Source: an uncultured Thiothrix sp. (lineage in GTDB: Bacteria; Pseudomonadota; Gammaproteobacteria; Thiotrichales; Thiotrichaceae). From it: a stretch of 64,000 nucleotides of DNA. The position numbers and the translations under genes were made by a program. The notes below the pieces were generated by a model. It did not search any database. It saw only the letters and a list, made by a program, of their open reading frames with translations, and had not been told where the DNA came from. The stretch spans positions 25,176 through 89,175 of the forward strand of contig CAZCJE010000005.1 in assembly GCA_964498805.1 (NCBI GenBank), in the 5' to 3' direction. Shown here in pieces: positions 1-64,000 of this stretch (positions are counted from its first letter, which is position 1; each line of letters starts with the position of its first letter).

Positions 1-800
1 TCGACTTCCTGCAATAAAATACCGAATTCATCACCCCCTAAACGCGCCAGCACATCTCTTTTGGCATCAATTTCATTTTTAAGAATTTGGGCAATACGCT
101 TGATAAGTTCATCGCCAGCACTATGCCCCATGGTGTCATTCACCACTTTGAACTGATCCATACCAATCAGGCAAAACGAATGCTTGACGCCGTGCTGACG
201 TACCTGATCAATCGCTACTTTTAGGCGCACTTCAAAACCTTTGCGATTTAAAAGTGAGGTGTGTGGATCATGCAGTTCCAGATATTCAAGACGCACTTGC
301 AAAGCTTGCAATTCAGTCTGATCACGCAATAGCAACAGATAATAAAACTGGTTGGAATTATCTACATACTGTACTGGCTGCACAGTATAGTTAACAGGTA
401 ATTCGTTTAGATGAGGGGTATTCAATAAAGCCCTTTGCACACTAGAACGATCACTGCTTTTAGCTTTATCCAGCCAAGGCAATGGATTTTGCATCACTGT
501 ATCTAGCAGGGAGAATAAATCGGTATAAGGCCTACCGCGTGCTGTGCGCATTTTATATTTGAGAATCTTTTCAGCGGTAGGATTGATAAAATCAATCCTA
601 CCTTGACTATCCACCAAAACAGCAGCTTCCTGAACATCAGCCAAGGCAGAAACCAACATATTCTGTTGTACTAACCGTAACTGTTGCTGGGATTTTTGCT
701 TAAAATAGTAGAAAAATACCGCTAAAGCCGTCAGCAATGCGCCTGCTAACAGACTAATCTGTTCTGTGGTAGAAAACGCATGATCAAGAAGATTCACCAC
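1..800 (-). CDS. Membrane-anchored PAS + GGDEF diguanylate cyclase-type protein, truncated at the left window edge (absent from the ORF track)
   Basis: Manual minus-strand translation from GTG at 800: TM segment (ISLLAGALLTALAVFFYYF), PAS-like VLVDSQGRIDFINPTAEKIL, then DQFKVVNDTMGHSAGDELI and VLARLGGDEFGILL. No stop before base 1. Start could be 800 or 803. Confidence 0.88.
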   Translation of the reverse strand, partial: MVNLLDHAFSTTEQISLLAGALLTALAVFFYYFKQKSQQQLRLVQQNMLVSALADVQEAAVLVDSQGRIDFINPTAEKILKYKMRTARGRPYTDLFSLLDTVMQNPLPWLDKAKSSDRSSVQRALLNTPHLNELPVNYTVQPVQYVDNSNQFYYLLLLRDQTELQALQVRLEYLELHDPHTSLLNRKGFEVRLKVAIDQVRQHGVKHSFCLIGMDQFKVVNDTMGHSAGDELIKRIAQILKNEIDAKRDVLARLGGDEFGILLQEV

Positions 801-938
801 CAAAGCCTCGGACACCTTTTATATTTATTAGATAAGCTGTCAAGTTACGGTGTGCATAATAGGGCATCGTTACCATTACTGTATAGTTTTAACGAGTAAC
901 GGTTAGGATACAGGGTCTAACTGAGGGTCATGCACAAG

Positions 939-971
939 AAATCAACTCTGCTTGATTAGCAGAGTTGATTT
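939..971 (-). terminator. Probable intrinsic terminator of the rpsP-rimM-trmD-rplS operon
   Basis: Perfect 13-bp inverted repeat AAATCAACTCTGC-N7-GCAGAGTTGATTT about 80 nt downstream of the rplS stop, followed by TTTCTT on the minus strand. Confidence 0.65.
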
Positions 972-1049
972 ATAGACTTACTCACGATGTGCTTAAACCA
1001 ACTATCCAACCAAGAGGGAGCTGGCTTAGCAAACGTGAAAGAAAAAAGC

Positions 1050-1394
1050 TTATACTTTTTCCTTGATACGAGCCGCTTTACCCGTGCGGCCACGCAGATA
1101 GTACAGCTTGGCACGACGGACATCACCGCTACGTTTAACTTCAATACTAGCGATGCTGTTGCTGTAAGTCTGGAACACACGCTCCACACCTTCGCCGTAA
1201 GAGATTTTGCGAACAGTGAAAGCAGAATGCAAACCACGATTACGCTTGGCAATAACTACCCCTTCGTAAGCCTGTTGGCGTTCTTTGTCACCTTCTTTAA
1301 CACGTACCTGAACTACAACAGTATCCCCTGGGTTAAAGTTAGGGATAGTTTTGGCCATCTGCTCTTGTTCAAGCTGTTGAATAATCGCGTTCAT
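1050..1394 (-). CDS. rplS: 50S ribosomal protein L19
   Basis: [30 protein letters not shown]...[20 protein letters not shown]; operon position. Confidence 0.98.
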
Positions 1395-1405
1395 ACATAA
1401 TTCCT

Positions 1406-2161
1406 CTACTGAAGCGGGTCGCTTCTTTCAAACTCGTTTATATACTCGTTGAGCAACACACGTTCGCTCTTGGTCAGTTGCCGGTTTTGCAACAGCTCGG
1501 GCCTGCGCTGCCATGTTCTGCCTAAAGCCTGCTTTTTACGCCAGCGGGCAATTTCCGCATGATTACCACTTTTAAGAACCGGTGGAATGCTTAATTCTTC
1601 CAACTCTTCGGGCCGTGTATAATGCGGACAATCCAATAATCCTTCATAAAAGGAGTCTTGGGCTGCAGACTCATGATGGCCAAGGGCTCCCGGTTGCTGG
1701 CGGGTAATGGCATCTATCAGTACCATGGCACCTAATTCGCCGCCACTTAAGACGTAATCACCAATGGAGCACTCTAAATCAACTTCCAATTCGATGACAC
1801 GCTCATCAATGCCTTCATAGCGACCGCACAACAGGATTAACTCGCTCTCTACAGCCAGCTGCTTGACCAATGGCTGATTGAGTGGTTTACCTTGTGGACT
1901 CAGATAGATGACTTTACCGGTATTAACTTGCCGCACAGAACGGATAGCTTTTAACAAGCAATCGGCTTTCATTACCATGCCTGGTCCACCGCCATAAGGC
2001 CGGTCATCGACTGTCCGATGGACATCTGTGGCATAATCACGTGGATTCCAGCAATGCAGAGAAATCAGTCCCCGTTCTGCTGCTCTACCCGTGATACCAC
2101 TTTCAATGACAGCACCCACGAGTTCAGGGAACAGGGTCACGACATCAAAACGCAGGCTCAT
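1406..2161 (-). CDS. trmD: tRNA (guanine-N1)-methyltransferase
   Basis: [48 protein letters not shown] motifs. Confidence 0.98.
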
Positions 2162-2163
2162 GG

Positions 2164-2670
2164 CTAAAAATCAGGATCCCAGTTGACGATAATCTGCCCA
2201 TTAGCTAGATCAACGCTAACAATTACATCGTCCATAATCCAAGGTATTAGGCGTTCACGCTCACCCTGCACCACCATCACATCATTAGAACCGGTTTCAA
2301 ACAAAGACTGTACCCGTCCACACCGGAATCCTAGAGTCGTGATGACTTCCATTTCCAGCAAATCAGCCCAGTAGTACTCATTCTGACGCAAAGGCTTCAA
2401 CTGGTGATGTTCAATGGCAATAGTAGCACCGACTAATGCTTGTGCCTGATCACGGTCATCAACACCGTCGAGCTGGGCAATAATGGCTTTACCCTGCACT
2501 TGACCATTTTTAACCGTATAAGTTTTCCATTGACCGCCAACTTGCAGCCACCACGGGCTATAACCCAGAATACTGTCACGTTGCTCGGTATGGGAAAAAA
2601 CCTTGACCCAGCCTTTCACTCCAAATACACCAGAAATTTTTCCCAATGTAAGTAGATTGGGCTGGGACAT
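2164..2670 (-). CDS. rimM: Ribosome maturation factor RimM
   Basis: [38 protein letters not shown]; between rpsP and trmD. Confidence 0.97.
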
Positions 2671-2674
2671 ATCT

Positions 2675-2929
2675 TTAGACCGCTGCAGTTTCAGCCGTTT
2701 CTTTCAACAGCTTGGCAACGCGATCAGTAGGCTGAGCGCCGCAGCCAATCCAGTAGGCAACGCGGTCTTGCTCAACGTGCAAACGTACTTCCTGACCACG
2801 AGCTACCGGGTTGAAGTAACCAATACGTTCAATATATCCACTATCACGTGGTTTACGCTTATCACTGACAACAATGTGATAAAAGGGGCGTTTTTTCGCA
2901 CCACCTCTAGCCAAACGGATATTAACCAT
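2675..2929 (-). CDS. rpsP: 30S ribosomal protein S16
   Basis: [41 protein letters not shown]. Confidence 0.98.
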
Positions 2930-2993
2930 TGCACAACCTTAAAATAATTTAGTTAACTTGGAGCAAAGTCACCAGCCCCAAAATAAACGCGCA

Positions 2994-3021
2994 ATTCTAC
3001 GTTAATTTCAGAAAAAGTGAA
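2994..3021 (-). promoter_or_regulatory. Candidate sigma70 promoter for the rpsP operon
   Basis: Minus strand TTCACT-N16-TAGAAT about 65 nt upstream of rpsP and just downstream of the terminator at 3046-3071. Consensus match only. Confidence 0.35.
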
Positions 3022-3045
3022 GTACTGATTAACCTGCTCGTCAAG

Positions 3046-3071
3046 AAAAAGACCTCCATTTTGGAGGTCTT
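3046..3071 (-). terminator. Intrinsic terminator downstream of the DUF1287 gene
   Basis: AAGACCTCCA-N3-TGGAGGTCTT stem followed by a T-run on the minus strand. Confidence 0.75.
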
Positions 3072-3119
3072 ACTGTCTTTAATGCGTTCGTTGCCCAAAT
3101 ATTAAGTTAACAAACCCAA

Positions 3120-3836
3120 CTAGTTGCTTCTAGAGGATAAGCCACCAGGCATATATCGGTAGTGCCCCGTGATAGGCATGGTAAACAGAACATCTTCCAG
3201 TTTTTCACCCTCTCCGATATTGTGCACAATCAAATGACGGTTAGGATCAACTGCTGATATGCGGTTTACCACTATACCGATATGCTCCTGATCTCCACCT
3301 AGACTCCATGTGACCAAATCGCCTGGACGATAATCACTTGGGTTATTAGTCACTGGCAGACGAGCCCCATGACGGGTAAAAAATGCTTTTAAGTTATGGA
3401 CCCGACGATGATCAATATTTGGGTCTGGTGCATCCAGTCCCCATTTCGCCAGATGCGGGTACGCATAAAAATTGTTAGCCATGTCTTCATGCACTAGACG
3501 CTGCAGATCTATGCCTAACTTACGGTAAGACCGAATAACCGTATCCGTACAAACCCCTATATTCGCAGGGACATCGCCATTGGGATATCCTATAGGCACA
3601 TAGCGACCATCATAGGTTACGCGATGGCGTAATCTATCCAAGGCGGCATAAGACAAACGATCAGGAACTGCTAAAGTCGTGCGTGCAGTACCGGAACGTT
3701 TCATAGGAGAAGATACGGCTTGCTCAGAAGATTTTTGCGTGGAACAGCCGGTGACCCCCAAAGCCAGAACACCCACAACCAAACCTGCTGACATACTCCA
3801 TTTAGCCATCACTGGCCTATTGAAAACACTACTCAT
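3120..3836 (-). CDS. DUF1287 (YijF-like) family lipoprotein, NlpC/P60-like Cys-His protein
   Basis: VTYDGRYVPIGYPNGDVPANIGVCTDTVIRSYR, DLQRLVHEDM, IDHRRVHNL, PGDLVTW, HIGIV, IVHNIG; lipobox-like VTGC. Start moved to 3836 (AGGAG upstream); the ORF track starts at 3869. Confidence 0.85.
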   Translation of the reverse strand: MSSVFNRPVMAKWSMSAGLVVGVLALGVTGCSTQKSSEQAVSSPMKRSGTARTTLAVPDRLSYAALDRLRHRVTYDGRYVPIGYPNGDVPANIGVCTDTVIRSYRKLGIDLQRLVHEDMANNFYAYPHLAKWGLDAPDPNIDHRRVHNLKAFFTRHGARLPVTNNPSDYRPGDLVTWSLGGDQEHIGIVVNRISAVDPNRHLIVHNIGEGEKLEDVLFTMPITGHYRYMPGGLSSRSN

Positions 3837-3904
3837 TGACCCGCTCCTGTTGCTACAACAGAACATCAATCACACTATTTACCTTTTTAATTAAGGCTTA
3901 TAAT

Positions 3905-3948
3905 AAAAAATTAAAATAATCGAGGCTGCCCAGAGGGTACAGCCCCGA
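3905..3948 (-). terminator. Probable intrinsic terminator downstream of the 415-aa exported protein
   Basis: TCGGGGCTG...CAGCCTCGA stem then TTATTTTAATTTTTT on the minus strand. Confidence 0.55.
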
Positions 3949-3962
3949 AAGAGTACCTACGC

Positions 3963-5210
3963 TTAATAAGTAGGGCAATCAGAGACGAACGGTTGCTTGA
4001 TAATTCCCCAACGATGAGCCAGTGGAGCATGCGGGTCTGATACTAAAGAACCAGCTTCTACATTTTGGCGCAATTCACGTAAAGACATATAGTAGTTAGG
4101 CTGCCCATCATCTACCAATGTCATTTGCACCTGACAGAAATCATTGAGGAATTTCATTTCTTGTGGCGGTGGTTCATCATTAGAGAATACGGCTTTAGCC
4201 CAACGTGCCGGTTGTGAACGTGGATCAAAGCGACCTACACGGTCCAAATGACGGCGAATGGAATCAAAGAACAAGTGTAAGCGTTTGTCGCGACCTGGGG
4301 TTGAGTGATCATTGTATTCTTTAGCGTTCATACAATGACGACCTTCATTGCGAATTTTTTGCAGATACCATAAAGCATCATACACGTACACACTGCGGTC
4401 ATTAGCGTACATACATAAGGCTAATAACAAACGTTGAGTTTTTTCATCCGGGCTTTCTACCCGTTTACCCAATTTTTTGGAAATAACATCAGTAAACGCC
4501 ACATAGTCTAATTGCACACCAGCAGCTACTTGGAACTGTTCTTCACTATAGCCTGGCTGTTGATTAGCAGGCTTCATAACATTTTGAGGTTGCTTGAAAC
4601 GTCTGTAGCCATCACCGAAACGTTTATCTTCTGGTACATAAAATGGGAAAGAAGGGGTACGTAACAAATAACGAGCCTGTTTAGGCGTGGTTGAGGCCAT
4701 AACCTCAGCAATACCAGTGTCGGTTACGTTTACAATCTGATAGGAATGCACACCCGGAGCCACATAAATATCACCCGGCTTAATGTCATTCAGCGCAATC
4801 GGGTAAGTATCATTACGTAAAGACTCACTACTGGTCATATCAGCAACATAATTCATGAACTGACGGACACGTTGTGGAGGTGAAAGGTTATCCCAAGTGG
4901 ACATAGAATTGCTGATAATTTTACCAGCTTTGTCACGATTATTGATAACAAAAGGTAAGCGGTTTTCGAAGGAGAAAACAAGGCGCATGGCATAAACTGC
5001 ATCGGCACAATCGTTTTCAAATTCGTAGTAAATAGGTTTGGAAGGATCCATGAAAATATCATCTTTCCAGTTAGTCCGTACCCAATCGCGGTAGCGTCCT
5101 TCCCAAACATCATCCCAAACATTCTCGTTAGGCCATACTTCTGCTGATGCAGTCATGGGGAGAATCACCATGCTCAACAGAAATAGCACCGAGGCAATCA
5201 ACTTTTTCAT
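3963..5210 (-). CDS. Exported hypothetical protein, putative papain/NlpC-P60-like cysteine hydrolase
   Basis: Sec signal peptide (MKKLIASVLFLLSMVILPMTASA). ENDCADAVY and IKPGDIYVAPGVHSYQIV resemble the Cys and PGD...His elements of NlpC/P60-like folds. The function is inference. Confidence 0.6.
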   Translation of the reverse strand: MKKLIASVLFLLSMVILPMTASAEVWPNENVWDDVWEGRYRDWVRTNWKDDIFMDPSKPIYYEFENDCADAVYAMRLVFSFENRLPFVINNRDKAGKIISNSMSTWDNLSPPQRVRQFMNYVADMTSSESLRNDTYPIALNDIKPGDIYVAPGVHSYQIVNVTDTGIAEVMASTTPKQARYLLRTPSFPFYVPEDKRFGDGYRRFKQPQNVMKPANQQPGYSEEQFQVAAGVQLDYVAFTDVISKKLGKRVESPDEKTQRLLLALCMYANDRSVYVYDALWYLQKIRNEGRHCMNAKEYNDHSTPGRDKRLHLFFDSIRRHLDRVGRFDPRSQPARWAKAVFSNDEPPPQEMKFLNDFCQVQMTLVDDGQPNYYMSLRELRQNVEAGSLVSDPHAPLAHRWGIIKQPFVSDCPTY

Positions 5211-5363
5211 GAAACTTGCACTTGATGTAGTTAAATTACTAGAAGAATATCTACTGGTAGCGAACTTGCCACCTACTGTGACTTCAGACCCGCCCTAGTC
5301 CGACACTCTGTCCATAAGTTTTCAAAGTCACCTAGAGTAGATTGCCTTATCGATAATTTCAAT

Positions 5364-5393
5364 AAAAAAAGCCCAGTCATGAATGATCTGGGC
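5364..5393 (-). terminator. Intrinsic terminator of lipoprotein A
   Basis: GCCCAGATCAT-TC-ATGACTGGGC then TTTTTTT on the minus strand. Confidence 0.8.
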
Positions 5394-5458
5394 ATAGATT
5401 CAATTTTTGAGAAAACTACCGTTTAAGTTTAACAGCATGAATTCTTATCAAAACTTGA

Positions 5459-5860
5459 TTATTTCTGCTGATATTGTTGCATTAACTGCTGAGATTTTTT
5501 ATCCATGCTCACAGGACCTTTATATTTGCCTTTGGCTTTGACCTGTGGAACAGCCGGACCTTTACCCTGACCGCCGCCGACATGAGGTACGCCACCTTTG
5601 CAACCATAAGCATGTTTATGGTTAGGATCTTTAGTTGGGTGGGTGTGGGTTACAGAGTTGGTGCAACCAGGAATAGCAGGATGTGAATGAGAGCCAGCGA
5701 CAGCATTAGTGCTAGGCGCTTTAGTATCAGTGGTTTTGGTTTCTGGCGCAGCTGTTTGTTGTTGGCTAGCACCTGCAGTTTGTTGCATTTGCTGACAGCC
5801 TGTTGCCAATAAACCAGCCACCAGCAGAGCTGCCAGTGTGAGTGGGGTTTTGATTTTCAT
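5459..5860 (-). CDS. Small lipoprotein, paralog A (His/Cys-rich linker, conserved VKAKGKYKGPV tail)
   Basis: Lipobox LLATGC after a signal peptide (MKIKTPLTLAALLVAG), Q-rich segment, HSHP...C...HTHP...HKH...C, tail VPQVKAKGKYKGPVSMDKKSQQLMQQYQQK. Start set at 5860 by analogy with the paralogs. Confidence 0.85.
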   Translation of the reverse strand: MKIKTPLTLAALLVAGLLATGCQQMQQTAGASQQQTAAPETKTTDTKAPSTNAVAGSHSHPAIPGCTNSVTHTHPTKDPNHKHAYGCKGGVPHVGGGQGKGPAVPQVKAKGKYKGPVSMDKKSQQLMQQYQQK

Positions 5861-6052
5861 CGTCTTGATCTCTTTCATTTGTTGTTTAAGGGAAGCATTC
5901 ACAAGGGTAGCTAAACAAACGTTTTTGAACGTCTTTTTACAGATCCCCTAATAAACTCAGTTAAGAATATACACAAAAAGCGGATCGATGTAACCAGTAT
6001 TAATCAAGAAGTCAAGATACTTTTATAAAACAAGATTGTTCTTTCTATCCAT

Positions 6053-6086
6053 AAAAAAACCCCTATCTAATTAAGATAAGGGTTTT
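6053..6086 (-). terminator. Intrinsic terminator of lipoprotein B
   Basis: AAAACCCTTATCT...AGATAGGGGTTTTTTT hairpin plus T-run on the minus strand. Confidence 0.75.
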
Positions 6087-6103
6087 GCCATGATCAAATC
6101 AGA

Positions 6104-6445
6104 TTAGCGCTGATATTGCTGCATTACATCTTTAGATGACTGATCAATCTCGACCGGGCCTTTATAGTTGCCTTTGGCTTTAACCGGTGGAATTTTCACT
6201 GGCGGTGGTGGAGGTGGACGTTTAACAGGCGGACGAGCTACTGGTGGTGGCGCAGGTGGCTGTGGAGTAACAGGAGCCGGTACTACAGGCTTAGGCTGTT
6301 CGCAAGGTGGACAAGCTTGCTGTTGAGAAGTTTGTTGACTGCCAGTCACTTGCTGGCTGCCTGCTGACTGTTGTTGACTACAACCTGCTGTGGACAAGCC
6401 GATACATATTAACGTTCCAAGTATCAGTTTGGACTTTAATTCCAT
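6104..6445 (-). CDS. Small lipoprotein, paralog B (Pro-rich linker, conserved tail)
   Basis: Lipobox STAGC, SQQQ segment, CPPC and a poly-Pro linker, tail IPPVKAKGNYKGPVEIDQSSKDVMQQYQR. Start 6445 has GAGG upstream. Confidence 0.85.
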   Translation of the reverse strand: MELKSKLILGTLICIGLSTAGCSQQQSAGSQQVTGSQQTSQQQACPPCEQPKPVVPAPVTPQPPAPPPVARPPVKRPPPPPPVKIPPVKAKGNYKGPVEIDQSSKDVMQQYQR

Positions 6446-6591
6446 GGCATTAGCCTCGTTCATTGTCTTAAAGATTAGGAATATAGTTAAGTGCAGCCAA
6501 AGATTACTCGTCTCTTAGGGCTCACCCCTAAATATTTAGTACAAAATCTTCATAAAAACCGATTAGCGGGCTAGATTCGTTCTACTAGGTC

Positions 6592-6624
6592 AAAAAAAAG
6601 CCCTTAGCATAAGCTTAAGGGCTT
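6592..6624 (-). terminator. Intrinsic terminator of lipoprotein C
   Basis: AAGCCCTTAAG...CTAAGGGCTTTTTTTT on the minus strand. Confidence 0.8.
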
Positions 6625-6668
6625 GTTTGATTAATAAGCCCTCATTCAAAAGGGCTTGTCAATCAGAA

Positions 6669-6965
6669 TTAGCGCTGATAACGCTGCAGAGTTGCTTTGG
6701 AAGCTGGGTCCATAGTAACTGGGCCTTTGTATTTACCTTTGGCTTTAACCTGAGGTACTTGAGGCGCTGGTGCTACTGGACGACGTGGAGCTGGAGCTGG
6801 AGCAACTGGAGCTGGAGCAACTGGAGCTGGATTAGCAGCTGGAGTTTCAGCTACTTGCTGACCAGTAGTCTGCTGGCTACCAGCAGCTTGTTGTTGGCTA
6901 CAACCAGTGGCCAGCAAACCTGCCAGCAACAAGCTGGCTACAGCGAATTGAGATTTCATTTTCAT
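6669..6965 (-). CDS. Small lipoprotein, paralog C (Pro/Ala linker, conserved tail)
   Basis: Lipobox LLATGC, SQQQAAGSQQ, PAPVAPAPVAPAPAP, tail VPQVKAKGKYKGPVTMDPASKATLQRYQR. Confidence 0.87.
   Translation of the reverse strand: MKMKSQFAVASLLLAGLLATGCSQQQAAGSQQTTGQQVAETPAANPAPVAPAPVAPAPAPRRPVAPAPQVPQVKAKGKYKGPVTMDPASKATLQRYQR
6786..6830. repeat. Coding tandem repeat, 15-nt unit TGGAGCTGGAGCAAC (about 2.6 copies plus 6-nt subunits)
   Basis: Read directly at 6792-6806, 6807-6821 and partially 6822-6830; encodes the VAPAP repeats of lipoprotein C. Confidence 0.85.
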
Positions 6966-7191
6966 AGTTCAAACTCTCTCACGATTTAAGGAAAGGGAAT
7001 ACTTATCAGGACGGGCTGACACGGCCTAGATATTAAAATAAACTATATCCAGAAGTCGGCAAAATGCCCCACTCAGCCTTCTTCATAAATTTTCTGGACG
7101 TGCGCATCATACAACTAGATAAATCCACAGGCAAACGCCTCTCATCTTAAAAATGAAAGGTCGGCTAATTTTTCAGTAAAAAATACGTACA

Positions 7192-8574
7192 CTACCCTGG
7201 AAATCCACCCATCGGAGGAAAGCCACCACCCGGCGGAAGTTTACCTTTCAAATTACCCATCAGCTTACGTAAACCGCCCTTACTGAATTGCTTCATGGCC
7301 TTACTCATTTGCAGGTGTTGTTTTAACAAACGGTTGACATCCTGCACTTGTAGGCCACAACCGGCCGCAATACGCCGTTTGCGTGAAGCCTTAATAATGT
7401 CCGGATTACGTCTTTCTTCTAAGGTCATAGAATTGATAATGGCAATCATGCGCCGAATTTCTTTATCATTCGCTTGATCCTTAATATTCGCTGGCAAATT
7501 ACCTGCGCCTGGTAATTTATCCAATAAACCGGCAATCCCCCCCATTTTGAGCATTTGCTGCATTTGATCGCGCAAATCTTCAAAATCAAACCCTTTGCCC
7601 TTGTTGAGCTTCTTAGCCAGCTGTTGAGCTTTTTTATGGTCAACCTTGCGCTGAGCCTCTTCAATCAGACTGAGAACATCACCCATGCCTAAGATACGCG
7701 AAGCCATACGATCTGGATGGAACGGTTCCAGCGCATCCAGTTTTTCGCCAACACCAATGAATTTGATAGGCTTACCGGTGATATGCCGCACTGACAATGC
7801 CGCCCCACCACGCGCATCACCATCGGCTTTGGTTAAAACCACACCCGTCAACGGTAAAGCATCGCCAAAAGCCTTTGCGGTATTAGCTGCATCTTGCCCA
7901 GTCATGCTATCGACAACGAACAAGGTTTCGATTGGCTTCACCGCTGCATGAATAGCCTGAATTTCGGCCATCATCTCAGCATCAACGTGTAAGCGACCTG
8001 CCGTATCGATAATCAACACATCGATATATTTGCGTTTAGCCTGATCTACTGCTGCTTTGGCAATATCAACTGGCTTTTGCGAGGTTTCACTTGCAAAGAA
8101 AATCGCCTCAGTTTGCCCCGCAATAGTTTCCAACTGCTTAATAGCTGCTGGACGATAAATGTCACAACTGGCAACCATCACGGTTTTATTCTGACGTTCT
8201 TTCAGAAAACGGGTCAGTTTACCAACCGTGGTGGTTTTCCCCGCCCCTTGCAAACCGGCCATCAGAATCACAGCGGGGGGTTGTGCATTCAAAGCTAGAC
8301 TTTCATTAGCCTGCCCCATGATCTGCACAAGTTCGTCATTGACCACCTTGATCAGCGCCTGACCTGGACTTAAGCTTTCCAGAACTTCCTGGCCAACTGC
8401 CCGTTCACGTACCCGGTTGGTGAATTCCCTGACAACAGGCAAGGCTACATCAGCTTCTAGTAAAGCCATGCGCACATCACGCAAAGTATCCTTAATATTG
8501 TCATCAGTCAGACGTGCCTGACCACGCAGTTTTTTTACCGTCTGGGATAGACGTTCACTTAAATTCTCAAACAT
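7192..8574 (-). CDS. ffh: Signal recognition particle protein Ffh
   Basis: MFENLSERL start (8574), GLQGAGKTTT, DTAGR, TKADGDARGGAALS, Met-rich M domain. Confidence 0.98.
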   Translation of the reverse strand: MFENLSERLSQTVKKLRGQARLTDDNIKDTLRDVRMALLEADVALPVVREFTNRVRERAVGQEVLESLSPGQALIKVVNDELVQIMGQANESLALNAQPPAVILMAGLQGAGKTTTVGKLTRFLKERQNKTVMVASCDIYRPAAIKQLETIAGQTEAIFFASETSQKPVDIAKAAVDQAKRKYIDVLIIDTAGRLHVDAEMMAEIQAIHAAVKPIETLFVVDSMTGQDAANTAKAFGDALPLTGVVLTKADGDARGGAALSVRHITGKPIKFIGVGEKLDALEPFHPDRMASRILGMGDVLSLIEEAQRKVDHKKAQQLAKKLNKGKGFDFEDLRDQMQQMLKMGGIAGLLDKLPGAGNLPANIKDQANDKEIRRMIAIINSMTLEERRNPDIIKASRKRRIAAGCGLQVQDVNRLLKQHLQMSKAMKQFSKGGLRKLMGNLKGKLPPGGGFPPMGGFPG

Positions 8575-8695
8575 GCTTGACTTCTTTCTAGTCCAATTCG
8601 AGCACAAGTTGCTATGATAGCATTAAAGTAAAAACGAATGCGTTCCCGTAAAGGGGCAGTTTAACCACCTGAGTATCAACACGAACGCTGCTTCA

Positions 8696-9505
8696 ATGAC
8701 AATAATGATTAATCTGCTTGCTGTATTGGCATGGCTGGCCACTTGGTTATTAATTGGCCGACGCTTGCGCGAGCGCTTGCAGGGGAAAGTCTCCTTGCAC
8801 AGACACTTACTGATTGCCTTATGGTTGTTTGCTATTGCTCTGCATGGCGCAACCATTGTCGATCATTTAAACAGCTCAGTGGGCATCTTTATTAATTTTG
8901 CCTTAGCCTGTTCGGTTGTTATGTGGCTATGCAGTGCTTTGTTATTTATTACCATGCTCAATCGGCCATTGGAAACTTTAGGGTTATTCGTAGTACCGTT
9001 TACCTTAATAGCCATGTTGCTACCCTTGCTAGATACCAGTCAAACCTCCGCCATTAATCTGAGCACTGGTTTGGGTGTACATATCTTTACATCCTTACTG
9101 GCTTATAGCATATTGACTCTAGCAAGCTTACAAGCATTGTTACTGGCATGGCAAAACCAGCATTTGCATAATCATAATCCTGGTGGCCTGATTCGAACCC
9201 TGCCGCCGTTGCTGGATATGGAAGCTCTCCTGTTCAAACTGATTCTATTAGGTATCATTTTGTTATCATTGGGCTTACTGAGTGGTGGACTGTATGTTGA
9301 TAATTTATTCAGCCAACATTTGGTGCACAAAACTATTCTTTCCATTGTAGCTTGGTTTGTATTCGTAACGCTGTTAATTGGCCATTGGCGCTATGGTTGG
9401 CGTGGACGCATTGCCATCCGCTGGACTCTTAGCGGCTTTTTCATTTTGATGCTAGCCTTTTTTGGCAGCAAGTTTGTGTTGGAATTCCTAGTAAAACCTT
9501 CTTAA
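8696..9505 (+). CDS. Cytochrome c assembly (CcsA/YpjD-like) inner membrane protein
   Basis: Eight hydrophobic segments, LGVHIFTSLLAYS, HKTILS, GHWRYGWRGR; divergent from ffh as for ypjD. Confidence 0.85.
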   Translation: MTIMINLLAVLAWLATWLLIGRRLRERLQGKVSLHRHLLIALWLFAIALHGATIVDHLNSSVGIFINFALACSVVMWLCSALLFITMLNRPLETLGLFVVPFTLIAMLLPLLDTSQTSAINLSTGLGVHIFTSLLAYSILTLASLQALLLAWQNQHLHNHNPGGLIRTLPPLLDMEALLFKLILLGIILLSLGLLSGGLYVDNLFSQHLVHKTILSIVAWFVFVTLLIGHWRYGWRGRIAIRWTLSGFFILMLAFFGSKFVLEFLVKPS

Positions 9506-9521
9506 CTCCGATAATGACACT

Positions 9522-10883
9522 ATGAGCAAAACCAGATTGCAGTACTACTGTACTGCGTGCGGTAGTTTGCACTCCAAATGGAGTGGGCAATGTAGTGATT
9601 GCGGTGCTTGGAATACGCTCGAAGAAAGCATTAGTGTGCCTGCGAGCAAGGCTCCGGCCACACGCTCAGGTAGTTATGCGGGTGAAGCGATTGCCATTCG
9701 CTCCTTGCATGAAGTGAGCCTAAGTGAAGACCCGCGTATTCCTACCGATCAACCTGAACTGGATCGCGTCCTCGGTGGTGGTCTGGTAGCCGGTTCCGTG
9801 GTACTGATAGGCGGCGACCCAGGAATTGGTAAATCGACTATTCTGTTACAGACCCTGACGGAACTCACTAATCTGAATAGTCTTTACGTGACCGGTGAAG
9901 AATCATTACAACAAGTCGGCCTGCGGGCTAAACGTTTGGGATTACCCACTGACCGATTGCGTTTGCTGACAGAAACGTGTGTGGAAAATATCCTGACCCT
10001 AAGTGCTCAGGAAAAGCCTCACATTATGGTGATTGACTCCATTCAAACTATTTTCACTGAAACATTGCAGTCAGCGCCTGGTTCAGTCAGCCAAATACGT
10101 GAATCAGCAGCCAAATTGGTGCGTTTTGCCAAGCAAACGCAGACCGTCTTATTTATTGTTGGTCATGTTACCAAAGAGGGAACCCTAGCAGGACCTAGGG
10201 TGTTAGAGCATATGGTTGATACGGTGCTCTATTTTGAAGGTGACCCTGGTGGCCGTTATCGTATTTTACGCGCAGTAAAAAACCGTTTTGGCGCAGTGAA
10301 TGAGCTTGGCGTGTTTGCCATGACTGAACAAGGACTGAAGGGAGTCAGTAATCCCTCGGCAATTTTTCTCTCTCGACATGATGAACCCGTGTCAGGAAGT
10401 GTTATCATGGTAACACGTGAAGGAACCCGACCCTTAATGGTGGAAGTCCAAGCGCTGGTAGACCAAAGCCATGGTAGTGTGCCGCGTCGGGTTACGTTAG
10501 GGCTGGAACAGAATCGTTTGGCTATGTTGCTAGCGGTCATGCACCGGCACGGTGGAATTTCAATGTTTGACCAAGATGTATTCATAAATGTGGTCGGTGG
10601 TGTTAAGATTTCAGAAACCGCCGCTGATTTACCATTATTACTGGCGGCACTATCCAGTTTTCGCAATCATCCTTTACCTGCTGATCTGGTGGTTTTTGGT
10701 GAGGTTGGGCTAGCAGGCGAGATTCGCCCGGTACCAAACGGAGAGGAAAGGCTGCGGGAAGCTGCCAAACATGGTTTTCGGCAAGCCATTGTACCCAAAG
10801 GCAACAAACCCCGGCAGCCAATCGAAGGCATGAAGGTGGTTGCTGTGACGAGATTGGAAAAAGCCATTGAAATGATGATGTAG
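9522..10883 (+). CDS. radA: DNA repair protein RadA/Sms
   Basis: CTACG...WSGQCSDCGAWN zinc finger, GGDPGIGKST, KNRFG, Lon-like C-terminal domain. Confidence 0.98.
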   Translation: MSKTRLQYYCTACGSLHSKWSGQCSDCGAWNTLEESISVPASKAPATRSGSYAGEAIAIRSLHEVSLSEDPRIPTDQPELDRVLGGGLVAGSVVLIGGDPGIGKSTILLQTLTELTNLNSLYVTGEESLQQVGLRAKRLGLPTDRLRLLTETCVENILTLSAQEKPHIMVIDSIQTIFTETLQSAPGSVSQIRESAAKLVRFAKQTQTVLFIVGHVTKEGTLAGPRVLEHMVDTVLYFEGDPGGRYRILRAVKNRFGAVNELGVFAMTEQGLKGVSNPSAIFLSRHDEPVSGSVIMVTREGTRPLMVEVQALVDQSHGSVPRRVTLGLEQNRLAMLLAVMHRHGGISMFDQDVFINVVGGVKISETAADLPLLLAALSSFRNHPLPADLVVFGEVGLAGEIRPVPNGEERLREAAKHGFRQAIVPKGNKPRQPIEGMKVVAVTRLEKAIEMMM

Positions 10884-11083
10884 AACTACCACATTTGCCG
10901 TAACGTTGTTGACTCCAAGCAACAGATATAATAATTTTATTAATCAGTTCGGGTCGCAATTTTACGTAACAAATACGGGTTTCCGGGTGGCGTTGAGGGT
11001 TCATAATTGCTGGCATTCCCTCTCCAGTTTGAAAGAATTTTTATTAATTACTCTCACCCATAATACGACGGGGAGTATGTGTC

Positions 11084-12703
11084 TTGTCTTTCTCAGAATT
11101 AGGTTTAAATCCAGATTTCGCAGCGAAAATTCAGGCTGCGGGTTACGAGAATCCGACTGAACTGCAAAAGCAGTTAATTCCTTTAATGACAGCTGCTAAA
11201 AGTGTCATTGTCTGGACACAATCGGCTTCTGGTAAAACCGGGGCGTTTTTGATACCTGCGATTAATTATATTCTTAGCAATCCGCTGGAAGATCATCGGC
11301 ATGCACGCATTTTGATTTTGACATCTCGGCGTGATCGTGTTAACCAAATTAACTATACCATCAAACGCTTATTAGGCGATGATCAGCAGTTGCGTTCAGG
11401 TTTTATCGTCAGTGGCCGACCTTATCAACCGCAAATGCGTTTATTACGGCGTCCTCTGGATTTGATGATTGCTACCCCTGGGCGTTTAAATGACTTGGTT
11501 GACAATAACAAGGCTGATTTTTCCAAATTGGAAATGCTGATTATTGATGACCTTAGCGCCATTTATCATAAAGGTTTACATGGGCTGGTTAATAAAATTT
11601 TAAGTGAGCGTACAACGCCTTGCCCGACGATTACTTTTGTTCGTCAGGAAGAAGAAATCGCCACTTATGCGCGCGCTATTTTCGCCGGTGCTCAGGAATT
11701 GGAAGTGGAAGATGATCGCAATCCACTATTGCAAATTCCACAGGTTGTGCATTTAGCCGATGATTACACGCATAAAATTGCCTTAATGGATCATTTACTA
11801 GATGAGTTTTCCGGTGAACCAACCAGCATTTTCACTACTAATACCAAAACGGCAAAAGCATTAGCAGAAAGCCTTGCTAATCATGGTCATAGTGCTGAAG
11901 TCTTTACAGATCTGTCAGAAGAAGAACGCACTGATCGTAGTACTTGTCCGATTCTGATTTATGCTGACCAAGATGGTTTGAAACCGGTCATGCAACCGGA
12001 AGAACATGTCATTAACTTCGAATTGCCAATCAAGGTAGAAGATTACGAAGCGCGTTTGCAAGGTATTCAAGCGGATACTCGTGAAGAAGCCGTCATTATT
12101 ATTGTTCTGCCACGCGAGCGCGAAAATCTCAAACGTGTGGAAGATTTCCTTGGCGATTCCATTGAACAATGTACCCTGCCCGGCTTAGCCCCGTTACATC
12201 ACACCTCCGGTTTTACTTTATCGGTGCGCTCACCGCGTAATAAAGGTGAACAAGGTCAACAGCGCAAAGGTGGTAATAATCAGGGCCAGAACAAGGGTCG
12301 GCATGGTGGCCAGACCGGACGCAATGCTAACCCTGGTAATAGTGCCAATAGCTCGCAATCACGTAACAATGGTCACCGTGGCCATAGTGGTGGGCAGCAA
12401 CACTCCCAAGCACCCGCTCAAGGTCAGCATCGTCAGGATGACAAATCAACAGATGCACAACGGCAGCAGCGCAAAGGCCCTTATGGACGCCTCAATGGGG
12501 GTGCGCAACGCAAACGCAGTGATGGCGGCAATTACAGTTCACCCTCAAGTAATATGTCACGACGTGATACGGGTGGTTCTTATGAAATCGGTAGCTGGGA
12601 AAAGCAGCAGGATTACTCCAGTGCTCCCGCCGCAGATAAAGGTCAAGGTGACAAAAAAGTTGTTATCCGTTACAAAGAAAAGCGTCGTATTTTGAGCAAA
12701 TAA
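11084..12703 (+). CDS. DEAD-box (RhlE-like) helicase homolog with degenerate motifs II, III, V, VI and a long low-complexity tail
   Basis: FSELGL, Q-motif PTELQ, SGKTGAF and ATPGRL are retained; DEAD is replaced by DDLS and HRIGRTGR by EARLQGIQ. TTG start. Confidence 0.8.
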   Translation: MSFSELGLNPDFAAKIQAAGYENPTELQKQLIPLMTAAKSVIVWTQSASGKTGAFLIPAINYILSNPLEDHRHARILILTSRRDRVNQINYTIKRLLGDDQQLRSGFIVSGRPYQPQMRLLRRPLDLMIATPGRLNDLVDNNKADFSKLEMLIIDDLSAIYHKGLHGLVNKILSERTTPCPTITFVRQEEEIATYARAIFAGAQELEVEDDRNPLLQIPQVVHLADDYTHKIALMDHLLDEFSGEPTSIFTTNTKTAKALAESLANHGHSAEVFTDLSEEERTDRSTCPILIYADQDGLKPVMQPEEHVINFELPIKVEDYEARLQGIQADTREEAVIIIVLPRERENLKRVEDFLGDSIEQCTLPGLAPLHHTSGFTLSVRSPRNKGEQGQQRKGGNNQGQNKGRHGGQTGRNANPGNSANSSQSRNNGHRGHSGGQQHSQAPAQGQHRQDDKSTDAQRQQRKGPYGRLNGGAQRKRSDGGNYSSPSSNMSRRDTGGSYEIGSWEKQQDYSSAPAADKGQGDKKVVIRYKEKRRILSK

Positions 12704-12712
12704 AGTCACTGC

Positions 12713-12916
12713 ATGACCACTAACGCAGAAGTCCTCCACCAGAAATTGGCCATACTCCTTCAAGAGCATCGGGAACTAGACCAAACTATCGAAGTGTTGC
12801 GCCAGCAATCAGATTATGATCAGTTTCAGGTCACACGTCTGAAAAAGCGCAAATTGCTGTTGAAAGATATGATTACGCGCTTACGCAGCCAATTAATCCC
12901 GGATTTAAACGCCTGA
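12713..12916 (+). CDS. DUF465 (YdcH-like) small coiled-coil protein
   Basis: EHRELDQTI...RLKKRKLLLKDMI signature. Confidence 0.85.
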   Translation: MTTNAEVLHQKLAILLQEHRELDQTIEVLRQQSDYDQFQVTRLKKRKLLLKDMITRLRSQLIPDLNA

Positions 12917-12918
12917 TT

Positions 12919-13872
12919 TCAAGGCGTTTGCCATAATCCCCGTATAGCAGCAATACCTCTTCCCCCATAATGCCGGGCTAGAGGTAGCGCTGCTTTTTGC
13001 ATGCCACCTAAGGCATACACCGGAAAATTGACGGTTGCAGTCAAACCTTGAAACTGCTCCCAGCCCAACCCAGGCGCACCCGGATGAGATAAAGTCGGTT
13101 TTACCGGCGACAACAGTGCGAAATTCACACCAAGCTGTGTAGCCTTGTGTAAATCTTCACAACTATGACAGGCCGCTGATAGCCATTTACCTGTCCCTAA
13201 CATCGGTTTAACGCTTGATATTTGTAATTGGGTGCTGGTCAAATGCAAGCCATCTGCCTGTTCCAACCAACATGGCGGGGAATTGAGGATAACTTTGCCA
13301 CCTAGCTGATGCGTCAAGGAAATGACTTCTCTAGCCAGCTGGATATAAGCACTGCCTGACAAGGATTTAGCCCGCAATTGCACTAAACGTACGCCGCTGA
13401 GCAAAGTCTTTTCCAGTTGTGACAAAAATTCGGTAGTGTTATCAGGCTCGGGAGTGATGAGATAGTAATCCGGTAATTGGGCAGCAGTAATAATCGGATA
13501 GTTGGCCGGTGGAAATTCCAACTCATTTAATTGCATGGGCGTAAACCAACCAACCGGCTGTCCTTCCTTACCGTGGGTGTGCCCTGCAAAAGCTGTAACT
13601 TCCCATACATCCAGCAGTACCGCTCGTTCCGGGTAAACATGCCTTACTTTTATCAGCGGTTGAGCTTGTAAACCTTGAATACCCAACTCTTCGTGCAATT
13701 CTCGCTCAAGTGCTTGTAATGGGGTCTCATCGGCTTCAACCTTGCCACCGGGAAATTCCCATTTACCACCTTGATGCTTATGTGCAGGCCGCTGAGCCAG
13801 CAGGATATCCCCACTGGCTTTGCGAATCACGGCTGCGACTACATGCAGATAATTAACTGCGGTATTCAGCAT
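12919..13872 (-). CDS. mutT: Nudix hydrolase (MutT-like) fused to a thiamine-phosphate-synthase-like (TMP-TENI) domain
   Basis: Nudix box GGKVEADETPLQALERELHEELG; LVQLRAK, SAACHS, SPVKPTLSHP, YALGG. Start moved to 13872. Confidence 0.85.
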   Translation of the reverse strand: MLNTAVNYLHVVAAVIRKASGDILLAQRPAHKHQGGKWEFPGGKVEADETPLQALERELHEELGIQGLQAQPLIKVRHVYPERAVLLDVWEVTAFAGHTHGKEGQPVGWFTPMQLNELEFPPANYPIITAAQLPDYYLITPEPDNTTEFLSQLEKTLLSGVRLVQLRAKSLSGSAYIQLAREVISLTHQLGGKVILNSPPCWLEQADGLHLTSTQLQISSVKPMLGTGKWLSAACHSCEDLHKATQLGVNFALLSPVKPTLSHPGAPGLGWEQFQGLTATVNFPVYALGGMQKAALPLARHYGGRGIAAIRGLWQTP

Positions 13873-15061
13873 TGATTTTGACGTAATCGTAGGAAAAATC
13901 GCATGTCCAAGTCGTAGCAGCGGCCTCACCACGGCCTAAATCAATACGAATGGTGATTTCGTCCTGCTGCATTTCCTGCTGACCAAGCTCTTCATGGTAA
14001 CTTTCCGCCGGTTCACCCTTTTCAATCAATAAGGTTTTACCCAACCAGATGGTCACCAAACTCACATCCAATGCTTCAATCTGGCTACGACCTACTGCCG
14101 CTAGAATACGACCCCAGTTTGGGTCACTAGCAAACAGCGCAGTTTTAACCAGCGGCGAAAGGGCTACGGTATTACCTACAATGCGAGCTTCTTGACGCGT
14201 AGCCGCACCTTGCACTTCAACACTGATGAATTTGGTAGCACCTTCACCATCACGCACGATCGCTTGCGCCAGATACAGACACACTTCCTGTAAAGCTTGC
14301 TGGAAAATAGCTAAAGCCTCACCCCCGACATACACTCCGGAACTGCCAGTAGCCATTACCACTAAGGAGTCATTGGTAGAAGTATCGCCATCCACCGTAA
14401 TGCAGTTAAAGGTTTCTTCCACTACTTCAGATAAAACCTTTTGCAGCAGATCAGGCTCAATCAAAGCATCGGTAGCCACATAGGCCAACATAGTCGCCAT
14501 ATTGGGATGGATCATGCCCGCCCCTTTGGCAATCCCGGTCAGGGTGACGATCTCACCAAAGATTTCTACCTGCTTACTGATCGCTTTAGCGACCGTATCA
14601 GTGGTCATAATGGTGTGAGCAGCTTCTTGCCAACCATTGGTATCCAGTCTGGCAAACGCTTCTGGCAAAGCAGCGGTGATTTTTTCCACAGGCAATTGCA
14701 TACCAATCACACCGGTGGAAAACGGTAACACCTGCTCAGCCCAGCATTCACCACGTTCGGCAACTTGTTCACAACATTCGCGCGCGGCCAGCATGCCCGG
14801 CTCACCTGTACCGGCATTAGCATTACCTGCATTGATCAACAGGTAACGCGGGCTGGATTTCTGTAAATGGTGACGACAAAGATGCACAGGTGCGGCACAA
14901 AACGCATTGCGGGTAAATACTGCTGCGGTTTGACTACCGGGTTCCAGTTCTATCAAGAGTAGATCATTACGATTTTTGTAACGAATACCAGCATTGACGG
15001 AAGCCAGTCGTACCCCTGCGACTGGTAACAAATTAGTAGGTGCCTGGAGATTGACGGCCAT
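13853..15061 (-). CDS. argJ: Bifunctional ornithine acetyltransferase / N-acetylglutamate synthase
   Basis: AKGAGMIHPNMATML, DGDTSTNDS, RDGEGATK, DPNWGRI, INAEYRS. Confidence 0.97.
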   Translation of the reverse strand: MAVNLQAPTNLLPVAGVRLASVNAGIRYKNRNDLLLIELEPGSQTAAVFTRNAFCAAPVHLCRHHLQKSSPRYLLINAGNANAGTGEPGMLAARECCEQVAERGECWAEQVLPFSTGVIGMQLPVEKITAALPEAFARLDTNGWQEAAHTIMTTDTVAKAISKQVEIFGEIVTLTGIAKGAGMIHPNMATMLAYVATDALIEPDLLQKVLSEVVEETFNCITVDGDTSTNDSLVVMATGSSGVYVGGEALAIFQQALQEVCLYLAQAIVRDGEGATKFISVEVQGAATRQEARIVGNTVALSPLVKTALFASDPNWGRILAAVGRSQIEALDVSLVTIWLGKTLLIEKGEPAESYHEELGQQEMQQDEITIRIDLGRGEAAATTWTCDFSYDYVKINAEYRS

Positions 15062-15089
15062 ATTATTACTCCTAGGTTGATAGCGCTTA

Positions 15090-17789
15090 TTAACTCAATC
15101 TACCGTGGCATTGTTTATATTTTTTGCCTGAGCCGCAAGGACAAGGGTCATTACGACCTACTTTGGCCCCTTCACGTTGATAAGTCTCATCGGCTGTCGC
15201 TTCAACCGCATCTTCAGGATCAGTCAGCGCACTATTGGCTTGCGGATGGCTGTATTCCATGTCTTGTGGCGGATGTTCTTCCAGTGTCTCCATTGTTTTT
15301 TGCGGTTCAGCTAACTGAATGCGCATCAAGAAGGCAATCACATCGTGTTTAATACGCTCAAGCAATTGCTCAAACATTTCAAACGCTTCACGCTTATATT
15401 CCTGTTTAGGATTTTTCTGTGCATAACCGCGTAAGCCTACGCTTTGACGCAGATAATCCATCGCAGCAAGGTGGTCTTTCCACTCAGTATCCAGCACATG
15501 CAACATAACATCGCGTTCTAAACGACGCATGTTAGGGGCAGCAATCAAGTTTTCTTTTTGCTGCAGGGCTGCTGCTACTTGTTCCTGTACACGATCCCGC
15601 AGATTTTCTTCATACAGGTTTTTCTCAGTAGATAACCACTGCTTAATAGGTAGATCCAAACCAAAATCGACATATAGCTGCTTGTACAGCCCATCCACAT
15701 TCCATTGTTCTTCCATACTACCCTGTGGAATATGCGCAGCAAACAGATTATCCACCACGTCTTCACGGATATTGGCAATCATGTCGCCGATATCATCCGC
15801 TTCCAACAAGTCATTGCGCTGGGCATAAATAACTTTACGCTGGTCATTGGCGACGTCATCGTATTCGAGCAAATGCTTACGAATGTCGTAGTTATGGGCT
15901 TCAACCTTACGTTGGGCATTTTCAATGGATTTAGAAACCAGACCGGCTTCAATGGCTTGTCCACGCTCCATACCCAGACGCTGCATCATGCTCTTAACGC
16001 GATCTGAGGCGAAAATACGCATGAGGTTATCTTCCAAAGACAGGAAGAAACGCGAAGAACCGGGGTCACCTTGACGGCCGGAACGACCACGCAGCTGGTT
16101 ATCAATACGGCGCGATTCATGCCGCTCTGTACCCAGAATATGCAAACCGCCAGATTGGACCACTGCATCATGGCGTTTCTGCCACAAAGCCCGGATTTTG
16201 GCAATAGCTTCAGGATCAGGATTAGGCAATTGGCGAATTTCTTCTTCCAAACTACCACCGAGCACAATGTCAGTACCACGACCGGCCATATTGGTCGCAA
16301 TTGTTACCGCACCGGGGCGACCTGCATTGGCAACAATATGCGCTTCGCGTTCGTGCTGCTTGGCATTGAGAACTTCATGCGGAATACGCAAAGCTTTAAG
16401 CTTTTCCGAGACCAATTCAGAGGTTTCAATCGAAGCAGTACCAACCAATACCGGGCGACCTTTAGCCACCTGCTCTTGGATTTCCTTGATAATAGCCTCG
16501 TATTTTTCCTCAGCAGTCAGGTAAACCAAGTCATTGGAATCAATACGAATCATTGGACGGTGAGTCGGAATAACCACCACTTCCAAACCATAAATCTGCT
16601 GTAATTCAAACGCTTCCGTGTCTGCTGTACCCGTCATACCGGACAGTTTGTTATACAAACGGAAGTAATTCTGGAAGGTAATCGAAGCCAGTGTCTGGTT
16701 TTCAGCCTGAATTTCTACTTCTTCCTTAGCCTCAATCGCCTGATGCAAACCTTCAGACCAGCGACGCCCTGGCATGGTACGCCCGGTGAATTCGTCGACA
16801 ATAATGATTTTGCCATCACGCACAATGTAATCCACATTGCGCTGGTACAGAGCGTGTGCCCGCAATGCCGCATTGAGGTGATGCAAAATACTAATGCTAA
16901 CCGTGTCATACAAACCCTGACCTTCAGGCAGAATACCGGCTTGTATTAATAACTGCTCAACCCGCTCCTGACCGTCTTCAGTCAAAAATACCTGACGTGC
17001 CTTTTCATCAACAGAATAATCACCGGGGCCGTCTTCCTGCTGTTGGCGAGTTAAGGTCGGGATAAGCTTATCGATAGAGATATAAAGCTGAGAGGCATCG
17101 TGACTTGGGCCAGAAATAATCAGCGGTGTTCTGGCCTCGTCAATCAGGATAGAGTCCACCTCGTCAACAATGGCGTAATTTAGAACACGCTGCACGCGCT
17201 CTTCTTTACGAAACGCCATATTGTCACGCAGGTAGTCAAAACCGAATTCGTTATTGGTACCGTAGGTAATATCCGCTGCATAGGCTTCGCGGCGTTGGTC
17301 TTGGTTCAAACCGTTGATAATGACGCCGGTAGTTAAACCTAAGAAACTATATAGCTTAGACATCTGACCGGCGTCACGTTGCGCTAGATAGTCATTGACG
17401 GTAATGACATGCATACCTTTACCGGGTAATGCATTCAGATAAGCTGCCAGCGTTGCCACCAAAGTCTTACCTTCACCGGTTTTCATTTCGGCGATTTTGC
17501 CATCATGCAACACCATACCGCCGATCAGCTGCACATCATAATGACGCAAACCGAGTACCCGCTGGCTTGCTTCGCGTACGACAGCGAAAGCTTCTGGCAA
17601 TAGGCTATCGAGTGTTTCACCCTTTTGCAGGCGGTCGCGGAATTCGGTAGTTTTAGCAGCCAACTGGGCATCCGATAAAGCCCGACACTGTTCTTCCAGA
17701 CTATTGATTTTTTTTACTATTTTGGAATAAGACTTGACCAGGCGGTCATTACGGCTGCCAAAAAGCTTTTTGGCGACAGAACCCAGCAT
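15090..17789 (-). CDS. secA: Preprotein translocase ATPase SecA
   Basis: [48 protein letters not shown] motif [19 protein letters not shown]. Start at 17789. Confidence 0.99.
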
Positions 17790-17933
17790 ATATTTTCTCT
17801 CTTGTGTCCTTGTCCAAAGAAAAAGTCCGGCTGTAGCACATTTTCGCCACACCGGACAGCACTTTTTTCATTATACCTTGATTAACTGGCTATACAGTGA
17901 ATTTTCCGACACTGCACCATTACCATTATGTCA

Positions 17934-18887
17934 TTATTCCTGATAGCCGAGATATGTGCGCGGGTCTTGTTGTTCACCGTTTTTAAGCACTTCCAAATGC
18001 AAATGAGGGCCCGTCGAACGGCCTGTATTGCCCATTAACGCTACCAAATCGCCTTTTTTCACCACTTGTCCTTCCTTGACTTTAGGGACGCTCAAGTGAC
18101 CATAACGGCTGACTAAACCATCACCATGATCGACTTCTACGGCAATACCATAGCCCGACTTTTCACCGGCATACGATACTACGCCACCAGCTACTGCATA
18201 AATTTCCGTACCAATAGGACCGGCAAAATCCAATCCCTTATGCATTTTTAAATGACCATTAAAAGGGTCATGCCGAATACCAAATTCGGAAGAAATATAA
18301 CCACTTTTAACCGGACGAGCGGAAGGAACTATTTCCTCTTGTAAAGTCAGACCTTCAAGAATTTGCTCCAAAGTGGCCAGCATACCTTTTTGACGGTCAA
18401 CATCATTTTCAGCCCGCTGGAAGGCTGTAAGTAGTTCATCAGAGGGATTTTTAGGCTGCCCGGTGACCGCTTCGGCTAGCCCCCCACGGGCAGGCTTACT
18501 ATCCAGTGAAAACTCTTGTGGGTCTAGCTTAGCTTTATTGGCGACACGTTTAGCCAAGGCATTCAAACGGGTGATTTCTGCTTCCATCGTTCCTAGACGC
18601 GTCGACAGGGTATCAACATCTACGGTATAGTTGGCGTAGGTTTTTTTGATCTGGTCGACGGTGGTAATTTGTCGTTCCAAAGCGGTAAGAATTTTACTGG
18701 CTTCTTGCTGAGACAAGGCAGTGGTTTGTGGTGTGCGATCCAGACGATATAAACCCAGCATCTGGTTAACAGATAACCCCACCAATAGTAATGCCACCAA
18801 TCCAGCAGGAATAATCAGATGTTTCCATGGATGCAAGTTAAATGAAGCACGGCGCGAACCATCATCACTAAGACAAATTACCTTCAT
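17934..18887 (-). CDS. M23 family metallopeptidase with N-terminal coiled coil
   Basis: HKGLDF, YGHL, STGPHLHLEV zinc motifs; usual position upstream of secA. Confidence 0.92.
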   Translation of the reverse strand: MKVICLSDDGSRRASFNLHPWKHLIIPAGLVALLLVGLSVNQMLGLYRLDRTPQTTALSQQEASKILTALERQITTVDQIKKTYANYTVDVDTLSTRLGTMEAEITRLNALAKRVANKAKLDPQEFSLDSKPARGGLAEAVTGQPKNPSDELLTAFQRAENDVDRQKGMLATLEQILEGLTLQEEIVPSARPVKSGYISSEFGIRHDPFNGHLKMHKGLDFAGPIGTEIYAVAGGVVSYAGEKSGYGIAVEVDHGDGLVSRYGHLSVPKVKEGQVVKKGDLVALMGNTGRSTGPHLHLEVLKNGEQQDPRTYLGYQE

Positions 18888-18976
18888 AGGTGTTAATCCT
18901 TGAGCTTCCTTACTAGCGTAAAAAACAAATCCATACTGATAATAGTTGTTCTAGAACCAGTGGAGGCAGAAAAACC

Positions 18977-19402
18977 ATGAAAAAAATGAATGTTTTCATT
19001 AAGCCAGATATTCTTGAAAGGCTGGAGCAACTGGATAAATTAACTGTATTGGTGAATCAATTTTTTCCAATCTCAATAGAAAACAGGCTTTGGCCTGTCT
19101 TAAAGAATCATCGCTTGACACTTTTGACAGATGATCCTTATCTGGCTACACAAGCTCGCTTTCAACAAAACACACTCTGTAAATATTTAAGCAAAAACTT
19201 GAACACTCCTATTCGCGGCATGGATATTAAAGTGATTAGTTTACCGCTGGCAAGCTTTGAGCAAAAAAAGGACAGTTTTAAACTATCAGCGAATGCTGCC
19301 AATATTGTCGGCAGCATTGCCCAAAGTATTCATGATGATGAATTAAGAGAAACCGTTTTACGTCTTTCTAAAATTGCCGGGCCTTCCAACCAAGGCTATT
19401 AA
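18977..19402 (+). CDS. DUF721 / DciA-like protein
   Basis: Size and opposite-strand position between lpxC and the M23 gene; [18 protein letters not shown] resembles the family; sequence divergent. Confidence 0.6.
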
Positions 19403-20316
19403 ATCCCGCCAAATGCATAATTATCAATGAAAATTACCTGATCTTTTTGTTTTTCTTCCAGGCTTACCATTTCCCATGCATCACGCTGTTTTAAAAGCTC
19501 ACGTACCAATAAATTATTAATCGCATGCCCTGCTTTATAACCATAGAAAGCCCCAATAATACCGTGACCTAATGTATATAAATCACCGACTGCATCTAAA
19601 ATTTTATGACGTATAAATTCATCGGTATAACGTAAGCCATCAGGATTTAAAACCCGATATTCATCCAAGACAATAGCGTTTTCCAAACTACCGCCTAAGC
19701 CCAGATTACGTGACCGCATCATTTCCACATCACGCATAAAACCAAAGGTACGGGCACGTGCAATTTCACTTGCATAAGCTTGCCGTGAAAAATCAATTTC
19801 CAGTTTTTGTTTAGTCGCATTAACCGCTGGATGATTGAAATCAATTTCAAAGGTGGCTTTGAAACCTTCATAAGGCGATAAACGTGCCCAGCCATCACCT
19901 TTTTTAGCTTCAATAGTACGTTTGATACGGATAAAACGTTTAGGTGCTCTCAGTTCTTCAATACCTGTTGATAACAGCAAATACAGGAATGGTGCTGAAC
20001 TACCATCCATAATGGGAATTTCTGCTGCATCAAGGTCTACATACAAATTATCAATACCCAGACCTGCTAATGCAGACAATAAATGTTCGACCGTTGCAAC
20101 TTTCATCTCTCCCTCAACCAACGCTGTGCATAGCATGGTTTCTCCCACTCGCTCAGGGTGCAGTTCCAGTAGGGATGGAGGATTCATATCAACACGACGA
20201 AAGACAATGCCAGTATTAGCCGGAGCAGGACGCAAAGTCATAGAGACCTTTTTACCCGAATGCAGGCCAATGCCTACAGTAGAAACTGTTTTTTTCAGTG
20301 TACGTTGCCTTAACAA
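19399..20316 (-). CDS. lpxC: UDP-3-O-acyl-N-acetylglucosamine deacetylase
   Basis: [40 protein letters not shown]. Confidence 0.98.
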
Positions 20317-20542
20317 GGTATGCTCCCTTTTTGTGGCTGTGTTATTTTTATAGAATACTCAGATTCTAGATCATTCTTTTTAAATCTGAATAACTGTAGC
20401 CCAAAAACGAAAAATCACCCGACTGTTAACTGACAAACAGCTATACAGGTGATGCCCCATTATTGTTTTCCCCTGTGGTCAAAGCAAAAAGTCTTTAACC
20501 ACATGATGGGTTTTTCATTTAACTTGCCTTAGGCAATAAACT

Positions 20543-21757
20543 CTAGTCCGCCTGTTTGCGCAAAAACGCTGGAATATCCAGATTACCGTCAGCACCGCTG
20601 CGACTGTAAGCTGGAATATCCAATACATTATTGGCATAACGGTTACTACCACCAGCGGGAACCTTTGGCGTTTGCTCAAGCTGTACAGGCTGTAACTGGC
20701 GTACACGTTCACGCTCACGCGCAGCTTTAGAAGGTTGAGGTGGAGGCGGTGGTTCTACAGCTTTCAAGGCTGGACGTGCGCCACCCATACCAAGTTCTTC
20801 CAGACCCGTTGCAACCAAAGTAACACGGATTTCATCACGCATATCCGGGTCAATAACCGTACCGACTACTACGGTCGCTTCATTGGAAGCAAACTGACGA
20901 ATGACCTCACCGACTTCTTCAAACTCATGGATACCCATATCCAGACCGGCGGTAATATTAACCAGAATACCTTTGGCACCGTCCAGACAAATATCTTCCA
21001 GCAATGGACTGGAAATGGCTGCCTGTGCGGCTTTAGCGGCGCGGTCTTCACCTTGCGCTCGGCCTGTGCCCATCATGGCTACACCCATATCAGACATAAC
21101 CGTACGCACGTCAGCAAAGTCCACATTGATCAGACCTTGACGGGTAATCAATTCAGCAATACCTTGTACTGCATTTAATAAGACATTGTTAGCTGCCTTG
21201 AACGCATCCAGTAACGATACATTTTTACCCAATGAAGTCAGTAGTTTCTGGTTGGGAATGGTAATCAGAGAGTCGACATGCTTACTTAACTCATTGATAC
21301 CATTATCAGCAGCCAGCATACGTTTAGGCCCTTCAAACGGGAAAGGCTTAGTCACGACAGCAACCGTCAAAATGCCCATATCGCGGGCAATTTCTGCCAC
21401 TACTGGAGCTGCACCCGTACCCGTACCACCACCCATACCGGCTGTGATGAATAGCATGTCAGTACCACTGACTAATTCTTTAATACGTTCACGGTCTTCC
21501 AAAGCAGCTTCCCGGCCAATTTCAGGGTTAGCACCTGCTCCGAGGCCTTTTGTCAGTGAGCTACCGAGTTGCAGAATGGTTTTAACTCCCTTAACTCCTA
21601 GGCCTTGCAGGGCCTGAGCATCTGTATTGGCACAGATATACTCAACCCCCTCAATACCAGACTCCAGCATATTCTTGACTGCATTACCACCGCCACCACC
21701 TACACCGATGACTTTTATTACAGCGCCTTTGGCTGCACTGTCCATTAATTCAAACAT
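20543..21757 (-). CDS. ftsZ: Cell division protein FtsZ
   Basis: [29 protein letters not shown], terminal [12 protein letters not shown]. Start MFELMD at 21757 with GGAG upstream. Confidence 0.99.
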
Positions 21758-21774
21758 GCCCGTCTCTCCAACTG

Positions 21775-23022
21775 TCAAAAATTACCGTTAAACCAAGATT
21801 TCAGGCGTTCCCACCACCCTTCAGGCACCACACTCTGGGAAGTAGTATAATAAGTACGCCTAGTCCCGTAAGCTTGCTGTGCAAGTCCGTACATCAACAA
21901 GCCTACTCCAGTAGAATGGATCGGGTTTTCAACCTCTCCACGCATACCCCCCATATTGCGGGGCATACCGATACGAACCGGCATGTGGAAAACTTCTTCG
22001 GCCAACTCGCGAACTCCACGCATTTTCGAAGAGCCGCCCGTCAGTACAATACCTGCACCAATTCTTTCCTCATAGCCACTACGCCGCAGCTCTTCTAGAA
22101 CCAGTAAAAATAGTTCCTCATAGCGTGGTTCAATCACTGATGCTAGCGTCTGTGCCGATAGACTGCGTGGTTCACGCTCGCCTACTCCAGGCACTTCGAT
22201 CAATTCATCTTCATCAATCAGTTGGCGCAATGCTCGGCCATACTTGATTTTGATTTCTTCCGCGCTTTGAGTCGGTGTCCTGACTGCGACTGCTATATCA
22301 TTAGTAACCTGATCACCCGCAATGGGAATCACTGCGGTGTGATGAATGGAACCATTGATGAAAATGGCAATATCACTGGTGCCACCACCAATATCAACCA
22401 GACAGACACCCAGTTCTTTTTCATCTTCTTCCAAAACAGCATAGCTTGACGCTACTTGTTCCAGAATAATATCTTCAACATGCAAACCACAACGTTCCAC
22501 ACATTTAACCAGGTTCTGGGCAGCACTGTGAGCCGCGGTTACCAAGTGAACCCTAGCCTCTAAACGAACCCCGGACATGCCGATAGGCTCGCGGATACCT
22601 TCTTGCTGGTCAATCACGTATTCTTGGGGTAATACGTGTAGAATGCGTTGGTCGGCAGGAATAGCCACTGCGCGTGCAGCATCCATTACTCGTTCGACAT
22701 CACCTTCGGTGACTTCCTTATCTTTTATGGCAACAATACCATGAGAATTCAAACTGCGAACATGGCTTCCTGCAATTCCCACATATACTGTACGTATTTG
22801 TGTGCCTGCCATCAATTCGGCTTCTTCAACGGCACGCTGAATAGACTGGATAGTTGACTCAATATTGACTACCACACCCTTTTTCATGCCGCGGGAGGGA
22901 TAAGAGCCAAGGCCAATGATTTCCAGACGTCCGTTATCGGTCACTTCACCTACCAAAGCCACTACTTTGGAAGTTCCCAGATCCAGCGCAACAATCACAT
23001 TATGCTCTATTTTCTTTGACAT
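21775..23022 (-). CDS. ftsA: Cell division protein FtsA
   Basis: [25 protein letters not shown]-terminal amphipathic WWERLKSWF. Confidence 0.98.
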
Positions 23023-23023
23023 C

Positions 23024-23839
23024 TTAACTCCTGCGGCTCATGCTTATCATCTCCAAGGAGCTAACCGGCGCTTGCTTCCATTCGATAGCAAAACCATTGG
23101 TGTAACGCAGATCAATTCGGCGAATTTTCCCCAACTGATTAGCCAGTTCCTTCTGGAATCCCACCTTGAACCGCTGTATGCGACGCTCCTGATCATCATT
23201 TCCTACCAAGACTTCGGGGCCATCCTTGATCTTGATTCTCCAGGTGCCACTTTCATCCTCAGTCAATTCTGCTATTTCCAATGGCATGCCTTTTAACCAC
23301 TGACGTACTTGCAGATAACGTTCACCCATTTCCCTGCCTTTATCTTCAGGACTATACAATAAAGGCAAGATACCTCGCATGGATGGCAAATTAGCTGCAA
23401 ACAATTCGCCATACTGATTCATAAGGCGATCACTTCCCCAAAATGCTACCGGGCGTTGTTCTTCGACATTCACAATTAACTGGTCAGGCCACGCTTTACG
23501 CAGACTCACCGCACGTACCCACGGCTGGAGTTCTAATTCAGTCTCCAGGGCATCTACATTCAGCAGATACAGGTTGGTCTGGGTATATTTATCAATGATA
23601 TTACGTAATTCTATATCTTTGATATATTCTAATTTACCTTGAATATCAATCTGACTGATGGGCATGTTTTCTGGATTATTTAGCACAGCGCGTGTACCTA
23701 GACTGGCACCTATTATCACCAATAATGAGGCTAGCAAGGTCGCCAGTCTTATCATAGCCGGTGACAAAACGGGCACCTGAAAGCCCAGAGGCTCGGAGCG
23801 TCTGGGCTTAGCAGGTACACGTCGCTGTGCGGTAGCCAT
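23024..23839 (-). CDS. ftsQ: Cell division protein FtsQ
   Basis: Single TM, POTRA (LQPWVRAVSLRKAWPDQL), IDLRYTNGFAIEW. Confidence 0.95.
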   Translation of the reverse strand: MATAQRRVPAKPRRSEPLGFQVPVLSPAMIRLATLLASLLVIIGASLGTRAVLNNPENMPISQIDIQGKLEYIKDIELRNIIDKYTQTNLYLLNVDALETELELQPWVRAVSLRKAWPDQLIVNVEEQRPVAFWGSDRLMNQYGELFAANLPSMRGILPLLYSPEDKGREMGERYLQVRQWLKGMPLEIAELTEDESGTWRIKIKDGPEVLVGNDDQERRIQRFKVGFQKELANQLGKIRRIDLRYTNGFAIEWKQAPVSSLEMISMSRRS

Positions 23840-24750
23840 TATAACGTTGTCTCCAGAATACGTACTACTAGCGCCTGAAAGTCTATACCAACGGCTTTTG
23901 CTGCCATTGGCACCAAACTATGATCCGTCATGCCGGGGTTGGTATTGACCTCAATCAACCAAACTTTGCCCTGATGGTCGCGCATCATATCCACACGCCC
24001 CCAACCACGCCCACCAACCGCAGCAAACGCTTGGCGTGCTAATACCTGCATGGCTTGCTCTTCTTCAGCCGTCAAACCACAGGGACAGTGATAACGGGTA
24101 TCATCAGAGATATACTTGGCTTCGTAATCGTACAACTCACCGGGGACTTCAATGCGAATCAGGGGCAAAGACTCGCCTGCAACCATGCCAGCGGTGTATT
24201 CACCTCCGACAATCCATTGTTCGGCAATGACGGTCGGGCTACAGCTAGCGGCTTTGGCATAGGCTTCAGGCAAATCTTCAGCCTTTTTCACTTTGCTTAG
24301 ACCAATACTAGAACCTTCAGTTGCAGGCTTGATAATTAATGGCAATCCTAATTCATCGACAATTGCCGCAAAATCGGTTTCTGCGGTTAAAACCCGATAA
24401 GCAGGTGTCGGCAAGCCTGCACCTATCCAGACTCGCTTGGTCATGAGTTTATTCATGCTGATAGCCGATGCCATCACACCACAACCTGTATAAGGCAGAC
24501 CGAGAATTTCTAAGGCACCTTGCAATACACCATCTTCACCCCCGGCACCATGCAGAATATTGAAGATACGGTCAAATTGACCTTGTTGCAGGGTTTGCAG
24601 GATATAACGATCCACATCAATACCATGCGCATCAACACCACTGGCTTGTAACGCTTGTAAAACGGCCTGACCGCTTTTTAAAGATACAGGCCTTTCCGCC
24701 GACCAGCCCCCGTACAATACTGCGACCTTGCCGAAACGATTCATTGTCAT
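23839..24750 (-). CDS. ddl: D-alanine--D-alanine ligase
   Basis: [44 protein letters not shown]. Confidence 0.97.
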
Positions 24751-26180
24751 GCGCTTGCTTCCCCCTTGATTGCTAAAGCTTCTGGCAGGCTTGCTGCTAG
24801 TGCGCCCACACTACCAGCCCCTTGAGTCAGGATAACATCGCCATCTTGTAAGATATGTTTTAGTACACCTGGCACATCTTCTACGTCAGTGACGAAAATT
24901 GGGTCAACTTTGCCGCGAATTCGGATAGCCCGAGCTAATGTTCTACCATCTGCCCCGGGAATTGGTTTTTCACTGGCTGCATAAACATCCAGCAATACCA
25001 GCACATCGGTTTCAGACAATACCTGTGTAAAATCTTCAAACAGGTCACGGGTACGACTATAACGATGAGGCTGGAAAATCAGCACCAAACGCCGTTCAGG
25101 CCATGCATTACGCACTGCTTTAAGGGTAGCCAACATTTCACGCGGATGATGACCATAATCATCCACCAATGAAGCTATACCCTTGCCAAAGTCAATATCG
25201 CCATACATCTGGAAGCGACGGCCGACGCCATCGAATTTTTTTAGCCCTACAAGTATAGCGGCATCGGATACATCCAGCTCCTTGGCAATGGCAATAGCAG
25301 CCAATGCATTCAGTACGTTATGCCGCCCTGGTAAATTCAATACCACTTCTAGCCGACAATCGGTACGTGTGCATTCGACTGTAAAAAACGTTTGGGTACC
25401 GACAAAACGTACATTAGTGGCACGTACATCCGCGTCGCAATCAATCCCATAAGTAATCGATGGCCGATTGACCTCAGGTAAGATTTCACGCACGTGTTCA
25501 TCATCCACACACAACACCGCTAAACCATAAAACGGCAAATGATGCAGAAACTCCACAAACGTCTGTTTTAGCTTGGCAAAGTCGCCCCCATAGGTATCCA
25601 TATGGTCGGCATCGATATTGGTCACCACGGCGATCATAGGCTGTAAAAACAGGAAAGATGCATCACTCTCGTCCGCTTCTGCCACTAGATACTCACCAGT
25701 ACCCAGTTTGGAGTTGCTGGCCGAGCTATTCAATTTGCCGCCAATCACATAGGTAGGATCCAAGCCGCCTTCCACCAACAAACTGGTGGTTAAACTAGTG
25801 GTAGTGGTTTTACCGTGGGTACCAGCAACCGCAATACCGTGACGAAAGCGCATTAATTCAGCCAACATTTCAGCGCGGCGTACAATGGGGATGCGTTGCT
25901 CACGCGCAAGAATTATTTCCGGATTGGTATTATCAATGGCGGTTGAAACCACCACCACATCCGCGCCTTCGACATGTTCTGCCGCATGGCCTTTGAATAC
26001 TTTAACCCCAAGGGATTGCAAACGCCGCGTCATGGTATTTTCGGCCAGGTCCGAACCGGACACTGAATAGCCCAGATTGGCAACCACTTCCGCAATACCG
26101 CCCATACCAGCACCCCCAATACCAATAAAGTGCAGGCGGTTAATACGTTTGCGTGCCAGTTGGTCACTCCCTATCTTCAT
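24747..26180 (-). CDS. murC: UDP-N-acetylmuramate--L-alanine ligase
   Basis: [42 protein letters not shown]. Confidence 0.98.
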
Positions 26181-27304
26181 TATTGCTTTCCTGTCTTATT
26201 TTGAAATTCATAGCCAGCATAAGCTGCACAAATGGCAGCGACTTGAGCGGTAGCATAAGGTTTGGCTAATTGTCGGGCAGCCACACTCATTTGCCGTAAT
26301 TTTTCTCGATTACCTAGTAAGTCATCCAACAAACTCGCCAGCTTTTCCGGCGTAAGATCAGACTGCTGGATTAATAAAGCAGCCCCATTCTCTGCCAGAT
26401 AATTGCCATTAGCAGTTTGGTGGTCATCTACCGCATACGGGAATGGCACCAAAATCGCCGCCACCCCAGCGGCTGCCAGTTCTGCCACTGTCAAAGCACC
26501 AGAACGGCAAATCACTAAATCTGCCCACGCATAAGCTTCAGCCATATCTTCAATAAAAGGCATAACCTCGGCTTCAACCCCGGTATTAGCATAGTGCTGA
26601 CGCGCATCCTCAAGGTGTTTAACCCCTGCCTGATGACGTACCATAGGACGCTTATCAGGTATCAGTTGTGCCAACGCTTGCGGTACCATCTGATTCAAGG
26701 CCTGCGCACCCAAACTGCCACCGATTACTAAAACATGCACAGGCTCATCATCACGATCCGCTAACCGTTCCAGCGGATTAGGCAAACTGGCTATATCCAC
26801 CCGTACCGGGTTGCCAGTGGCCATGACTTTTTGGCTAGCGGGGAAAGTGCCGGGAAAGCCTTCCAAAATACGCCGACTCACCCGACTCAGCAGTTTGTTA
26901 GTCAGCCCGGCTACGGCATTTTGTTCATGAATGACTACCGGTTTGCCCATTAAGGCAGCGACAAAACCACCGGGCCCTGCCACAAACCCGCCCATCCCCA
27001 GTACTGCGGCCGGTTGGTAGGTACGCATAATGCCAATAGACTGCATTAGCGCTTTGACGAGATTAATAGGGGCCATTAGTAAAGTTTTCCAGCCCTTACC
27101 ACGCACACCATTCACGTCTAGCCACGCCATTTCAATGCCCGCCTCAGGAATCACTCGCGCTTCCAGTCCTTTGCGAGTACCCATCCACACCACAGGAATA
27201 TTTTGTGCCATCAAAGCACGCGCTACTGCTAATCCGGGGTAGACATGCCCACCGGTACCGCCTGCGGTAATCAGAATGGGACGTTGTTTTGTATTATTTG
27301 TCAC
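26180..27304 (-). CDS. murG: Lipid II GlcNAc transferase
   Basis: [42 protein letters not shown]. Confidence 0.98.
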
Positions 27305-28559
27305 GGGTCGTTTTCCTTACTGTTTGGGCTTTGCGGACGGTGACTCGAGCCGTCGCTAACTTGTTTTTATCACTAGTCCCGCTATTGGGAATACGTGTTT
27401 CCCGATAGACCCGCATGACCAATGCGATTGCCATCAGGGTAATCATCAAACTACTACCCCCGTAACTAATCAGAGGTAATGTCAAGCCTTTAGGCGGTAG
27501 CAGCGCAAGATTGACCCCAATATGCATGATCACCTGCAACCCAACCCAAAAACCAACCCCATAGGCGACATAAGCACCAAAATGCTGGCCATTTTTATCC
27601 GCATGAAAGCCAATGATGAAAGCTCGGCGCACCAACCAGCCGAATAACACCAATACCACTACCATACCGACAAAACCGAATTCCTCAGCTAATACTGAAA
27701 AAATAAAGTCATTATGGGCTTCAGGTAGATAAAGTAGCTTTTGCATACCACCACCTAGACCAGCACCAAACCAGCCACCATCACCAATCGCCATTTGGGC
27801 ATTGACGGTTTGGTAACCTACAAAGCTGCCATCGTCACCAATCGCCCAAGGGTCCCAATACGCCAATAAACGCCTACCACGATAGCCAATAAAAGCTAAA
27901 GGCGTCAGGATTATAGCTGCCCCACCCAATAATATTCCTAAACGTTTCAGGGGAACGCCGCCCAAAAACAACAAGGCCATACCGGTAATGCATATCACCA
28001 TGGTGGAACCAAAGTCAGGCTCCAACATTAACAAAAACCCAGTCATACCCATGACGAGCAAGGGAATGGCTAAAGGCTTGTAAGAGGGTGAAGTCGCCAG
28101 ATGTTTGCCATGGCGAATTAAATAGCCCGACAAATAAAGCAGCATGATCAACTTGGAAATTTCCGAAATCTGTAACCGCGTGAAACCGATATTTAACCAA
28201 CGACGGCTACCATTTACTTCCACACCAATGCCCGGAATCAACACCAAAATTAATAACACCCAGATAATGGGTAACAGTTTGACGCCTAGGTTTTGCCAGA
28301 AATCAATGCGAATTTGATAGATGATAAAAGAAAATAACAGGCCAAGTCCCAAAAAAATAAACTGGCGCTGCAAATAATAATAGGGATTTTGATATTCTTT
28401 CTCGGCCACCCAGAAAGAGGCCGAGGCTAACATGACAATGCCGATACCCAGCAATGCCATTAAGGTAATGACTAATTCATAATCAATGTAATGACGCCAC
28501 GTTTTAGGCTCAACCGTTTTTGCACTAGTCGTCACCATCTGCGCAGCGTTTGAAATCAT
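27294..28559 (-). CDS. ftsW: Peptidoglycan polymerase FtsW (SEDS)
   Basis: GSRRW, EPDFG, YLPEAHNDFIF, LPLISYGGSSL. Confidence 0.97.
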   Translation of the reverse strand: MISNAAQMVTTSAKTVEPKTWRHYIDYELVITLMALLGIGIVMLASASFWVAEKEYQNPYYYLQRQFIFLGLGLLFSFIIYQIRIDFWQNLGVKLLPIIWVLLILVLIPGIGVEVNGSRRWLNIGFTRLQISEISKLIMLLYLSGYLIRHGKHLATSPSYKPLAIPLLVMGMTGFLLMLEPDFGSTMVICITGMALLFLGGVPLKRLGILLGGAAIILTPLAFIGYRGRRLLAYWDPWAIGDDGSFVGYQTVNAQMAIGDGGWFGAGLGGGMQKLLYLPEAHNDFIFSVLAEEFGFVGMVVVLVLFGWLVRRAFIIGFHADKNGQHFGAYVAYGVGFWVGLQVIMHIGVNLALLPPKGLTLPLISYGGSSLMITLMAIALVMRVYRETRIPNSGTSDKNKLATARVTVRKAQTVRKTTRDK

Positions 28560-29905
28560 GGTAGGCCTCTTACAGCATCACTAAAGACATCACCACGATG
28601 GGCATAGCCTTTAAACATGTCAAAACTCGCACAAGCAGGCGACAGCAATACATTATCACCCGCACGGGCGAGTTCAGCCGCAACTTGTACCGCTTCGGTC
28701 ATATCACGCGCCATTACATAGGGTGCAACCCCTTCGATCACAGCCGCAATTTTGTGGCGATCTTCGCCAATTAACACCAAAGCACGCGCTTTTTCAGCTG
28801 CTACCGCACGTAAAGGGGCGAAATCCGCGCCTTTACCTTGACCACCGGCAATCAAGACGGTTTTACCCGGCAAGCCAGCCAAAGCAGCTAAAGTGGCACC
28901 AACATTAGTGCCTTTGGAATCGTTGTACCAGTTCACACCAGAACGTTCCCGCACCCACTGCGTACGATGTGGCAAGCCGGTAAATTCGCGTAATGCCGCC
29001 AGCATTCCTTCCATAGGAATACCCGCTGCTTCGCCTAAAGCAAGCGCTGCCAAGGCATTGGCAATATTGTGTTCACCGGGCAATTTCATTTCATCGACGG
29101 CCAGCAATAGTTCATCGCCTTTTGCCAACCAACGTTTGCCAGCGCGCGCGCATACGCCATACTGCCCTGCAGGTGGATTATCCAGCCCAAAGCTGACACT
29201 ATCCTGGTAATCAACCACTTGCAGCATATCCATCACCAGCGCATCCTGACGATTCACCACTGCACACTGACAGTTTTGGTAAATCACCTGTTTAGCAGCA
29301 GCATAATCCGCATAGCTGTCATAGCGGTCCATATGATCTTCACTGACATTCAGCACCACGGCAGCAACAGCTTGCAAAGATTGGGTGGTTTCCAACTGGA
29401 AACTGGACAGTTCCATCACATAGACATCCGGGACGGGCTGCTCGAGCATATCCAATGCCGCATAACCCAAATTACCCCCAGCATAAGACGTCCAACCGGC
29501 TTTGCGTGCCATCAAATCCACCAAAGTGGTCACACTGCTTTTGCCATTGGAGCCAGTAATCGCGATTACCGGCGCTTTGGCAGCACGCACAAACAACTCG
29601 ACATCACCCATAATGTGCGCCCCACGTTCAGCCGCTGCCCGAATCTGCGGGGTTGCCACCGCAATACCGGGGCTTACGACCAAAGTCTGTGCCTGCGCAA
29701 ACCAATCTTCAGCCTTGGCAAAAGCGCCAAACGCATAAGGAACCTGTGGGAAACGGCTGACCAGTTCGTCTTTTCCGGGTGGATTTTCACGGCTATCCAC
29801 CACGGCAAAGGCAATACCTTGGGCCTGCAAATAACGGGCAATGGATAAACCGGTTTGACCCAAACCCACTACCAAGGTATCCCAGTTGTTGTGCTGTGCT
29901 GTCAT
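28556..29905 (-). CDS. murD: UDP-N-acetylmuramoyl-L-alanine--D-glutamate ligase
   Basis: GLGQTG, TGSNGKSSVT, ELSSFQL, DHMDRY, NDSKGTN, LSPACASFD. Confidence 0.98.
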   Translation of the reverse strand: MTAQHNNWDTLVVGLGQTGLSIARYLQAQGIAFAVVDSRENPPGKDELVSRFPQVPYAFGAFAKAEDWFAQAQTLVVSPGIAVATPQIRAAAERGAHIMGDVELFVRAAKAPVIAITGSNGKSSVTTLVDLMARKAGWTSYAGGNLGYAALDMLEQPVPDVYVMELSSFQLETTQSLQAVAAVVLNVSEDHMDRYDSYADYAAAKQVIYQNCQCAVVNRQDALVMDMLQVVDYQDSVSFGLDNPPAGQYGVCARAGKRWLAKGDELLLAVDEMKLPGEHNIANALAALALGEAAGIPMEGMLAALREFTGLPHRTQWVRERSGVNWYNDSKGTNVGATLAALAGLPGKTVLIAGGQGKGADFAPLRAVAAEKARALVLIGEDRHKIAAVIEGVAPYVMARDMTEAVQVAAELARAGDNVLLSPACASFDMFKGYAHRGDVFSDAVRGLP

Positions 29906-29918
29906 GCTGTCCTGTTCC

Positions 29919-30998
29919 TTAGCGAATTTTCAAAGTAGCCAAACCGATCATGACCAGAATAACGGTAATGATCCAGAAACGAACAATAACGCGCGGCTCC
30001 GGCCAGCCTTTTTTCTCATAGTGGTGATGCAAGGGTGCCATGCGGAAAATGCGTTTACCGCCAGTCGCCTTGAAATACCCCACCTGCATAATCACCGACA
30101 ACGTTTCCAACACAAACACGCCACCCATAATAGCCAGCACGATTTCCTGACGTACCACTACCGCGACAATACCCAAAGCGGCACCGAGAGCTAATGCACC
30201 AACATCCCCCATAAAGACTTGAGCGGGATAGGTGTTAAACCACAAGAAGCCTAAACCTGCGCCAAAAATAGCCGCACAGAACACCATCACTTCACCCGCC
30301 CCCGGAATGCGTGGAATCCCCAAATACTGGGAAATAGTGGCATGACCACTCACATAGGCAAAAATAGCCAGGCCACCGGCAACCATAATGGTTGGCATAA
30401 TCGCTAAGCCATCTAAACCATCGGTCAGATTCACCGCATTACTCGAACCAACAATGACCAAATAAACCCACGGGATAAAGAACCAACCCATTTGCCAATG
30501 TACATCTTTTAAGAACGGCACAAATAAGGTGGTTTCAGTTGGTGTATTGGTAAAGAACAGATAAAACGCGGCGACAAAACCAATTACCGTCAAACCAGCG
30601 TATTTTTGCTTGGCGGTTAAACCCAGATTACGGCGTTTTTTCAGCTTGATGTAATCATCCAGACCACCTACCAAACCAAAACCAAGCGTGACACCGAGTA
30701 CTACCCACACATAACGATTACGCAAATCCGCCCATAACAACGTGGAAACGGCAATCGCTAGAATAATCATGACCCCGCCCATCGTCGGCGTGCCCGCTTT
30801 CATTTGGTGTTGGGGGCCATCTTCTCGAATATATTGACCGATTTTTAAACGGGTTAAGGCCCGAATCATGCTCGGCCCTGTCCACAAGGCAATAAATAGC
30901 GCCGTTAGTAATCCCAAAATCGCCCGTAAGGTCAAATACTGGAATACATTGAAGCCGCGATAAAATTCACCCAAAAATTCAAACAACCATAACAACAT
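29919..30998 (-). CDS. mraY: Phospho-N-acetylmuramoyl-pentapeptide transferase
   Basis: [36 protein letters not shown]. Confidence 0.98.
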
Positions 30999-32344
30999 TA
31001 TGCAGCCTCCTTGGCAGTACTAACCGTTAATGCCTCTACTACCCGTTCCATACGGGAAGAACGTGATCCTTTTACCAATACATTGGTGTCTGGCTGCAAA
31101 TCCTGTTGCAGTGCCACCAGCAAGGCATCCAGCTCCTGAAAGGCTTTGCCACCTTGGCCAAACTGCTGACTGGCACTAGCACTCAACTGACCTAATGTAT
31201 AAAAGCCGTCAATACCTGCTTGTGCGGCCTTTTCACCGATAAAAGCATGCAGTTCCCTGCCTGTTTCACCCAATTCACCCATATCGCCCAATACCATTAT
31301 TTTTTTACCATTTAATTCTGCCAAAACCTCAACAGCAGCAGCCGTTGATGTCGGATTGGCGTTATACGTATCATCAATCACCATACCACCGTGCTTACCA
31401 ACACGTGGACACAAACGCCCTTTGACAGGCTGCAGGGATTCCAACCCTTGAGCAACACTCGACAATGGAACACCCAAAGCCAACGCTGCTGCGGTTGCAG
31501 CTAGTGCATTGCGCTGGTTATGCCGCCCGAGCAGCTTTAGATTAATGACCTGTGTCTGCCCATACGCGGTCACACAGAACTGATTAGCTGCATTCATAGA
31601 GCCTTGTACATCCGCTGTCTGTGCAAGACCAAAACTCAATAGCCGACGCTCTGTATTTAGGCTACGCCAATAATCAGCATAGGTATCATCGGCATTAATA
31701 ACCGCGACACCTTCATCAGTAAGCCCCGCAAAAATTTCACCTTTAGCACGTGCAACCCCTGCAATATCTCCAAACCCTTCCAAATGCGCCGCACCAGCAT
31801 TATTTAAAACAGCAACGTTTGGGCGGGCAATAGCCGTTAGATACGCAATTTCACCAAAATGGTTCGCCCCCATTTCAATGACAGCAAATTTATGTTCCGG
31901 ACGTAACCGCAACAAAGTCAATGGCATACCCAGGTCATTGTTTAGATTGCCCAATGTAGCCAATGTTGACCCGTGCAAGGACAAAATAGCGGTAAGCATT
32001 TCTTTCAGCGTGGTTTTACCATTGCTGCCGGTCAAACCAATCACAGGACAGGTAAACTGCTGACGCCATGCTGCTGCTAAACGTCCTAATGCCAGTCGTA
32101 CATCATCAACAACTACTTGAGCAATCGGCGCATCCAACAACCGGGTTACCAGGACGGCACTGGCTTTCCCTGCAACTTGTGGCACAAACTCATGCGCGTC
32201 AAAACGTTCACCTTTCAGGGCCAAAAACAAATCGCCGCTTTGCACGAGTCTGGAATCACGCTCTACCCGTTCAATAGCAATATCCTCGCCATGCAAGCTA
32301 CCATTGGTCATACGGGCAATATCAGAAAGCCTTAACCAACTCAT
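30998..32344 (-). CDS. murF: UDP-MurNAc-tripeptide--D-Ala-D-Ala ligase
   Basis: [43 protein letters not shown]. Confidence 0.97.
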
Positions 32345-33834
32345 GCCACTAACTCCTGTAATACTTGTACAGCTTGCACACGGTCATCAAAAGGCAGGGT
32401 ATGAGTCGCCAGAATCTGCACCGTTTCGTGACCTTTCCCGGCAATCAGTACCGTATCACCGGCCTGTGCCTGAGCAATGGCCAGACGAATGGCTTTGCGA
32501 CGATCATGTTCAAAAGTCACGTTCTGGCTGGAATGAAAACCCTGCATGATGTCCTCAAAAATCTGCTGTGGATGTTCAGAGCGCGGATTATCATCCGTTA
32601 CGATAACCACGTCAGCTTCTGATTCTGCCGTCTGTGCCATTAATGGCCGCTTACCCCTGTCACGGTCGCCGCCACAGCCAAACACGCAAATTAAGCGACC
32701 TTGGGTATGTACGCGCACCGCTTTCAACACTTGGGCAAGCGCACCGGGGGTATGAGCATAATCCACCACTATCAGCTTGCCGTCATCGCCGTTAGCCGTA
32801 ACGCGTTCCATACGGCCCGGTACTACCCAAACCTGTTGTAAGCGTTGCAAAGCATCCTGCAACTCCAAACCCTTAGCCAGTAACACACCTAAGGCTGCCA
32901 ATAGGTTATGCAAATTAAATTGGCCTAACACGGGGGCTTGTAACAACCCTTGGCCTTGAGACGTTAAAACCGTTGCGCGTATGCCGGTATGATCAAATAC
33001 CGCATCAGTTGCTACCAAAGTGCCAGCAGGATAATGGTCTGCATTACCCACACCATAACCCATGACTTGTACAGAACTTTCCTGTAAGTCTTGGGCAAGC
33101 TGCCGCCCAAACGCATCATCCAGATTCAAGACAACCGTCTTTAAACCTGGCCAGAAAAATAAACGCCGTTTAGCCGCTGCATACGCTTCAACCGTACCGT
33201 GGTAATCCAAATGATCACGAGTCAGATTAGTCAAAACTGCCACATCAAAACTCACCTCATTAACCCGTCCTTGATCTAGGGCGTGCGAGGATACCTCCAT
33301 CGCTACTGTCTGAAAATCTTGTGATTTTAATTCGTGCAATAAATGATGGACGCTCCACGCATCCGGTGTAGTATGGGTTGCTGGTTGCAATTGACCGGGC
33401 AAACCAATCCCTAACGTACCAATAACCGCCGCTTGATGATTATGCGCATTTAAGGCTTCAGCAATGAAATGAGTAACAGAGGTTTTGCCATCCGTTCCAG
33501 TCACTCCCACCATAAATAACCTATCAGCAGGAGCAGCATAAAAACGCTTGGCCAGTAAACCCAGTTTTTCACGCAAACCCGGCACCGGAATCATTGGCAC
33601 GGCTAATGATGGAATCTGTAGACTCGCTACAGGTTCAAACACAATCGCAACGGCCCCGGCTTGTACGGCAGCTTCAGCATAGGCCAAACCGTGTTGACGG
33701 GTACCCTGCAAAGCCACAAAAGCCATACCGGGTTGGACACGACGGTTATCCAGCGTCATACCGTTAACCGCAATAGCAGGGACATCCTCAACCATGCCTG
33801 CCAATAATAGGGGTAATAACCCTTGTTGTTTCAT
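32341..33834 (-). CDS. murE: UDP-MurNAc-dipeptide--diaminopimelate ligase
   Basis: VTGTDGKTS, MEVSSH, NLTRDHLDYH, DYAHTP, DNPR, GKGHE. Confidence 0.97.
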   Translation of the reverse strand: MKQQGLLPLLLAGMVEDVPAIAVNGMTLDNRRVQPGMAFVALQGTRQHGLAYAEAAVQAGAVAIVFEPVASLQIPSLAVPMIPVPGLREKLGLLAKRFYAAPADRLFMVGVTGTDGKTSVTHFIAEALNAHNHQAAVIGTLGIGLPGQLQPATHTTPDAWSVHHLLHELKSQDFQTVAMEVSSHALDQGRVNEVSFDVAVLTNLTRDHLDYHGTVEAYAAAKRRLFFWPGLKTVVLNLDDAFGRQLAQDLQESSVQVMGYGVGNADHYPAGTLVATDAVFDHTGIRATVLTSQGQGLLQAPVLGQFNLHNLLAALGVLLAKGLELQDALQRLQQVWVVPGRMERVTANGDDGKLIVVDYAHTPGALAQVLKAVRVHTQGRLICVFGCGGDRDRGKRPLMAQTAESEADVVIVTDDNPRSEHPQQIFEDIMQGFHSSQNVTFEHDRRKAIRLAIAQAQAGDTVLIAGKGHETVQILATHTLPFDDRVQAVQVLQELVA

Positions 33835-35702
33835 GTGGCTCCTCCGGGAGACGCATTCTCATTATTCTGTTGTTTTACCGCATCGACAGCTTTAGGTTCA
33901 GGTAGGTTATCCGGTGGCAAATCTAACAAACGCAGCGCTTCTGCCATCACTTTAGAAAAGACCGGAGCGGCTGCCCGTCCACCACTGTCATCAATTTTAG
34001 GCTCATCAATTTGCACCGCTACCACCAAACGTGGTTGGCTAGCCGGTGCTACCCCAATAAAACTGGTCAAGTAACGATCATTACGGTAGGCGTTATTAAT
34101 GAATTTATAAGCAGTACCGGTTTTACCTGCGACCCGATAGCCTTCAATCATGGCTTTTTCGCCAGTACCACCTTTTTGTACCACTGCCTCCATCATGCGT
34201 ACCACCGCGCGCGCATTTTCCGCAGCCATCACCTGTTGCCCTACCACTGGCCTATCCAACTTATAAATAGTCGCTGGCATGAGTGTGCCATTAGCCGCAA
34301 AGGCGCTATAAGCATGGGTTAATTGCAATAGGCTTGAGGAAAGACCGTAACCATACCCGTGGGAGGCGCGATCTACTTGACCCCATTCTGTGTAATTGGT
34401 CAGCTGTCCGGGAGTTTCAGCGGTAAAACCTGCATCCGGTACACGCCCAAAGCCCACCCGATTGAGGAACATCCATTGGTCACGCGCATCCATTAGCAAA
34501 GCCACCCGACTAGCGCCGACGTTACTGGATTTAGCTAATAAAGTAGGCAAACTGATAGAACCATAATCCTGCGGGTCTTTGACCATGTATTTGCCAAAAT
34601 TGATTTTGCCCGGTGAAGTATTGATTTCAATATCCGGACCAATCACCCGCGCTTCTAAAGCAGCCGCAATAGTCAGCGGTTTAAGGGTAGAACCCGGTTC
34701 TGATTTGTCGGTAACCGCGCGATTGCGATACACCGACGGGTCGAGTTCCTTGCGATTATTAGGATTGAAGGAAGGCACATTGGCCATAGCCAGAATTTCA
34801 CCCGTATGGGCATCCATGACCACTACAGAACCCGCTTTAGCATCCAGCTCATACACACGGGTTTTTAACTCTTTGTAAGCCAGATACTGGATACGTCGGT
34901 CAATACTGAGCTGAATATCCTGACCTTTTTGCATCTCTTCCAGATGCACCACATTTTCAACCAACTTACCATTTGCGTCACGCAACACGCGGGCTTTGCC
35001 ATTTTTGCCTGCCAGTAAATCATTGCGTGCCTTTTCAATACCCTCAATACCCACACCATCGATATTAGTCATGCCTACCACATGCCCAGCGGTTTCGGCT
35101 AAAGGGTAATAGCGACGGTATTCACGGGTAGAAGCCACACCGGGCAAATCCAGATTGAGGATTTCCTTAGCCGTTTCCAGCGATAATTGTCGACCTAGAT
35201 AAAAAAATTGCTTATCGCTGGCCTTTTGCAACTTTTCGGTTAGCTCGCCTTCTTTGTATTCCAGTTCTTTTTCAATATGGCGTAAACCTGCTTCTAAACG
35301 GGCAAGCTTATCAGCAGCAATTTCACGCTCACCGCGTGATTTAGCGGCCTCCTCTGATACCTTGGTTTCCGTGCCTTTAGGTTCAGCAACAATCTGTGCG
35401 GCCTGATGACGCAAATCTTCACGCGCTTTCAGTAGATCCTGTGGGTTACACCACAACGATTCCACCGGTGAACTAATAGCCATCGGATCACCATTGCGAT
35501 CCAAGATCATGCCCCGATAGGCTGGTACATTGACAACCCGCATCTGGCGCTTATCGGCACGCTGTTGTAACCATTCCTGCTGAAAAATTTCCAACCACAT
35601 GGCGCGTAATAGCAAAATGCCAATAACCACCAACAACGCCATCATCAGGAAAAGCCGTCGACCCTGAAAAACAGGCGATGATTTACGCTGCCGACGTTTC
35701 AC
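33831..35702 (-). CDS. ftsI: Penicillin-binding protein 3 (FtsI) with an insertion in the non-catalytic module
   Basis: RGMILDRNG, EPGSTLK (SxxK), KSSNVG (SxN), GKTGTA (KTG). Confidence 0.97.
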   Translation of the reverse strand: MKRRQRKSSPVFQGRRLFLMMALLVVIGILLLRAMWLEIFQQEWLQQRADKRQMRVVNVPAYRGMILDRNGDPMAISSPVESLWCNPQDLLKAREDLRHQAAQIVAEPKGTETKVSEEAAKSRGEREIAADKLARLEAGLRHIEKELEYKEGELTEKLQKASDKQFFYLGRQLSLETAKEILNLDLPGVASTREYRRYYPLAETAGHVVGMTNIDGVGIEGIEKARNDLLAGKNGKARVLRDANGKLVENVVHLEEMQKGQDIQLSIDRRIQYLAYKELKTRVYELDAKAGSVVVMDAHTGEILAMANVPSFNPNNRKELDPSVYRNRAVTDKSEPGSTLKPLTIAAALEARVIGPDIEINTSPGKINFGKYMVKDPQDYGSISLPTLLAKSSNVGASRVALLMDARDQWMFLNRVGFGRVPDAGFTAETPGQLTNYTEWGQVDRASHGYGYGLSSSLLQLTHAYSAFAANGTLMPATIYKLDRPVVGQQVMAAENARAVVRMMEAVVQKGGTGEKAMIEGYRVAGKTGTAYKFINNAYRNDRYLTSFIGVAPASQPRLVVAVQIDEPKIDDSGGRAAAPVFSKVMAEALRLLDLPPDNLPEPKAVDAVKQQNNENASPGGAT

Positions 35703-35971
35703 TCGCGAATTACCTTAATATTGTCAGCGGACGGTTTTTGCATTTTCAACTCCTGTTTGGCTTTCGTTTCCACCCATACCTGATTCAGGCGGGCACTTTG
35801 TTCAAGTTTTAAACGACTCCAGTCGGCGCTGCGCTCATCTCGTTCTTTTTCTAACTCTTGGATTTCAGCAAACAGCTGCCGAGCATAATGGCGGTTATTC
35901 ACAACCAATAAGGCCAGACCAATGACCAGTGTATACAAAGCCAGCAGCGACAATAACTGCAAGCGATTCAC
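35699..35971 (-). CDS. ftsL: Cell division protein FtsL
   Basis: TM plus coiled coil, WSRLKLEQS; position between rsmH and ftsI. Confidence 0.9.
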   Translation of the reverse strand: MNRLQLLSLLALYTLVIGLALLVVNNRHYARQLFAEIQELEKERDERSADWSRLKLEQSARLNQVWVETKAKQELKMQKPSADNIKVIRE

Positions 35972-36906
35972 GTCACACGCTCCGCGATACGCATAATGGC
36001 ACTGCGTGCGCGTACATTCACCGCTACCTCCTCTTCACTAGGCCTAATAGCCTTGCCGACCAAACGTATGGCAGGCTGCTGATCCGTAGGCATAATCGGT
36101 AAACCTTTAGGTAAGCGCGGTGGGGTAGAAACTTCGCGGAGGAAATGTTTGACTATCCGGTCTTCCAGCGAATGGAAACTGATCACGACTAAACGACCAC
36201 CCGGAGCCAGCAATTCCACTGCTTGCCGCAAACACGCTTCAACATCGTCCAGCTCTTGATTGACTTTGATGCGGATAGCTTGAAAACTGCGTGTTGCCGG
36301 ATGTTTACCCGGTTCACGTTTGCGGATAACAGAGCTAATTAGCTCAGCCAGTTGCAGAGTAGTGGTTAAAGGATTAAGCAGGCGGGTTTCGACAATTTTG
36401 CGGGCAATCTGCCTAGAAAAGCGTTCTTCACCAAAACGCCATAGCACATCCGCAATATCAGTTTCGCTAGCGTGAGACAACCATTGCGCAGCACTTTCGC
36501 CGCGTGAAGCGTCCATACGCATATCCAGTGGACCCTCGCGCATGAAACTGAAACCGCGTTCGGCATCATCTAGCTGTGGGGAAGAAACCCCTAGATCAAG
36601 CAATAAACCGTCGATTTTGCCAGCAATACCGGCTGCTTGCAGCGCCTGTGGAAACTCTCGACAGGAACCGTGCCAAGCAAATACTCGGGGGTCAGCCGCT
36701 TGCAGCTGACGAGCATGATGGATGGCTACGGTGTCCTTATCCATGACAACCAGCCGCCCATTCTGGTCCAATTGCTGTAAAATACATCTGGAATGACCGC
36801 CACGACCATAGGTTCCATCGATGTAAACCCCCGATGCTTTGATATCCAAAGCTGCTACTGCTTCATGCAGCAGTACTGTTTCGTGTTTCCACACACTGTC
36901 CGCCAT
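35968..36906 (-). CDS. rsmH: 16S rRNA m4C1402 methyltransferase
   Basis: HETVLL, DGTYGRGGHS, DLGVSSPQLD, PLDMRMD, SFHSLEDRIVK. Confidence 0.98.
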   Translation of the reverse strand: MADSVWKHETVLLHEAVAALDIKASGVYIDGTYGRGGHSRCILQQLDQNGRLVVMDKDTVAIHHARQLQAADPRVFAWHGSCREFPQALQAAGIAGKIDGLLLDLGVSSPQLDDAERGFSFMREGPLDMRMDASRGESAAQWLSHASETDIADVLWRFGEERFSRQIARKIVETRLLNPLTTTLQLAELISSVIRKREPGKHPATRSFQAIRIKVNQELDDVEACLRQAVELLAPGGRLVVISFHSLEDRIVKHFLREVSTPPRLPKGLPIMPTDQQPAIRLVGKAIRPSEEEVAVNVRARSAIMRIAERVT

Positions 36907-37361
36907 TACAGGGAAACCTGCGTTAAAATATCATTGGATGAGTTGGCTTCCTGTGCTTCCTGCAGCCACGCCTTGCACGCACTTTCCCACGTAGCGGTAT
37001 CCCACAGCTCAAACTTATTGCCTTGCCCTACTAACACGGCTTGTTTTTGCAAACCGGCATACTCGCGTAAAGGACTTGGAAGAAGAAATCTACCTTGCCG
37101 ATCCAGAGTCAGTTCTGATGCATAACCCAAAATAAGACGTTGTCTGTTACGTACAAGGCGATTCATAGTGGGTAATGATAATAAACTGATTTCGACGCTA
37201 TCCCACCCGTTCATGGGATAAATCAGCAAGCATTTATCAGTAGGATCAATTGTGAGAATAACTTGACTATTCGATAATTCATTTAGCACATCCCGATACT
37301 TAACTGGCATGGCCAACCGACTTTTGGAGTCTATCGAGAGATAAGAAACGCCTCGAAACAT
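36906..37361 (-). CDS. mraZ: Transcriptional regulator MraZ
   Basis: IDSKSRLAMP and LDRQGRFLLP (paired DxxxR motifs); first gene of the dcw cluster. Confidence 0.96.
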   Translation of the reverse strand: MFRGVSYLSIDSKSRLAMPVKYRDVLNELSNSQVILTIDPTDKCLLIYPMNGWDSVEISLLSLPTMNRLVRNRQRLILGYASELTLDRQGRFLLPSPLREYAGLQKQAVLVGQGNKFELWDTATWESACKAWLQEAQEANSSNDILTQVSL

Positions 37362-37391
37362 GTCTGTTTTTCCACATGCCTATGGGATAGT

Positions 37392-37419
37392 TACCATTTT
37401 CCCCTACTTTCCTCCACTT
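37392..37419 (-). promoter_or_regulatory. Probable MraZ operator (three TGGNN-type boxes at 10-bp spacing)
   Basis: Minus strand AAG-TGGAG-GAAAG-TAGGG-GAAAA-TGGTA, 30-60 nt upstream of mraZ; matches the known arrangement of MraZ direct repeats. Confidence 0.65.
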
Positions 37420-37625
37420 ATCAGAAAATATAGGCAGACAAACTCATACTGTCAATAAAATTAAGGAAATTTTACATTAAATACTCAATGATCTGCTTTA
37501 AACAAATAAAGAATAAAGTTGGTTAGTATTAAAAATACAGGGCTACAGGTTTCTATACAGGCTTTTTAATAATTTATTTAAAAGAATTTGCCTGTAATAT
37601 TTTTAAACAAATTCTATAAATAAAT

Positions 37626-37973
<348 letters not shown>

Positions 37974-37998
37974 GGGTGCGCACAATAACAGATTCTGT

Positions 37999-38184
37999 CT
38001 ATGGTTGCACGTTAGCACTTACAGTAGATTTTTGAGGCGCTTGCTGTGCCGCTATTGGCCAATACTGGTATAGCTGGCGTGGGAATAATTCTGGATAATG
38101 GTAGGCGGCATAGCCCAGAATAAGGGTAGCAACAGCAAAGGCCAGTAAAATATCGGTTACACGGTTTACTATCCAGTTGAACAT
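37999..38184 (-). CDS. Small single-pass membrane protein, hypothetical
   Basis: ATG with GAGG upstream, one TM segment (ILLAFAVATLILGYAAY), fills the gap between usp and rnpB. Confidence 0.55.
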   Translation of the reverse strand: MFNWIVNRVTDILLAFAVATLILGYAAYHYPELFPRQLYQYWPIAAQQAPQKSTVSANVQP

Positions 38185-38251
38185 GCCTATGCCTCGACGG
38201 ATTAAAATTATAAAGTATACATACTGATCCCTAGATTGACAGGAGACTTCA

Positions 38252-38701
38252 GTGATGAAACGTTATCAACATATTATGGCCTCGGTAGACTTTTCAGAGC
38301 TTGCCCCCTCCATCGTTGAGCATGCCAAAGAAATGGCTGCCATCTCCAATGCACGCTTGAGCTTATTACATGTGGTACAAGATGTGCCCCTAATGGGCGA
38401 ACCGTTTGGCGAACCGAGCGTATTAGTCATGAGCGAAGAAGTTGAACAACAAGCCATTGATAATGCCCGTCAGCAAATGCAACTGCTGGTGAAACGTCTT
38501 GAACTCCCCGATACAGTTCATCAGTGGATTGAACCCGGCTTTGCCACCGATACTATTTTAACCATGGCAGAAGCCAATCACGTTGACCTGATTATTGTCG
38601 GCCATAGTGGCAGAAAGGGATTCTTAGGCTTTTTAGGTTCCACCGCCAATGCAGTTGTTAAAGGGGCGAATTGCGATGTGCTTGTGGTGCGAGCGCATTA
38701 G
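38252..38701 (+). CDS. Universal stress protein (UspA family)
   Basis: YQHIMASVDFS, LLHVV, DLIIVGHSGR...GFLGSTANAVV...CDVLVVR; AGGAG RBS. Confidence 0.93.
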   Translation: MMKRYQHIMASVDFSELAPSIVEHAKEMAAISNARLSLLHVVQDVPLMGEPFGEPSVLVMSEEVEQQAIDNARQQMQLLVKRLELPDTVHQWIEPGFATDTILTMAEANHVDLIIVGHSGRKGFLGFLGSTANAVVKGANCDVLVVRAH

Positions 38702-38861
38702 CCTTTATTAAGCCACCTTTGGTTAAAATAGGTTTAACTTGCCTAGGGGTGCTATTTAGGTAGACAAGGGCCCACCAGATGCATGATGGGCTGAATAATT
38801 CTGGGCGAGTTTCACGGGTTATACCCGAGTGTGAGCGAATCTGTTACAGTGCGAGCTCTAA

Positions 38862-40867
<2,006 letters not shown>

Positions 40868-40879
40868 TCTGGTTTAATG

Positions 40880-40906
40880 ATGAGAGCTGTGAATAGCAGC
40901 TCTCAT
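40880..40906 (+). terminator. Hairpin downstream of thiC, probable terminator
   Basis: ATGAGAGCTG-N7-CAGCTCTCAT then TTAT. Confidence 0.6.
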
Positions 40907-41343
40907 TTATAAACTTTCAAGGTTTATAAATCCAGAGGAATTTAAGCCCAGACTTATTTCATTAAACTTACAAAAATATAAGAATATTAAGCCTAATAAT
41001 GCTCAAATTTATACACTAATTTAATTATTTTTTATTTAGCCTAAAATAAATATGCCCCTGGAACAGGGGAACCAGAGGCAAAAAACTGAACGACCTCTCA
41101 ACCAAGTCAACAAGATAAGGAGATTCAGTACAGTTAATATAATACTAATAAAGCCAAGTACCAATTATGTTTTTTTCTCTAAGGAATTTATAAAATTAAT
41201 TGCCAATAGAACTAACCTTCTATCTTGTCAAACCCACTCAATTTTCTACTCCCCGCCCCCTAGCAAGAAACCAATCTAACCTAATAAAAGCCTATGATCT
41301 TGTAGGCTGTGGTTAAGAAGAACTTTTACTCATTACGAAACAT

Positions 41344-41368
41344 AAAAAAAGGCCCAACAAAGAGCCCT
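41344..41368 (-). terminator. Probable terminator downstream of the DegP-like gene
   Basis: Minus strand GGGCTC-TTTGTT-GGGCCT-TTTTTT with G-U pairs. Confidence 0.5.
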
Positions 41369-41395
41369 AAGTGAATGAGATTAAGGATAGAGAAA

Positions 41396-42529
41396 CTATT
41401 TTAGCAAATCGAGCGTTACTTCTAATTCCAATTCTTCTTTGCCATCGCGTAATAATTTAATACGTACTTTGCTACCTAACGAATAATTATCCAGCACTTC
41501 GGTTAAATCACTAATAGTTTTGATGGGTTTATCATCAATTGCCTGAACAATATCCCCTAGTACAAGCTCATCATTATCCGTCAATTGGGTGCCACGAATC
41601 CCTGCACGCGCTGCTGGACTATCCGGAGCGACATTCAGCACCAATACACCGGTAGTATCCAACTTATCGGTAATTTTCTGGCTAACCCCGTCATTCATCG
41701 TAATACCCAACGCCGGACGGGTATAACGACCCTCTTTGATCAAACGCGGCACTACCCGATTAACCGTATCCACCGGAATGGCAAAACCAATCCCTGCAGA
41801 AGCACCAGAAGGGCTATAAATCGCCACATTTACCCCAATCAAGCGCCCAGCACTATCCAATAAAGGGCCACCGGAGTTACCGGGGTTAATAGCCGCATCG
41901 GTTTGAATCAGGCCATTCATACTGCTATTAGAACCGCCATCTTCATCTTCCAAGCTACGTCCTAGGGCAGAAATAATCCCTGAGGTCAGGGTATGATCCA
42001 AACCAAATGGATTGCCAATCGCAAATACCTTCTGCCCTACTTGCAAATTATTGCTAGCACCCACCTGTACCGGCGGCAAAGCATCCTTAGCATCTTTTAA
42101 TTTCAAAACCGCCAGATCATGCTCAGGGCTTGTCCCGACGACTACCGCATCCAACACGCGTTGATCAGACAAACGTACTTTGGCCGTTTTATGCCCCTCT
42201 ACCACGTGATTATTGGTAACAATATAACCCGTTTTATCCCAAACAAAACCACTGCCTGTACCGCTAGGCACTTCGCGGACATCCCGTGTCCAAACATTTA
42301 ATACCCGTTCGACAGTGGTGATATACACCACGGAAGGACTGTTCTGCTCAAACACGTTAATGGTATTTTGTTCATCAGCAGCCAAATCGCCCCTTGCCTG
42401 CACCATACGAGGTTGGACAGCAGCACTTGGGGGTAAAAACCATGGAGTCCATACCGGTTGAGCTACCCACACTAATAAAATGCCCAGCAATAGCCATAAG
42501 AATAGGTTTATATTTCGGTTGCCAGTCAT
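41396..42529 (-). CDS. HtrA/DegP-family trypsin-like serine protease with one PDZ domain
   Basis: N-terminal TM, VTNNHVV, HDLAVL, QTDAAINPGNSGGPL, C-terminal PDZ. Confidence 0.93.
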   Translation of the reverse strand: MTGNRNINLFLWLLLGILLVWVAQPVWTPWFLPPSAAVQPRMVQARGDLAADEQNTINVFEQNSPSVVYITTVERVLNVWTRDVREVPSGTGSGFVWDKTGYIVTNNHVVEGHKTAKVRLSDQRVLDAVVVGTSPEHDLAVLKLKDAKDALPPVQVGASNNLQVGQKVFAIGNPFGLDHTLTSGIISALGRSLEDEDGGSNSSMNGLIQTDAAINPGNSGGPLLDSAGRLIGVNVAIYSPSGASAGIGFAIPVDTVNRVVPRLIKEGRYTRPALGITMNDGVSQKITDKLDTTGVLVLNVAPDSPAARAGIRGTQLTDNDELVLGDIVQAIDDKPIKTISDLTEVLDNYSLGSKVRIKLLRDGKEELELEVTLDLLK

Positions 42530-42532
42530 GCC

Positions 42533-43486
42533 TTACTCCGCCAAATCCAAGGTAAACAGGGTTAGCTTAGTATTGAGAAAACTACTGTTTCCATCATCAC
42601 TAACCATTAAATACTGGTTGCCTTTAATATGGGTGAGGCCTTCATAGTTATCAATAAACAAATAGCTGGATGATACATACAAATCTTGCGCCTGACAGAC
42701 ACCAGCAGGGGCACATTGCTGGAAATCCACATAACGCAAAGCCAATACAAACGGATTCATGAGGCCCGACCAAGACCGTTCAATCATGAGCATATTGCCA
42801 TTGGGCAAAGCTTCTAGCGCACTAATCCCACTATTAACAGCCGGGTAAGCTAAAAATGACCAACGCTGACCTTTGGTGGAATATAGGGTGTGTACATTAA
42901 GGGGATAGTTTTTCAGGGATCTTTCCGGAGCCGTAACAAAGCCATAACGTGGATGATAGGTTACGGATTCCAGAGAAGTATTACCACTGCGATAGGCATG
43001 CTGATTCTGTAATTCTTTGGGTAACTGAATATTCATAAGGGCATGGCCTTGTGGCGTGAAACGAATCAAGCGTGGCACCCCCTCAAAAGCAATAACCAGT
43101 TGGGTATCACCATGTTTGCCATTAGTTGCATTCAATACCGTTAAACCCTCAGAATCACGCCGAGTCTTTTTAATCGGCTCTCCCGCCATATCGGTTAACA
43201 TAGCCGCGTAGACCGGTTCGACCGTTTCCAGATGATTACCATCCAGTATCAAACGAAAATGAAACAGATGACCTTTATCGGTGATGGCATACAACAGGTT
43301 TTCATCAGCATCCCAAGCCAGTCCCGATAATTCATGCAAGGGAATACCATTCACTGTTTGCGGAGCAAGAATCAACGAACTGCAAATTGCAAGACGCGGC
43401 CCGTGCTCTTGCGCCCCCGCTAAGGACGGCAAAAAGCACAGAACCGCGCTCAATAGGGTTGTCATGACAACCCGCGTCATACGCAA
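42533..43486 (-). CDS. Exported esterase-like/phytase-like beta-propeller protein
   Basis: Signal peptide, ELSGLAW, YAITDKG, DSEGL, NTSLESVT, DNYEGLT, LMVSDDG. Confidence 0.75.
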   Translation of the reverse strand: MRMTRVVMTTLLSAVLCFLPSLAGAQEHGPRLAICSSLILAPQTVNGIPLHELSGLAWDADENLLYAITDKGHLFHFRLILDGNHLETVEPVYAAMLTDMAGEPIKKTRRDSEGLTVLNATNGKHGDTQLVIAFEGVPRLIRFTPQGHALMNIQLPKELQNQHAYRSGNTSLESVTYHPRYGFVTAPERSLKNYPLNVHTLYSTKGQRWSFLAYPAVNSGISALEALPNGNMLMIERSWSGLMNPFVLALRYVDFQQCAPAGVCQAQDLYVSSSYLFIDNYEGLTHIKGNQYLMVSDDGNSSFLNTKLTLFTLDLAE

Positions 43487-43500
43487 ACAACCCGCATGAC

Positions 43501-44304
43501 TTACTTCAAAGCATTGGCGGAAGATGGCTGAGTTTCAGCTTCTGCCTCTTTACGCTCATCGTCATAAATCTGGTGCAGATGCACGGTTTCGGCATTATTT
43601 GTCTTTTTGCGCATACGCAGATTGAGCATTTCCACACCAAACGAGAATGCCATCGCAAAGTACAAATACCCTTTAGGAATTTCTTCACCCATGCCTTCAG
43701 CTACCAGTGCACCACCTACCATCACCAAGAAAGCCAGTGCTAGCATTTTCACAGTAGGGTGTTCTTCCACAAAATCACCAATAGGCTTAGCAGCAAACAT
43801 CATGACACTAATAGCAATCACAATCGCAGCAATCATAACCAGTACATGATCCGCCAGCCCTACCGCCGTAATCACGGAATCCAGAGAAAAAACAATGTCA
43901 ATGACAGCAATTTGTGCAATCACCAAGGGTAATGACTGGGCAATATGGGCAGGGCCATGAGTCTCATCACCACCTTCTAAACTGCCATGAATTTCCATAA
44001 CCGCTTTATAAATTAGGAATAAACCACCACCGAGCAGTACTAAATCACGTCCGGAAACATCATGTCCGGCGATACTGAACCAAGGCTCAACCAAACGTGC
44101 TAGCCAAGCGACTGACACCAACAGGAGAATACGGGTACCCATAGCCGCCAATAAACCAAAGCGACGTGCAAACTCTTGTTTTTCTTTAGGGACTTTACCT
44201 ACCAACAGCGTCAAAAATATAATATTGTCTATGCCCAAAACAATCTCGAGTACCGTCAAGGTCACTAACGAACTCCAGATATTAATATCCCACAACCATT
44301 CCAT
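43501..44304 (-). CDS. TerC family integral membrane protein
   Basis: LEIVLGIDNIIF, DIVFSLDSVITAVG, IPKGYLYFAMAFS. Start MEWLWD at 44304. Confidence 0.93.
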   Translation of the reverse strand: MEWLWDINIWSSLVTLTVLEIVLGIDNIIFLTLLVGKVPKEKQEFARRFGLLAAMGTRILLLVSVAWLARLVEPWFSIAGHDVSGRDLVLLGGGLFLIYKAVMEIHGSLEGGDETHGPAHIAQSLPLVIAQIAVIDIVFSLDSVITAVGLADHVLVMIAAIVIAISVMMFAAKPIGDFVEEHPTVKMLALAFLVMVGGALVAEGMGEEIPKGYLYFAMAFSFGVEMLNLRMRKKTNNAETVHLHQIYDDERKEAEAETQPSSANALK

Positions 44305-44535
44305 ACACTTTCTTCTACTCGTTAACAAATGGACGCAAGTCTAATACAACTCATCAATTTTGCTCTAGTAAACCCTGATAATTCCTGTGAAGCCTTGACA
44401 ACCTCTTGATCTGCCCAACACCACCGTTAATACCTCAAATAAATACAATTACACAATAAAGGCCGGAATTTCTTCCTATAATCATTTTTGGCACAGGCCT
44501 AAATACAAATCACAGTTTAATAAAGGAGTTCAATT

Positions 44536-44808
44536 ATGGGTGCTGATATTGTCCAACTTATTGTCATGCTAGCTATTGGTGCAGCAGCTGGCTGGCTTGC
44601 TGGTATCATTATGAAAGGAGCAGGCTTTGGTCTGGTCGGTAATATCATCGTGGGGATCGTCGGTGCTATTATCGGTACATTTGTTGGCGGACTGCTTTCT
44701 CCAGCTTTGGGTATTCATCTAGGCGGCTTGTTAGGCACCTTTATATGGGCTGTCATTGGTGCAGTTATCCTATTATTCATTATCAGCTTGATAAAACGAG
44801 CACCCTGA
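44536..44808 (+). CDS. GlsB/YeaQ/YmgE family (transglycosylase-associated) stress membrane protein
   Basis: IGAAAGWLAG...GFGLVGNIIVGIVGAIIG...AVIGAVILLFII; AAGGAG RBS. Confidence 0.9.
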   Translation: MGADIVQLIVMLAIGAAAGWLAGIIMKGAGFGLVGNIIVGIVGAIIGTFVGGLLSPALGIHLGGLLGTFIWAVIGAVILLFIISLIKRAP

Positions 44809-44843
44809 AGCCACTCCTTCCCGCTCGTTGACACTGCAAAGAT

Positions 44844-44870
44844 AAGCGCGGCTTTATAGCCGCGCTTTTT
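44844..44870. terminator. Bidirectional terminator between the convergent GlsB-family gene and wzc
   Basis: AAGCGCGGCT-TTAT-AGCCGCGCTT followed by TTT; abuts the wzc stop codon. Confidence 0.8.
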
Positions 44871-46854
44871 ATGTTTCCAAATCGTGCAACACACAAAAGT
44901 TGCTATTAGGCAGACGTTCCAGTTGAGTTACCAACCGTTCCAAATCGGTTATTAAGGTTTGCCGTTTCAGCACATTGACCAAAATCATATCGCTGATATC
45001 CAAATCCGGAATCACTTCCGGGTGCATTTTGACATCACTAGATAAAATGAAAACTAGATCATAACTGCCTAAAAGACCATTAATTAATTGAGGAAAATGG
45101 TTGGCACGATTAAACACCGAAAATACTTCATCGGCCTTGAGCAGAGAAATTGACAGATTTTTTTGATTGGTCTGATTAACGGCAATAGGGCTAACTGACT
45201 CACCAATGAAAAAACTATCGGCCTCATTCAGTTTAAACAGCTTTTTAACCGCAGCATGGTCTTCATCCAAAGCCAACAGAACCACTTTTAATTCCCGTTG
45301 CAGGAAAAAAGCCAGCAAGTTATGCATAAACGCCACATGACGCTTGTCTTCACCTAATGCCAACAAGCTCAGGACTTTCAGACTGTCGCGTACTCGCCCA
45401 GCCTGTAAGGAAACCAGCGTGTTGCGTGAAGGCAGAAAGCGGGTTTCACCAGGGCTAGCTTTGATTAACATACGTTGGTCAAGCTTTTCCAACAGAGCCG
45501 ATTTCTGTCCGGGTAATAGGGTTTGAATGTCCTCGCGAATCTTCACGGTTTTATCACGGAAATCCAAAATACCCGCCACACTAATCCCCATGAGTAACGC
45601 AATCACTCCCCCCATACTCAGATTCACCAAATAATTGGGGGAATAAGCCAGCTGTGGTATTGAAGCCTGTTCAAGCGTGGCAATATTATTAGCATTGATG
45701 CCATTAGCGGCATCAATCTCTTTCAAACGGGTTAGCAAACTGTCATACAAAGCCTTTTCCACATCCAAATCACGCCGCAATTCATTGTAAGTGGTCATAT
45801 TGGCAACATAGGTCTGGTATTTCTTGCTGGATTTCTCCATCAATTTCTTGATTTCAGCTTCCTGCTTTTTGCTGGCTTCATAAGAAAGCTGTAGATTTTG
45901 CTGGAACTTAGCCGTTTCTTGCGCCAATTTGCTTTCAGTTTCACTAATCTGCTGACGCAATTGCAGCATGGCAGGGTAATCAGGTTTGTAGATTTCGAGT
46001 TTTTTCTGATAATCCGCCTGCAATTCGGCCAAACGGGATTTCAGCGTTTGCATGAATTGATTGGTGAGCACTCCATTAGTGCTACTCACCGCACTGTTAG
46101 AGGATTTTTGTAACTCGGTTTCGGCCACAATGCGGTCTTTTTCCGCCTGAATCACTTCTTGATCTAGCTTGACCATATTTTCAATATAAGGATTGGTGTC
46201 ATCCTTGGTCACAACCATGTCACGCGAGGCGGTAAAGCGTTGTAAACTGGCTTCCGTTTTTTGCAAAGAAGCCCTAACATCATTGATTTTACCGATAATT
46301 TTTTCTTTAGCCTGTTTAATATTGCCTTCATAATCATCAATGCTAAAGCGGCGGTATTCCTCTACAAAGGTATTAGCCACTTGTGCCGCTAGCGTTTTAT
46401 CCGGACAGGAAAAACTCACATACACAATCTGCGAATTATCCACGGGTAACACTTGCAACTGATTTTGGAAGGTTTTCATGAGTTCCGCTTGCAGTTTGAG
46501 CGGGTCTACGGTGTCAGGCTGTTGCGCACCTAGGCCTAAACGCGCGAGCACACTTTGGCGAGTAATCTGCGCTTGCGTTAGTTTCAGCTTGTCAATAACA
46601 CGCTCGGCAAGCAATTCGCTGCCGAGGATTTCATATTGTGTCTTATAAAAAGCGCTTTCATTGAGCTTAAACGCTTCACCCGTGGTCGGGTATTTCAGAA
46701 AATCCGTCGCCTCTGGTGCTAATCGAAACGATGCCGTTGCCTTATACATAGGCGCAGTCATAAAGGTAATGCCTGCTACCACCGCAAAGATCAGTAACGT
46801 TATCAGCAAGATCAACCACTTGCGATAAGCTATGGTAACGAATAATCTGTACAT
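44869..46854 (-). CDS. Wzc/GumC-type polysaccharide co-polymerase with degenerate kinase domain
   Basis: TM, PMYKATASF, YKTQYEILGS, long coiled coil (PDYP), LYDSLLTRLKE, SPN + second TM; C-terminal domain lacks intact Walker motifs. Confidence 0.85.
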   Translation of the reverse strand: MYRLFVTIAYRKWLILLITLLIFAVVAGITFMTAPMYKATASFRLAPEATDFLKYPTTGEAFKLNESAFYKTQYEILGSELLAERVIDKLKLTQAQITRQSVLARLGLGAQQPDTVDPLKLQAELMKTFQNQLQVLPVDNSQIVYVSFSCPDKTLAAQVANTFVEEYRRFSIDDYEGNIKQAKEKIIGKINDVRASLQKTEASLQRFTASRDMVVTKDDTNPYIENMVKLDQEVIQAEKDRIVAETELQKSSNSAVSSTNGVLTNQFMQTLKSRLAELQADYQKKLEIYKPDYPAMLQLRQQISETESKLAQETAKFQQNLQLSYEASKKQEAEIKKLMEKSSKKYQTYVANMTTYNELRRDLDVEKALYDSLLTRLKEIDAANGINANNIATLEQASIPQLAYSPNYLVNLSMGGVIALLMGISVAGILDFRDKTVKIREDIQTLLPGQKSALLEKLDQRMLIKASPGETRFLPSRNTLVSLQAGRVRDSLKVLSLLALGEDKRHVAFMHNLLAFFLQRELKVVLLALDEDHAAVKKLFKLNEADSFFIGESVSPIAVNQTNQKNLSISLLKADEVFSVFNRANHFPQLINGLLGSYDLVFILSSDVKMHPEVIPDLDISDMILVNVLKRQTLITDLERLVTQLERLPNSNFCVLHDLET

Positions 46855-46899
46855 AATTGTTTAAAGCCCTGAAAAACCGTTAGTACACAGCAGTCGCCT

Positions 46900-48438
46900 T
46901 TATGGGGTCAATGCCAAAGGTCTGCGCATTTTGACCTCATTACAGGCAACCGCATTGGTTAATAGTTCCTTGCGATAAATCTGCCATGCAGGCACCGGCG
47001 CATTAGCGGCATTGAAATTCCATTGCTGCATCACTTGAGTCAAACGTTGTAGCAATTGGGCAGCGGATGCACTGTTTTTCAACGCAGGATTGGCTGCACA
47101 GCTTTTAACTTTGGCCAGTAGCTGCATGTCATCCAAGCCCTGATGGAACATTTCCATGCGCAAAGACGCTAAAATTTGATTGCTAGCCGGGTCCCAATAG
47201 AACAAGGTTCCACGCTCTTCATTGCCAGTTTCACCGATAGATTGAATAAAAGAACCGTTATCCCAATCGGATACTGACCAAAAATGATAACCCTCGATAC
47301 CAAAGTAACCCATGAGCCAGCCTAGGCTGCGGATACGTTGTGGATTACCCTGAATATCATGAAAACGGTTAGCGTATAGATAAATGCGGTCACGTTGCTG
47401 TTTAGCCGTTTTCACCGCATTTTCACTCAAGGCATTGATATTGACTGTCCAGATATCCGCAATATCACCTAAGGCAGCGGCGGGTTCTTCGGTCAATTCC
47501 AAGGCAATGCCCGGCGCACATTGGCGGACACTGCTGTAACTATAAGCCACCTCTGGATAATTTATCGGCAATGGCTCATCCCATAACTTATACACAAAGT
47601 TATTGCCTAGCTTGCTACGGTTTCTCAGTTTGCTAGCAAGCGTATTGATGTAATTGCATTCCTCATTCAACCATTGCGCCCGGGTCAAACCTGCACTGAC
47701 TAATGTGTCAGACAAGGTGCTATTACGCGAAAATTGTGCACGAGATGACAAACGAACCGTCTGGAAATTATCCAAAACATATTGTTCTAACGGGCTTAAA
47801 GCGTCACTTTTCAGATATTGCTTGGGCAGAATCACCGAATTGAAGTCATAGGCACGCATCTTCTGTAACAAGGATTGCACTATTGCATCCGGAATATCGG
47901 TACGCTTGAATAACAAATTGCCTTGTAAAGTAATGTTAGGTTTATCCAAAGTCAGTGGATAGACGGTCACTTTTAGTTCACCGCGATAGCTAACAACACG
48001 ATTTTCCAGCACCTGTACTATCCAGCGATAAGTACCTGCGGGAGTACCGGCGGGGATAGAGGCTTTAATCAGTAATTGGTTGGTATTGCTTTGAATACTG
48101 GTGGTGGCATTGTTAGCCAGCGGTTGCAAAGCATCCATCGCCCCGCTAGTCGCTGTCCCCTGGATGACTTGATAAGTCTGTAAACTAATATTGGAAACAC
48201 TTTGCGCAACCCAATTAATCTGGGCATTTTTGCCTTCCATTGCGTCTAAACGCAATAACAAGGATTCAGACGCATTGCTAGCGGTTTCCAACTCGACACT
48301 AGGTGCTAACGTAGCCCACGTACTGGATTCTGGCACAAAGCGTTTGACCACACCGGCTTGTGCTAACTGGGTACAACCGAGTAATGAACACAAACCGACT
48401 GTACCAACCCAACGCCGCCAGTTTTTATTTATTAACAT
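46900..48438 (-). CDS. Exported DUF4091-containing protein, GH123-like putative glycoside hydrolase
   Basis: Signal peptide; GTPAGTYRW, YKLWDEP, DIWTV, ASLRMEMFHQGLDDMQLL resembles the DUF4091 C-terminal signature. Confidence 0.65.
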   Translation of the reverse strand: MLINKNWRRWVGTVGLCSLLGCTQLAQAGVVKRFVPESSTWATLAPSVELETASNASESLLLRLDAMEGKNAQINWVAQSVSNISLQTYQVIQGTATSGAMDALQPLANNATTSIQSNTNQLLIKASIPAGTPAGTYRWIVQVLENRVVSYRGELKVTVYPLTLDKPNITLQGNLLFKRTDIPDAIVQSLLQKMRAYDFNSVILPKQYLKSDALSPLEQYVLDNFQTVRLSSRAQFSRNSTLSDTLVSAGLTRAQWLNEECNYINTLASKLRNRSKLGNNFVYKLWDEPLPINYPEVAYSYSSVRQCAPGIALELTEEPAAALGDIADIWTVNINALSENAVKTAKQQRDRIYLYANRFHDIQGNPQRIRSLGWLMGYFGIEGYHFWSVSDWDNGSFIQSIGETGNEERGTLFYWDPASNQILASLRMEMFHQGLDDMQLLAKVKSCAANPALKNSASAAQLLQRLTQVMQQWNFNAANAPVPAWQIYRKELLTNAVACNEVKMRRPLALTP

Positions 48439-48452
48439 GATAAATGCTTCCC

Positions 48453-49748
48453 CTAAGAATGTACCGGTACGGCTTTAGCCCTATAAAGCCGACTTACGTG
48501 CCCCAGCACGACCGTATTTTGAATAATGAGTACCAGACAAGTAGCCAGCGCACTGCCCACTAATCCTCCTATAGCGGTTAAGGCTACGGTAGCGACCAAT
48601 GCAAACAGCCCTGTCAGAAAGGTAATATTCCGCAGTAACTTTTCCTGCCCAACCATAATCAGCAATTGTGCAATCGGCCCAGTCACCGCATTCACCAGAT
48701 AACCTAGCGATAAAATCACCAAGATATACCAGAACTGACTGAAACCTTTACCAAAAATCGCCATTAACCATGAAGAGCATAGCACCATTAAGATAAAAGC
48801 GGGTAATGCATACCCTGTAGAAACTTTAATGGTATGCACCAGTACAGGCCAAATTTGCTCGTATTCGCCACGCTTGTGTAAGGCAGCAAAACGCGGCGAT
48901 ACCACCTTATTAATGGCCTGTAAGATTAATCCTAATGAAGCGGCGGTACGGTGTGCAGTGGCCAGTACCGCTACATCGCCTGCGGATAACCACATACCGG
49001 TGACAATTTGTCCTGCCCAACGAATGGTTTGATCCGTCAGCATAATCAGCACTAAAGCCGTTGTACCCGACCATAACTGTTCACGAGTAACCGTTAGTGG
49101 CAACTCTTGATCAATTTGGCGGCCGGACTGGTAAAGGCTATACACCAAACGCAAAGCAACTAGCATGGTGGCAATATTACCCGCCACAAAAATCCACGCC
49201 CCTTGCGAGGCAAACTGCAATTGACCTTGCCACCACCACACACTACCGGCTAATAAAGAAAACAGCGGCAATAACAGGTTTAGCACTACCACCGTCGCTA
49301 ATGGCTTATTCAAACCTTCCAACATATTGCCGCAAGTCATGGAAATCGTCATAGGCACAATAGCCAGCGCCATAATGCGCAAAATAGGCACTAATTCCGG
49401 CTGCTGGAAAAACCAATGCGCCACAGGGTTTGCCAGCAAAGCCAAACCTAGCGCGCCCACACTTGAAGCGGCTGTTACCGCGAGCAAGGCACGGCTAATA
49501 ATAGTGCCGCGTAAATAACCCTCCTGCGGTTGATCATGCGCACCTAGCAATCGCACCACAATACGGTACAACCCCAAAGAACCTAAACCGGATAAAATAG
49601 AAGTGGCTGCAAAACCCAGAAAAAATAGTCCTACTTCATGTTTGCCTAACTGCCGCGACAAAAACACAAAAAATAGGAATAACACGCCTGCCGAGGCTAA
49701 GCGCAGAATCAAAACCATCGATACCGATTTAAACAGGTTTTTGCTCAT
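48453..49748 (-). CDS. Wzx/MOP-family polysaccharide flippase
   Basis: About 12 TM segments; PRFAALHKRG, IFGKGF, LLIMVGQEK typical of Polysacc_synt flippases. Confidence 0.85.
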   Translation of the reverse strand: MSKNLFKSVSMVLILRLASAGVLFLFFVFLSRQLGKHEVGLFFLGFAATSILSGLGSLGLYRIVVRLLGAHDQPQEGYLRGTIISRALLAVTAASSVGALGLALLANPVAHWFFQQPELVPILRIMALAIVPMTISMTCGNMLEGLNKPLATVVVLNLLLPLFSLLAGSVWWWQGQLQFASQGAWIFVAGNIATMLVALRLVYSLYQSGRQIDQELPLTVTREQLWSGTTALVLIMLTDQTIRWAGQIVTGMWLSAGDVAVLATAHRTAASLGLILQAINKVVSPRFAALHKRGEYEQIWPVLVHTIKVSTGYALPAFILMVLCSSWLMAIFGKGFSQFWYILVILSLGYLVNAVTGPIAQLLIMVGQEKLLRNITFLTGLFALVATVALTAIGGLVGSALATCLVLIIQNTVVLGHVSRLYRAKAVPVHS

Positions 49749-49749
49749 G

Positions 49750-50616
49750 TTAGAGCACCTGATAGCCGTAATGAGCTAATCTTTCCGCAGCTACGGCATT
49801 GATCTTGGCAATATCTTCACCACTCAAACGCTTGAGGCTAGACGCATTCATATTCTGAATGGTCGAATTATAACCTGTTACTGAAAGAGTCTGTTGTTGA
49901 ATATCTTTAAGTGGCTCGGCGGAAATACCAATAAAATCGCACACTTGTGCCAATATTTTATCTGGGCTCTCCACCAGTTCTTCATACTGAATCACCAATA
50001 AGCGTTGTAACTTATCCGCATGTGCTTGTAGATATTGATCACTTTCCACCCATTGTTGCGCACACAATTCAATCGGGTAACGCTCAGTGGTGATCGCGGT
50101 ATTAGCCTTACTTACCGGCGATTTACGCCGAATCCCTTCCGAAACGGTATAACCATTACGCACAATGTAGATGAAATAAGCAGGCTGGAAATATTTCTCG
50201 AGAAAACTGACCCGCGCCACATTGGAAATCGACTTTTCCAAAAACACCGGCTTACGTTTGTCATACCAAAAGCCCCAACTGCGCTGGATGCGCTTAGCAA
50301 TAGCCGCATCGGTTTGGGCAGTTTGTTCCAATTGTGGCAAACACTTATGCCACATACGTACCCAACCGCATGCTTCCGGAGTCTGCATACCATCGGTAAG
50401 AAACGCGCCTTCGGTAGGCAATGAAGCGACATCAGGATGACGCGACAGCACTGTACTCAACAAAGTCGTGCCAGAATTGTAGCATCCCAGCACAAACACC
50501 CACTTTTGCGGGGCAGCCTGCGGCCCTAACAAAGCTGTTATCTGCTTACCCATGGAGCTTCTACCCAACCAGGCTTTTACTTTTTTCCACGATTTTATAT
50601 TAGCCACGGTACGCAC
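49750..50616 (-). CDS. PAPS-dependent sulfotransferase (ST2)
   Basis: 5'-PSB VFVLGCYNSGTTLL, FLEKS, 3'-PB FIYIVRNG, IQYEELVESP. Start uncertain. Confidence 0.88.
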   Translation of the reverse strand: MRTVANIKSWKKVKAWLGRSSMGKQITALLGPQAAPQKWVFVLGCYNSGTTLLSTVLSRHPDVASLPTEGAFLTDGMQTPEACGWVRMWHKCLPQLEQTAQTDAAIAKRIQRSWGFWYDKRKPVFLEKSISNVARVSFLEKYFQPAYFIYIVRNGYTVSEGIRRKSPVSKANTAITTERYPIELCAQQWVESDQYLQAHADKLQRLLVIQYEELVESPDKILAQVCDFIGISAEPLKDIQQQTLSVTGYNSTIQNMNASSLKRLSGEDIAKINAVAAERLAHYGYQVL

Positions 50617-51520
50617 TCCAATAATCCTGTTGGGTTAAATTATGCAATTGGCCTTTTTTTATATAACCAGATGCGTATTTTAAAATCTCACGGAATAGCC
50701 AAGCCTGATCCAAACCATCAATCATGTTATGTGGATGCATCCATAAATGAGCCACCTGTTTATGTTCTACCGCATGATCAATAATAGCCTGCCAACGTTT
50801 TAAAATCATAAAATTGGGCGGTAAACGATATTGGCGACGGAATGCCATTAAACTACCACCGGGAATTTTTAAAGGTGAAGCGGCTTTAGGGTGAGGTTGG
50901 GAAACAGTGCCTTCAATATATTTTAAAGCCTCAGCAGCCCAACGCGGCTTCATATCAAAATACAACGGCATATCCCGATAAGCCTGAATACCCGCTTCAG
51001 CCAATAAATCCGTGTAACCCACACGATTACGTGGAAACACCATGGTTTTAATATCCAGCCCTTGCCAAGTTGCCCAAGCATTAATGCCTGCTAGCTCTTT
51101 TTCAATAGCGTCCCGAGAAGTTAGGGATTCTTGAAAAGGTAAATGGGTAAAACCGTGTGTGGCAATTTCATGTTGTTGGTGTTCTCGAACACGGGCAAAA
51201 ATATCCGGTGCGAACCAGCCTTCAGTATTATTTTCTTGCTCTACTTGACGTTTAAAATGATCTAACCAATTTTTACCCGCAAATAAACGTTCAGAGAACC
51301 ATATTTTTTGGCGTAAATAATCTTGTTCACTTAAGGTAAAAGCTGCCACAAATGCAAAAGTAGCCTTAAGATTATAATCGGCTAAGGTTCGTAAAATACT
51401 ATCATAAGCCTTATGCAGGTTCTGATGTGTTAATACCTGATCATGAGAAGGCCCGATACGATCAGCAAATCCCCATTTGCCTTCACAATCCAGCGATATA
51501 ATAAAACATGCCTTTTGCAT
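50600..51520 (-). CDS. Polysaccharide deacetylase (CE4/NodB-like)
   Basis: IISLDCEGKWG, ATFAFVA, HEIATHGFTH, MVFPRN, HLWMHPHN. Confidence 0.85.
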   Translation of the reverse strand: MQKACFIISLDCEGKWGFADRIGPSHDQVLTHQNLHKAYDSILRTLADYNLKATFAFVAAFTLSEQDYLRQKIWFSERLFAGKNWLDHFKRQVEQENNTEGWFAPDIFARVREHQQHEIATHGFTHLPFQESLTSRDAIEKELAGINAWATWQGLDIKTMVFPRNRVGYTDLLAEAGIQAYRDMPLYFDMKPRWAAEALKYIEGTVSQPHPKAASPLKIPGGSLMAFRRQYRLPPNFMILKRWQAIIDHAVEHKQVAHLWMHPHNMIDGLDQAWLFREILKYASGYIKKGQLHNLTQQDYWSAYRG

Positions 51521-51545
51521 AAATCCCTTAGCCCTTAAATAACTA

Positions 51546-52817
51546 TTACGATTTCATTTTAATCGTCAAATGCCATGCGCCATACAATGCTATTCCCAAA
51601 TAGATAGCTATATACTCATTATAAAAACCACGGTAAAGGTTTTGTTCTACAAAAACACTCAACCATGCAGCTACTAGCCATAGCAAATACCGCTCAGCAA
51701 ACGAGTTTTTACTGGCTTTGCGTAATGCCACCCCAATCAGCCACAGAAAAAAGCCATAAACAAATAACAATACTAATAAACCCACAATACCATTAGCTGT
51801 CAACTGATCCAGAAACAGATTATGGATAATATGAATTTTGCCAATTTCATTTTCAATAAAAACTATACCATGACCCTGACCTAAAATAAAACTAGAAGTA
51901 CTCGCAGCTAATGCTTGTTGCGCACCTAGTAAACGTCCTGAGGCACTTTGAGCTTGAATACCCTCCCCGACAAACCCAGCAAAAATCGCTTCCCCTACTG
52001 GTGAAAAAAACAGTATCCCTGCCATTAAGGTCATAGCTAATAAATGAAAGGCAATATATTTACTACGATTAATATAGTAAGCTATCAGAAAAGCCCAGCC
52101 AGCAAATAATCCTAACCAACCACTACGGGATTGCATGATTAAAATGCCAACCACTAATAAAAAAATAAATAATAAACGCCAACGTTTATGCAGCCATTCA
52201 CTCAATAAACCTGGAATTAACAACATGGTTAGAGAAGGTATTAACAGTGTACCCAATTTACCATCACTTAATGGCACACCTGTTGCTTTTCGAATAGGAA
52301 TACGAATACCAAATAAACGTCTACCCATTTCAGAATGAATACCTGTTGAAACCAGCCCAAAACCTTCTAGTATAATTAATATAGATACCACAACTGCACT
52401 GAATAAAATAGCTAGCATTACCCATTTAATGCCATGCTGCGGGTTATTTTGTAAATAACTGACGACTAAGAGTGTTACTATTAGCGTTGTTACACGAGCA
52501 AACACATATTTAAATTCGACCAAAGATTCAAAGCGCATACCATTGATCAAATCAAATACAATTAATAGAAAAAAACATACAATAACGGTATTTATATTAA
52601 TATCCAGTTGTAGATCAATTTTACGAGTAGCAATCTGTAATACTAAAAAACCAAATAAAAAAATAACACTCAATGGTGCTAAAAAGCCTAGCACTGTTTT
52701 GGGTAAAGGAAAAAACGGCACAATGAACAGAAAAAATAGCACACTGATGTCAAAAACAGTGAATGTTGGTTTTTCTTGCCCAAGTGCCAACGCTTGCATA
52801 TTAAAAAGGTAATTCAA
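51546..52817 (-). CDS. Wzy polymerase / O-antigen-ligase-family (Wzy_C) membrane protein
   Basis: About 11-12 TM segments, MQSRSG, LGQGHG, HNLFLDQLTANGIVG. Confidence 0.8.
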   Translation of the reverse strand: MNYLFNMQALALGQEKPTFTVFDISVLFFLFIVPFFPLPKTVLGFLAPLSVIFLFGFLVLQIATRKIDLQLDININTVIVCFFLLIVFDLINGMRFESLVEFKYVFARVTTLIVTLLVVSYLQNNPQHGIKWVMLAILFSAVVVSILIILEGFGLVSTGIHSEMGRRLFGIRIPIRKATGVPLSDGKLGTLLIPSLTMLLIPGLLSEWLHKRWRLLFIFLLVVGILIMQSRSGWLGLFAGWAFLIAYYINRSKYIAFHLLAMTLMAGILFFSPVGEAIFAGFVGEGIQAQSASGRLLGAQQALAASTSSFILGQGHGIVFIENEIGKIHIIHNLFLDQLTANGIVGLLVLLFVYGFFLWLIGVALRKASKNSFAERYLLWLVAAWLSVFVEQNLYRGFYNEYIAIYLGIALYGAWHLTIKMKS

Positions 52818-53715
52818 AATGAATAGGCCCGCTAAAATCCTTAAGTATCTGACAGATAGTTGGTAATTCGTGGTTATTCAGAATACCTTCCCAAAAAAAC
52901 ACGCTTGTCTGCTGACGGTAAGTTTCCATATCTGTGCCACCATGTAAAGTTCTATGCGTCGTCATAGAAGGGGTAAACAGATACGATGGGTGCAAGTTAC
53001 GCCCTGAATATCCTAAAAATTCCAATAACTTATGCGTTTCAGCAAAAGGTTCGGCATACAGCTTTTCATAATTTAGCAAATAAACATCCTTAGCTTCCAA
53101 CTCATCTTTGAGCAATTCATGGGTAACTGCCCACATTAAAGCAGCTTTCTCGAGAGGAGTAGCAACTTTATTTAACCAATGCTGCTTAGCCTGAATACAG
53201 GAGGATTTATACTTTTTATTATAAAACGTTTCTGTTAAAAATTTTTGATAATGAAGATCAAAACCAAACTCAAGCCAAAAACGTGTGCGTTTCTTAATGG
53301 AAGCTAGAACTGCTAGCGGATGGCGAATTGTGAACACTAAACGATAACGCTTACTTTGACGCAGTTCAGCTAGCATCAAATTCAGGCGAATTTCCTTATA
53401 GCCAATAATCTGACATTCTTTCCATAGCTCCGCTTCAAAACCCGGATCAGTATGATCTAAATCGCGTGGCAAATGATTGCGTAACAGCCAGCGATCTGGG
53501 TTATTACCTGCTAATATCCAATCACTATAATTAATGGCTTGATCTAGTAAGGCAGGATTTCCTGATGCATACAGAAAATCCTCGGCATTCACTAAAACAG
53601 CTGGATGAAAAGGCTCAAACAGGATTAACCCACCAAGACTTTTGGAGATAATATCAGAAACCCATGTCGTACCTGAGCGTCCGAAACCCATAATAATAAT
53701 TGGCGGATTATTCAT
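52801..53715 (-). CDS. PAPS-dependent sulfotransferase (ST1)
   Basis: IIIMGFGRSGTTWV, ILFEPF, YKEIR, FTIRHPLAVLAS, LNYEKLYAEP. Confidence 0.9.
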   Translation of the reverse strand: MNNPPIIIMGFGRSGTTWVSDIISKSLGGLILFEPFHPAVLVNAEDFLYASGNPALLDQAINYSDWILAGNNPDRWLLRNHLPRDLDHTDPGFEAELWKECQIIGYKEIRLNLMLAELRQSKRYRLVFTIRHPLAVLASIKKRTRFWLEFGFDLHYQKFLTETFYNKKYKSSCIQAKQHWLNKVATPLEKAALMWAVTHELLKDELEAKDVYLLNYEKLYAEPFAETHKLLEFLGYSGRNLHPSYLFTPSMTTHRTLHGGTDMETYRQQTSVFFWEGILNNHELPTICQILKDFSGPIHFELPF

Positions 53716-53739
53716 GTTTTTAGCCCCCTTAACAATGAT

Positions 53740-54396
53740 TTATTCGTTACCGGATTTTCCGGTTGTAATTAGACGCCAGCCAGTCAAAGCAATAACATTA
53801 ATATATTTCCAGAAACCAAATTTTTGGAAATATTGCAAGTCATAAGGTACTTTTTTTAATTGATCTTCGATAGTAGAACCATAAGGTGCATACAGTTGTG
53901 CCATACCAGTTAAACCAGGTTTAGCCATAAAACGATAATTATAACGAAAATCCAGTTCAATCAAAGGTTCGGCCAAATGTGCCCGAATAGGCCGAGGGCC
54001 TACAATCGCCATATCACCTTTTAAAATATTCCACAATTGTGGTAACTCATCTAAGTGCAATTGACGTAAAACGCGTCCAACACGAGTAACTCGTGGATCA
54101 TCTTTTTGTGCCCACTGAGGTCTCCCTTTTTCTGCATCCACATACATACTTCTAAATTTGATCAGAGTGAATTCTTGTTTACCCAAACCCAAACGCTTTT
54201 GCGTAAACAAGACATTGCCTTTATCTTCAAACCAAATAAGCAACGCTACAATAATAAATAGAGGTGAAGTCACCACCAAACCTATCGCAGCCAAAACAAT
54301 ATCCAGCAAACGCATTGATAAAGTGGCATTTGGAACAGACCCGCTGTGAACTGGCAAATTAGCCAGATAATCTTGCTCAATAAAAACACGTTCCAT
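53740..54396 (-). CDS. Initiating (priming) phosphoglycosyl transferase, Bac_transf family
   Basis: RLLDIVLA, FTQKRLG, KFRSM, DDPRVTRVGRVLR..LDELPQLWNILKGDMAIVGPRP, KPGLTGMAQ. Confidence 0.93.
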   Translation of the reverse strand: MERVFIEQDYLANLPVHSGSVPNATLSMRLLDIVLAAIGLVVTSPLFIIVALLIWFEDKGNVLFTQKRLGLGKQEFTLIKFRSMYVDAEKGRPQWAQKDDPRVTRVGRVLRQLHLDELPQLWNILKGDMAIVGPRPIRAHLAEPLIELDFRYNYRFMAKPGLTGMAQLYAPYGSTIEDQLKKVPYDLQYFQKFGFWKYINVIALTGWRLITTGKSGNE

Positions 54397-54407
54397 CAGA
54401 CTTCCCC

Positions 54408-55592
54408 TCAGTTTAGTGTGCGATAAAGATTCATCTTACGTTCCAGCATCGTTTTTAATTGATGCTCGGCACGAAGACGCTCGACAATTTCAGGCAGATA
54501 AATGTCCCGGGTATACCCCATACGTAAAATCCCAGCTGCCTTATTAACAAAACCCTGAATATCTCCCTGTTTAACGGTAAATTGTTCAAATTGAGAGCCA
54601 AACAATTCCTTTAAGCCTGCAACCTCATAGGCCATAACAGGGATTTTTAATAACATGGATTCAATGACGATATTAGAAAGCCCTTCATAACTAGACGTCA
54701 TAATCACAAGATCGGAGGCTTCCATCACATCATAAACATTGTTATAAAAGCCTGAGAAATGTACATAAGCTTCAAGCCCTAATTGCCTGACCATCGTTTT
54801 TAAACGTTGTTCATAATCAAGTTCTTTTTCAATAAGGGCTTTACCGACAAAAGACAAATGCACATCCAATCCTTGCGCACGCAATTGATGCAAGATTTCA
54901 ATAGCATGTTCATGTTGTTTACCCGGTACAATACGGGCTATATAAGTCATTAAATAGTGTGGTGATTGGCCGGAACACAATTCTTGACGTAATTTTTCCC
55001 GCTCACTATCGCTAATAGGCTTACGATTCAATAAATTATCCGGTTTACCGGTTCTGATAATCACACTATTATCTTCATGGCAAACACCGGCTTGGATATA
55101 TTCTTGTTTAAGTTCCTCACCAATAAAGACAAATTTATCGGTTACTCTACCGGTTAAACGCTCTAAATTACGATAAACCAGCCGAGGTGTAGCCGGTAAA
55201 TGTTGTGGAAACGTAGGCCCGTGAATAGTATGTAAAATATGGGGTGTTTTATTGATTTTACTTGCTGCTAATCGGCCTAATACACCTGCTTTTGCTTGAT
55301 GAGTATGTACAATATCTGGTTTTAATTGCTGCAAAACTTTTTTACAGGCTTGATAAGCTTTTAAATCATTTGCCGGTGATACATGTTTATGCAAACCAGG
55401 AATAATAATGGTTTCTACACCTTCAATCGGAGGTGCATCATTATCCGCGCCAATAATCAATGAAGTTTGAAAACCTTGGGCAACACACTCTTTTAATATA
55501 GCGGTGGTGCGGCGTGTAATACTAGCGCGCTGCTGAAAAGTGGTCAGAATGTGGCAAATGTGCTTCATTGATAAATTTCCAATATAGGCCAA
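54408..55592 (-). CDS. GT4 family glycosyltransferase
   Basis: PDIVHTHQAKAGVLGRLA, HTIHG, ARIVPGKQH, SSYEGLSNIVIESM (Ex7E). Confidence 0.9.
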   Translation of the reverse strand: MAYIGNLSMKHICHILTTFQQRASITRRTTAILKECVAQGFQTSLIIGADNDAPPIEGVETIIIPGLHKHVSPANDLKAYQACKKVLQQLKPDIVHTHQAKAGVLGRLAASKINKTPHILHTIHGPTFPQHLPATPRLVYRNLERLTGRVTDKFVFIGEELKQEYIQAGVCHEDNSVIIRTGKPDNLLNRKPISDSEREKLRQELCSGQSPHYLMTYIARIVPGKQHEHAIEILHQLRAQGLDVHLSFVGKALIEKELDYEQRLKTMVRQLGLEAYVHFSGFYNNVYDVMEASDLVIMTSSYEGLSNIVIESMLLKIPVMAYEVAGLKELFGSQFEQFTVKQGDIQGFVNKAAGILRMGYTRDIYLPEIVERLRAEHQLKTMLERKMNLYRTLN

Positions 55593-55724
55593 TTAATGGT
55601 ACTTTATGGAAACTTATGCACTTAGTCTGTGATTAACTTCACACTTAATTCAAGGTGAAGTTATTTAGGCAAATAGATTAAAAAACAATCAATGGTATTA
55701 AGCTAACGATTTAAGACCGTAAGC

Positions 55725-57389
55725 TTAATTGTTTTTAATAAACCCTAATTGGGTTAGTTTTTGTAAAATGTGTTGCGCACAATCATCCGGTGTTAAGGCC
55801 GTGGTATCGAGCACCATTTCCGGATTAACGGGAACTTCATAGGGGTCATCAATACCCGTGAAACCCTTTACCAACCCCGCGCGGGCTTTAGCATACAAGC
55901 CTTTACGGTCACGCCGTTCGCATTCACTTAACGGTGTAGCCACGTGAATTTCCACAAACCCACCCACTGCACTGATAGTTTCACGCACTTCGCGACGAAT
56001 AGCAGCATACGGTGCAATCGGTGCACAAATAGCAATACCGCCATTTTTGGTAATTTCACTGGCAACATAACCAATGCGGCGGATATTCAGATCACGATGT
56101 TCCTTGGAAAAAGACAACTCACTAGATAAGTTTTTGCGTACCACATCACCATCTAGCAAGGTAACAGGCCGTCCACCCATTTCTAATAACTTAATGCGTA
56201 AGGCATTAGCGACCGTGGATTTGCCCGCACCTGATAAACCGGTAAAAAATATGGTCAAGCCTTGTAAATGGCGTGGTGGGTAAGTTTTCTTCAGTTCGGC
56301 CATGACTTGCGGATAGGCAAACCACTCCGGTACCGGCAAATCTTCATGCAAATAACGCTGGAATTCGCCCGCAGATAAGGCTAAAGCCGCTTCAGAAGTG
56401 CTAATTTCATTTACTGGTCGATAGGCTTGCAGAGCAGGTACGTACTGCATAGCAGCGGGTGTGACAATGCTTATACCGATTTCCTCGGCATATTCGTTAA
56501 CCAGTAATGGTGCAGCAGCCGGGTGGTAGAAAGATTCAGCCCCTTCTTCAGTAACCGGACTGCCTAAACTTTCCTGTACAATGAAATGGGTACAGGCATA
56601 ATTTTTGCGGATGAGGGCATACCATAAGGCTTCGCGTGGCCCCGCCAAACGTACCGCCAGCGGTAATAGGCTGAGCATTACGCTACTTAGCGCATAGGTA
56701 GGCAAAATCTGCTCATAACAGCGCACACGGGTAAAGTGATCAATAGAGCGGCCTACACCACCTAACCCTACCACCGGCTGGATAAGTAATGGAGTTTGTA
56801 AACTTTCCGCCGCCTGCGCTGTTAGCGCTTGTTCGGCCCGATGCATCACTTCCCGCGTGTGGTATCCGAGTACTTGTTGCCAGCCTAATTGTTCAAAGCG
56901 CGCCTTTAACTCAGCAGGCGTGTGCCGGTATTGGCGATAATCATAATGCAGCGGCAACTCAACTTTTTCCAACTTACCGCCCAAATAAACCTTGCCGGTA
57001 CGGTGCAAGAGATAATCCACACCAGGATGATTAGGGTCAGTAGTACCAAATACCGCTTGCGCTTCGGCTTTTTTATCCGCTATCCAACAATCTTCAATGA
57101 GCATGAATGCTAACAACACGCCTTCACTATCACGTAAGGCAATGGTTTGGCCAATATTGAGGTTATCGGCAAACGTTTCGCTTACATCCAGCGTAATCGG
57201 CATAGGCCATAATTGACCATCGGCCAAGCGCATGGAATGTAAAACACGGTCATAATCGGTTTGTTTAAGAAACCCTTGCAAGGGTTTGAAAGCGCCAGTC
57301 AACAACATTTCCACGTCGCATACCTGACGATCGGTAAGATCCCAAGATGCCATTTGCTTGACTAGTGATGAAACAGCCTTGTTATACAT
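55725..57389 (-). CDS. cysC: Sat-CysC fusion: intact adenylyl-sulfate kinase with degenerate ATP-sulfurylase domain
   Basis: Kinase: FFTGLSGAGKST, LLDGDVVR, RDRKGLY, FTGIDDPYE. The sulfurylase scaffold is present (WPMPITL, DHFTRVRCY, AGPREA, RKNYACTHFIV) but the catalytic motifs are altered. Confidence 0.9.
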   Translation of the reverse strand: MYNKAVSSLVKQMASWDLTDRQVCDVEMLLTGAFKPLQGFLKQTDYDRVLHSMRLADGQLWPMPITLDVSETFADNLNIGQTIALRDSEGVLLAFMLIEDCWIADKKAEAQAVFGTTDPNHPGVDYLLHRTGKVYLGGKLEKVELPLHYDYRQYRHTPAELKARFEQLGWQQVLGYHTREVMHRAEQALTAQAAESLQTPLLIQPVVGLGGVGRSIDHFTRVRCYEQILPTYALSSVMLSLLPLAVRLAGPREALWYALIRKNYACTHFIVQESLGSPVTEEGAESFYHPAAAPLLVNEYAEEIGISIVTPAAMQYVPALQAYRPVNEISTSEAALALSAGEFQRYLHEDLPVPEWFAYPQVMAELKKTYPPRHLQGLTIFFTGLSGAGKSTVANALRIKLLEMGGRPVTLLDGDVVRKNLSSELSFSKEHRDLNIRRIGYVASEITKNGGIAICAPIAPYAAIRREVRETISAVGGFVEIHVATPLSECERRDRKGLYAKARAGLVKGFTGIDDPYEVPVNPEMVLDTTALTPDDCAQHILQKLTQLGFIKNN

Positions 57390-57496
57390 CGATTTTATTC
57401 CTTATTGTGAGCCCGCAATGCCAAGTCAGCCCCCTTACTGCAGGCAAACACCGGATACCTTGTAGCAGTATCCAGTGTGCCTCAAGACTGCCCTGT

Positions 57497-58894
57497 TTAA
57501 TCTTCGTTCAAGGCATGGTTAACCATGTTATTCACAGGTTTCATCAGGTAAGTCAGGAAGGTACGTTCACCGGTTTTGATAGCCACTTCTGCGGGCATAC
57601 CCTGCACCAGTTCCAGTTTGTGCTTGGCCAAGTCGGCGATTCCTTCTGGCTTGATTTTGATGCGTGCCTTATAGAATTGAGCACCGTTGTTGGGATTGGA
57701 GAAAGTATCAGCAGAAACTTGAATCACCTCCCCTGGTGTTACCTTCATGAAGGATGAGGAATTAAAGGCAGGGAAACGGATATCAGCCTCTAAACCCGCA
57801 TGAACCTTATCGATATCGCTAATATTGACTTGTGCCTCAACTTCAAAACCATCGATTTTCGGTACAATTTCCATAATTTTGCCACCCGGAGGAACAACGC
57901 CACCTTTGGTGTGATATTCCATACCGATCACGGTACCGTTTTCAGGAGCCACAATCGTGGTACGAGATAAACGGTCGGTGACCGCATTCAGACGATTTTT
58001 CAGATCAGCAATATTCAAACGGACCTGTGCAAGTCTGTCAGCCATTTCTTTCTTACGGTTATTGTTTTGCAATACCAATTGCTGCTCGGCTTCACCCATT
58101 TGCACTTTAAGACTGGATTTGGCGGTTTCCAACTCAGCAATATCACTATTGACCGACAGCACACCACGTTCCATTTGATTCAACTCTTGATTACCAATCA
58201 ATTTACGATTAAACAAATCCTGCAGGTTCTGGTGATCCTTAGCGTAAGCATTAGCCAGATTACGTTGACTTTGAATTTGTTTATCCGTGCCAGCCATTTG
58301 TTCTTTCAATTGTTGGATGCGCTGTTTTAACACGCCGGTTTCTGCACTCACCGCGGCCATTTCCACTTTAAACTGCTGACGTTCATCTGCCAGAATTTCA
58401 GCCGCACGCTCTTTAGCTTGCGTCGGATTAATGAGTTCTGCCGGGAAGTTAACGGTGGATTTGCCTTCTAATTGCGCATTCAAACGCGCTTCCAAACCCA
58501 AATAGCCTAACAATTGTTCATATACCATGCCCTTATCGGTTTGCGCTTCAGTCGGGTTAATGACCATCAGCTTTTGCCCTTTTTCGACATGATCACCATC
58601 ATCGACAAAAATGTCTTGAACCACGCCGCCTTCACGGTGCTGGATGATCTGCTTTTTCATCTGCACTTCAATACGACCGGTGGCCATAGCATGACTGCCT
58701 AACGGAGCAACCCCCGCCCACACCGCAAAAATACCAAAGACAACGACCAGTACAATTAAACCTAAGCGCTGGTAAGCAACATCCTCTGTTTGCAGGGGAA
58801 TGACATTATCCGATTTAGCCGGAGCCGGTAGACCAGCGGCAGCCGTGGCAGTAGCGGGAACTTTTGCCGTTTCAATTTTTGCCAGTTGTGCCAT
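57497..58894 (-). CDS. Type I secretion membrane fusion protein (HlyD/AprE/PrtE family)
   Basis: TM, IIQHREGGVV, coiled coil, IVAPENGTV, GGVVPPGGKIMEIVP, GMPAEVAIKTGERTFLTYL. Start 58894 has AGGAGGT. Confidence 0.95.
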   Translation of the reverse strand: MAQLAKIETAKVPATATAAAGLPAPAKSDNVIPLQTEDVAYQRLGLIVLVVVFGIFAVWAGVAPLGSHAMATGRIEVQMKKQIIQHREGGVVQDIFVDDGDHVEKGQKLMVINPTEAQTDKGMVYEQLLGYLGLEARLNAQLEGKSTVNFPAELINPTQAKERAAEILADERQQFKVEMAAVSAETGVLKQRIQQLKEQMAGTDKQIQSQRNLANAYAKDHQNLQDLFNRKLIGNQELNQMERGVLSVNSDIAELETAKSSLKVQMGEAEQQLVLQNNNRKKEMADRLAQVRLNIADLKNRLNAVTDRLSRTTIVAPENGTVIGMEYHTKGGVVPPGGKIMEIVPKIDGFEVEAQVNISDIDKVHAGLEADIRFPAFNSSSFMKVTPGEVIQVSADTFSNPNNGAQFYKARIKIKPEGIADLAKHKLELVQGMPAEVAIKTGERTFLTYLMKPVNNMVNHALNED

Positions 58895-58895
58895 C

Positions 58896-60620
58896 TTACT
58901 TACCTCCTGTACTGGCATCACGTGCGGGTAATTGACTGGTTTTGGCAGCTAACTGCGCCATCACTTGCTGACGATCACCAAATAAGGTGACGGCACCAGC
59001 AACCAGTACCAAAATTTTGTCAACTTGACTCAAAACACCAGGGCGGTGAGAAATAATGACTACCGTCGTGCCTTTTTCGCGCAAAATTTGTAAGGCTTTG
59101 AACAAGGCCAATTCACCAGCTTCATCCAGATTGGAATTAGGTTCATCCAGGACAATCAAGCTAGGGTTGTCATACATAGCGCGTGCCAAGCCAATGCGTT
59201 GACGCTGACCACCAGAAAGAACCCCGCCACTTGGGCCAATCACAGTGTCATAAGCATTAGGCAATTGCAGAATCAATTCATGCACACCAGCCATTTGCGC
59301 CGCCGCCAGGACTTTTTCGGCATCGACTTTATTGAAACGAGCAATATTTTCCGCCACGGTACCATCAAATAATTCAACATCTTGTGGCAAATAGCCAATG
59401 AAGCGCCCTAAAGCATCGCGATCCCAATGGCGGATATCCGCACCATCTAAGCGCACTTCACCAGCTGCTTGTGGCCACAAACCCAATAAAGCCCGTACTA
59501 AGGAAGATTTACCAGCACCACTTGGGCCGACTACTGCCAAAGATTCGCCTGCTTTCAGGCCAAAGGTAATATTGCGCAATACAGCCTCTTTGCCACCCGG
59601 TGGCACCACAGTCAGGTGATGTAAGCCCAAATGACCTTGTGGGGTAGGCAGTTCCATGCGTTGAATATCAGCAGGATACGCTTGCAACATAATATTGAGG
59701 CGTTCCCAAGATTGGCGAGCAGCAGCAAATTGTTTCCACGCACCGACCAATTGATCCAACGGTGACAAGGCACGCCCTAACAAGACAGAACCGGCAATCA
59801 TCATGCCGCCACTCAATTCCATATTAATAACCAAATAAGCCCCCAACCCCAGAATCAGCGATTGGTTGAGCATACGGAAACTTTTTGACAGGGTAGCCAA
59901 TGCACTCGAACGATCATTGCCCAAACCTTGCCACAACAAGGCTTCATTATGGGATTGCTGCCAACGTCTGAAGATACCGCGTTTCACGCCTAAAGCGGTG
60001 GCAACTTCGGCATTGCGCATACTGCGTTCGAGTAACAAACTGGCTTGGGCAGATTTGCCATGGGCTGTTTTTAATATACTGGAGGTAGATTTATCCACCC
60101 ACAAAGCCAACAGGAACGTCATAATGCCTGCGCCGACCCCAAACCAGCCGTACCAGGGATGGAACATGAACATGACAGCAAGGTAAAACGGGAACCACGG
60201 CGCATCAAAAAAGGCAAATACACCCGTACCCGAGATAAAGTTGCGAATGGTATTAAGATCATTCATCGGTTGCAGGGAAGCATTGCGCGGATTATGCAGC
60301 GCGTGGCGGAACATCATATCCACCAATCGCGATTGCATAGCAACATCCATACGGGTACTGATACGGGCTAGAATACGCGTTCGCGCAAACTCCAGTATTG
60401 CCATGACCGCAAACATGGTGACCGTAATCAGCGTTAACATTAATAAAGTGCTTTCACTACGCCCTGCGACTACGCGGTCATACACCTGCAACATGTAAAT
60501 CGTTGGGGTAAGGAATAACATATTGATAAAAAAGCTGAACAGGCCGACATAGAAGAATGACTTCTTAGACAGCATCAGCAGCTTTTTCAATTCAGATGGT
60601 GCGGCTTGATTTGGACCCAT
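58896..60620 (-). CDS. Type I secretion ABC permease/ATPase (PrtD/AprD/RsaD family)
   Basis: YMLQVYDRV, FFDAPW, GPSGAGKSSL, LSGGQRQRIGLAR, LDEPNSNLD; no C39 domain. Confidence 0.96.
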   Translation of the reverse strand: MGPNQAAPSELKKLLMLSKKSFFYVGLFSFFINMLFLTPTIYMLQVYDRVVAGRSESTLLMLTLITVTMFAVMAILEFARTRILARISTRMDVAMQSRLVDMMFRHALHNPRNASLQPMNDLNTIRNFISGTGVFAFFDAPWFPFYLAVMFMFHPWYGWFGVGAGIMTFLLALWVDKSTSSILKTAHGKSAQASLLLERSMRNAEVATALGVKRGIFRRWQQSHNEALLWQGLGNDRSSALATLSKSFRMLNQSLILGLGAYLVINMELSGGMMIAGSVLLGRALSPLDQLVGAWKQFAAARQSWERLNIMLQAYPADIQRMELPTPQGHLGLHHLTVVPPGGKEAVLRNITFGLKAGESLAVVGPSGAGKSSLVRALLGLWPQAAGEVRLDGADIRHWDRDALGRFIGYLPQDVELFDGTVAENIARFNKVDAEKVLAAAQMAGVHELILQLPNAYDTVIGPSGGVLSGGQRQRIGLARAMYDNPSLIVLDEPNSNLDEAGELALFKALQILREKGTTVVIISHRPGVLSQVDKILVLVAGAVTLFGDRQQVMAQLAAKTSQLPARDASTGGK

Positions 60621-60656
60621 GTGGCGTGAACCCTGGCTAGTGAAAAATAATTATGC

Positions 60657-60684
60657 AATGGTTGAGAACAGCCCCTCAACCATT
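60657..60684 (-). terminator. Stem-loop between the surface-protein gene and the T1SS genes
   Basis: Perfect 10-bp inverted repeat AATGGTTGAG-N8-CTCAACCATT; no immediate T-run, so the role is uncertain. Confidence 0.45.
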
Positions 60685-60801
60685 CGCTGTAACTTATCAC
60701 GTCCATAAATAGGCTTATGTGACAACGGTCACGCCAAATGTTTATTTAATAAACGCTTTTATATAAAAATTTTATTGATTAAAAATCATTCAATTTATAA
60801 T

Positions 60802-63800
60802 TCAACGTAAATCAATATCCCAGCGCGTCACAATGATTTCATGTGCCCCATCCGAATCACCCGATAAATTGACCACTCCAGAGTCCTCTTGCATCCGTAA
60901 GAGTAGGTCATAATCCGCATTGAAATTATTGGCTTCGATTCCGGCATTATTCACGTAGGCATCAATCGCCAAATAAGTGCTGCCACCGTAATAAAATTGT
61001 ACCGCCATAGAGGTGTAATCGGCTTTACCATCCCCCGCCATACCGGCATCCACCAATAACGCGGTAATATCGTACTGCTTGTAGGCTCGATCAAGTGCAA
61101 GATTGGCAGCATCCCACAAGCTCATCGCTTCCGGGTCTGGGTCATTAAAACGACTAAACAGGACATCGTAGGACTGACCACTGGTACGGGTCACGCCAGT
61201 TTGAGTGGCAATATCCAATACCTCTAACGGTGCACCAGCATACAGATCGGCGGATAATCCATCCGCATACCAATCCAGATAAATCACATCATGGGTAGTA
61301 TCAGCGGCTACCGCGCCAACTTCATTCAAAGCTCGCTGGTAAGAATAAAAATCAGCGATAGTATCCACCGTATCTTCGCTTATACCCGAGTCCCCAGCCG
61401 TAAAAAAAAATTTATCCTGGCCATCACTACTTCCCGGCATGCCTAAAGTGCCACCGCGCATCACATCTACACCGCGACCGGCAAAAAATAAATCATTACC
61501 GGCATCACCTTGCAAGGTATCATTACCTGCACCACCGGCTAGCCAATCATTACCGCCACCACCTGATAAAATATCGTCACCCTCGCCACCGGATAACAGA
61601 TCTTGTCCTTCACCGCCGCTCAAGGAATCATGCATACCGCCGCCGAATAGCACATCATCGCCTTGACCTGAGGTAATAATATCGTCGCCATCACCGCCAT
61701 AAGCCACCGCACCTTTGCCGGTGAAATCGGTTGGTAATGTACTGAGAGTCGGTAATTGTTTGAGAACTACCTCGCCTTGATTATTGTCACCCAGATCAAT
61801 CCGATCATTGCCTTCACCACCAACTACACATTCATTAGCACTACTTGTACCCATGAATTGGTCATTACCCTTGCCTAGATTAATGGCAAACCCAACTTGG
61901 CCGCCCTGAATCGCATCATCCCCTGCTGAACCTTGCAGAATATCCCCCGCGACTATTTGCAACGTGTCATTGGTCAAATCCTGTCCACGATAAATATCAT
62001 CGTAACGATCCAAAATCTCGACCGTCACCTGACCTAATTGCGCAGATTTAATCTGGCTAAAGTTATAATTACCGGATTCAGCCAATAACAACAGATTGCC
62101 TTGGGACATACCCAAATCGGTAAAGTTGCCGTCCCAAGCCGTCGACAAATCCAAGGTAAAGGTACCGATATTATCAATCCCACCTATGGAAGACATAGCG
62201 ACACCACGCAAATCCAACCCCATCTCAGCGGTTTCTTTGCTCGCATCCAATAAGGTTTTGGTAGCAGATAACTCATTACCGAATAAAAACTCTACACCGT
62301 GATGTAAATTGTTGTTATCCAACTTGAGTACACGCACATTTTCCACATCCAAGCGTTCTATATCGCTAATGGTTAGGCTGGTCAGATCATCATCGCCCAT
62401 TAGATCATGCACAATACTCAGATAATCGCTGCTACTCTCTGAACCCTTGATGCTACGGGTAAACGTCAGCTGGTTTTCCACTTGGCCTAAAATTAAGGAA
62501 TCAGCCTGGTTATAGACAAAGTTGCGGAAGTTGTAATCGCCATCATTTAATTTACTTAGATTCAGGCTACCGCCTTCAATTTCCAAGGTCGACTGACCAA
62601 ATCCACCCGCGGCAAAAACAGTTTGGATCGTTGCTGCATTAGACAAGGTATCGACCAACTTTTGATTGACCTGTAAGGTGGTTTCCACCGCTGTTAATTG
62701 CTGTAGTCGATCAAAACCGGTTAAACCAAAGGCACTGAGATTAAAAGTATCGCCAGCATTAGCCGCTAACTCGAGAGTAGTGGAACGACCTTTAGCCCCT
62801 AATAAATACTCAACACTTTGCAAAGTTTGGGCATTAACTCGGATTTTGCCGCCTTCAACTCGATTTTCCAGCCCTTCAATACTTTCGAGTACCACATTAC
62901 TCACATCCAGCAAACTACCATTGCCCGCATAAACAATCAGATCATCAGCCGGACGCCCTTTGGTATCATAGGATTCAGTGCCACGAATAATCTGGAAGGT
63001 ATCCAAAGCCAAACCGGTATCACCGACCTTGATAGTGGTAGCGGCGGTTTTGTCTTCGGCGCTATAGCCCACCTGCAAAACTTCTATATCCGATATCGTA
63101 TCGTTAGTGACATTCATCAGGTTAAGCGTGGTACTGCTAGTAATTTCTAAGGTATCCATGCCCTGCCCACCATTAATACCTAGCGCATTTTGCACATCCT
63201 GCATGTTTTCAAACAAAATGCGATCATCGCCAAGGCTGCCATCAACACTATCTTTGCGCCCGCCACCGGCTACCAAAATATTGTTTTCCGCATTGCCTAC
63301 CAGTACATCGGCCTGAGCGGTACCGCGTAGATGTTCAACATTGTACAAATACATGCCCGCACTAACCGACACAAACCCGGTGGAAAGATCAGCCTTAATG
63401 CCGGTCGTTAACTTACTGAAATCAACAGTATCTTCACCATAGCCACCATCAATCGTCGCTGTGAGAAGTTTTTTGACCACGAATACATCATCGCCACTTG
63501 TGCCGGTTACATCAAAACGCTGTTTGGCATCGTTTAAAGTAATGTAGTTGCCCGGATTGACATTGGCTGGAATCTTGCCATCAATCCAGTCTTTACACAG
63601 TTGCACGGATTCACTGCTTAAACCACAGCGATCCAACACCTGCCAAGCATTGGGTGAACCATCGCCGTGAGCCACATAATACAAACCGATCTCGGCTTTG
63701 TTATTCAGTAATAAAGCATCATCGCCTTGGGCACCGTTTAACATCGCCACCGCCAGTTCTGCAGACGTGAAATGCGCCAATTCCGTTACCCAGTAGGCTA

Positions 63801-64000
63801 ACCCTTCTGCATCTGGGTCACGGTTAAAGACATTACGGTAAATAGCCGTCACATAAGCAGTCGGTTCCAGATTGCCATATAAGGCTTGTGCTTCAGGTTG
63901 CTCGGCAAAACTGCTGGCAATGGCATTCAAGGTCAGATTACTGTTTAACCAGTACTGGAAACCGCTTGCATCCGGTGCGCGGTCAAAAAAAGCTACATAC
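60802..64000 (-). CDS. Large DUF4214/SapA-like, RTX-repeat type I-secreted surface (S-layer-like) protein; 5' end lies beyond the window
   Basis: The frame stays open to 63999 (YVAFFDRAPDASGFQYWLNSNLT precedes the ORF-track start). YVTAIYRNVFNRDPDAEGLAYW and NNKAEIGLYY are DUF4214-type. About 10 GGxGxDxL nonapeptides; adjacent T1SS. Confidence 0.88.
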   Translation of the reverse strand, partial: YVAFFDRAPDASGFQYWLNSNLTLNAIASSFAEQPEAQALYGNLEPTAYVTAIYRNVFNRDPDAEGLAYWVTELAHFTSAELAVAMLNGAQGDDALLLNNKAEIGLYYVAHGDGSPNAWQVLDRCGLSSESVQLCKDWIDGKIPANVNPGNYITLNDAKQRFDVTGTSGDDVFVVKKLLTATIDGGYGEDTVDFSKLTTGIKADLSTGFVSVSAGMYLYNVEHLRGTAQADVLVGNAENNILVAGGGRKDSVDGSLGDDRILFENMQDVQNALGINGGQGMDTLEITSSTTLNLMNVTNDTISDIEVLQVGYSAEDKTAATTIKVGDTGLALDTFQIIRGTESYDTKGRPADDLIVYAGNGSLLDVSNVVLESIEGLENRVEGGKIRVNAQTLQSVEYLLGAKGRSTTLELAANAGDTFNLSAFGLTGFDRLQQLTAVETTLQVNQKLVDTLSNAATIQTVFAAGGFGQSTLEIEGGSLNLSKLNDGDYNFRNFVYNQADSLILGQVENQLTFTRSIKGSESSSDYLSIVHDLMGDDDLTSLTISDIERLDVENVRVLKLDNNNLHHGVEFLFGNELSATKTLLDASKETAEMGLDLRGVAMSSIGGIDNIGTFTLDLSTAWDGNFTDLGMSQGNLLLLAESGNYNFSQIKSAQLGQVTVEILDRYDDIYRGQDLTNDTLQIVAGDILQGSAGDDAIQGGQVGFAINLGKGNDQFMGTSSANECVVGGEGNDRIDLGDNNQGEVVLKQLPTLSTLPTDFTGKGAVAYGGDGDDIITSGQGDDVLFGGGMHDSLSGGEGQDLLSGGEGDDILSGGGGNDWLAGGAGNDTLQGDAGNDLFFAGRGVDVMRGGTLGMPGSSDGQDKFFFTAGDSGISEDTVDTIADFYSYQRALNEVGAVAADTTHDVIYLDWYADGLSADLYAGAPLEVLDIATQTGVTRTSGQSYDVLFSRFNDPDPEAMSLWDAANLALDRAYKQYDITALLVDAGMAGDGKADYTSMAVQFYYGGSTYLAIDAYVNNAGIEANNFNADYDLLLRMQEDSGVVNLSGDSDGAHEIIVTRWDIDLR
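61420..61830 (-). repeat. RTX calcium-binding nonapeptide repeat block
   Basis: GGEGNDRID, GGDGDDIIT, GQGDDVLFG, GEGQDLLSG, GEGDDILSG, GGGNDWLAG, GAGNDTLQG, DAGNDLFFA, GRGVDVMRG. Confidence 0.9.

Follow-up and report, generated by a model that had tools for sequence, protein, structure and literature searches.

In E. coli, several outer-membrane lipoproteins reach the cell wall or act as partners of wall enzymes, e.g. Lpp, LpoA/LpoB and NlpI-MepS. Lpp is attached to peptidoglycan by LdtA-C, which are enzymes of the YkuD fold, and is detached by DpaA. Sorting of E. coli lipoproteins is directed by the residue that follows the lipobox Cys. PG_binding_1 domains occur on enzymes of the wall, AmiD or LdtD for example, and PG_binding_1-like folds also serve as protease prodomains. 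DUF1287, a family with no experimental function, is classed with the NlpC/P60-CHAP-amidase papain-like group that has a Cys-His-His triad, and DUF4846 has been proposed as an NlpC/P60-like wall-modifying domain (PMC10318531).

The ffh–rpsP spacer of a wastewater Thiothrix-like filamentous sulfur bacterium is 4.26 kb long and carries five exported envelope genes. Its lipoproteins resemble Lpp, LpoA/LpoB and NlpI-MepS in being small or linker-rich, in lacking Asp at position +2, in being apparently abundant and in being encoded beside wall-enzyme candidates. However, the two groups are unrelated in sequence, the spacers lack the coiled coil of Lpp, and no UB2H or TPR partner logic is present.

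Gene order and transcripts between ffh and rpsP

The window is the whole stretch of DNA analysed (64,000 nt). Its features in and around the spacer, all on the minus strand, are:

7192–8607, ffh (signal recognition particle protein), upstream flank, open reading frame
7106–7134, promoter-like site for lipoA (TTGCCT, 17 nt, TATGAT), from a pattern scan
6669–6965, lipoA, open reading frame of a 98-aa lipoprotein, lipobox LLATG/C
6598–6665, two successive terminator hairpins after lipoA (−34.9 kcal/mol, z-score −7.0)
6104–6445 (open reading frame to 6463), lipoB, ~113-aa lipoprotein, lipobox LSTAG/C
~6050–6085, terminator after lipoB (−20.6 kcal/mol)
5459–5860 (open reading frame to 5902), lipoC, 133-aa lipoprotein, lipobox LLATG/C
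3963–5210, open reading frame of the 415-aa protein, Sec signal ending ASA/EV, no lipobox
~3915–3948, hairpin after the 415-aa gene (−18.3 kcal/mol)
3120–3836 (open reading frame to 3869), DUF1287 lipoprotein (PF06940), lipobox GVTG/C
3049–3071, terminator after DUF1287, ten-pair stem and U-run (−18.7 kcal/mol, z-score −5.1)
2994–3021, promoter-like site upstream of rpsP, from the pattern scan only
2675–2929, rpsP, downstream flank, open reading frame, first gene of rpsP-rimM-trmD-rplS (1050–2929)

A first-pass annotation had described a junction opened by ~4.2 kb and holding five co-oriented exported genes, and both points are confirmed. The E. coli ffh–rpsP distance is 136 bp; four of the five minus-strand genes have a lipobox and one has a Sec signal, as seen in the open reading frames and signal peptides. 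In E. coli a divergent ypjD lies upstream of ffh, and a ypjD-like gene at 8696–9505 (plus strand) likewise adjoins ffh in the window. The window ffh has a 65.8% DNA identity to E. coli ffh and was matched in all 5426 genomes searched. The order rpsP-rimM-trmD-rplS is that of E. coli and of 37 related loci. The annotation had noted no integrase or transposase, and no such family match was found among the insert genes; there were also no tRNA or Rfam matches in positions 1–12000 and no repeats flanking the insert. The GC content of the insert (0.40–0.49) is similar to that of the flanks.

Folding shows a stem-loop with a U-run after each insert gene (−12.8 to −34.9 kcal/mol; z-scores −2.9 to −7.0 against shuffled sequences), so the earlier statement that each of the five genes has its own terminator holds; a simple pattern scan alone caught only one minus-strand insert terminator. 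The second stem after lipoA is followed by U8. In eight metatranscriptomes, lipoA (6671–7091), lipoB (6080–6517, depth up to 65) and lipoC (5401–5945, depth up to 30) lie on separate contigs with depths of 3–65, and the lipoA contigs repeatedly stop at 7082–7091, just downstream of the promoter-like site. In the same eight metatranscriptomes ffh and the ribosomal genes have depths of 0–8 and the two enzyme genes 0–9.5, mostly 0, contig depth being a poor measure of expression. By these contigs, the three lipoprotein genes give separate, comparatively abundant transcripts. Separate promoters and terminators, together with RNA levels that differ greatly, speak against tight stoichiometric coupling.

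The order ffh, 1–3 tail lipoproteins, the 415-aa gene, 0–3 more, DUF1287, rpsP is present at ~37 loci in Thiothrix, Thiolinea and Thiofilum, with identities of the insert proteins across the three genera that track the flanking housekeeping genes. This sustains the earlier view of a lineage-specific, non-mobile set; the tail lipoproteins vary in position and in number (1 to 5). The synteny comparison thus upholds the ffh–rpsP arrangement in these three genera, but the lipoprotein and 415-aa pair is found elsewhere between atpC and glmU (26 loci, Cocleimonas and Leucothrix) and between metG and lptD (5–6 loci). A His-rich lipoprotein is directly upstream of the 415-aa gene in nearly all loci; in all three contexts, at ~70 loci, the His/Cys-motif lipoprotein precedes it in the same orientation, ~200–250 bp away. 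Two of the three contexts have DUF1287 no more than ~5 kb from the pair; it adjoins the pair only in Thiothrix, Thiolinea and Thiofilum, and is absent within 10 kb of it in Cocleimonas and Leucothrix. The proposed co-occurrence of the tail family is therefore seen with the 415-aa gene at three junctions but, for DUF1287, does not extend to Cocleimonas and Leucothrix. A single conserved five-gene cassette, as first suggested, is not upheld, only the pair being linked outside the Thiothrix clade: the conserved unit is the His6Cys2 tail lipoprotein followed by the 415-aa gene. Outside the Thiotrichaceae, no lipoprotein of this kind neighbours the 415-aa family members in the five contigs examined, thus the enzyme is not generally dependent on the lipoprotein.

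The small lipoproteins and their C-terminal tail

LipoA has a Gln-rich and then a Pro/Ala-rich spacer, followed by the tail VKAKGKYKGPVTMDPASKATLQRYQR. All of its 32 homologs are small proteins of the Thiothrix type, and the weakest matches among them bear PF01471. LipoB, with a likely start at the ATG at 6445 (MELKS...) and GAGG upstream of it, has a CPPC motif and a Pro-rich spacer besides the tail VKAKGNYKGPVEIDQSSKDVMQQYQR. The likely start of lipoC is at 5860 (MKIKTPL...) and matches that of its orthologs; its lipobox is followed by a His6Cys2 motif and the tail VKAKGKYKGPVSMDKKSQQLMQQYQQK. JGI automated names on lipoA/lipoC homologs (“LpoB” and “Lpp”) are unsupported by the family matches found here.

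The motif and the tail-coding repeats are located as follows:

5600–5689, minus strand, His6Cys2 motif of lipoC, H-x-H-P-x2-P-x-C-x5-H-x-H-x6-H-x-H-x-Y-x-C, from the ortholog alignment
5467–5550, minus strand, tail-coding repeat copy 1 (lipoC), direct-repeat family D1
6109–6192, minus strand, tail-coding repeat copy 2 (lipoB), direct-repeat family D1
6674–6757, minus strand, tail-coding repeat copy 3 (lipoA), direct-repeat family D1

Residues H58, H60, P61, P64, C66, H72, H74, H81, H83, Y85 and C87 of lipoC do not vary among 14 orthologs that range from Thiothrix to Cocleimonas. The motif adjoins the tail, gives no Pfam match and presumably binds metal. LipoA and lipoB keep the tail without the His/Cys motif; they are tandem paralogs that retain only signal peptide, spacer and tail. 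The residue after the lipobox Cys is S or Q in every insert lipoprotein and never D, and by the E. coli rule this suggests sorting to the outer membrane.

The shared tail reported in the first-pass annotation is real and is detectable even as DNA, the three 84-nt copies having 65–76% identity. It is, however, no unknown element. The window's own three tails show no PG_binding_1 match in a Pfam search; the tails of positional orthologs in Cocleimonas and Leucothrix match PG_binding_1 (PF01471) with 27–36 bits, above the Pfam gathering score of 23 bits, over positions 4–37 of the 57-position profile. An hhalign comparison of the Thiothrix tails with these positive tails gives a 95.8% probability (E = 8e-9), and lipoA and lipoC directly match PF01471-bearing proteins, aligning over their full length.

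The tail aligns with helix 1, the GYY-G-x-DG loop and the helix 2 core of PG_binding_1, but the tail proteins stop short of helix 3. Members of the Thiothrix clade have a Pro-rich spacer instead of helix 1 and a loop shortened by 2–5 residues; in Thiothrix ~26 residues of the tail are left. Unlike the PG_binding_1 domains on enzymes, the remnant occurs on its own, at the C-terminus of small lipoproteins. On these alignments, the shared tail derives from the first two PG_binding_1 helices as a shrunken remnant. Because the window's tails are without helices 1 and 3, they may no longer bind the wall, or may bind a protein instead.

The 415-aa protein and the DUF1287 lipoprotein

The 415-aa protein has an N-terminal Cys-His domain (~24–215) and an all-helical C-terminal domain (~224–415), which is novel; its AlphaFold2 model has a pLDDT of 94.9. 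The positions of the Cys and His codons are:

5007–5009, minus strand, Cys68 codon of the 415-aa gene
4746–4748, minus strand, His155 codon of the 415-aa gene

The family is large and unnamed (~958 clusters). C68, G146, H155 and G166 are invariant in 70 diverse members, 69 of which also have D67; no third catalytic residue is conserved in this set (D147 in 24/70, E169 variable). In the model, Cys68 begins a helix and His155 begins a strand. Matches to DUF4846 across the G-D...H stretch occur in all 13 close members, reaching 22 bits against a gathering score of 37, and a weak match is found in only 10 of the 70 diverse members. A Foldseek search with the model gave no significant match (best E = 0.73 in PDB, 0.23 in BFVD). 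The best matches in both libraries are CHAP domains, and the weak ones include NlpC/P60 and peptidoglycan hydrolases.

An exported protein with an invariant Cys that opens a helix and, ~87 residues later, an invariant Gly and a strand-start His resembles NlpC/P60, CHAP and DUF4846 proteins. It differs from them in falling below Pfam thresholds, in having no significant structural match or conserved third catalytic residue, in its added helical domain of 190 residues, where four cysteines are conserved, and in forming a family of its own. The earlier papain-like assignment is thus supported by the Cys-His pair and its expected secondary-structure setting, but not by the sub-threshold DUF4846 and non-significant Foldseek matches. 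Judged from conserved residues and the model, the protein is probably papain-like, of the CHAP/NlpC-P60 type, and probably cuts the cell wall.

The DUF1287 lipoprotein (238 aa from the likely start at 3836) is a full-length PF06940 member (220 bits, E = 1.5e-65), with weak CHAP and NlpC/P60 matches as well. Numbered from the 249-aa open reading frame start at 3869, Cys107 (3549–3551), His196, His216 and a GD motif are invariant in 39 orthologs. This triad agrees with the published class (PMC10318531) and with the Cys/His papain-like designation given at first. The protein is an ordinary family member in which only the lipobox (present in 35 of the 39 orthologs) and the position stand out.

Possible roles of the ffh–rpsP genes

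The reading preferred here, tentatively and at somewhat less than even chance, is that of wall-reaching outer-membrane lipoproteins, with the lipoC type partnering the periplasmic 415-aa cysteine hydrolase and a separate DUF1287 lipoprotein of the amidase class. A rather unlikely alternative is that there is no functional system and that ffh–rpsP, like atpC–glmU and metG–lptD in relatives, is a tolerant spot for unrelated, independently expressed envelope genes; the lipoproteins would then be abundant and have a structural or tethering role, with both enzymes working independently of them. A terminator for each gene, separate RNA contigs of very different depth, tail lipoproteins that vary in copy number and position, the unlinked DUF1287 of Cocleimonas and Leucothrix and the distant 415-aa family members that stand alone all agree with this. 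Adjacency of the His/Cys lipoprotein and the 415-aa gene in three contexts and ~70 loci, however, is difficult to account for unless linkage is selected, and the nearness of DUF1287 in two of these contexts also speaks against it. Recent acquisition of the 4.26 kb as a genomic island or mobile element would account for the interruption of what is a tight junction in E. coli; it is effectively refuted by the arrangement conserved in three genera, with protein identities that follow the flanks, and fits neither the GC content nor the lack of integrase/transposase, tRNA and flanking repeats.

The strict adjacency could instead mean that the lipoC type inhibits, gates or chaperones the 415-aa enzyme and is no wall tether, which is improbable. 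In the oxidising periplasm, the tail or the His6Cys2 metal site would cover or shield the catalytic cysteine; comparable cases would be the immunity proteins for secreted papain-like amidases and, in matrix metalloproteinases, the prodomain with a PG_binding_1 fold. The enzyme depends on a cysteine, the metal-type motif adjoins the tail, and the tail is too reduced for a full PG_binding_1 fold; but lipoA and lipoB keep the tail without the His/Cys motif and have more abundant RNAs, so that a general structural role fits better. Less probable still is a covalent Braun-type system in which the 415-aa enzyme or DUF1287 attaches lipoprotein C-termini to peptidoglycan or detaches them. The lipoproteins are small, abundant and next to cysteine-enzyme genes, and in the window they end in basic C-termini (..YQR, ..YQR, ..YQQK); the JGI automated name “murein-binding lipoprotein Lpp” on one lipoC homolog carries little weight. 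Among orthologs, however, the last residue varies (K, R, H, Q, Y, N or E), the Pro/Gln-rich spacers form no coiled coil and neither enzyme is of the YkuD fold.

In the preferred reading, the spacer would hold independently transcribed envelope genes around a two-gene module kept throughout the Thiotrichaceae. The first gene (lipoC type) would encode a probably outer-membrane-anchored lipoprotein with a disordered Gln/Pro/Ala spacer, the His6Cys2 motif and the tail, and the second the Sec-exported 415-aa enzyme with Cys68-His155 in a CHAP/NlpC-P60-like domain; DUF1287, of the NlpC/P60 amidase class, would have joined the neighbourhood in the Thiothrix-Thiolinea-Thiofilum lineage. The lipoproteins may hang from the outer membrane with tails reaching the peptidoglycan, as non-covalent tethers or spacers, and the lipoC type may also position or regulate the 415-aa cysteine hydrolase at the wall. 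This hydrolase, and DUF1287 independently, would cut peptide or amide bonds during remodelling of the filament wall. The ffh–rpsP set is a genuine, lineage-specific variant of envelope machinery that is already known.

Gene content, export signals and transcripts of the ffh-rpsP insert

The segment at positions 2930–7191 of the window holds five co-oriented open reading frames on the minus strand, between ffh and rpsP-rimM-trmD-rplS. The ffh-rpsP gap in E. coli is only 136 bp, and ypjD is divergent from ffh there. The gene content given in the first-pass annotation is confirmed by the open reading frames, with slightly corrected start codons for three genes (lipoB, lipoC and DUF1287). LipoA, lipoB and lipoC are small lipoproteins that share a C-terminal tail.

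Features of the insert and its flanks (positions in the window; a slash marks the predicted cleavage site)
1050–2929, minus strand: rpsP-rimM-trmD-rplS, downstream flank
3120–3869, minus strand, probable start 3836: DUF1287 protein, lipobox GVTG/C
3963–5210, minus strand: 415-aa protein, classical signal peptide ending ASA/EV
5459–5902, minus strand, probable start 5860: lipoC, lipobox LLATG/C
6104–6463, minus strand, probable start 6445: lipoB, lipobox LSTAG/C
6669–6965, minus strand: lipoA, lipobox LLATG/C
7192–8607, minus strand: ffh, upstream flank
8696–9505: ypjD-like gene, kept in the window

The same annotation had all five products exported, by four lipoboxes and one Sec signal, and the sequences agree. 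Four proteins display the lipobox pattern [LVI..][ASTG][GAS]-C, a pattern check by which acylation is predicted, and the pattern is also seen in 102 of the 127 tail open reading frames. Residue +2 of the insert lipoproteins is S or Q; by the E. coli sorting rule, a lipoprotein without Asp at +2 goes to the outer membrane. Each gene was also said to have its own terminator, and a stem-loop followed by a U-run is indeed present 3′ of all five (−12.8 to −34.9 kcal/mol; z-scores −2.9 to −7.0 against shuffled sequence). An NCBIfam scan of the five proteins gave only noise.

An origin as a genomic island or mobile element was rejected. The insert proteins show no integrase or transposase family match, as first annotated; no tRNA or Rfam element was found around the insert and no repeats flank it; its GC content resembles that of the flanks, and the arrangement is kept across genera. 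A mobile island is effectively excluded.

Near-identical DNA to the window is present in wastewater and sludge metagenomes. Metatranscriptome contigs from eight sludge/wastewater runs (five study codes) were placed on positions 1000–9000. Separate RNA contigs cover lipoC (5401–5945), lipoB (6080–6517) and lipoA (6671–7091), and contig ends recur beside predicted promoters and terminators. Contig depth, a crude measure since these are assemblies and not reads, is 3–65 for the lipoprotein genes and 0–8 for ffh and the ribosomal genes; most runs show a depth of 0 over the 415-aa and DUF1287 genes, and in a single run a few scattered short contigs there reach 9.5. The eight runs consistently show a pattern of monocistronic lipoprotein mRNAs that appear more abundant than their neighbours, with the enzyme genes low.

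Some 130 nt ahead of lipoA (6966–7098, minus strand) apparently form its 5′ leader, with a promoter-like site at 7134–7106 and RNA contigs ending at 7082–7091; the leader matches no Rfam family. A 120-aa open reading frame antisense to lipoA (6627–6989, plus strand) is rich in W and S with repeated SWS/NWS. This frame, which mirrors repetitive Pro/Ala codons, and another at 6168–6326 (plus strand) are almost certainly not genes.

The lipoprotein tail and the His/Cys module of lipoC

In lipoA and lipoB, strong conservation is limited to the tail, which is visible even in the DNA as an 84-nt repeat. In the window it reads VKAKGxYKGPVxMDxxSxxxMQQYQ[KR], and none of the three lipoproteins matches PG_binding_1 (PF01471) in a Pfam search. 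Related lipoproteins beside the 415-aa gene at other chromosomal sites (groups (b) and (c), described below) end in VDVxALQRKLKAKGYYKGPIDGVVGPGTRSALKRFMNR, and the positional orthologs of Cocleimonas and Leucothrix score 27–36 bits with PF01471 (gathering score 23). These matches span only profile positions 4–37 of 57, where the proteins end, and the three-helix domain is therefore incomplete. Profile-profile alignment (hhalign) of the window tails with the PF01471-positive tails gives 95.8% probability (E = 8e-9); phmmer searches from lipoA and lipoC reach PF01471-bearing proteins, and lipoC aligns with these end to end. By sequence comparison, the window tails are homologous to bona fide PF01471 segments, though under the Pfam threshold. 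Compared with the Cocleimonas form, the Thiothrix tail has lost helix 1, with a Pro-rich spacer in its place, and its loop is 2–5 residues shorter.

Directly 5′ of the 415-aa gene stands a lipoprotein (lipoC in the window) that is almost always His-rich. The motif H-x-H-P-x2-P-x-C-x5-H-x-H-x6-H-x-H-x-Y-x-C, termed His6Cys2, is invariant in 14 orthologs from Thiothrix to Cocleimonas; it has no Pfam match and is not found in lipoA or lipoB. With six His and two Cys in a span of 30 residues, a metal site would be the simplest interpretation. Some Cocleimonas and Leucothrix proteins contain more than one copy of the module and as many as 27 His. Three Cocleimonas lipoproteins of this kind (L063 1789–2778, L043 8220–9008 and L060 8437–9267) have 21–27 His and 6–10 Cys, and the number of modules is variable.

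The Pro-rich spacer of lipoB begins with a C-P-P-C motif (6302–6313, minus strand), and three lipoB-type orthologs (L001 8785–9096, L002 8764–9075 and L012 8822–9133) each have three Cys outside the lipobox. These cysteines may serve redox chemistry or form disulfides. Automated names of the small lipoproteins in public records are inconsistent, i.e. "PBP1b-binding lipoprotein LpoB", "murein-binding lipoprotein Lpp" or "transposase-like protein", and a 415-aa homolog is named "sugar phosphate isomerase/epimerase"; no family match found here supports these names (records P0287, P0293, P0312, P0318, P0322 and P0019).

The DUF1287 and 415-aa proteins

The first-pass annotation took both larger proteins for papain-like enzymes. 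For the DUF1287 protein this is supported: it matches PF06940 with 220 bits (cutoff 25) over profile positions 3–163 of 163, and C107, H196, H216 and G183-D184 are invariant in 39 orthologs, 35 of which show a lipobox pattern. DUF1287 has been placed among NlpC/P60-CHAP amidases with a Cys-His-His triad (PMC10318531). For the 415-aa protein, which has no significant family match, the assignment is probable.

An exhaustive profile search shows the 415-aa family to comprise 958 clusters (at 50% identity) with E ≤1e-3 and 237 with E ≤1e-30. Most members are full-length (390–430 aa), and one from a Bdellovibrionales MAG is named. Among 70 diverse members (24%–46% identity), C68, G146, H155, G166, S303, P393, R400 and G402 are invariant, and D67 and four further cysteines nearly so. 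An AlphaFold2 model from the 70-member alignment (pLDDT 94.9, pTM 0.91) has Cys68 opening a helix (68–82), His155 opening a strand (155–162) and a helical domain at residues 224–400. The papain-like arrangement, Cys on a helix and His on a strand, is thus displayed by the model, with both residues present in 70/70 members. A conserved third polar catalytic residue was not identified among the 70: in the position of the GD motif G146 is invariant, D147 occurs in 24/70, and E169 is variable. An earlier model from 13 close homologs (pLDDT 78) gave meaningless Foldseek matches and was replaced.

With the 70-member model, the best Foldseek match is a CHAP domain both in the PDB (2k3a, E = 0.73) and in BFVD (E = 0.23), neither significant. 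Weak matches also include 4fdy, 3gt2, 4hpe and 5udm, and several of the matches are NlpC/P60 or peptidoglycan hydrolases. Neither the two profiles of the 415-aa family (13 and 70 members) nor DUF1287 found a PDB sequence below E = 0.2. All 13 close members match DUF4846 below threshold over a PGD...H stretch (22 bits, where the gathering score is 37; lowest E = 4e-6), and weak matches are seen in just 10 of the diverse 70. DUF4846 is listed among newly recognised papain-like domains, with a probable NlpC/P60-like role in wall modification (PMC10318531). When the N-terminal domain of the 415-aa family was aligned with the DUF1287 orthologs (hhalign), only the PGD...H stretch aligned, not significantly (P = 0.047), and homology of the two enzymes cannot be claimed from this evidence. 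The 415-aa protein probably has a CHAP/NlpC-P60-like cysteine hydrolase core, in an overall architecture that is without a characterised relative.

Five contigs with distant members of the family show no common neighbours and no tail lipoprotein. On one NCBI MAG contig (L084), a distant member is convergent to a bona fide DUF4846 gene of 293 aa (3545–4789 and 4966–5847), and this neighbourhood may point to a functional or evolutionary relationship between the two families.

Linkage in related genomes and possible function

A word-index search gives 256 homologs of the 415-aa protein, the named ones all from Thiotrichaceae (Thiothrix, Thiolinea and Thiofilum). A scan of species-representative genomes yielded 80 loci, which were compared by tblastn with ten window proteins and by a motif scan of all open reading frames. 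Three chromosomal contexts are seen.

In group (a), about 37 loci of Thiothrix, Thiolinea and Thiofilum, the order is ffh, 1–3 tail lipoproteins, 415-aa gene, 0–3 tail lipoproteins, DUF1287 and rpsP-rimM-trmD-rplS. Because this order is kept in three genera, the insertion is old and common to them, with differences in the number and placement of tail lipoproteins. In group (b), 26 loci of Cocleimonas, Leucothrix and further relatives, 1–2 tail lipoproteins and the 415-aa gene lie between atpC and glmU-glmS, and ffh, rpsP and DUF1287 were not found within 10 kb. In group (c), 5–6 loci from a further set of relatives, a lipoprotein and the 415-aa gene lie between metG and lptD-surA-pdxA, with DUF1287 directly after pdxA about 5 kb downstream of the pair (e.g. 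L059 16211–16768, L066 15999–16898 and L070 10950–11465). In the E. coli operon lptD-surA-pdxA-rsmA, rsmA stands at this place. A search of the window for the atp/glm and metG/lptD genes found none.

Extra copies of the 415-aa gene, with 66%–67% identity to the window protein, occur in a Thiolinea MAG (L034, L037) and another Thiotrichaceae MAG (L036); neither a tail lipoprotein nor ffh/rpsP accompanies them. A contig labelled Aquificaceae bacterium MAG 28 (QOAQ01000056.1) shows atpC, lipoprotein, 415-aa gene, glmU and glmS of the Cocleimonas type (58% identity to the window protein) and is probably mis-binned.

Comparison of the three contexts therefore gives the lipoprotein and the 415-aa gene as the co-travelling unit. 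Of the five-gene module first proposed, this pair stands, as does co-occurrence of the tail family with the 415-aa gene in all three groups; the rest resolves into tandem paralogs and DUF1287, a lineage-specific associate present in two of the three contexts, and the ffh-rpsP junction is the site of the pair in group (a) only.

In the favoured, still tentative reading, the lipoproteins would hang from the outer membrane, as the absent +2 Asp predicts, their Pro/Gln-rich spacers would span the periplasm, and the tail would contact either the wall or the enzyme. The lipoC type would position or regulate the 415-aa hydrolase, and DUF1287 would act as an independent lipoprotein amidase or endopeptidase. 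A bolder and unlikely reading is an undescribed Thiotrichaceae envelope device, in which strongly expressed lipoproteins of the outer membrane would dock, through a PG_binding_1 remnant of two helices or smaller, on peptidoglycan or on the 415-aa protein itself, and the His6Cys2 metal module of the partner lipoprotein would gate periplasmic cysteine hydrolases of a new family. Such a device would be a functional counterpart of Lpp/LpoB/NlpI that shares no components with them, and it might have a part in filament or gonidium formation.

The analysis itself shows export with lipoprotein signal features, a wall-domain origin of the tail, an invariant Cys-His pair in the enzyme, linkage in three contexts and separate transcripts; rival readings were weighed against the favoured mechanism. 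That the genes are coincidental neighbours without a functional system is a serious, if minority, possibility. It is rather doubtful that lipoC is an inhibitor or chaperone of the 415-aa enzyme. Covalent, Lpp-like attachment of the lipoproteins to the wall is quite improbable: the last residue is not fixed, orthologs ending in K, R, H, Q, Y, N or E, the spacers are rich in Pro, Gln and Ala and show neither a coiled-coil body nor a conserved C-terminal Lys, and no insert protein matches the Lpp family.

Literature searches that covered the domain families DUF1287 and DUF4846 as well as lipoproteins and peptidoglycan of Thiothrix found one relevant classification paper and no experimental work; in agreement with the first-pass annotation, no paper was found that describes any of this system. 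Lipoproteins, PG_binding_1, papain-like wall hydrolases and DUF1287 are all components of a known kind. New are the tail in its truncated form that stands alone, the His6Cys2 motif, a 415-aa family that has no name and carries a helical domain, and the constant pairing of lipoprotein and 415-aa gene within a single bacterial family, at housekeeping junctions that are otherwise tight. Current concepts are not overturned; the known themes of lipoprotein tethers or adaptors and papain-like wall hydrolases are extended. The 415-aa protein is an entry to a family of ~958 clusters with a confident predicted fold, no Pfam family and no solved structure, and His6Cys2 is a compact, invariant, undescribed motif that is probably metal-binding. 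How outer membrane and wall are connected in Gram-negatives without Braun's lipoprotein is being worked out lineage by lineage. In the filamentous sulfur bacteria behind sludge bulking, these apparently RNA-abundant, wall-domain-derived lipoproteins are concrete candidates for that connection.

Follow-up and report, generated by a model that had tools for sequence, protein, structure and literature searches.

Three tandem predicted lipoproteins of Thiothrix share a C-terminal tail that appears to be a truncated relative of the PG_binding_1 domain

[quoted passage not shown] In the Lpp-box of Braun's lipoprotein (Lpp) and of OutB, the C-terminal lysine of a conserved terminal box is linked to meso-DAP, and covalent attachment to the wall has been documented for proteins besides Lpp (PMC12274547). 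A published survey reported Lpp solely in four gammaproteobacterial orders, the Aeromonadales, Alteromonadales, Enterobacterales and Vibrionales, and the Thiotrichales lie outside these (bioRxiv 10.1101/2021.05.31.446380). Other lipoproteins reach the wall or its enzymes in different ways. The outer-membrane lipoproteins of the Pal/OmpA family bind peptidoglycan non-covalently through a C-terminal module; LpoA and LpoB, the activators of PBP1A and PBP1B, combine an outer-membrane lipid anchor with a long disordered linker, by which a small C-terminal element can extend to the wall or to the enzyme; and NlpI is coupled genetically or functionally to the papain-fold wall hydrolase MepS. Moreover, the PG_binding_1 domain (PF01471), which in full comprises about 57 residues, serves elsewhere as an accessory domain of enzymes, and a D-G-(hydrophobic)2-G-K/N-G/N-T motif has been proposed as its peptidoglycan-binding signature (PMC3352856).

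In this study, three genes of an uncultured Thiothrix sp. were analysed, which lie on the minus strand of a 64-kb stretch of DNA (the window). Genes A (5459..5860), B (6104..6445) and C (6669..6965) encode predicted lipoproteins of 133, 113 and 98 aa, respectively, with start codons supported by homologues; for gene A, an alternative in-frame start upstream (MKEIKT-) is possible. At each N-terminus, a basic n-region and a hydrophobic core precede the lipobox, which reads LLATGC in A and C and LSTAGC in B; a Gln-rich stretch comes next. By direct reading, the N-terminal ~35 residues of all three proteins contain the lipobox pattern [LIVMFWSTAG]2-[LIVMFYSTAGCQ]-[AGS]-C. The lipobox cysteine is residue 22 in each, as in nearly all full-length members of the family (77 proteins tabulated). 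These signal peptides mark the three products as lipoproteins, for which lipidation is predicted. In 179 of 189 sequences, the predicted lipidated cysteine is followed by SQ or QQ, and it is never followed by Asp; the absence of Asp at +2 may be an indirect cue for outer-membrane sorting, if the E. coli rule, perhaps invalid in the Thiothrix lineage, applies by analogy. Spurious open reading frames in low-complexity DNA were ruled out by conservation across about 40 genomes, and no further family copies were found within the window. Searches of the three proteins against Pfam and NCBIfam gave nothing above threshold. Sub-threshold matches (sialomucin, PRIMA1, LpoB, VlpA and others) fell in low-complexity regions and were discarded as compositional; that to LpoB (TIGR02722, 11.8 bits, E 0.18, cut-off 110.55) covered the low-complexity linker only. 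Automated JGI names label some family members LpoB. A plasmid search with the locus, bearing on the idea of a mobile element, gave no match, and no relevant paper emerged from a literature search on peptidoglycan and lipoproteins in Thiothrix.

The Thiothrix proteins resemble Lpp and OutB in being small, separately transcribed predicted lipoproteins whose C-terminus is basic and which may plausibly connect the outer membrane to the wall. However, the spacer of Lpp is a trimeric coiled coil, whereas that of the Thiothrix proteins is a Pro/Ala/Gln-rich stretch, and the Pfam scan found no LPP (PF04728) match in the window proteins. Furthermore, the C-terminal lysine of the Lpp-box is not conserved: the last residue of 193 family tails was K in 35%, Q in 32%, R in 16%, Y in 9% and N in 5%, and gene A ends in K, genes B and C in R. 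The analogy to the YRK end of Braun's lipoprotein, drawn in an earlier sequence-only reading of this DNA, and a Braun-type link through the terminal lysine are therefore unsupported. The predicted lipid anchor and long disordered linker recall LpoA and LpoB, but the TIGR02722 score speaks against homology, LpoB has a globular domain that the Thiothrix proteins lack, and the linked gene encodes a 415-aa protein (p415) and not a PBP. Likewise, the pairing with p415, whose nature as an enzyme is only tentative, recalls NlpI-MepS, although NlpI is a TPR protein with no sequence relation to the Thiothrix lipoproteins. With the Pal/OmpA family they would share a C-terminal module and non-covalent peptidoglycan binding, as predicted here, yet the module is a different one, the Thiothrix proteins are much smaller and occur as tandem paralogues, and no OmpA-like domain (PF00691) was found in them with Pfam or NCBIfam.

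The shared tail comprises aa 104-133 of the gene A protein (5462..5551, minus strand; VPQVKAKGKYKGPVSMDKKSQQLMQQYQQK), aa 85-113 of that of gene B (6107..6193, minus strand; IPPVKAKGNYKGPVEIDQSSKDVMQQYQR) and aa 70-98 of that of gene C (6672..6758, minus strand; VPQVKAKGKYKGPVTMDPASKATLQRYQR). The consensus of the window genes (29-30 aa) is VPxVKAKGxYKGPVxMDxxSxxxMQQYQx. Across the family the tail measures 26-30 residues, always stands at the very end of the protein and stops 20-27 residues past the start of KAKG, and the lysines K5 and K7 were invariant in 35 diverse tails. The protein identity to the gene C tail was 62-69%, DNA identity was only 64-74%, and each pair of tails differs by 5-11 synonymous codons; the tails are thus old copies under purifying selection, and recent duplication or gene conversion was ruled out as the source of their likeness. 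In addition, the same tail was found at a second locus on a Sec-secreted non-lipoprotein, which suggests that it behaves as an autonomous module. A search for the distribution of the tail profile, as proposed with the sequence-only reading, was run. Of 185,579 species representatives, none but Thiotrichaceae-type genomes contained the family, and 1.84 billion representative proteins yielded only 44 matches. The family is limited to Thiothrix, Thiolinea, Thiofilum and related MAGs.

No known domain had been recognised in the tail on first reading. Direct searches likewise gave no match of 35 isolated tails to PF01471 or any other Pfam family even at E <= 10, and none of the three window proteins matched PF01471, for which the gathering threshold is 23 bits. 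Profile comparison, however, overturned that view. Sister lipoproteins in outgroup lineages still have a recognisable PG_binding_1 at the corresponding place. The sister proteins P0028, P0030, P0031 and P0032 and the L048 protein matched PF01471 at 27.7-37.8 bits over profile positions 4-37 of 57, and their profile matched solved peptidoglycan-binding domains, namely those of SleB (6tci, 2e-8), SltB3 and an L,D-transpeptidase. When the tail profile was compared by hhalign with the PG_binding_1-type C-termini of these sisters, the probability was 96.9% (E 2e-10), and the 28 aligned columns took in the entire tail. The comparison with the four PG_binding_1 repeats of the unrelated protein P0109 gave 95.5% (E 1.5e-8) and is not fully independent, since this four-domain PF01471 protein was picked as a library-wide match of the tail profile itself (E 8.7e-4). 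The real profile scored 34.4 and 40.8, whereas column-shuffled controls did not exceed 16.8 and 21.7, respectively. Moreover, full-length MAFFT alignments placed both tail types in register, with the lipobox, the Gln-rich stretch and the His/Cys modules common to both. These alignments indicate that the tail is a homologue of PG_binding_1 positions about 7-36 of 57 (the end of helix 1, the loop and helix 2), that is, a truncated and diverged relative, so no new domain. Against solved structures, the tail profile also picked out KGIVRMDKASR in designed double-psi beta-barrel proteins (whole-sequence E 0.005); this match consisted of two 12-residue stretches with individual E values of about 11 each and was judged to be due to chance.

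The tail aligns over its whole length with PG_binding_1 domains such as the N-terminal domain of SleB (6tci, 4fet), SltB3 (5ao8) and the binding domains of the phage endolysins KZ144 and EL188, and it keeps their hydrophobic positions (V/L, Y, V/I, M/L, Y/F) and the G-x-Y-x-G turn. In contrast to the full domain, it has a Pro-rich sequence in place of helix 1, a shorter loop and no helix 3, and it stands as the C-terminal appendage of a tiny lipoprotein instead of accompanying an enzyme. Since the tail is about half a domain, the three-helix bundle is out of its reach; the PG_binding_1 copies of the sisters are themselves already truncated, without helix 3. The DG(hydrophobic)2G..T signature, retained in the sister proteins as DGVVGPGT or NGVVTPET, has been lost in the tails, which have (M/I)D..S instead, with a deletion of 2-5 residues; in the window tails the pattern is V-[STE]-[MI]-D-x-x-S, and a gap of two residues takes the place of DG. 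The best-conserved element is KAKGxYKGP, which is present in the tails and in the PG_binding_1-type sisters but not in generic PG_binding_1. This family-specific element may serve another partner. In the AF2 model of the gene A protein, the tail formed a single helix at 121-131, with a mean pLDDT of 74 for the block 111-120 and 82 for 121-130. The protein as a whole was largely unstructured, and its mean pLDDT of 57 was too low for a fold search; the composition of the B and C proteins suggests disorder in them as well.

The architecture read beforehand, a lipobox and Gln-rich start, a differing linker and a shared tail, was present in all three minus-strand genes, and the middle parts are wholly unlike one another. 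In gene A, the Gln-rich stretch is followed by one His/Cys module and a Gly-rich stretch before the tail. In gene B, CPPC (aa 45-48, nt 6302-6313, minus strand) precedes a poly-Pro spacer; most B-type orthologues (MELKSKL...) have a Cys pair (CxxC or CxC) at this position, and a few have none. In gene C, SQQQAAGSQQ leads into a PA-repeat spacer, whose APVAP repeats are encoded by a perfect 15-nt tandem repeat of 2.7 copies (6791..6831, minus strand). These middle parts mark three old paralogue types, which occur in the same order next to ffh in other species; C-type orthologues hold the same place beside ffh in T. nivea and Ca. T. moscowensis. The linkers, taken at first to be interchangeable, are thus type-specific, and the His/Cys part is a conserved module. 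In the same way, the proposed layout of a lipid anchor, a spacer and a conserved basic C-terminal module was upheld, whereas its stiff, ruler-like spacer was not: the spacer is predicted to be disordered, and because spacer length differs between species within one paralogue type (C-type proteins range from 82 to 107 aa), a flexible tether fits better than a calibrated ruler.

The lipoprotein genes have a constant companion in p415 (3963..5210, minus strand), a conserved secreted protein with 256 homologues, which lay <=4 kb away in 33 of 34 lipoprotein loci; a single p415 gene goes with 2-4 paralogous lipoproteins. In the five outgroup loci examined, p415 always comes directly after one or two His/Cys lipoproteins of the PG_binding_1 type, and the pair lies either between atpC and glmU-glmS or between metG and lptD-surA. 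The lipoprotein genes and p415 were thus shown to be inherited together across three genomic contexts. In the Thiothrix group, a DUF1287 protein (3120..3869, minus strand) is the usual downstream neighbour of the cluster. The p415 proteins have the invariant residues D66-C67, G145-D146, H154 and E168 and match DUF4846 below threshold (22-24 bits, cut-off 37); DUF1287 and DUF4846 have both been classed as NlpC/P60-like papain-fold families (PMC10318531). From this match and residue pattern, p415 is tentatively a papain/NlpC-P60-like enzyme. The label stays tentative because its AF2 model (pLDDT 86) had no significant Foldseek neighbour in the PDB (best E 2.7), its sequence matched only an 11S globulin there (E 0.0017) and hhalign found no relation to the neighbouring DUF1287 protein (0.2%).

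Taken together, a tail that is the remnant of a wall-binding domain and its co-travel with p415 point to tethers or adaptors and not to a new kind of domain. The reading that we favour, with somewhat less than even confidence, is that the family members are lipoproteins of the outer membrane and serve as tethers or adaptors that hold peptidoglycan non-covalently. After sorting to the outer membrane, the lipoproteins would sit in its inner leaflet, the flexible spacer would span the distance to the peptidoglycan layer, and the tail would dock non-covalently on peptidoglycan and/or on the co-inherited p415, whereby the outer membrane would be joined to the wall. The likely link to peptidoglycan, already suspected from the sequence, gains support from the homology of the tail to PG_binding_1. 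The family thus represents a compact, lineage-specific candidate in which a spacer that varies in length joins a lipid anchor to a remnant of roughly 27 residues of a peptidoglycan-binding domain, and it raises the questions of whether half a PG_binding_1 domain binds the wall, what p415 does and which ligand the His/Cys module takes. Thiothrix causes sludge bulking in wastewater treatment, and Thiothrix-specific envelope proteins could serve as markers or targets.

The joint movement with p415 also suits a second explanation, which we consider plausible but rather unlikely, namely that the lipoproteins are adaptors or regulators, with wall binding secondary or lost. By analogy with NlpI and MepS, or LpoA/LpoB and PBP1A/1B, the tail, especially KAKGxYKGP, would dock p415, perhaps also the DUF1287 protein, and recruit, position or control a wall-modifying enzyme. 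The location of p415 between lipoprotein copies in Thiolinea-type loci argues for this explanation, as do the restriction of KAKGxYKGP to the family, the loss of the peptidoglycan-binding signature from the tails and the papain-fold classification of the DUF1287 and DUF4846 families. However, gene linkage is no proof of contact, and the papain fold of p415 depends on the sub-threshold match and the residue pattern described above, with the negative structural and hhalign comparisons weighing against it. Moreover, the presence of several lipoproteins per p415 and of an unlinked Sec-type tail protein fits a general wall-docking module better than a one-to-one partner.

The His/Cys module of gene A (aa 56-89, 5594..5695, minus strand; GSHSHPAIPGCTNSVTHTHPTKDPNHKHAYGCKG) comprises 34 aa with six His, two Cys and one Tyr invariant. 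Among 29 diverse modules, the six His and two Cys were invariant at fixed spacing, with three HxH pairs, and such a His6Cys2 module probably enables the A-type proteins to bind metal. It is conceivable, although improbable, that metal handling is the primary function of at least the A-type and ancestral forms: the module would bind Cu, Zn or Ni in the periplasm, the tail would merely park the protein at the wall, and the B and C types would have degenerated from such forms. Paralogues contain 1-3 copies of the module, every outgroup protein examined has it, and the lipoprotein P0074 has two modules and no tail. On the other hand, genes B and C lack the module yet are conserved with the tail, the module has no match among known metal-binding families or structures (PDB, Pfam, NCBIfam and the literature were searched), its two Cys could simply pair as a disulfide, and its AF2 pLDDT was only 59-67.

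A covalent tether appears very improbable. Here an L,D-transpeptidase or the neighbouring putative Cys-His enzyme would cross-link one of the invariant internal lysines of VKAKG to stem peptides, giving a Braun-like link through an internal and not a C-terminal residue. The constancy of K5 and K7, the adjacency of the putative Cys-His enzyme p415 in nearly all lipoprotein loci, the documented wall attachment of non-Lpp proteins and the position of the Thiotrichales outside the Lpp orders are in its favour. In opposition, the terminal lysine, which defines the Lpp-box, is as variable as described above, no YkuD L,D-transpeptidase was found among 10 neighbouring genes scanned in the first 14 kb, and invariant lysines are equally expected from electrostatic binding to anionic peptidoglycan. 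Likewise very improbable is a hitherto unrecognised envelope system in which p415 itself would couple an invariant internal lysine of the KAKG tail covalently to peptidoglycan or otherwise process it, with metal or redox control supplied by the His6Cys2 module.

The separate terminators noticed earlier were borne out. On the minus strand, a stable hairpin with a U-run lies behind gene A (5364..5393, z = -3.8 vs shuffles), gene B (6053..6086, z = -5.1) and gene C (6590..6624, with 8 U, z = -6.0). Behind gene C, a second hairpin is present at 6628-6665.

The three lipoprotein genes lie on the minus strand and were delimited by the starts that their homologues support: gene A (5459-5860; 133 aa), gene B (6104-6445; 113 aa) and gene C (6669-6965; 98 aa). 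The N-terminus of each product is a basic n-region that leads through a hydrophobic core to a lipobox with its cysteine at residue 22, followed by a Gln-rich stretch, and all three end in a tail with the consensus VPxVKAKGxYKGPVx(M/I)Dxx(S)xxx(M/L)Q(Q/R)YQ(R/QK). The middle parts are mutually unrelated: a His/Cys-rich block and then Gly in A, CPPC and then poly-Pro in B, and Pro-Ala repeats in C. A stable hairpin with a U-run was found 3' of each gene, with z-scores of -3.8 (A), -5.1 (B) and -6.0 (C) relative to dinucleotide shuffles. The open reading frames, the tail alignment and these z-scores bore out in full the layout of lipobox, Gln-rich start, variable middle and shared tail, with separate terminators, that had been described in the sequence-only reading. 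Tail identity among the three was 62-69% for protein and only 64-74% for DNA, and each pair differed in 5-11 synonymous codons, which ruled out a recent duplication of the tails; they are old copies under purifying selection. Searches of A, B and C against Pfam and NCBIfam gave nothing over threshold and just low-complexity near-misses, LpoB among them, which scored 11.8 bits where the cut-off is 110.55.

Homologue searches returned 32 proteins with C and 49 with A as query, and the named sources were Thiothrix or Thiolinea. All three types were found again in other species: C-like proteins starting with MKMKSQ, B-like proteins starting with MELKSKL and mostly carrying a cysteine pair (CxxC or CxC) past the Gln-rich stretch, and A-like proteins starting with MKIKSQL and possessing the His/Cys block. 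Moreover, the gene order of Ca. Thiothrix moscowensis (ffh, C, B, A, a 411-aa protein, DUF1287, rpsP-rimM-trmD-rplS) is that of the window, and T. nivea has C and A at the same site. Because the same types recur in the same order, the middle parts, once taken for interchangeable linkers, mark three old paralogue lineages and not exchangeable cassettes. The idea of a stiff, calibrated ruler also fared poorly: C-type proteins vary from 82 to 107 aa across species, and a flexible spacer fits this variation within one type better. A perfect tandem repeat of a 15-nt unit (2.7 copies; 6791-6831) codes for part of the C spacer and is a plausible source of the length differences between species. A further short Cys module, C-W-H-G-(R/I/V)-N-A-(K/Q/R)-G-(Q/E)-C-(N/L/K)-P, occurs in one to three copies in some Thiolinea-type paralogues (P0087, P0088, P0090, P0092, P0098; locus L040, 2549-3421).

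No known domain had been recognised in the tail. Indeed, none of 35 diverse tails alone matched Pfam, PF01471 included, at E <= 10, though profile comparisons tied the tail to a truncated PG_binding_1. The searches with C (four proteins) and A (several) also yielded A-like sister lipoproteins with the lipobox, Gln-rich stretch and His/Cys modules of the A-type and a different C-terminus, ending ...VDVYALQRKLKAKGYYKGPIDGVVGPGTRSALKRFMNR. These C-termini scored 27.7-37.8 bits against Pfam PG_binding_1 (cut-off 23; profile positions 4-37 of 57), and their profile matched solved peptidoglycan-binding domains in the PDB, namely SleB 6tci (2e-8), SltB3 5ao8 and the L,D-transpeptidase 4lpq. The profile of the 35 tails aligned with the sister C-termini over the whole tail length (hhalign, 96.9%, E 2e-10). 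In addition, a library-wide search with the tail profile matched an unrelated protein, P0109 (E 8.7e-4), which is built from four classical PG_binding_1 domains (E 1.2e-67); the tail corresponds to positions 7-36 of these repeats (hhalign, 95.5%, E 1.5e-8). Column-shuffled tail profiles scored no higher than 16.8 and 21.7, compared with 34.4 and 40.8 for the unshuffled profile. Judged from these alignments, the tail is a homologue of the PG_binding_1 segment that runs from the end of helix 1 through the loop and helix 2, and the AF2 model of the gene A protein placed a helix at residues 121-131, the place of helix 2 (block-mean pLDDT 74-82).

The tail, however, spans only about half of the domain, and helix 3 is missing even in the sisters. 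The sequence D-G-(hydrophobic)2-G-x-x-T, put forward as a peptidoglycan-binding signature (PMC3352856), gives way in the tails to (M/I)D..S, with 2-5 residues missing, and the best-conserved element, KAKGxYKGP, with K5, K7, G8 and G12 invariant, is specific to this lipoprotein family. Together with the missing Pfam match, these features indicate a relative of PG_binding_1 that is not a member by PF01471's own criteria. A weak match of the tail profile (tail residues 11-22) to the sequence KGIVRMDKASR of designed double-psi beta-barrel proteins (PDB 7du7, 7dvf, 7dvc) was judged to be chance; the whole-sequence E of 0.005 arose from two 12-residue stretches.

Scanning one genome per species (185,579 species) for the tail pattern gave 43 loci, all in Thiothrix, Thiolinea, Thiofilum, Thiotrichaceae MAGs or gammaproteobacterial MAGs with the same cluster, with one to four tail genes per locus. 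The tail profile, run exhaustively with HMMER against 1.84 billion representative proteins, gave only 44 matches at E <= 0.001; nearly all of them were 90-270 aa long and carried the tail at the extreme C-terminus. Several Thiothrix genomes have a second, unlinked locus (L020-L027, L041; e.g. L023, 3617-4090), whose product starts with a Sec signal peptide that lacks a lipobox, continues with a small Cys-containing N-domain (VVKNSxGECVxAxYGFxPEGCE) and a PA spacer, and ends in the same KAKG tail; the tail thus behaves as an autonomous module. One protein from the tail-profile search, P0085 (93 aa), joins a ribosomal protein L7/L12 N-terminus to an Ala/Pro stretch and the KAKG tail, and probably arose as a chimera of assembly or gene calling in a low-complexity stretch.

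The His/Cys module of gene A (5594-5695, minus strand) recurs at loci L028-L047 and in the outgroup loci L048-L052. Its 34 residues follow the pattern H-x-H-x(3-6)-C-x(5)-H-x-H-x(6)-H-x-H-x-Y-x-C, or more fully, as a His6Cys2 motif, H-x-H-P-x-x-P-x-C-T-x-S-x-x-H-x-H-x6-H-x-H-x-Y-x-C. None of the six His, the two Cys or the Tyr varied across 36 full-length proteins and 29 non-redundant modules. Paralogues carry 0, 1, 2 or 3 modules, and the lipoprotein P0074 has two and no tail. The module had no match in Pfam, NCBIfam or the PDB, and no mention of it was found in the papers searched. AF2 modelled it as a small hairpin (pLDDT 59-67), and the three HxH pairs and two Cys could point to metal binding, perhaps together with a disulfide.

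The lipoproteins are accompanied by p415, a 415-aa secreted protein (3963-5210, minus strand) adjoining gene A. Its 256 homologues share 57-100% identity, far better conservation than in the lipoproteins, and in 33 of 34 lipoprotein loci p415 lay within 4 kb of the lipoprotein genes, the remaining locus being on a truncated contig; in Thiolinea-type loci it lies between lipoprotein copies. Five outgroup loci with more distant p415 homologues (57-61% identity) have p415 either between atpC and glmU-glmS or between metG and lptD-surA, and in all five, one or two PG_binding_1-type His/Cys lipoproteins directly precede it. The glmU-glmS and lptD-surA surroundings are envelope-biogenesis neighbourhoods. 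This arrangement shows that PG_binding_1-type and tail-type lipoproteins are positional counterparts, which supports descent of the tail from the truncated domain, and that lipoprotein and p415 are inherited as a pair. The AF2 model of p415 was confident (pLDDT 86, pTM 0.81), with no significant structural neighbour in the PDB, and p415 matched DUF4846 only below threshold. Invariant residues include D66-C67 at a helix N-terminus, G145-D146, H154 at a strand start, E168 on the following strand and four further Cys. On the pattern of these invariant residues, Cys67, His154 and Glu168 above all, p415 is tentatively papain/NlpC-P60-like. Both DUF4846 and DUF1287, the family of the downstream neighbour, have been classed with the NlpC/P60-like papain-fold families (PMC10318531); hhalign detected no relationship of p415 to that DUF1287 protein.

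The lipoproteins could well connect the outer membrane with the wall, as tethers or adaptors, a reading to which we give slightly less than an even chance. They would be sorted to the outer membrane (no Asp occurs at residue +2 after the lipidated Cys), the spacer would reach to the wall, and the tail would dock non-covalently on peptidoglycan and/or p415. The spacers of A, B and C are all Pro/Ala/Gln-rich, and AF2 predicted the gene A protein to be largely unstructured. The main rival, rather unlikely, takes the constant p415 neighbour as the target and the half-domain tail as turned into a docking peptide for it, the lipoproteins serving a wall enzyme as adaptors or regulators. A covalent wall link through the invariant internal lysines of the tail is very improbable. 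The suggested loose analogy to the YRK end of Braun lipoprotein found no support: the Lpp-box requires a C-terminal Lys (PMC12274547), whereas Lys ends just 35% of 193 family tails and Arg ends B and C, so that a Braun-type C-terminal link is not supported. Reports of Lpp are confined to Aeromonadales, Alteromonadales, Enterobacterales and Vibrionales (bioRxiv 10.1101/2021.05.31.446380). Another kind of tether in Thiotrichales would come as no surprise.

The general logic of a lipid anchor, a spacer and a wall-binding-type module is already known; what is new in this family is a minimal tail cut down to half a domain, an arrangement as tandem paralogues, the His6Cys2 module and p415 as an obligatory partner. 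No Pfam or NCBIfam model and no paper on the family were found, and members named in public records are "hypothetical protein" or bear automated names (LpoB, Lpp, transposase-like protein) that are evidently annotation labels. The family is well defined, lineage-specific and open to test, with its function inferred throughout. Elsewhere in the window, Pfam scans of 17934-37361 and 44869-57389 found secA, an M23 peptidase, a Wzz/GNVR chain-length protein, a fused ATP-sulfurylase/APS kinase and a division and cell-wall cluster (ftsZ, a Mur ligase, an FtsI-type PBP), and 60802-63930 encodes a large RTX/DUF4214 protein; all of this is ordinary chromosomal context.

Follow-up and report, generated by a model that had tools for sequence, protein, structure and literature searches.

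In Pseudomonas putida KT2440, the RTX-DUF4214 protein Psh (PP_1794) is exported by an adjacent AprD-type type I secretion system (T1SS); it has been suggested to cover the O-antigen and to hide phage receptors, O-antigen binding having been modelled in silico (bioRxiv 10.64898/2026.09.02.748959). RsaA of Caulobacter crescentus is a Ca2+-binding beta-helical protein of ~1,000 aa, helical at its N-terminus and with a solenoid as its C-terminal part, and is secreted by the PrtD-type T1SS encoded next to it (RsaD/E). The exp cluster of S. meliloti (EPS II, galactoglucan) holds the T1SS ExpD1/ExpD2 and its Ca2+-binding substrate ExpE1 among exopolysaccharide genes, and a shared regulator, ExpG, binds palindromic sites in front of several operons (PMC1403797). 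Sulfated polysaccharide clusters of Wzx/Wzy or ABC type are also known: xss of Synechocystis (synechan) combines two sulfotransferases with Wzx, Wzy and a polysaccharide co-polymerase (PCP), its OPX gene lying elsewhere, and the sulfated CPS cluster of Vibrio sp. KMM 8419 has in-cluster PAPS genes and a sulfated disaccharide repeat (PMC8205485, PMC11641403). Finally, RaxST/RaxX/RaxABC of Xanthomonas, together with RaxPQ, form a single functional system that includes a T1SS, a sulfotransferase and PAPS synthesis of its own.

Several features of these systems have a counterpart or a predicted counterpart in the locus described here, which lies in a 64 kb stretch of DNA (the window) from an uncultivated bacterium related to Thiothrix/Thiolinea, the filamentous sulfur bacteria, and seen in sewage metagenomes. 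The parts of this proposed surface-coat island are each known elsewhere, and the combination of all of them is not known from elsewhere. A sequence-only reading of the window had stated that no equivalent was described, which was too strong because ExpE1/ExpD1D2, Psh and the sulfated clusters cited above had been described. As in Psh, RTX and DUF4214 domains occur together beside an AprD/PrtD-type T1SS with surface-glycan genes nearby, in a member of the Gammaproteobacteria. In Psh, however, the RTX region is N-terminal and DUF4214 C-terminal, the reverse of the window protein, the extra solenoid of ~500 aa is absent, the proposed partner is a pseudaminic-acid-capped O-antigen rather than a sulfated polymer, and no CRP/cyclase module forms part of the description. 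Neither xss nor the Vibrio cluster has a linked T1SS or RTX protein; the window locus differs further in its PAPS supply, an APS kinase with an apparently dead sulfurylase domain, and in having one glycosyltransferase and one priming transferase only, plus a deacetylase. Our preferred reading is that the secreted proteins and the polymer of this island would form a composite surface coat.

Gene content and extent of the island

Thirteen consecutive minus-strand genes had been listed between 44869 and 64000, and all 13 co-oriented ORFs were present in the ORF calls of the window, each with its stated domains scoring above the Pfam gathering cutoffs (Table 1). The limits drawn for the island were too narrow, as it continues for ~13 kb beyond 64000 with a second RTX/DUF4214 paralog (RTX1), a divergent CRP-type regulator, a TPR protein, a CHASE2 adenylate cyclase and a FecR-like protein. 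Intergenic gaps from the GT4 to the PCP gene range from -17 to 45 nt, and the hairpin that ends the run is common to a convergent plus-strand Transgly_assoc gene (44536-44790). The ABC protein consists of ABC_membrane and ABC_tran domains (Pfam), with its nearest named homolog in Thiothrix winogradskyi (72% identity), and the gene caller placed the start of the adaptor at 58894, giving 465 aa. In the island we saw neither a TolC gene nor one for a polysaccharide exporter of the outer membrane (Wza), which counts against the composite-coat reading.

Table 1 Features of the island in the window (strand - is the minus strand; aa, amino acids)
Feature	Coordinates	Strand	Evidence or remark
RTX2, secreted 1077-aa protein	60802..64000	-	Pfam DUF4214 4e-11, HemolysinCabind 3e-18
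CRP-type operator CGTGACCGTTGTCACA	60718..60733	-	Upstream of ABC-MFP operon
T1SS ABC permease/ATPase, PrtD/AprD type	58896..60620	-	TIGR01842, 727 bits vs cutoff 510
T1SS HlyD-family periplasmic adaptor (MFP)	57497..58921	-	TIGR01843, 339 bits; Pfam HlyD_3
Two-domain APS kinase	55725..57389	-	Pfam PUA_2 + ATP-sulfurylase + APS_kinase; NCBIfam PRK05537
CRP-type operator TGTGAAGTTAATCACA	55628..55643	-	Upstream of glycan operon; perfect consensus match
GT4 glycosyltransferase, first gene of operon	54408..55568	-	Pfam Glycos_transf_1, Glyco_transf_4; 386 aa by gene caller
Small Bac_transf phosphoglycosyl transferase (PGT), priming enzyme	53740..54396	-	PF02397 3.7e-59
Sulfotransferase 1 (ST1)	52801..53715	-	Sulfotransfer_3 8e-11, Sulfotransfer_1 5e-9
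Wzy_C-family membrane protein	51546..52817	-	PF04932 3.5e-10; one operon with Wzx and PCP
CE4-like polysaccharide deacetylase	50600..51520	-	Polysacc_deac_1 1.3e-5, 25.6 bits vs cutoff 23.1 (weak)
Sulfotransferase 2 (ST2), NSGTT loop	49750..50616	-	Sulfotransfer_3 2.8e-22
Wzx flippase	48453..49748	-	Polysacc_synt 3.5e-13
GH123_cat (former DUF4091) protein	46900..48438	-	PF13320 6.4e-7, 29.5 bits vs cutoff 23.1
PCP, Wzz + GNVR	44869..46854	-	Pfam; TIGR03017 EpsF-like below cutoff
G+C-rich hairpin, 10 bp (7 GC)	44844..44867		Terminates 13-gene run

Sulfate activation and the glycan operon

The gene annotated earlier as an APS kinase fusion does encode a fusion with an intact kinase domain (P-loop GLSGAGKST), and its ATP-sulfurylase-like domain is degenerate in the catalytic motifs: residue alignment with the P. 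chrysogenum ATP sulfurylase 1I2D showed QTRN replaced by HTRE, HRAH by HRAE and GRDHAG by QESLGS. The protein also matches 3CR8 of T. denitrificans, another sulfur oxidiser, which shares its architecture (PUA/ATP-sulfurylase-like plus APS-kinase) and, as cited in PMC4373884 (reference 21), was published as lacking sulfurylase activity. The comparison with 3CR8 holds at the level of architecture, the degeneracy being read from the alignment to 1I2D, and the window gene, unlike that of T. denitrificans, is embedded in a glycan/T1SS island. Judged by its motifs the sulfurylase domain is probably dead, so that APS is probably drawn from elsewhere, plausibly from the dissimilatory AprAB/Sat pathway; Thiothrix genomes encode aprAB/sat.

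Within the glycan operon, the GT4 enzyme would add the second sugar after priming by the PGT. ST1 has a GRSGTT loop resembling a PAPS-binding loop and is probably cytoplasmic, since no signal peptide was apparent by eye. The Wzy_C protein is most simply the repeat-unit polymerase and may alternatively act as a ligase. In the deacetylase, an HGFTH motif is visible and no signal peptide is apparent; a PDB sequence search gave no informative match, and the gene overlaps the adjacent sulfotransferase gene. The GH123_cat protein begins with a signal or lipoprotein-like sequence (LLGC) and may be a hydrolase that trims the glycan. What had been called Wzc is a Wzz + GNVR co-polymerase, in whose C-terminal 212 aa a profile search detected no tyrosine-kinase domain. 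A sub-threshold hit to PF20763 in the same segment (E 0.0096, 16.1 bits vs cutoff 24.1) was evidently spurious.

PAPS genes and sulfotransferases within a polysaccharide cluster have been described as a hallmark of sulfated polysaccharide synthesis, and the sulfated glycan pathway proposed earlier was borne out to this extent, with PAPS supply found alongside sulfotransferases inside a Wzx/Wzy operon. We infer from these genes that the polymer carries sulfate; the product is probably a short-repeat polymer with a disaccharide repeat, both deacetylated and sulfated.

We also considered whether one or both sulfotransferases might instead act on the RTX proteins, sulfating them in the cytoplasm ahead of their export by the T1SS, in the manner of RaxST/RaxX/RaxABC, the only T1SS-sulfotransferase link in the searchable literature. 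The nearest solved relatives of ST2 (Pfam architecture Sulfotransfer_3/1) are the CurM sulfotransferase (1.8e-10) and, consistent with such a role, tyrosylprotein sulfotransferases (E ~1e-4). In two unrelated loci (L010 and L137), likewise, a T1SS and RTX or DUF4214 proteins occur with SapC and a TPR-fused sulfotransferase, and Wzx/Wzy genes are absent, L137 having a stand-alone APS kinase in addition. The Rax substrate, however, is a small secreted peptide, and the ABC transporter of that system has a C39 peptidase domain, which is absent from the window ABC protein (Pfam, NCBIfam). Both window sulfotransferases sit inside the packed PGT-ST-Wzy-deacetylase-ST-Wzx operon, whose order is kept in two relatives (L095 and L096), and Pfam detected no TPR or other protein-docking domain in either. 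In clade B of the relatives described below, moreover, the RTX protein and its T1SS are retained and no sulfotransferase gene lies close by. Sulfation of the RTX proteins is therefore very improbable in our view.

RTX/DUF4214 proteins

The RTX2 ORF is open at the window edge, its first 12 codons lying outside. The complete protein comprises a helical N-terminal DUF4214 domain (~1-151), a long beta-solenoid (~164-673), an RTX beta-roll (~692-860) and a C-terminal domain. Both paralogs (~1,100 aa) share this plan of N-terminal helical DUF4214, long Ca2+-binding solenoid with RTX roll, and C-terminal type I secretion domain. RTX2 had been read as an RsaA-like S-layer protein, and the top PDB matches of its whole-protein AF2 model (pLDDT 80.5) were indeed RsaA chains (Foldseek, E 6e-8 to 6e-4), including the O-antigen-bound composite model 6z7p. 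The rest of that claim fared less well: the TM scores were 0.15-0.19, no sequence homology of the RTX proteins to RsaA, SapA or SlaA was found, and structure comparison showed no resemblance of the DUF4214 domain, which is weakly phycobilisome-linker-like, to the O-antigen-binding N-terminal domain of RsaA. This last result counts against the composite-coat reading, as does the conservation of the DUF4214 domain, which is no higher than that of the rest of the protein; its identity is just 25% in L096, although that lineage carries the same core glycan genes. The window island also differs from that of RsaA in its two paralogs, in its predicted CRP-inducible expression and in a neighbouring glycan that is a predicted sulfated Wzx/Wzy polymer rather than the O-antigen of RsaA. 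A lattice-forming, glycan-anchored protein is plausible as a prediction.

Other type I-secreted proteins serve polysaccharide synthesis, export or processing, as with ExpE1, the glycanases PlyA/PlyB/ExsH secreted by PrsDE and the AlgE epimerases, and the RTX proteins might do so here rather than form a coat. The RTX block gives weak matches to EglC and AlgE entries, and ExpE1 is a T1SS-secreted Ca2+-binding protein of a cluster whose control runs through palindromes in front of several operons (PMC1403797). Yet ExpE1 is small and NodO-like and lacks both DUF4214 and a long solenoid, EPS II is unsulfated, and its cluster uses a MarR-type regulator and PhoB in place of CRP and a cyclase. RTX2 has no detectable catalytic domain over its 1077 aa, since Pfam, NCBIfam and PDB profile matches are confined to the RTX block and DUF4214, and its model is one continuous solenoid that best matches RsaA, which has a structural role in an S-layer, and the RTX domain of CyaA. 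The operon already has a dedicated GH123-like secreted protein, and RTX orthologs are kept in lineages without glycan genes. We regard such a service role as quite improbable.

Synteny in related lineages

Pairwise ABC identities separated seven distinct lineages into two clades. The linkage predicted for relatives held in 5/5 clade-A lineages (the window species, L007, L092, L095 and L096), where the APS kinase and glycan genes follow the T1SS immediately, in a fixed order and at 59-86% protein identity. Orthologs of GT4 (64-68% identity), PGT and ST1 (61-64%) occur in L007, L095 and L096, and those of Wzy, the deacetylase and ST2 in L095 and L096, at 59-71% identity overall. The linkage did not hold in clade B, made up of T. 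winogradskyi (L091) and one metagenome contig (L093): T. winogradskyi has the RTX/T1SS/CRP module with no adjacent glycan genes, and L093 probably likewise, so that the RTX proteins are not strictly dependent on the glycan.

The clade B arrangement is what would be expected if a polysaccharide locus were simply juxtaposed to a conserved RTX-adhesin/T1SS/CRP module, the two answering the same signal as separate biofilm or attachment components without physical partnership. Several observations point the same way. The glycan block has a G+C content of 0.37-0.42 against 0.46-0.48 in its flanks, Thiothrix eikelboomii has a homologous APS kinase in another polysaccharide locus that lacks a T1SS, and the DUF4214 domain gave no covariation signal. 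A giant cadherin/Big_9 protein of T. winogradskyi is also preceded by a box-like palindrome, AGTGATGCTTATCACT, with an exact GTGA-N6-TCAC core, which suggests a wider adhesion regulon. Against juxtaposition stand the fixed clade-A order and the rarity of comparable adjacency elsewhere: among 80 generic PrtD-type T1SS loci scanned (32 of them at least 12 kb), an APS kinase was nearby in one and a TPR-sulfotransferase in two, and none contained Wzx/Wzy/PGT homologs. Use of neighbouring glycans by T1SS surface proteins also has precedents in RsaA and, as modelled in silico, Psh.

CRP-type operators

Juxtaposition is further opposed by a common operator geometry. CRP boxes (TGTGA-N6-TCACA) precede RTX1 and the ABC-MFP and glycan operons, with 29.5 nt between the box centre and the -10-like hexamer downstream of it at all three promoters; the FecR-cyclase operon has a fourth box upstream. 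For CGTGACCGTTGTCACA the -10-like hexamer is TAAGTT (60696-60691, with TG just before), corresponding to class II (-41.5) geometry, and for TGTGAAGTTAATCACA it is TAAAGT (55606-55601), the box centre being 67.5 nt from the GT4 ATG. The window contains two exact GTGA-N6-TCAC matches only, both of them these boxes, and 21.7 kb of L003 contained three (0.16 expected), in the Crp|RTX1, RTX2|ABC and APS kinase|GT4 intergenic regions.

Boxes are kept at fixed start-codon distances in L007, L091, L092, L093, L095 and L096, and in alignments of the otherwise divergent intergenic DNA just the half-sites and -10 elements are invariant. The ABC-MFP box occupies the same position in 7/7 lineages examined, with invariant half-sites (alignment A4). 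Upstream of the glycan operon, conservation is limited to the box and -10 (alignment A3), and the 67.5-nt distance is equal in L007, L095 and L096 despite a differing upstream gene. Two results count against the composite-coat reading: RTX2 has no CRP box of its own, with a predicted AT-rich promoter instead, and no box was found before the glycan genes in the sequence covered for L092.

These operators match the adjacent CRP-type regulator, in which the phosphate-binding cassette of CRP appears as FGELS...RSAAV and the recognition helix as TRESISR. In the class III CHASE2 cyclase, the Lys of a KYMGD motif suggests that ATP is the substrate. Co-regulation of the protein, exporter and glycan genes from these predicted promoters and operators is well supported, and the island is apparently switched by cyclic AMP; we infer that CRP binds the boxes with cAMP as its ligand. 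The coupling of RTX/T1SS to glycan genes proposed earlier thus extends beyond adjacency, through clade-A synteny and a common CRP-type operator. Given this evidence on both sides, we consider mere juxtaposition unlikely, although it deserves serious attention.

Discussion

We favour, with somewhat more confidence than doubt, the explanation that the island is a chromosomal, cyclic-nucleotide-controlled surface-coat locus. Its sensor/regulator module would consist of the FecR-like secreted protein, the CHASE2 class III cyclase, the TPR protein and the CRP-type regulator. On sensing a signal through the cyclase, cAMP-CRP would occupy the class II operators and turn on RTX1, the exporter and the glycan operon together, the APS kinase probably being reached by read-through. 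The PrtD-type ABC/MFP pair would export both RTX paralogs while the two cytoplasmic sulfotransferases, flippase, polymerase, co-polymerase, deacetylase and GH123-like secreted protein build the polymer, so that protein and polyanionic glycan would arrive at the surface simultaneously.

Outside the cell, the RTX proteins would fold with Ca2+ and bind the sulfated polymer through DUF4214 and/or Ca2+ bridges, this protein-glycan contact being predicted from the genes. Thiothrix species have polysaccharide sheaths and form rosettes, and the outcome in this relative would be an inducible composite coat, which may take the form of a sheath, a holdfast or an S-layer-like layer.

Gene content and borders of the island

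All thirteen co-oriented minus-strand genes listed in the sequence-only reading were found between positions 44869 and 64000, with their named domains above the Pfam gathering scores. The genes of the glycan operon, from GT4 to the co-polymerase, overlap or lie no more than 45 nt apart, and a strong hairpin closes the thirteen-gene run opposite a convergent plus-strand Transgly_assoc gene. This neighbour encodes a small GlsB/YeaQ/YmgE-like membrane protein and has the terminator hairpin in common with the island. At the other end, the open reading frame of RTX2, the DUF4214/RTX protein, runs to the window edge; its first 12 codons lie past position 64000, and identical sewage-metagenome contigs give a full length of 1077 aa. 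On these contigs the island continues upstream with, in order, a second DUF4214/RTX paralog (RTX1), a divergent Crp-family regulator, a TPR protein, a CHASE2 class III cyclase and a FecR-domain protein.

Location of features of the island, its surroundings and related loci (window positions unless a contig is named)
Feature	Location	Strand	Basis or context
RTX2, DUF4214 + RTX-repeat gene	60802-64000	-	Pfam
PrtD-type ABC exporter		-	TIGR01842, 727 bits
HlyD-type adaptor		-	Pfam
PUA_2/ATP-sulfurylase/APS-kinase fusion		-	Pfam
GT4		-	Pfam
Small Bac_transf priming transferase		-	Pfam
ST1, sulfotransferase (Sulfotransfer_3/1)		-	Pfam
Wzy_C protein		-	Pfam
Polysacc_deac_1 protein		-	Pfam, weak
ST2, second sulfotransferase (Sulfotransfer_3/1)		-	Pfam
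Wzx flippase (Polysacc_synt)		-	Pfam
GH123_cat (former DUF4091) protein		-	Pfam; signal- or lipoprotein-like N-terminus
Wzz+GNVR co-polymerase		-	Pfam
CRP-type box	60718-60733		upstream of ABC gene
CRP-type box, perfect 16-mer	55628-55643		upstream of GT4
Closing hairpin	44844-44867		end of the thirteen-gene run
Transgly_assoc gene	44536-44790	+	convergent with the island
Glycan-operon core	50000-56000		low G+C
RNase P RNA, class A	37625-37973		354 bits
TPP riboswitch	38858-38953		directly 5' of thiC
415-aa ORF	3963-5210	-	
RTX1	L001-L006, about 3005-6436		variable length
FecR-domain protein	L009:3921-5735		signal peptide
Two large GT4 proteins	L009:1-3497		5' of sensor operon
MethyTransf_Reg methyltransferase	L007:16536-18083, L091:14789-16318, L092:13168-14706, L095:4234-5775, L096:8381-9931		3' of adaptor gene
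CRP-box-like palindrome	L091:16403-16418		upstream of cadherin/Big_9 gene
T1SS/sulfotransferase loci	L010:1-23363, L137:1-12238		unrelated loci

RTX1 is 1130-1143 aa long, with one call of 825 aa. Among the near-identical sewage contigs L001-L006 the lengths were 1130, 1133, 1138 and 1143 aa, and the short call, on L005, was without DUF4214; RTX2, the exporter and the glycan genes of the same contigs are 97-100% identical. Between its FecR domain and its C-terminal region, the FecR-domain protein has about 250 aa of low-complexity, Ser/Thr/Asn-rich sequence, which looks mucin-like and is possibly surface-exposed or glycosylated. Two multi-domain GT4 proteins of very large size (1051 and 783 aa) are encoded upstream of the sensor operon and could be part of another glycan or protein-glycosylation system.

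The rest of the window consists of ordinary chromosomal sequence (trmD, rimM, ffh, radA, argJ, secA, lpxC, the dcw cluster, the RNase P RNA and thiC). Both structured RNAs in the table are ordinary, an Rfam scan returned no riboswitch or leader within the island, and one 415-aa ORF had no Pfam family at E<=1e-5. Overall G+C is about 46%; in the core of the glycan operon it falls to 0.37-0.42, compared with 0.45-0.50 in the RTX/T1SS genes and the flanking chromosome. The closest named homolog of the ABC protein is from Thiothrix winogradskyi (72%), those of the APS kinase are from Thiothrix (Thiolinea) eikelboomii and Thiolinea sp. (64%), and the matching contigs come from sewage or wastewater assemblies. 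We conclude that the host is an uncultivated member of the Thiothrix/Thiolinea group.

Linkage of type I secretion and glycan genes is a clade-level trait

We took ortholog contexts at graded distances, and pairwise ABC identities resolved them into seven lineages in two clades. In clade A (the window species, L007, L092, L095 and L096), whose ABC proteins are 76-86% identical among themselves, the T1SS leads directly, with or without an intervening methyltransferase, into the APS kinase and glycan genes in 5/5 lineages. The core that comes next, where contigs are long enough, is the same (GT4, priming transferase, sulfotransferase, Wzy, deacetylase, sulfotransferase), and L095 and L096 add an epimerase/dehydratase trio and a third sulfotransferase. 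The low G+C had raised the idea of a hypervariable, horizontally swapped glycan cassette, which we largely rejected, as the lineages of clade A have orthologs of the core enzymes at 59-71% identity.

Clade B (T. winogradskyi L091, and L093) keeps the module of FecR, cyclase, TPR, Crp, RTX, ABC and MFP genes, but the genes that follow encode cadherin/Big_9 proteins, not glycan enzymes. T. eikelboomii has a homologous APS kinase in another polysaccharide locus, one that lacks a T1SS. As background we used 80 generic PrtD-type T1SS loci of about 50% identity from among the ABC matches listed for metagenome contigs; an APS kinase was nearby in one of these 80 listed loci and Wzx/Wzy/PGT homologs in 0/80. 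Because the coupling is present in all five clade A lineages, absent in clade B and rare among generic T1SS loci, it is a conserved clade-level trait, neither universal nor a chance neighbourhood. The clade B arrangement, with its secretion module free of glycan genes, also supports a rival reading, which we consider unlikely, in which the proteins and the polymer would be co-regulated but physically independent adhesion components.

In five lineages the gene for a MethyTransf_Reg-domain methyltransferase of about 510 aa lies 3' of the T1SS adaptor gene, adjoining it directly in four and separated from it by a few small ORFs in L091. It is present in T. winogradskyi, where there are no glycan genes, and missing from the window species.

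A profile scan of genome contigs with the N-terminal and middle alignment of the RTX proteins gave, among the matches listed, only DUF4214 N-terminal ones (<=37% identity over 192 aa), most of which came from Alphaproteobacteria such as Marivita; T. winogradskyi was not among them. From the matches listed, a T1SS ABC gene was near 3/79 of these DUF4214 background loci, and tblastn, which is insensitive for divergent sulfotransferases, placed an APS kinase or sulfotransferase at 0/79. As a weak test, this absence from the background loci suggests that DUF4214 as such is not generally tied to sulfation.

A predicted CRP regulon spans both halves of the island

Upstream of the ABC gene lies CGTGACCGTTGTCACA, a CRP consensus operator (TGTGA-N6-TCACA). 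The 64 kb window has just two copies of its core, GTGA-N6-TCAC, and the 21.7 kb of sewage contig L003 have three, against 0.16 expected; the third copy is in the Crp|RTX1 intergenic region, and a fourth site with one mismatch precedes the FecR-cyclase-TPR operon. The Crp|RTX box was found in 6/6 lineages with that region covered and the RTX|ABC box in 7/7. The box before GT4 was found in all four lineages with the region available, always 67.5 nt from the start codon although the preceding gene differs. What stays invariant in otherwise divergent intergenic alignments is mainly the half-sites and a -10-like element downstream of them; one alignment (A4) also has a few short invariant stretches close to the start codon.

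At three promoters, 29.5 nt separate the box centre from the -10 hexamer downstream of it, a class II (-41.5) geometry that places the boxes about 41.5 nt upstream of the predicted start sites. The regulator has the CRP phosphate-binding cassette for cyclic nucleotides (FGELS...RSAAV) and a CRP-type recognition helix of the RE..R kind (TRESISR). Its best solved relatives are Crp-family proteins (mycobacterial, Thermus, Corynebacterium), E. coli CAP also matches, and in the PDB search an unrelated cNMP-domain protein outscored the Crp-family structures. The cyclase carries a KYMGD motif, whose Lys suggests ATP as substrate. RTX2 has no box upstream; a strong terminator precedes it, and it has its own AT-rich promoter. 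Taking binding and start sites as predicted, we read these features as one cNMP regulon that would take in RTX1, the exporter and the glycan operon and feed back on the sensor operon.

In T. winogradskyi (L091), a CRP-box-like palindrome, AGTGATGCTTATCACT, with an exact GTGA-N6-TCAC core, lies 70.5 nt upstream of the gene for a 1566-aa cadherin/Big_9 protein adjoining the T1SS. Given this position, the local regulon may include other giant adhesins.

A compact Wzx/Wzy pathway with a predicted PAPS supply

The priming transferase, flippase, polymerase and co-polymerase of a Wzx/Wzy pathway are all present, with Bac_transf, Polysacc_synt, Wzy_C and Wzz+GNVR above gathering thresholds. The co-polymerase had been read as Wzc, but it has no C-terminal tyrosine autokinase domain of the Wzc (PCP-2a) type: neither the whole protein nor its last 212 aa gave a kinase or AAA_31/CbiA match, and its best NCBIfam match is the kinase-less EpsF type. 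No Wza/OPX (Poly_export) gene was found in the island, the annotated window parts or the upstream loci, and the island holds neither an OPX nor a TolC gene. The cyanobacterial synechan cluster has two sulfotransferases, Wzx, Wzy and a PCP, with its OPX gene elsewhere (PMC8205485), and by analogy a Wza/OPX gene may lie elsewhere here too.

PAPS genes and sulfotransferases within a polysaccharide cluster are described as the hallmark of sulfated polysaccharide synthesis (PMC11641403), and the island combines an APS kinase with two Sulfotransfer_3/1 proteins. As there is only the priming transferase and one GT4, the repeat should be short, probably a disaccharide. The deacetylase and both sulfotransferases have no apparent signal peptide and PAPS is available in the cytoplasm, so they should modify the lipid-linked unit on the cytoplasmic side, ahead of its flipping by Wzx and polymerisation by Wzy. 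The overlap of the deacetylase gene with that of the second sulfotransferase would allow for deacetylation followed by N-sulfation. PDB sequence searches with ST1 and the deacetylase returned nothing informative.

In the protein described as an APS kinase fusion, only the kinase half keeps its motifs. The APS_kinase domain is full length (4e-59) with an intact P-loop, GLSGAGKST, and the sulfurylase half is without its catalytic motifs: relative to P. chrysogenum ATP sulfurylase (1I2D), QTRN is replaced by HTRE, HRAH by HRAE and GRDHAG by QESLGS, so that intact QxRN, HxxH and GRD are lacking. According to a reference in PMC4373884, the Thiobacillus denitrificans protein 3CR8, of the same two-domain architecture, is an APS kinase without sulfurylase activity. 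Since Thiothrix species encode aprAB and sat (PMC9319827), APS would plausibly be available to such a kinase-only enzyme.

Sulfate could also be destined for the secreted proteins themselves, in a Rax-like manner. A hint in this direction comes from two loci, L010 and L137, in which T1SS, SapC and TPR-sulfotransferase genes occur without a Wzy pathway (with an APS kinase in L137). For the island we regard this as highly improbable. The two unrelated loci bring T1SS genes (ABC, MFP, OEP) together with RTX or DUF4214 proteins, a SapC-family gene and a TPR-fused sulfotransferase and lack Wzx/Wzy; the APS kinase of L137 stands alone, and L010 adds several GT4s, a GT41 (OGT-like) gene and a DUF4214-methyltransferase. 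They may represent a recurring module by which type I secreted proteins are sulfated or glycosylated in the cytoplasm.

RTX/DUF4214 proteins share secretion features with S-layer proteins

RTX homologs numbered 132 at E<=1e-5. Matches along most of the length were limited to about 10 near-relative proteins and the distant P0100 (24% identity over 78%), the others covering the RTX block or DUF4214 domain only; full-length homologs are confined to this bacterial group, with one distant exception. The gene for P0100 sits among T1SS, glycosyltransferase, TPR-sulfotransferase and SapC genes. The RTX orthologs diverge fast, at 30-60% identity compared with 71-86% for the exporter, and we saw no signal of covariation between the DUF4214 domain and glycan gene content.

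RTX2 has features of S-layer-type secretion, namely Ca2+-binding repeats (HemolysinCabind, 3e-18), a C-terminal uncleaved secretion region, and PrtD-type ABC and HlyD adaptor genes immediately downstream. The analogy with RsaA, SapA and SlaA that the sequence-only reading drew on has no counterpart in sequence: no homology was found, and the PDB profile search gave RTX-block hits only, without RsaA. In an AF2 model of RTX2 (pLDDT 80.5), the helical DUF4214 region leads into a long beta-solenoid, which is followed by an RTX roll and a C-terminal domain. The top Foldseek matches of the model were chains of RsaA, among them the composite model with bound O-antigen (E 6e-8 to 6e-4; probability 1.0 at E 5.8e-8), with a TM of only 0.15-0.19, an rmsd >26 A and similar scores for CyaA RTX blocks. 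No RsaA-type N-terminal anchor emerged: the isolated N-terminal model (alignment of five rows, pLDDT 85) had no match to the RsaA N-terminus, and phycobilisome-linker matches were weak (E>=0.3). A true S-layer anchored on the glycan is possible but doubtful.

No catalytic domain was detectable in the RTX proteins with Pfam, NCBIfam or PDB profiles, and for this reason we rejected a role for them as enzymes. RTX proteins might still service the polysaccharide in the way of ExpE1 or Ply, and the EPS II cluster, with its shared palindromic operators, contains ExpE1/ExpD1D2 (PMC1403797); we consider this very unlikely here. The reading that we favour, and hold to be probable, is that a cAMP/CRP-switched island would co-produce Ca2+-binding solenoid proteins, secreted by the T1SS, and a sulfated polymer, the two acting together at the cell surface.

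Precedents and implications

The Pseudomonas putida KT2440 protein Psh (PP_1794) is reported to be exported by an adjacent T1SS and is proposed to lie on O-antigen, masking phage receptors; Psh-type genes are typically near O-antigen and T1SS genes in Gammaproteobacteria, and Psh-glycan binding was modelled in silico, resting partly on docking (bioRxiv 10.64898/2026.09.02.748959, September 2026 preprint). Like Psh, the island RTX protein unites RTX repeats and DUF4214 in one polypeptide, with an AprD-type T1SS adjacent and surface-glycan genes near; the domain order is reversed. For a role of DUF4214 in association with glycans, Psh, with its modelled binding, offers the closest functional precedent.

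The view that the locus has no described equivalent is too strong. Each element has a precedent (RsaA with its O-antigen anchor, Psh, ExpE1/ExpD1D2, sulfated Wzx/Wzy clusters). In the literature searched, sulfotransferase, type I secretion, exopolysaccharide and RTX came together only in papers on Xanthomonas. Among the systems described there, we found none that unites a T1SS/RTX-DUF4214 coat protein with a dedicated sulfoglycan operon, a kinase-only PAPS supply and a CRP/cyclase switch.

More speculatively, and rather improbably, the filamentous sulfur bacteria of this clade would respond to a cAMP signal by building a composite layer outside the cell, be it a sheath, a holdfast or an S-layer-like coat. 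RTX/DUF4214 proteins, RsaA-like and folded with Ca2+, would there be cross-linked to a glycosaminoglycan-like polymer of disaccharide repeats, N-deacetylated and then sulfated, with sulfate from dissimilatory APS via the kinase-only 'PAPS synthase' and DUF4214 serving as a general anchor for polyanionic glycans.

To our knowledge, few gene clusters for sulfated polysaccharides have been described in bacteria. One cyanobacterial study even restricts these polymers to cyanobacteria (PMC8205485), a range that would be extended by a conserved and compact operon for a sulfoglycan in a sulfur-oxidising gammaproteobacterium. With a single GT, a single priming transferase, one deacetylase and a pair of sulfotransferases, the operon is small and so suited to heterologous reconstruction. 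The sulfurylase-dead APS kinase suggests that energy sulfur metabolism may feed surface sulfation, and the island offers a second, independent setting for DUF4214 function beside Psh of P. putida. The shared CRP operators define a concrete, testable regulon tying a type I secreted protein to a glycan, and this regulon could account for the induction of sheaths, holdfasts or rosettes in the bulking filamentous bacteria of wastewater plants.

Follow-up and report, generated by a model that had tools for sequence, protein, structure and literature searches.

The biosynthetic de-N-acetylases LpxC, MshB/BshB, PIG-L and NDST free an amine, which the next enzyme derivatises. In bacteria, Wzx/Wzy-dependent clusters for sulfated exopolysaccharides reportedly include the synechan xss cluster of Synechocystis and the sulfated capsule clusters of marine Vibrio and Cobetia. 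Our literature searches have turned up no bacterial polysaccharide whose N-sulfation is structurally proven, and all the bacterial sulfated polysaccharide structures found in these searches carry O-sulfate; the polymer of Vibrio sp. KMM 8419 is O-sulfated, and the paper that describes it mentions no deacetylase (PMC11641403). N-linked sulfate has been measured chemically, by an indirect nitrous-acid/dye assay, in the EPS of granular sludge (PMC10483923) and in that of Pontiella (PMC7356697).

Here, we describe a locus that couples a predicted deacetylase (DAC) with a sulfotransferase (ST2), located in a window of 64,000 nucleotides, i.e. the whole stretch of DNA that was analysed, from an uncultured bacterium of wastewater. 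Ten genes on the minus strand form an operon of ~12.5 kb (44869-57389), which extends past the span 49750-55592 that was first noted; the gaps between its genes do not exceed 45 nt (1-45 nt), with the exception of 132 nt following the PAPS synthase gene. Outside the operon, the window holds housekeeping genes, and the genes for an RTX protein and its type I secretion system lie directly upstream of the operon. We interpret the operon as horizontally acquired, as transcribed and as directing the synthesis of a Wzx/Wzy-dependent, sulfated, amino-sugar-containing polysaccharide. The sequence was detected in no fewer than 20 wastewater metagenomes, which come from at least 10 studies, as well as in sludge metatranscriptomes; among the metatranscriptome contigs, which may contain carried-over DNA, one covers the PAPS synthase, a single 2.8-kb contig carries ST1, the priming transferase and the GT4, and one bridges the DAC/ST2 junction.

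Table. Genes of the operon in the order of transcription, with window coordinates and the domain matches on which each assignment is based.
Gene product	Coordinates	Strand	Domain evidence
Bifunctional sulfate adenylyltransferase/APS kinase (PAPS synthase), first operon gene	55725..57389	-	Pfam PUA_2 + ATP-sulfurylase + APS_kinase
GT4 glycosyltransferase	54408..55592	-	Pfam Glycos_transf_1 and Glyco_transf_4
Small polyprenyl-phosphate glycosyl-1-phosphate (priming) transferase, 218 aa	53740..54396	-	Pfam Bac_transf 199.7 bits
ST1, PAPS-type sulfotransferase	52801..53715	-	Pfam Sulfotransfer_3 43 bits, Sulfotransfer_1 36.5 bits
Wzy-like polymerase, Wzy_C	51546..52799 (longest-ORF start TTG 52817)	-	Pfam Wzy_C 40.3 bits
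DAC, CE4-fold (NodB-type) deacetylase	50600..51520	-	Pfam Polysacc_deac_1 25.6 bits (cut-off 23.1)
ST2, Sulfotransfer_3-type sulfotransferase	49750..50607 (longest-ORF start 50616)	-	Pfam Sulfotransfer_3 80.5 bits, also Sulfotransfer_1
Wzx-type flippase	48453..49748	-	Pfam Polysacc_synt 50.1 bits, MatE weak
GH123-like predicted lipoprotein	46900..48438	-	Pfam GH123_cat 29.5 bits (cut-off 23.1), weak similarity
Wzz/PCP-type chain-length determinant (EpsF-like), last operon gene	44869..46854	-	Pfam Wzz + GNVR

The deacetylase, the two sulfotransferases, the Wzy, the priming transferase and the GT4 that the earlier note had recognised are all confirmed by Pfam. The PAPS synthase, which scores 816 bits against NCBIfam PRK05537 (cut-off 669), is the source of the sulfate donor for the operon. 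The priming transferase has a catalytic domain of the NCBIfam EPS_sugtrans/WcaJ type, with every match under the equivalog cut-off, while the top NCBIfam similarities of the GT4 are weak (stp2, BshA, TuaC, SdgA/B and PglJ); orthologues of the GT4 occupy the equivalent slot in the orthologous clusters L081, L244 and L001. These two enzymes are the only glycosyltransferases of the operon, as the note had stated, and the same holds in the orthologous clusters; the very short repeat that it had proposed is consistent with every one of these clusters, and the repeat unit is probably a disaccharide. The position of Wzx is unchanged in the orthologous clusters, and the Wzz-type protein reaches 147.9 bits against NCBIfam EpsF, under the cut-off. 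The GH123-like protein carries a lipobox-like motif at its N-terminus (...LCSLLGC), has orthologues in L081, L244 and L245, and may be a polymer-trimming hydrolase. Since the search for a heparosan synthase, a UDP-glucose dehydrogenase, a C5-epimerase and uronic-acid genes found none at the locus, the term “glycosaminoglycan-like” is limited to the deacetylate-then-sulfate logic and does not extend to the polymer.

The genes of DAC and ST2 overlap, and the overlap is conserved, at a length that differs from the 17 nt first given for it; that figure, like the 17 nt given for ST1 and Wzy, derives from longest-ORF starts. Because the N-terminal segment KK.KAWLGRS of ST2 is kept in orthologues, and because the DAC/ST2 junction of the window, GTGGCTAA, is the counterpart of ATGGCTGA in L081, we place the start of ST2 at GTG 50607, which gives an overlap of 8 nt with the end of DAC, next to 8 nt in L081, 8 nt in L244 and 11 nt in L245. 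The 17-nt overlap of ST1 and Wzy is probably an artefact of ORF calling, as ATG 52799, the likely start of Wzy, is located 1 nt past the ST1 stop and the overlap in the orthologue is 1 nt.

The comparison of ST2-family loci across bacteria has revealed that 28 of 84 ST2-family genes directly follow a CE4 gene of the cytoplasmic type on their own strand, and that none of the 55 other sulfotransferase-like genes of those loci does (Fisher p 1.1e-7); the adjacency expected from gene frequency is ~4% (binomial p ~1e-18), and these counts and p-values ignore shared ancestry, about 15 of the 28 positives belonging to one Bacteroidota clade. The pair occurs in at least eight bacterial phyla, and its upstream slot is filled by two non-orthologous subfamilies: the DAC family, paired with ST2 in Gammaproteobacteria, a deltaproteobacterial MAG (L140) and Auribacterota (L146), and CE4-A, a canonical ~260-aa Polysacc_deac_1 type with TxDDG and HxxxH motifs and without a signal peptide, paired with ST2 in Bacteroidota, Salinibacter, Desulfobacterota, Planctomycetota, Gemmatimonadota, Alphaproteobacteria and Gammaproteobacteria. 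Cultured carriers of the pair include Pontibacter diazotrophicus H4X, Christiangramia lutea YJ019 and Salegentibacter flavus DSM 17794. As a whole, the ST2 family is independent of a neighbouring deacetylase, because in 40 of 80 of its loci no CE4 gene lies within 10 kb; the deacetylases are likewise independent of sulfation, since an ST2-type partner is found in just 6 of 80 DAC-family loci and in 16-18 of 80 CE4-A loci. No CE4-sulfotransferase fusion protein was found. In 42 of 80 DAC-family loci, the DAC-family gene adjoins a two-domain GNAT-type protein, while a hexapeptide acyltransferase often precedes CE4-A relatives without ST2, which also occur with a GT4 directly after. Both CE4 subfamilies thus adjoin N-acyltransferases elsewhere, from which we take the neighbour of these deacetylases to be typically amine-modifying; this gene context points to a deacetylate-then-modify-amine module, in which ST2 would be the modifier. 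The functional coupling of DAC and ST2 is well supported, and we are confident that the operon serves to make a sulfated polysaccharide and that the two enzymes act on the same residue.

The sequence matches of ST2 in the PDB are the CurM sulfotransferase (CurM ST; 1.8e-10) and TPSTs, and the fold neighbours of its AF2 model (pLDDT 93.9) are TPST2, CurM ST and 3-OST; NDST1 ranks 35th (E 2.9e-5 against the NDST1 sulfotransferase domain, 8ccy). Its nearest characterised relatives are O-sulfotransferases (CurM ST, tyrosylprotein sulfotransferases, NoeE and HS 3-OST). The PAPS-binding fold is common to ST2 and to CurM ST, the tyrosylprotein sulfotransferases and NodH/NoeE, its best similarities in the PDB and NCBIfam, which act on hydroxyls of polyketide, tyrosine and Nod-factor acceptors; LVDKS of CurM ST aligns with LEKS of ST2, and P-P-E of CurM ST, which we take to hold the catalytic Glu of CurM, aligns with P-T-E. 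ST2 differs from these enzymes in a pair of N-terminal helices, kept in its orthologues, and in its 5'-PSB loop, where an invariant Asn is located at the position of the usual catalytic Lys/Arg. No feature marks an N-sulfotransferase, and sequence and fold leave the choice between N- and O-sulfation by ST2 undecidable; ST2 is a candidate amine (N-) sulfotransferase, and an N-sulfate as the product of DAC and ST2 is the best explanation of the locus, one that we advance tentatively, at somewhat less than an even chance. ST1 has the canonical 5'-PSB loop GRSGTTW and no significant sequence relative in the PDB, and its family is rare (39 representative clusters at E<1e-30 in a search of 1.84 billion proteins); to call it an O-sulfotransferase is a guess by exclusion.

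It is also possible, if rather doubtful, that both sulfotransferases are of the O-type: DAC would leave a free amine, ST2 would O-sulfate the same or a neighbouring residue, and the product would be a zwitterionic sulfated polymer, with the two genes travelling together because ST2 needs the de-acetylated sugar for recognition. This fits the activities of the characterised relatives of ST2, the O-sulfate of the bacterial structures found in our searches and the half of ST2-family loci that have no deacetylase, and the CE4-A genes followed by a GT4 in place of ST2 suggest that a free amine can be a viable end state or intermediate; however, it offers no simple reason why the ST2 family follows a deacetylase when no other sulfotransferase-like gene of these loci does, and it leaves unexplained why N-acyltransferases are the usual other neighbours of the deacetylases.

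DAC belongs to a distinct family of ~300 aa with 220 homologues. The top fold matches of its AF2 model (pLDDT 93.6) are the CE4 enzymes 3rxz, HP0310 (3qbu), PuuE and ArnD, with a TM-score of ~0.6 to 3rxz and 3qbu, and the model matches the NDST1 deacetylase domain (8cd0) at E 3.5e-5. With the CE4 de-N-acetylases (H. pylori HP0310/PgdA, M. smegmatis 3rxz, ArnD and PgdA/PdaC) it shares its fold, an HxxxH motif, an acidic motif 1 and a region with the C-terminal catalytic His: the segment HEIATHGFTH aligns with the HxxxH metal motif of HP0310 and of the Aspergillus and Bacillus CE4 enzymes, and residues D11-C12-E13, H117-E118, H122, H126 and H262-P263-x-N265 are invariant in an alignment of 26 diverse homologues, which speaks for catalytic activity. 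It differs from the known CE4 enzymes in its motif 1, S-L-D-C-E-G-K-W-G (D-x-E) in place of TFDD, in its marginal similarity to Pfam PF01522 (25.6 bits), and in forming a cytoplasmic clade of its own, mostly with GNAT acyltransferase partners or GT2 fusions. No signal peptide was found in DAC, strand β1 of which begins at residue 5, and the enzyme is cytoplasmic, as PAPS-dependent chemistry demands; the natural DAC-GT2 fusions assign the family to the glycosyl-transfer stage.

We consider it unlikely that the two genes are adjacent without chemistry on the same atom or residue, i.e. that ST2 works independently on another sugar, while DAC takes part in N-acyl exchange with an acyltransferase encoded elsewhere, removes O-acetyl groups or is a partner without catalytic activity. 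The DAC family is most often paired with a GNAT-type acyltransferase and not with a sulfotransferase, the CE4 family has O-acetyl esterases and pseudoenzymes (acetylxylan esterases and BA3943 are among the fold matches of DAC), and D-C-E instead of DD is unusual in motif 1; yet neither the operon nor the 64,000-nt window contains an acyltransferase gene, the metal-binding, acidic and C-terminal His motifs do not vary, and it is hard to see why an overlapping gene order would be conserved with two CE4 families unless the paired enzymes had a common substrate.

In the N-sulfation pathway that we propose, the PAPS synthase would supply the sulfate donor, and the priming transferase and the single GT4 would join two sugars into a unit on undecaprenyl phosphate, on the cytoplasmic side of the membrane; DAC would take the N-acetyl group off the HexNAc of this lipid-linked unit, ST2, translationally coupled to DAC, would sulfate the freed amine to an N-sulfated hexosamine, and ST1 would contribute O-sulfate. 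Wzx would then flip the unit and Wzy polymerise it, with the Wzz-type protein setting the chain length and the GH123-like lipoprotein possibly trimming the polymer. The gene content, the folds, the conserved motifs for metal and PAPS binding, the 8-nt overlap, the directional CE4-ST2 adjacency across phyla and the transcription in sludge are observed; from them we infer what the substrate is, in which order the steps follow and, most of all, that ST2 acts on nitrogen and not on oxygen. That no polymer is made, and that the Wzy_C protein instead acts as a ligase or O-oligosaccharyltransferase, putting a short sulfated glycan on lipid A-core or on a protein (the secreted RTX protein nearby, perhaps), is very improbable: PF04932 (Wzy_C) spans WaaL ligases, PglL-type O-oligosaccharyltransferases and polymerases, there are just two glycosyltransfer steps, the operon has no OPX/Wza exporter gene, and the RTX protein and its secretion system are located next to it, but Wzz/PCP and Wzx, kept in all orthologous clusters, are the signature of Wzy-dependent polymerisation.

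Set beside the known Wzx/Wzy-dependent clusters for sulfated exopolysaccharides, this locus is marked by a CE4 deacetylase in translational coupling with one specific sulfotransferase family and by a minimal glycosyltransferase set. With NDST, it is the proposed logic that is alike: a CE4-like metal-dependent deacetylase frees a HexNAc amine, which a PAPS-dependent sulfotransferase of the Glu-base type then sulfates, each domain of NDST1 being matched at the level of fold by the models of DAC and ST2. The “split NDST” of the earlier note holds as a coupled pair, on the adjacency counts, the two CE4 subfamilies and the N-acyltransferase neighbours, and does not extend to homology: beyond the general fold level, no sequence homology to NDST and no HSNSD Pfam match were found, and DAC and ST2 are less close to NDST than to many other CE4 enzymes and sulfotransferases. 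NDST is one fused polypeptide that acts on the finished polymer in the Golgi lumen, whereas DAC and ST2 are encoded by two separate, overlapping genes and are cytoplasmic, probably acting on the lipid-linked repeat unit. With N-sulfation as a proposal, the DAC-ST2 pair is at present the strongest candidate for a bacterial equivalent of the N-sulfating enzyme of animal heparan sulfate.

The operon that carries the CE4-fold deacetylase DAC and the two PAPS-type sulfotransferases ST1 and ST2 has been defined by ORF listing, together with Pfam and NCBIfam scans, and its genes are listed below in the order of transcription, from the PAPS synthase to Wzz. These scans bear out the gene content given in the earlier note, including its count of only one priming transferase and one GT4 glycosyltransferase, which is true for the operon and for the entire window.

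Genes of the operon and the extra genes that are found in the orthologous operons
Feature	Coordinates	Strand	Evidence
PAPS synthase (bifunctional sulfate adenylyltransferase/APS kinase), first gene	55725-57389	(-)	NCBIfam PRK05537 816 bits, cut-off 669
GT4 glycosyltransferase	54408-55592	(-)	Pfam/NCBIfam scan
Priming transferase, Bac_transf, 218 aa	53740-54396	(-)	Pfam/NCBIfam scan
ST1 sulfotransferase	52801-53715	(-)	Pfam PF13469/PF00685
Wzy_C protein	51546-52817 (longest ORF)	(-)	Pfam
DAC, Polysacc_deac_1 (PF01522)	50600-51520	(-)	Pfam 25.6 bits, marginal
ST2 sulfotransferase	49750-50616 (longest ORF)	(-)	Pfam PF13469/PF00685; Sulfotransfer_3 80.5 bits
Wzx-type flippase, Polysacc_synt	48453-49748	(-)	Pfam
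Predicted lipoprotein, weak GH123 similarity	46900-48438	(-)	Pfam
Wzz/PCP protein, Wzz+GNVR	44869-46854	(-)	Pfam
Extra genes in orthologous operons	L081:1658-4925 + 10852-11760; L244:2604-5876 + 11768-12691; L245:322-3136 + 6180-7088

The Bac_transf, Polysacc_synt, Wzy_C and Wzz+GNVR domains all score above the Pfam gathering scores at this one locus; the priming phosphoglycosyltransferase, Wzx, Wzy and PCP protein (Wzz) of the Wzx/Wzy-dependent pathway are all present. The outer-membrane exporter of this pathway and the BY-kinase of group 1-type capsules and exopolysaccharides are absent from the operon: no OPX/Wza (Poly_export) or kinase domain occurs among the operon proteins and the scanned flanking genes, and the corresponding genes may be located elsewhere in the genome. 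In the Wzz/PCP protein, the C-terminus is extended by about 200 aa, and Pfam finds no kinase domain there. The GH123-like lipoprotein (GH123 is a family of beta-N-acetylgalactosaminidases) is kept in every orthologous operon; it may have a part in trimming the polymer or releasing it, and its weak resemblance to this family gives a hint that the product contains a beta-linked HexNAc.

Upstream, the operon is flanked by an RTX protein and its secretion partners (ABC and HlyD), and downstream by TerC, a phytase-like protein, HtrA and ThiC; housekeeping genes (SecA, ArgJ, Ffh, LpxC, FtsZ) make up the remainder of the window, in which the tightly packed minus-strand ORFs at 21775-37361 are, from their packing, probably the cell-division (dcw) cluster. 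The G+C content is 0.37-0.42 across 50-56 kb, in the middle of the operon, as against 0.45-0.50 in the flanking housekeeping DNA, and this drop at 50000-56000 suggests that the operon was acquired by horizontal transfer. The RTX protein (1042 aa, with DUF4214 and HemolysinCabind repeats), its ABC transporter and its HlyD-type partner, located at 57497-63930 (-), resemble cabABC, the calcium-binding matrix protein system of Vibrio vulnificus, whose regulation is shared with the brp exopolysaccharide locus (PMC6113621); the RTX protein could have such a matrix role here and bind the sulfated polymer.

The operon is compact; past its first gene, the gaps measure 1-45 nt. The earlier note had described two overlaps of 17 nt, DAC/ST2 and ST1/Wzy, both of which derive from longest-ORF starts; the first is real and conserved, but shorter, while the second is probably an artefact of the chosen start. 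The N-terminus of ST2, M-A-x-K-x-x-K-K-x-K-A-W/R-L-G-R-S, is kept in the orthologues, and the DAC/ST2 junction reads GTGGCTAA in the window and ATGGCTGA in the orthologue L081; the conserved N-terminus and the matching junction identify GTG 50607 as the true start of ST2. From this start, ST2 overlaps the DAC stop codon by 8 nt, and the orthologous overlaps are 8 nt (L081), 8 nt (L244) and 11 nt (L245). At the other junction, an ATG for Wzy is located at 52799, one base past the ST1 stop, where the orthologue overlap is 1 nt.

In the orthologous clusters L001, L081, L244 and L245, DAC is 52-66% identical to that of the window, and the order GT4, priming transferase, ST1, Wzy, DAC, ST2, Wzx, GH123-like protein, Wzz is kept. 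Three additional genes of the orthologous operons, for an SDR epimerase, a PseB/FnlA-like UDP-GlcNAc 4,6-dehydratase and a UDP-sulfoquinovose-synthase homologue (412 bits), are located between the PAPS synthase and GT4, and a fourth, for a third sulfotransferase, after ST2; since all four genes are absent from the window operon and its junctions are clean, the latter is a reduced variant. The position of the sulfoquinovose-synthase homologue beside a HexNAc dehydratase hints that a C-sulfonated 6-deoxy-HexNAc may occur in those relatives. In the more distant locus L246 (DAC identity 41%) the sulfotransferases are gone and GT4 comes after DAC; just upstream of DAC are an AsnB-type amidotransferase and a 348-aa protein that has no Pfam match and is possibly of the GNAT-like family.

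The DAC family comprises proteins of about 300 aa (220 matches), in which D11-C12-E13, H117-E118, H122, H126 and H262-P263-x-N265 are invariant. Searches of the PDB by sequence, single and profile, have returned nothing significant, and DAC has therefore been placed by fold search. Its AlphaFold2 model (pLDDT 93.6), which shares the distorted (beta/alpha) barrel, or NodB fold, of the CE4/NodB-homology deacetylases, gives 37 matches at E<=1e-3, mostly CE4 enzymes, with 3rxz and 3qbu at the top (TM ~0.6); the best matches are M. smegmatis 3rxz, H. pylori HP0310, PuuE, ArnD, PgdA and PdaC, and the deacetylase domain of human NDST1, the animal N-deacetylase/N-sulfotransferase of heparan sulfate, comes at rank 22. 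Only the HxxxH region was aligned by sequence: in the profile search, HEIATHGFTH of DAC, with H122/H126, aligns with the CE4 HxxxH metal motif of HP0310 and of Aspergillus and Bacillus enzymes. At motif 1, the invariant D11-C12-E13 stands in place of the DD of CE4 enzymes, and we infer that D11 and E13 would be the CE4 catalytic base and metal ligand. DAC has no signal peptide, its first beta-strand starting at residue 5. The invariant residues, the fold match, the HxxxH alignment and the lack of a signal peptide predict that DAC is very probably an active, cytoplasmic, metal-dependent de-N-acetylase.

ST2 is closest by sequence to the sulfotransferase domain of CurM (1.8e-10), followed by tyrosylprotein sulfotransferases, in the PDB search, and weakly matches NoeE in NCBIfam. 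The fold neighbours of its AlphaFold2 model (pLDDT 93.9) are all sulfotransferases, the nearest being TPST2, the CurM sulfotransferase and the heparan sulfate 3-O-sulfotransferases, with NDST1 at rank 35. Residue E66 of ST2 (P-T-E) aligns with the glutamate of the CurM P-P-E motif, which we take to be the CurM catalytic glutamate, and EKS of ST2 aligns with the DKS motif. The traits of PAPS-dependent sulfotransferases (fold, 5'-PSB loop, 3'-PB motif) are found here, with the caveat of the YNSGTT loop of ST2: in the ST2-family alignment the 5'-PSB loop is G-C-Y-N-S-G-T-T (ST2 residues 40-47, window 50470-50490), where an invariant Asn stands in place of the catalytic Lys/Arg of other PAPS sulfotransferases, while the 3'-PB region is R150-N-G-Y. 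ST1 has a canonical GRSGTTW loop and an RHP...S motif, and its family is rare (39 representative clusters at E<1e-30 among 1.84 billion proteins).

Among 80 genomic loci with DAC relatives, the whole operon is common to only one, the orthologous gammaproteobacterial MAG L001, and a sulfotransferase-like gene lies within 10 kb in only six. The usual neighbour is a two-domain GNAT-type acyltransferase of about 340 aa, adjacent in 27/80 loci; in 15 more loci the adjacent gene encodes a remote homologue of it (99.3% by hhalign), so that the total is 42/80. Genes for AsnB-type amidotransferases, AMP-binding enzymes, SDRs and GT4s are frequent in these loci as well. Natural fusions of DAC with a GT2 domain also exist (P0241, P0242, P0244, P0250, P0252 and P0254; 620-670 aa), which points to activity of the family at the lipid-linked stage of glycosyl transfer. 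From the GNAT neighbours and these fusions, the DAC family usually appears to expose an amine that is re-derivatised by a neighbouring enzyme at the stage of glycosyl transfer.

The reciprocal survey covered 80 loci with ST2 relatives (37-67% identity). A DAC-family gene is located directly upstream of the ST2 relative in the orthologue L084, a deltaproteobacterial MAG (L140) and an Auribacterota MAG (L146); in Christiangramia lutea, the ST2 homologue is directly preceded by a different, canonical Polysacc_deac_1 protein (75 bits). Clustering of the upstream neighbours has revealed that this second subfamily, CE4-A (about 260 aa, non-orthologous to DAC, with motifs TxDDG, HxxxH and AYPxG and without signal peptide), fills the upstream slot in 22 ST2 loci. 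A CE4 gene of the same orientation directly precedes 28/84 ST2-family genes, in most cases with an overlap or a gap of at most 10 nt, as against 0/55 other sulfotransferase-like genes in the same loci (Fisher p 1.1e-7, with genes counted regardless of kinship, about 15 of the positives being one Bacteroidota clade); CE4 genes make up 4% of the genes in ST2-family loci. The positives include the Bacteroidota Pontibacter, Cesiribacter, Chryseolinea, Christiangramia, Salegentibacter and Salinimicrobium, and further Salinibacter, Desulfobacterota, Planctomycetota, Gemmatimonadota, Auribacterota and Alpha-, Gamma- and 'Delta'-proteobacteria.

Half of the ST2 loci (40/80), chiefly of Latescibacterota and Gemmatimonadota clades, have no CE4 gene within 10 kb, and GT4 is located upstream. 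An aminotransferase as the source of the amine in these loci is rejected, DegT genes being without enrichment (9/40 versus 7/24). A single deacetylase-adjacent subclade of ST2 is rejected as well: the neighbour-joining tree scatters the adjacency over several clades and contains large CE4-free clades (Latescibacterota, Gemmatimonadota), so that no simple 'N-sulfotransferase subfamily' can be defined. A GINT1_N-domain protein of about 510 aa adjoins ST2 downstream in 19/40 of the CE4-free loci (L133:10791-12314, L124:10891-11955 and 17 further loci) and never in CE4-containing loci; GINT1_N is the N-terminal domain of glucosamine inositolphosphorylceramide transferase 1.

Starting from an alignment of Bacteroidota CE4-A proteins, a narrow query biased toward Bacteroidota and Actinomycetota, we have found an ST2-family gene directly downstream of CE4-A in 16/80 loci by the HMM criterion and in 18/80 by neighbour clustering, which adds the cultured carriers Mangrovivirga halotolerans, Marivirga lumbricoides, Marinigracilibium pacificum and Flavobacterium sp. 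XGLA_31. Where close relatives lack ST2, the deacetylase gene is followed by the GT4 that elsewhere comes after ST2, and a hexapeptide-repeat acyltransferase is often located upstream; in the ST2-positive Pontibacter loci, a CysN-type gene is located upstream. Among closely related cultured Flavobacteriaceae (loci L257, L262, L259, L263, L268 and L272 compared with L255, L267, L273 and L278), ST2 is located between CE4-A and GT4 in Salegentibacter flavus, S. maritimus, Salinimicrobium catena and S. terrae, and is missing in Salegentibacter tibetensis, S. salarius, Salinimicrobium xinjiangense, Zunongwangia and Gillisia; these cultured strains are natural plus/minus controls.

In both CE4 subfamilies, the deacetylase is constant, while its partner is either an N-acyltransferase or an ST2-type sulfotransferase, a pattern that we read as the strongest available argument for ST2 acting on an amine. 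DAC and ST2 thus make up a module that is conserved, directional and translationally coupled, and for which two different lineages of deacetylase have been recruited; it is very likely that the window holds a sulfated polysaccharide operon in which both enzymes act on the same residue. That ST2 would be an N-sulfotransferase, as comparative genomics indirectly suggests, we consider close to an even chance, on the lower side. According to the main rival explanation, ST2 would O-sulfate the de-acetylated hexosamine or a position next to it, a possibility against which we incline; the characterised neighbours of ST2 are all O-sulfotransferases, the exchange with N-acyltransferases speaks for the amine, and the sequence and fold comparisons do not discriminate between N- and O-sulfation. 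If ST2 is an O-sulfotransferase, the pair would still be a defined deacetylation-dependent sulfation module, of more modest interest. Returning to N-sulfation, we tentatively propose, at somewhat under even chances, that the CE4->ST2 pair would be a widespread bacterial two-protein N-deacetylase/N-sulfotransferase system, independent of animal NDST in origin and assembled at least twice from different CE4 lineages; its products would be N-sulfated hexosamine polysaccharides, and it would provide the genetic basis that is still missing for the N-sulfated 'glycosaminoglycan-like' polymers measured in wastewater sludge and marine bacteria.

Words of the stretch 49750-53715 are found at 81-97% in at least 20 sequencing runs from at least 10 studies, mostly labelled wastewater metagenome. 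Sludge metatranscriptome assemblies contain contigs across most of the operon, with DNA carry-over possible; one contig of 2.8 kb holds ST1, the priming transferase and GT4, and one of 155 nt crosses the DAC/ST2 junction. ThiC, encoded downstream of the operon, is 82-84% identical to its best matches in species-representative genomes (Gammaproteobacteria MAGs, a Sedimenticolaceae MAG and Candidatus Thiodiazotropha), which makes the host a gammaproteobacterium. Studies with the nitrous-acid/dye assay have reported 75-80% N-sulfation in the EPS of Pontiella strains, where the authors stated that no prokaryotic sulfotransferases active on glycosaminoglycans were known (PMC7356697), and both O-linked and N-linked sulfate in the EPS of granular sludge, where genome searches missed the sulfotransferases (PMC10483923); according to both papers, the genes and pathways of bacterial N-linked sulfate are unknown (PMC10483923, PMC7356697). 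The bacterial carbohydrate sulfotransferases listed in a 2024 review, NodH, KpsS and Stf0, are all O-sulfating (PMC11625862). Our literature searches, of incomplete coverage, have returned no structurally proven N-sulfated bacterial polysaccharide and, for bacterial polysaccharide deacetylase, sulfotransferase and N-sulfation combined, only a 2026 paper, in which an artificial NDST was built, native NDST being poorly expressed in bacteria (PMC13353177). The window operon, with a carrier that is common in wastewater, is a concrete gene candidate for the N-linked sulfate of the sludge and Pontiella polymers. Cultured carriers of the pair are known in Pontibacter, Christiangramia, Salegentibacter, Salinimicrobium and Marivirga, and close relatives keep the deacetylase without ST2, so that the question is directly testable.

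As regards known systems, the earlier note had read DAC and ST2 as a split NDST, which is supported in part: the conserved, directional, coupled module with amine-acylating alternative partners stands, but membership of the NDST family and a heparan-like pathway do not. NDST is one bifunctional polypeptide, whereas DAC and ST2 are separate genes with an 8-nt overlap; no ORF with both CE4 and ST2 domains occurs in 163 loci, and a concatenated DAC+ST2 query of 5.8 billion proteins (8000 word-sharing candidates, sensitivity limited) has retrieved DAC-GT2 fusions and no DAC-sulfotransferase fusion. The NDST domains HSNSD and NST are not matched, Pfam giving only PF01522 for DAC and PF13469/PF00685 for ST2; NDST1 does not appear in the PDB sequence searches with either protein, and its fold ranks behind many other CE4 enzymes and sulfotransferases, DAC being homologous to NDST at the level of the shared fold only. 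The backbone on which NDST acts is heparosan (GlcA-GlcNAc), while the assembly genes of the window are a priming transferase, GT4, Wzx and Wzy; neither heparosan synthase, UDP-glucose dehydrogenase nor C5-epimerase is present in the operon or the window, and heparan-like chemistry is rejected on this absence of uronic-acid genes. Microbial heparin production is hampered by the poor expression of animal NDST in bacteria, and artificial deacetylase-sulfotransferase fusions are under construction (PMC13353177); a native, soluble bacterial deacetylase-sulfotransferase pair would be useful there, whether or not its natural substrate is heparosan, and, if the proposed N-sulfation is true, the CE4->ST2 pair would supply heparinoid synthesis with enzymes of native prokaryotic origin. 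DAC and ST2 are thus outside the NDST family, in a pathway that is not heparan-like, and would be a convergent functional analogue of NDST.
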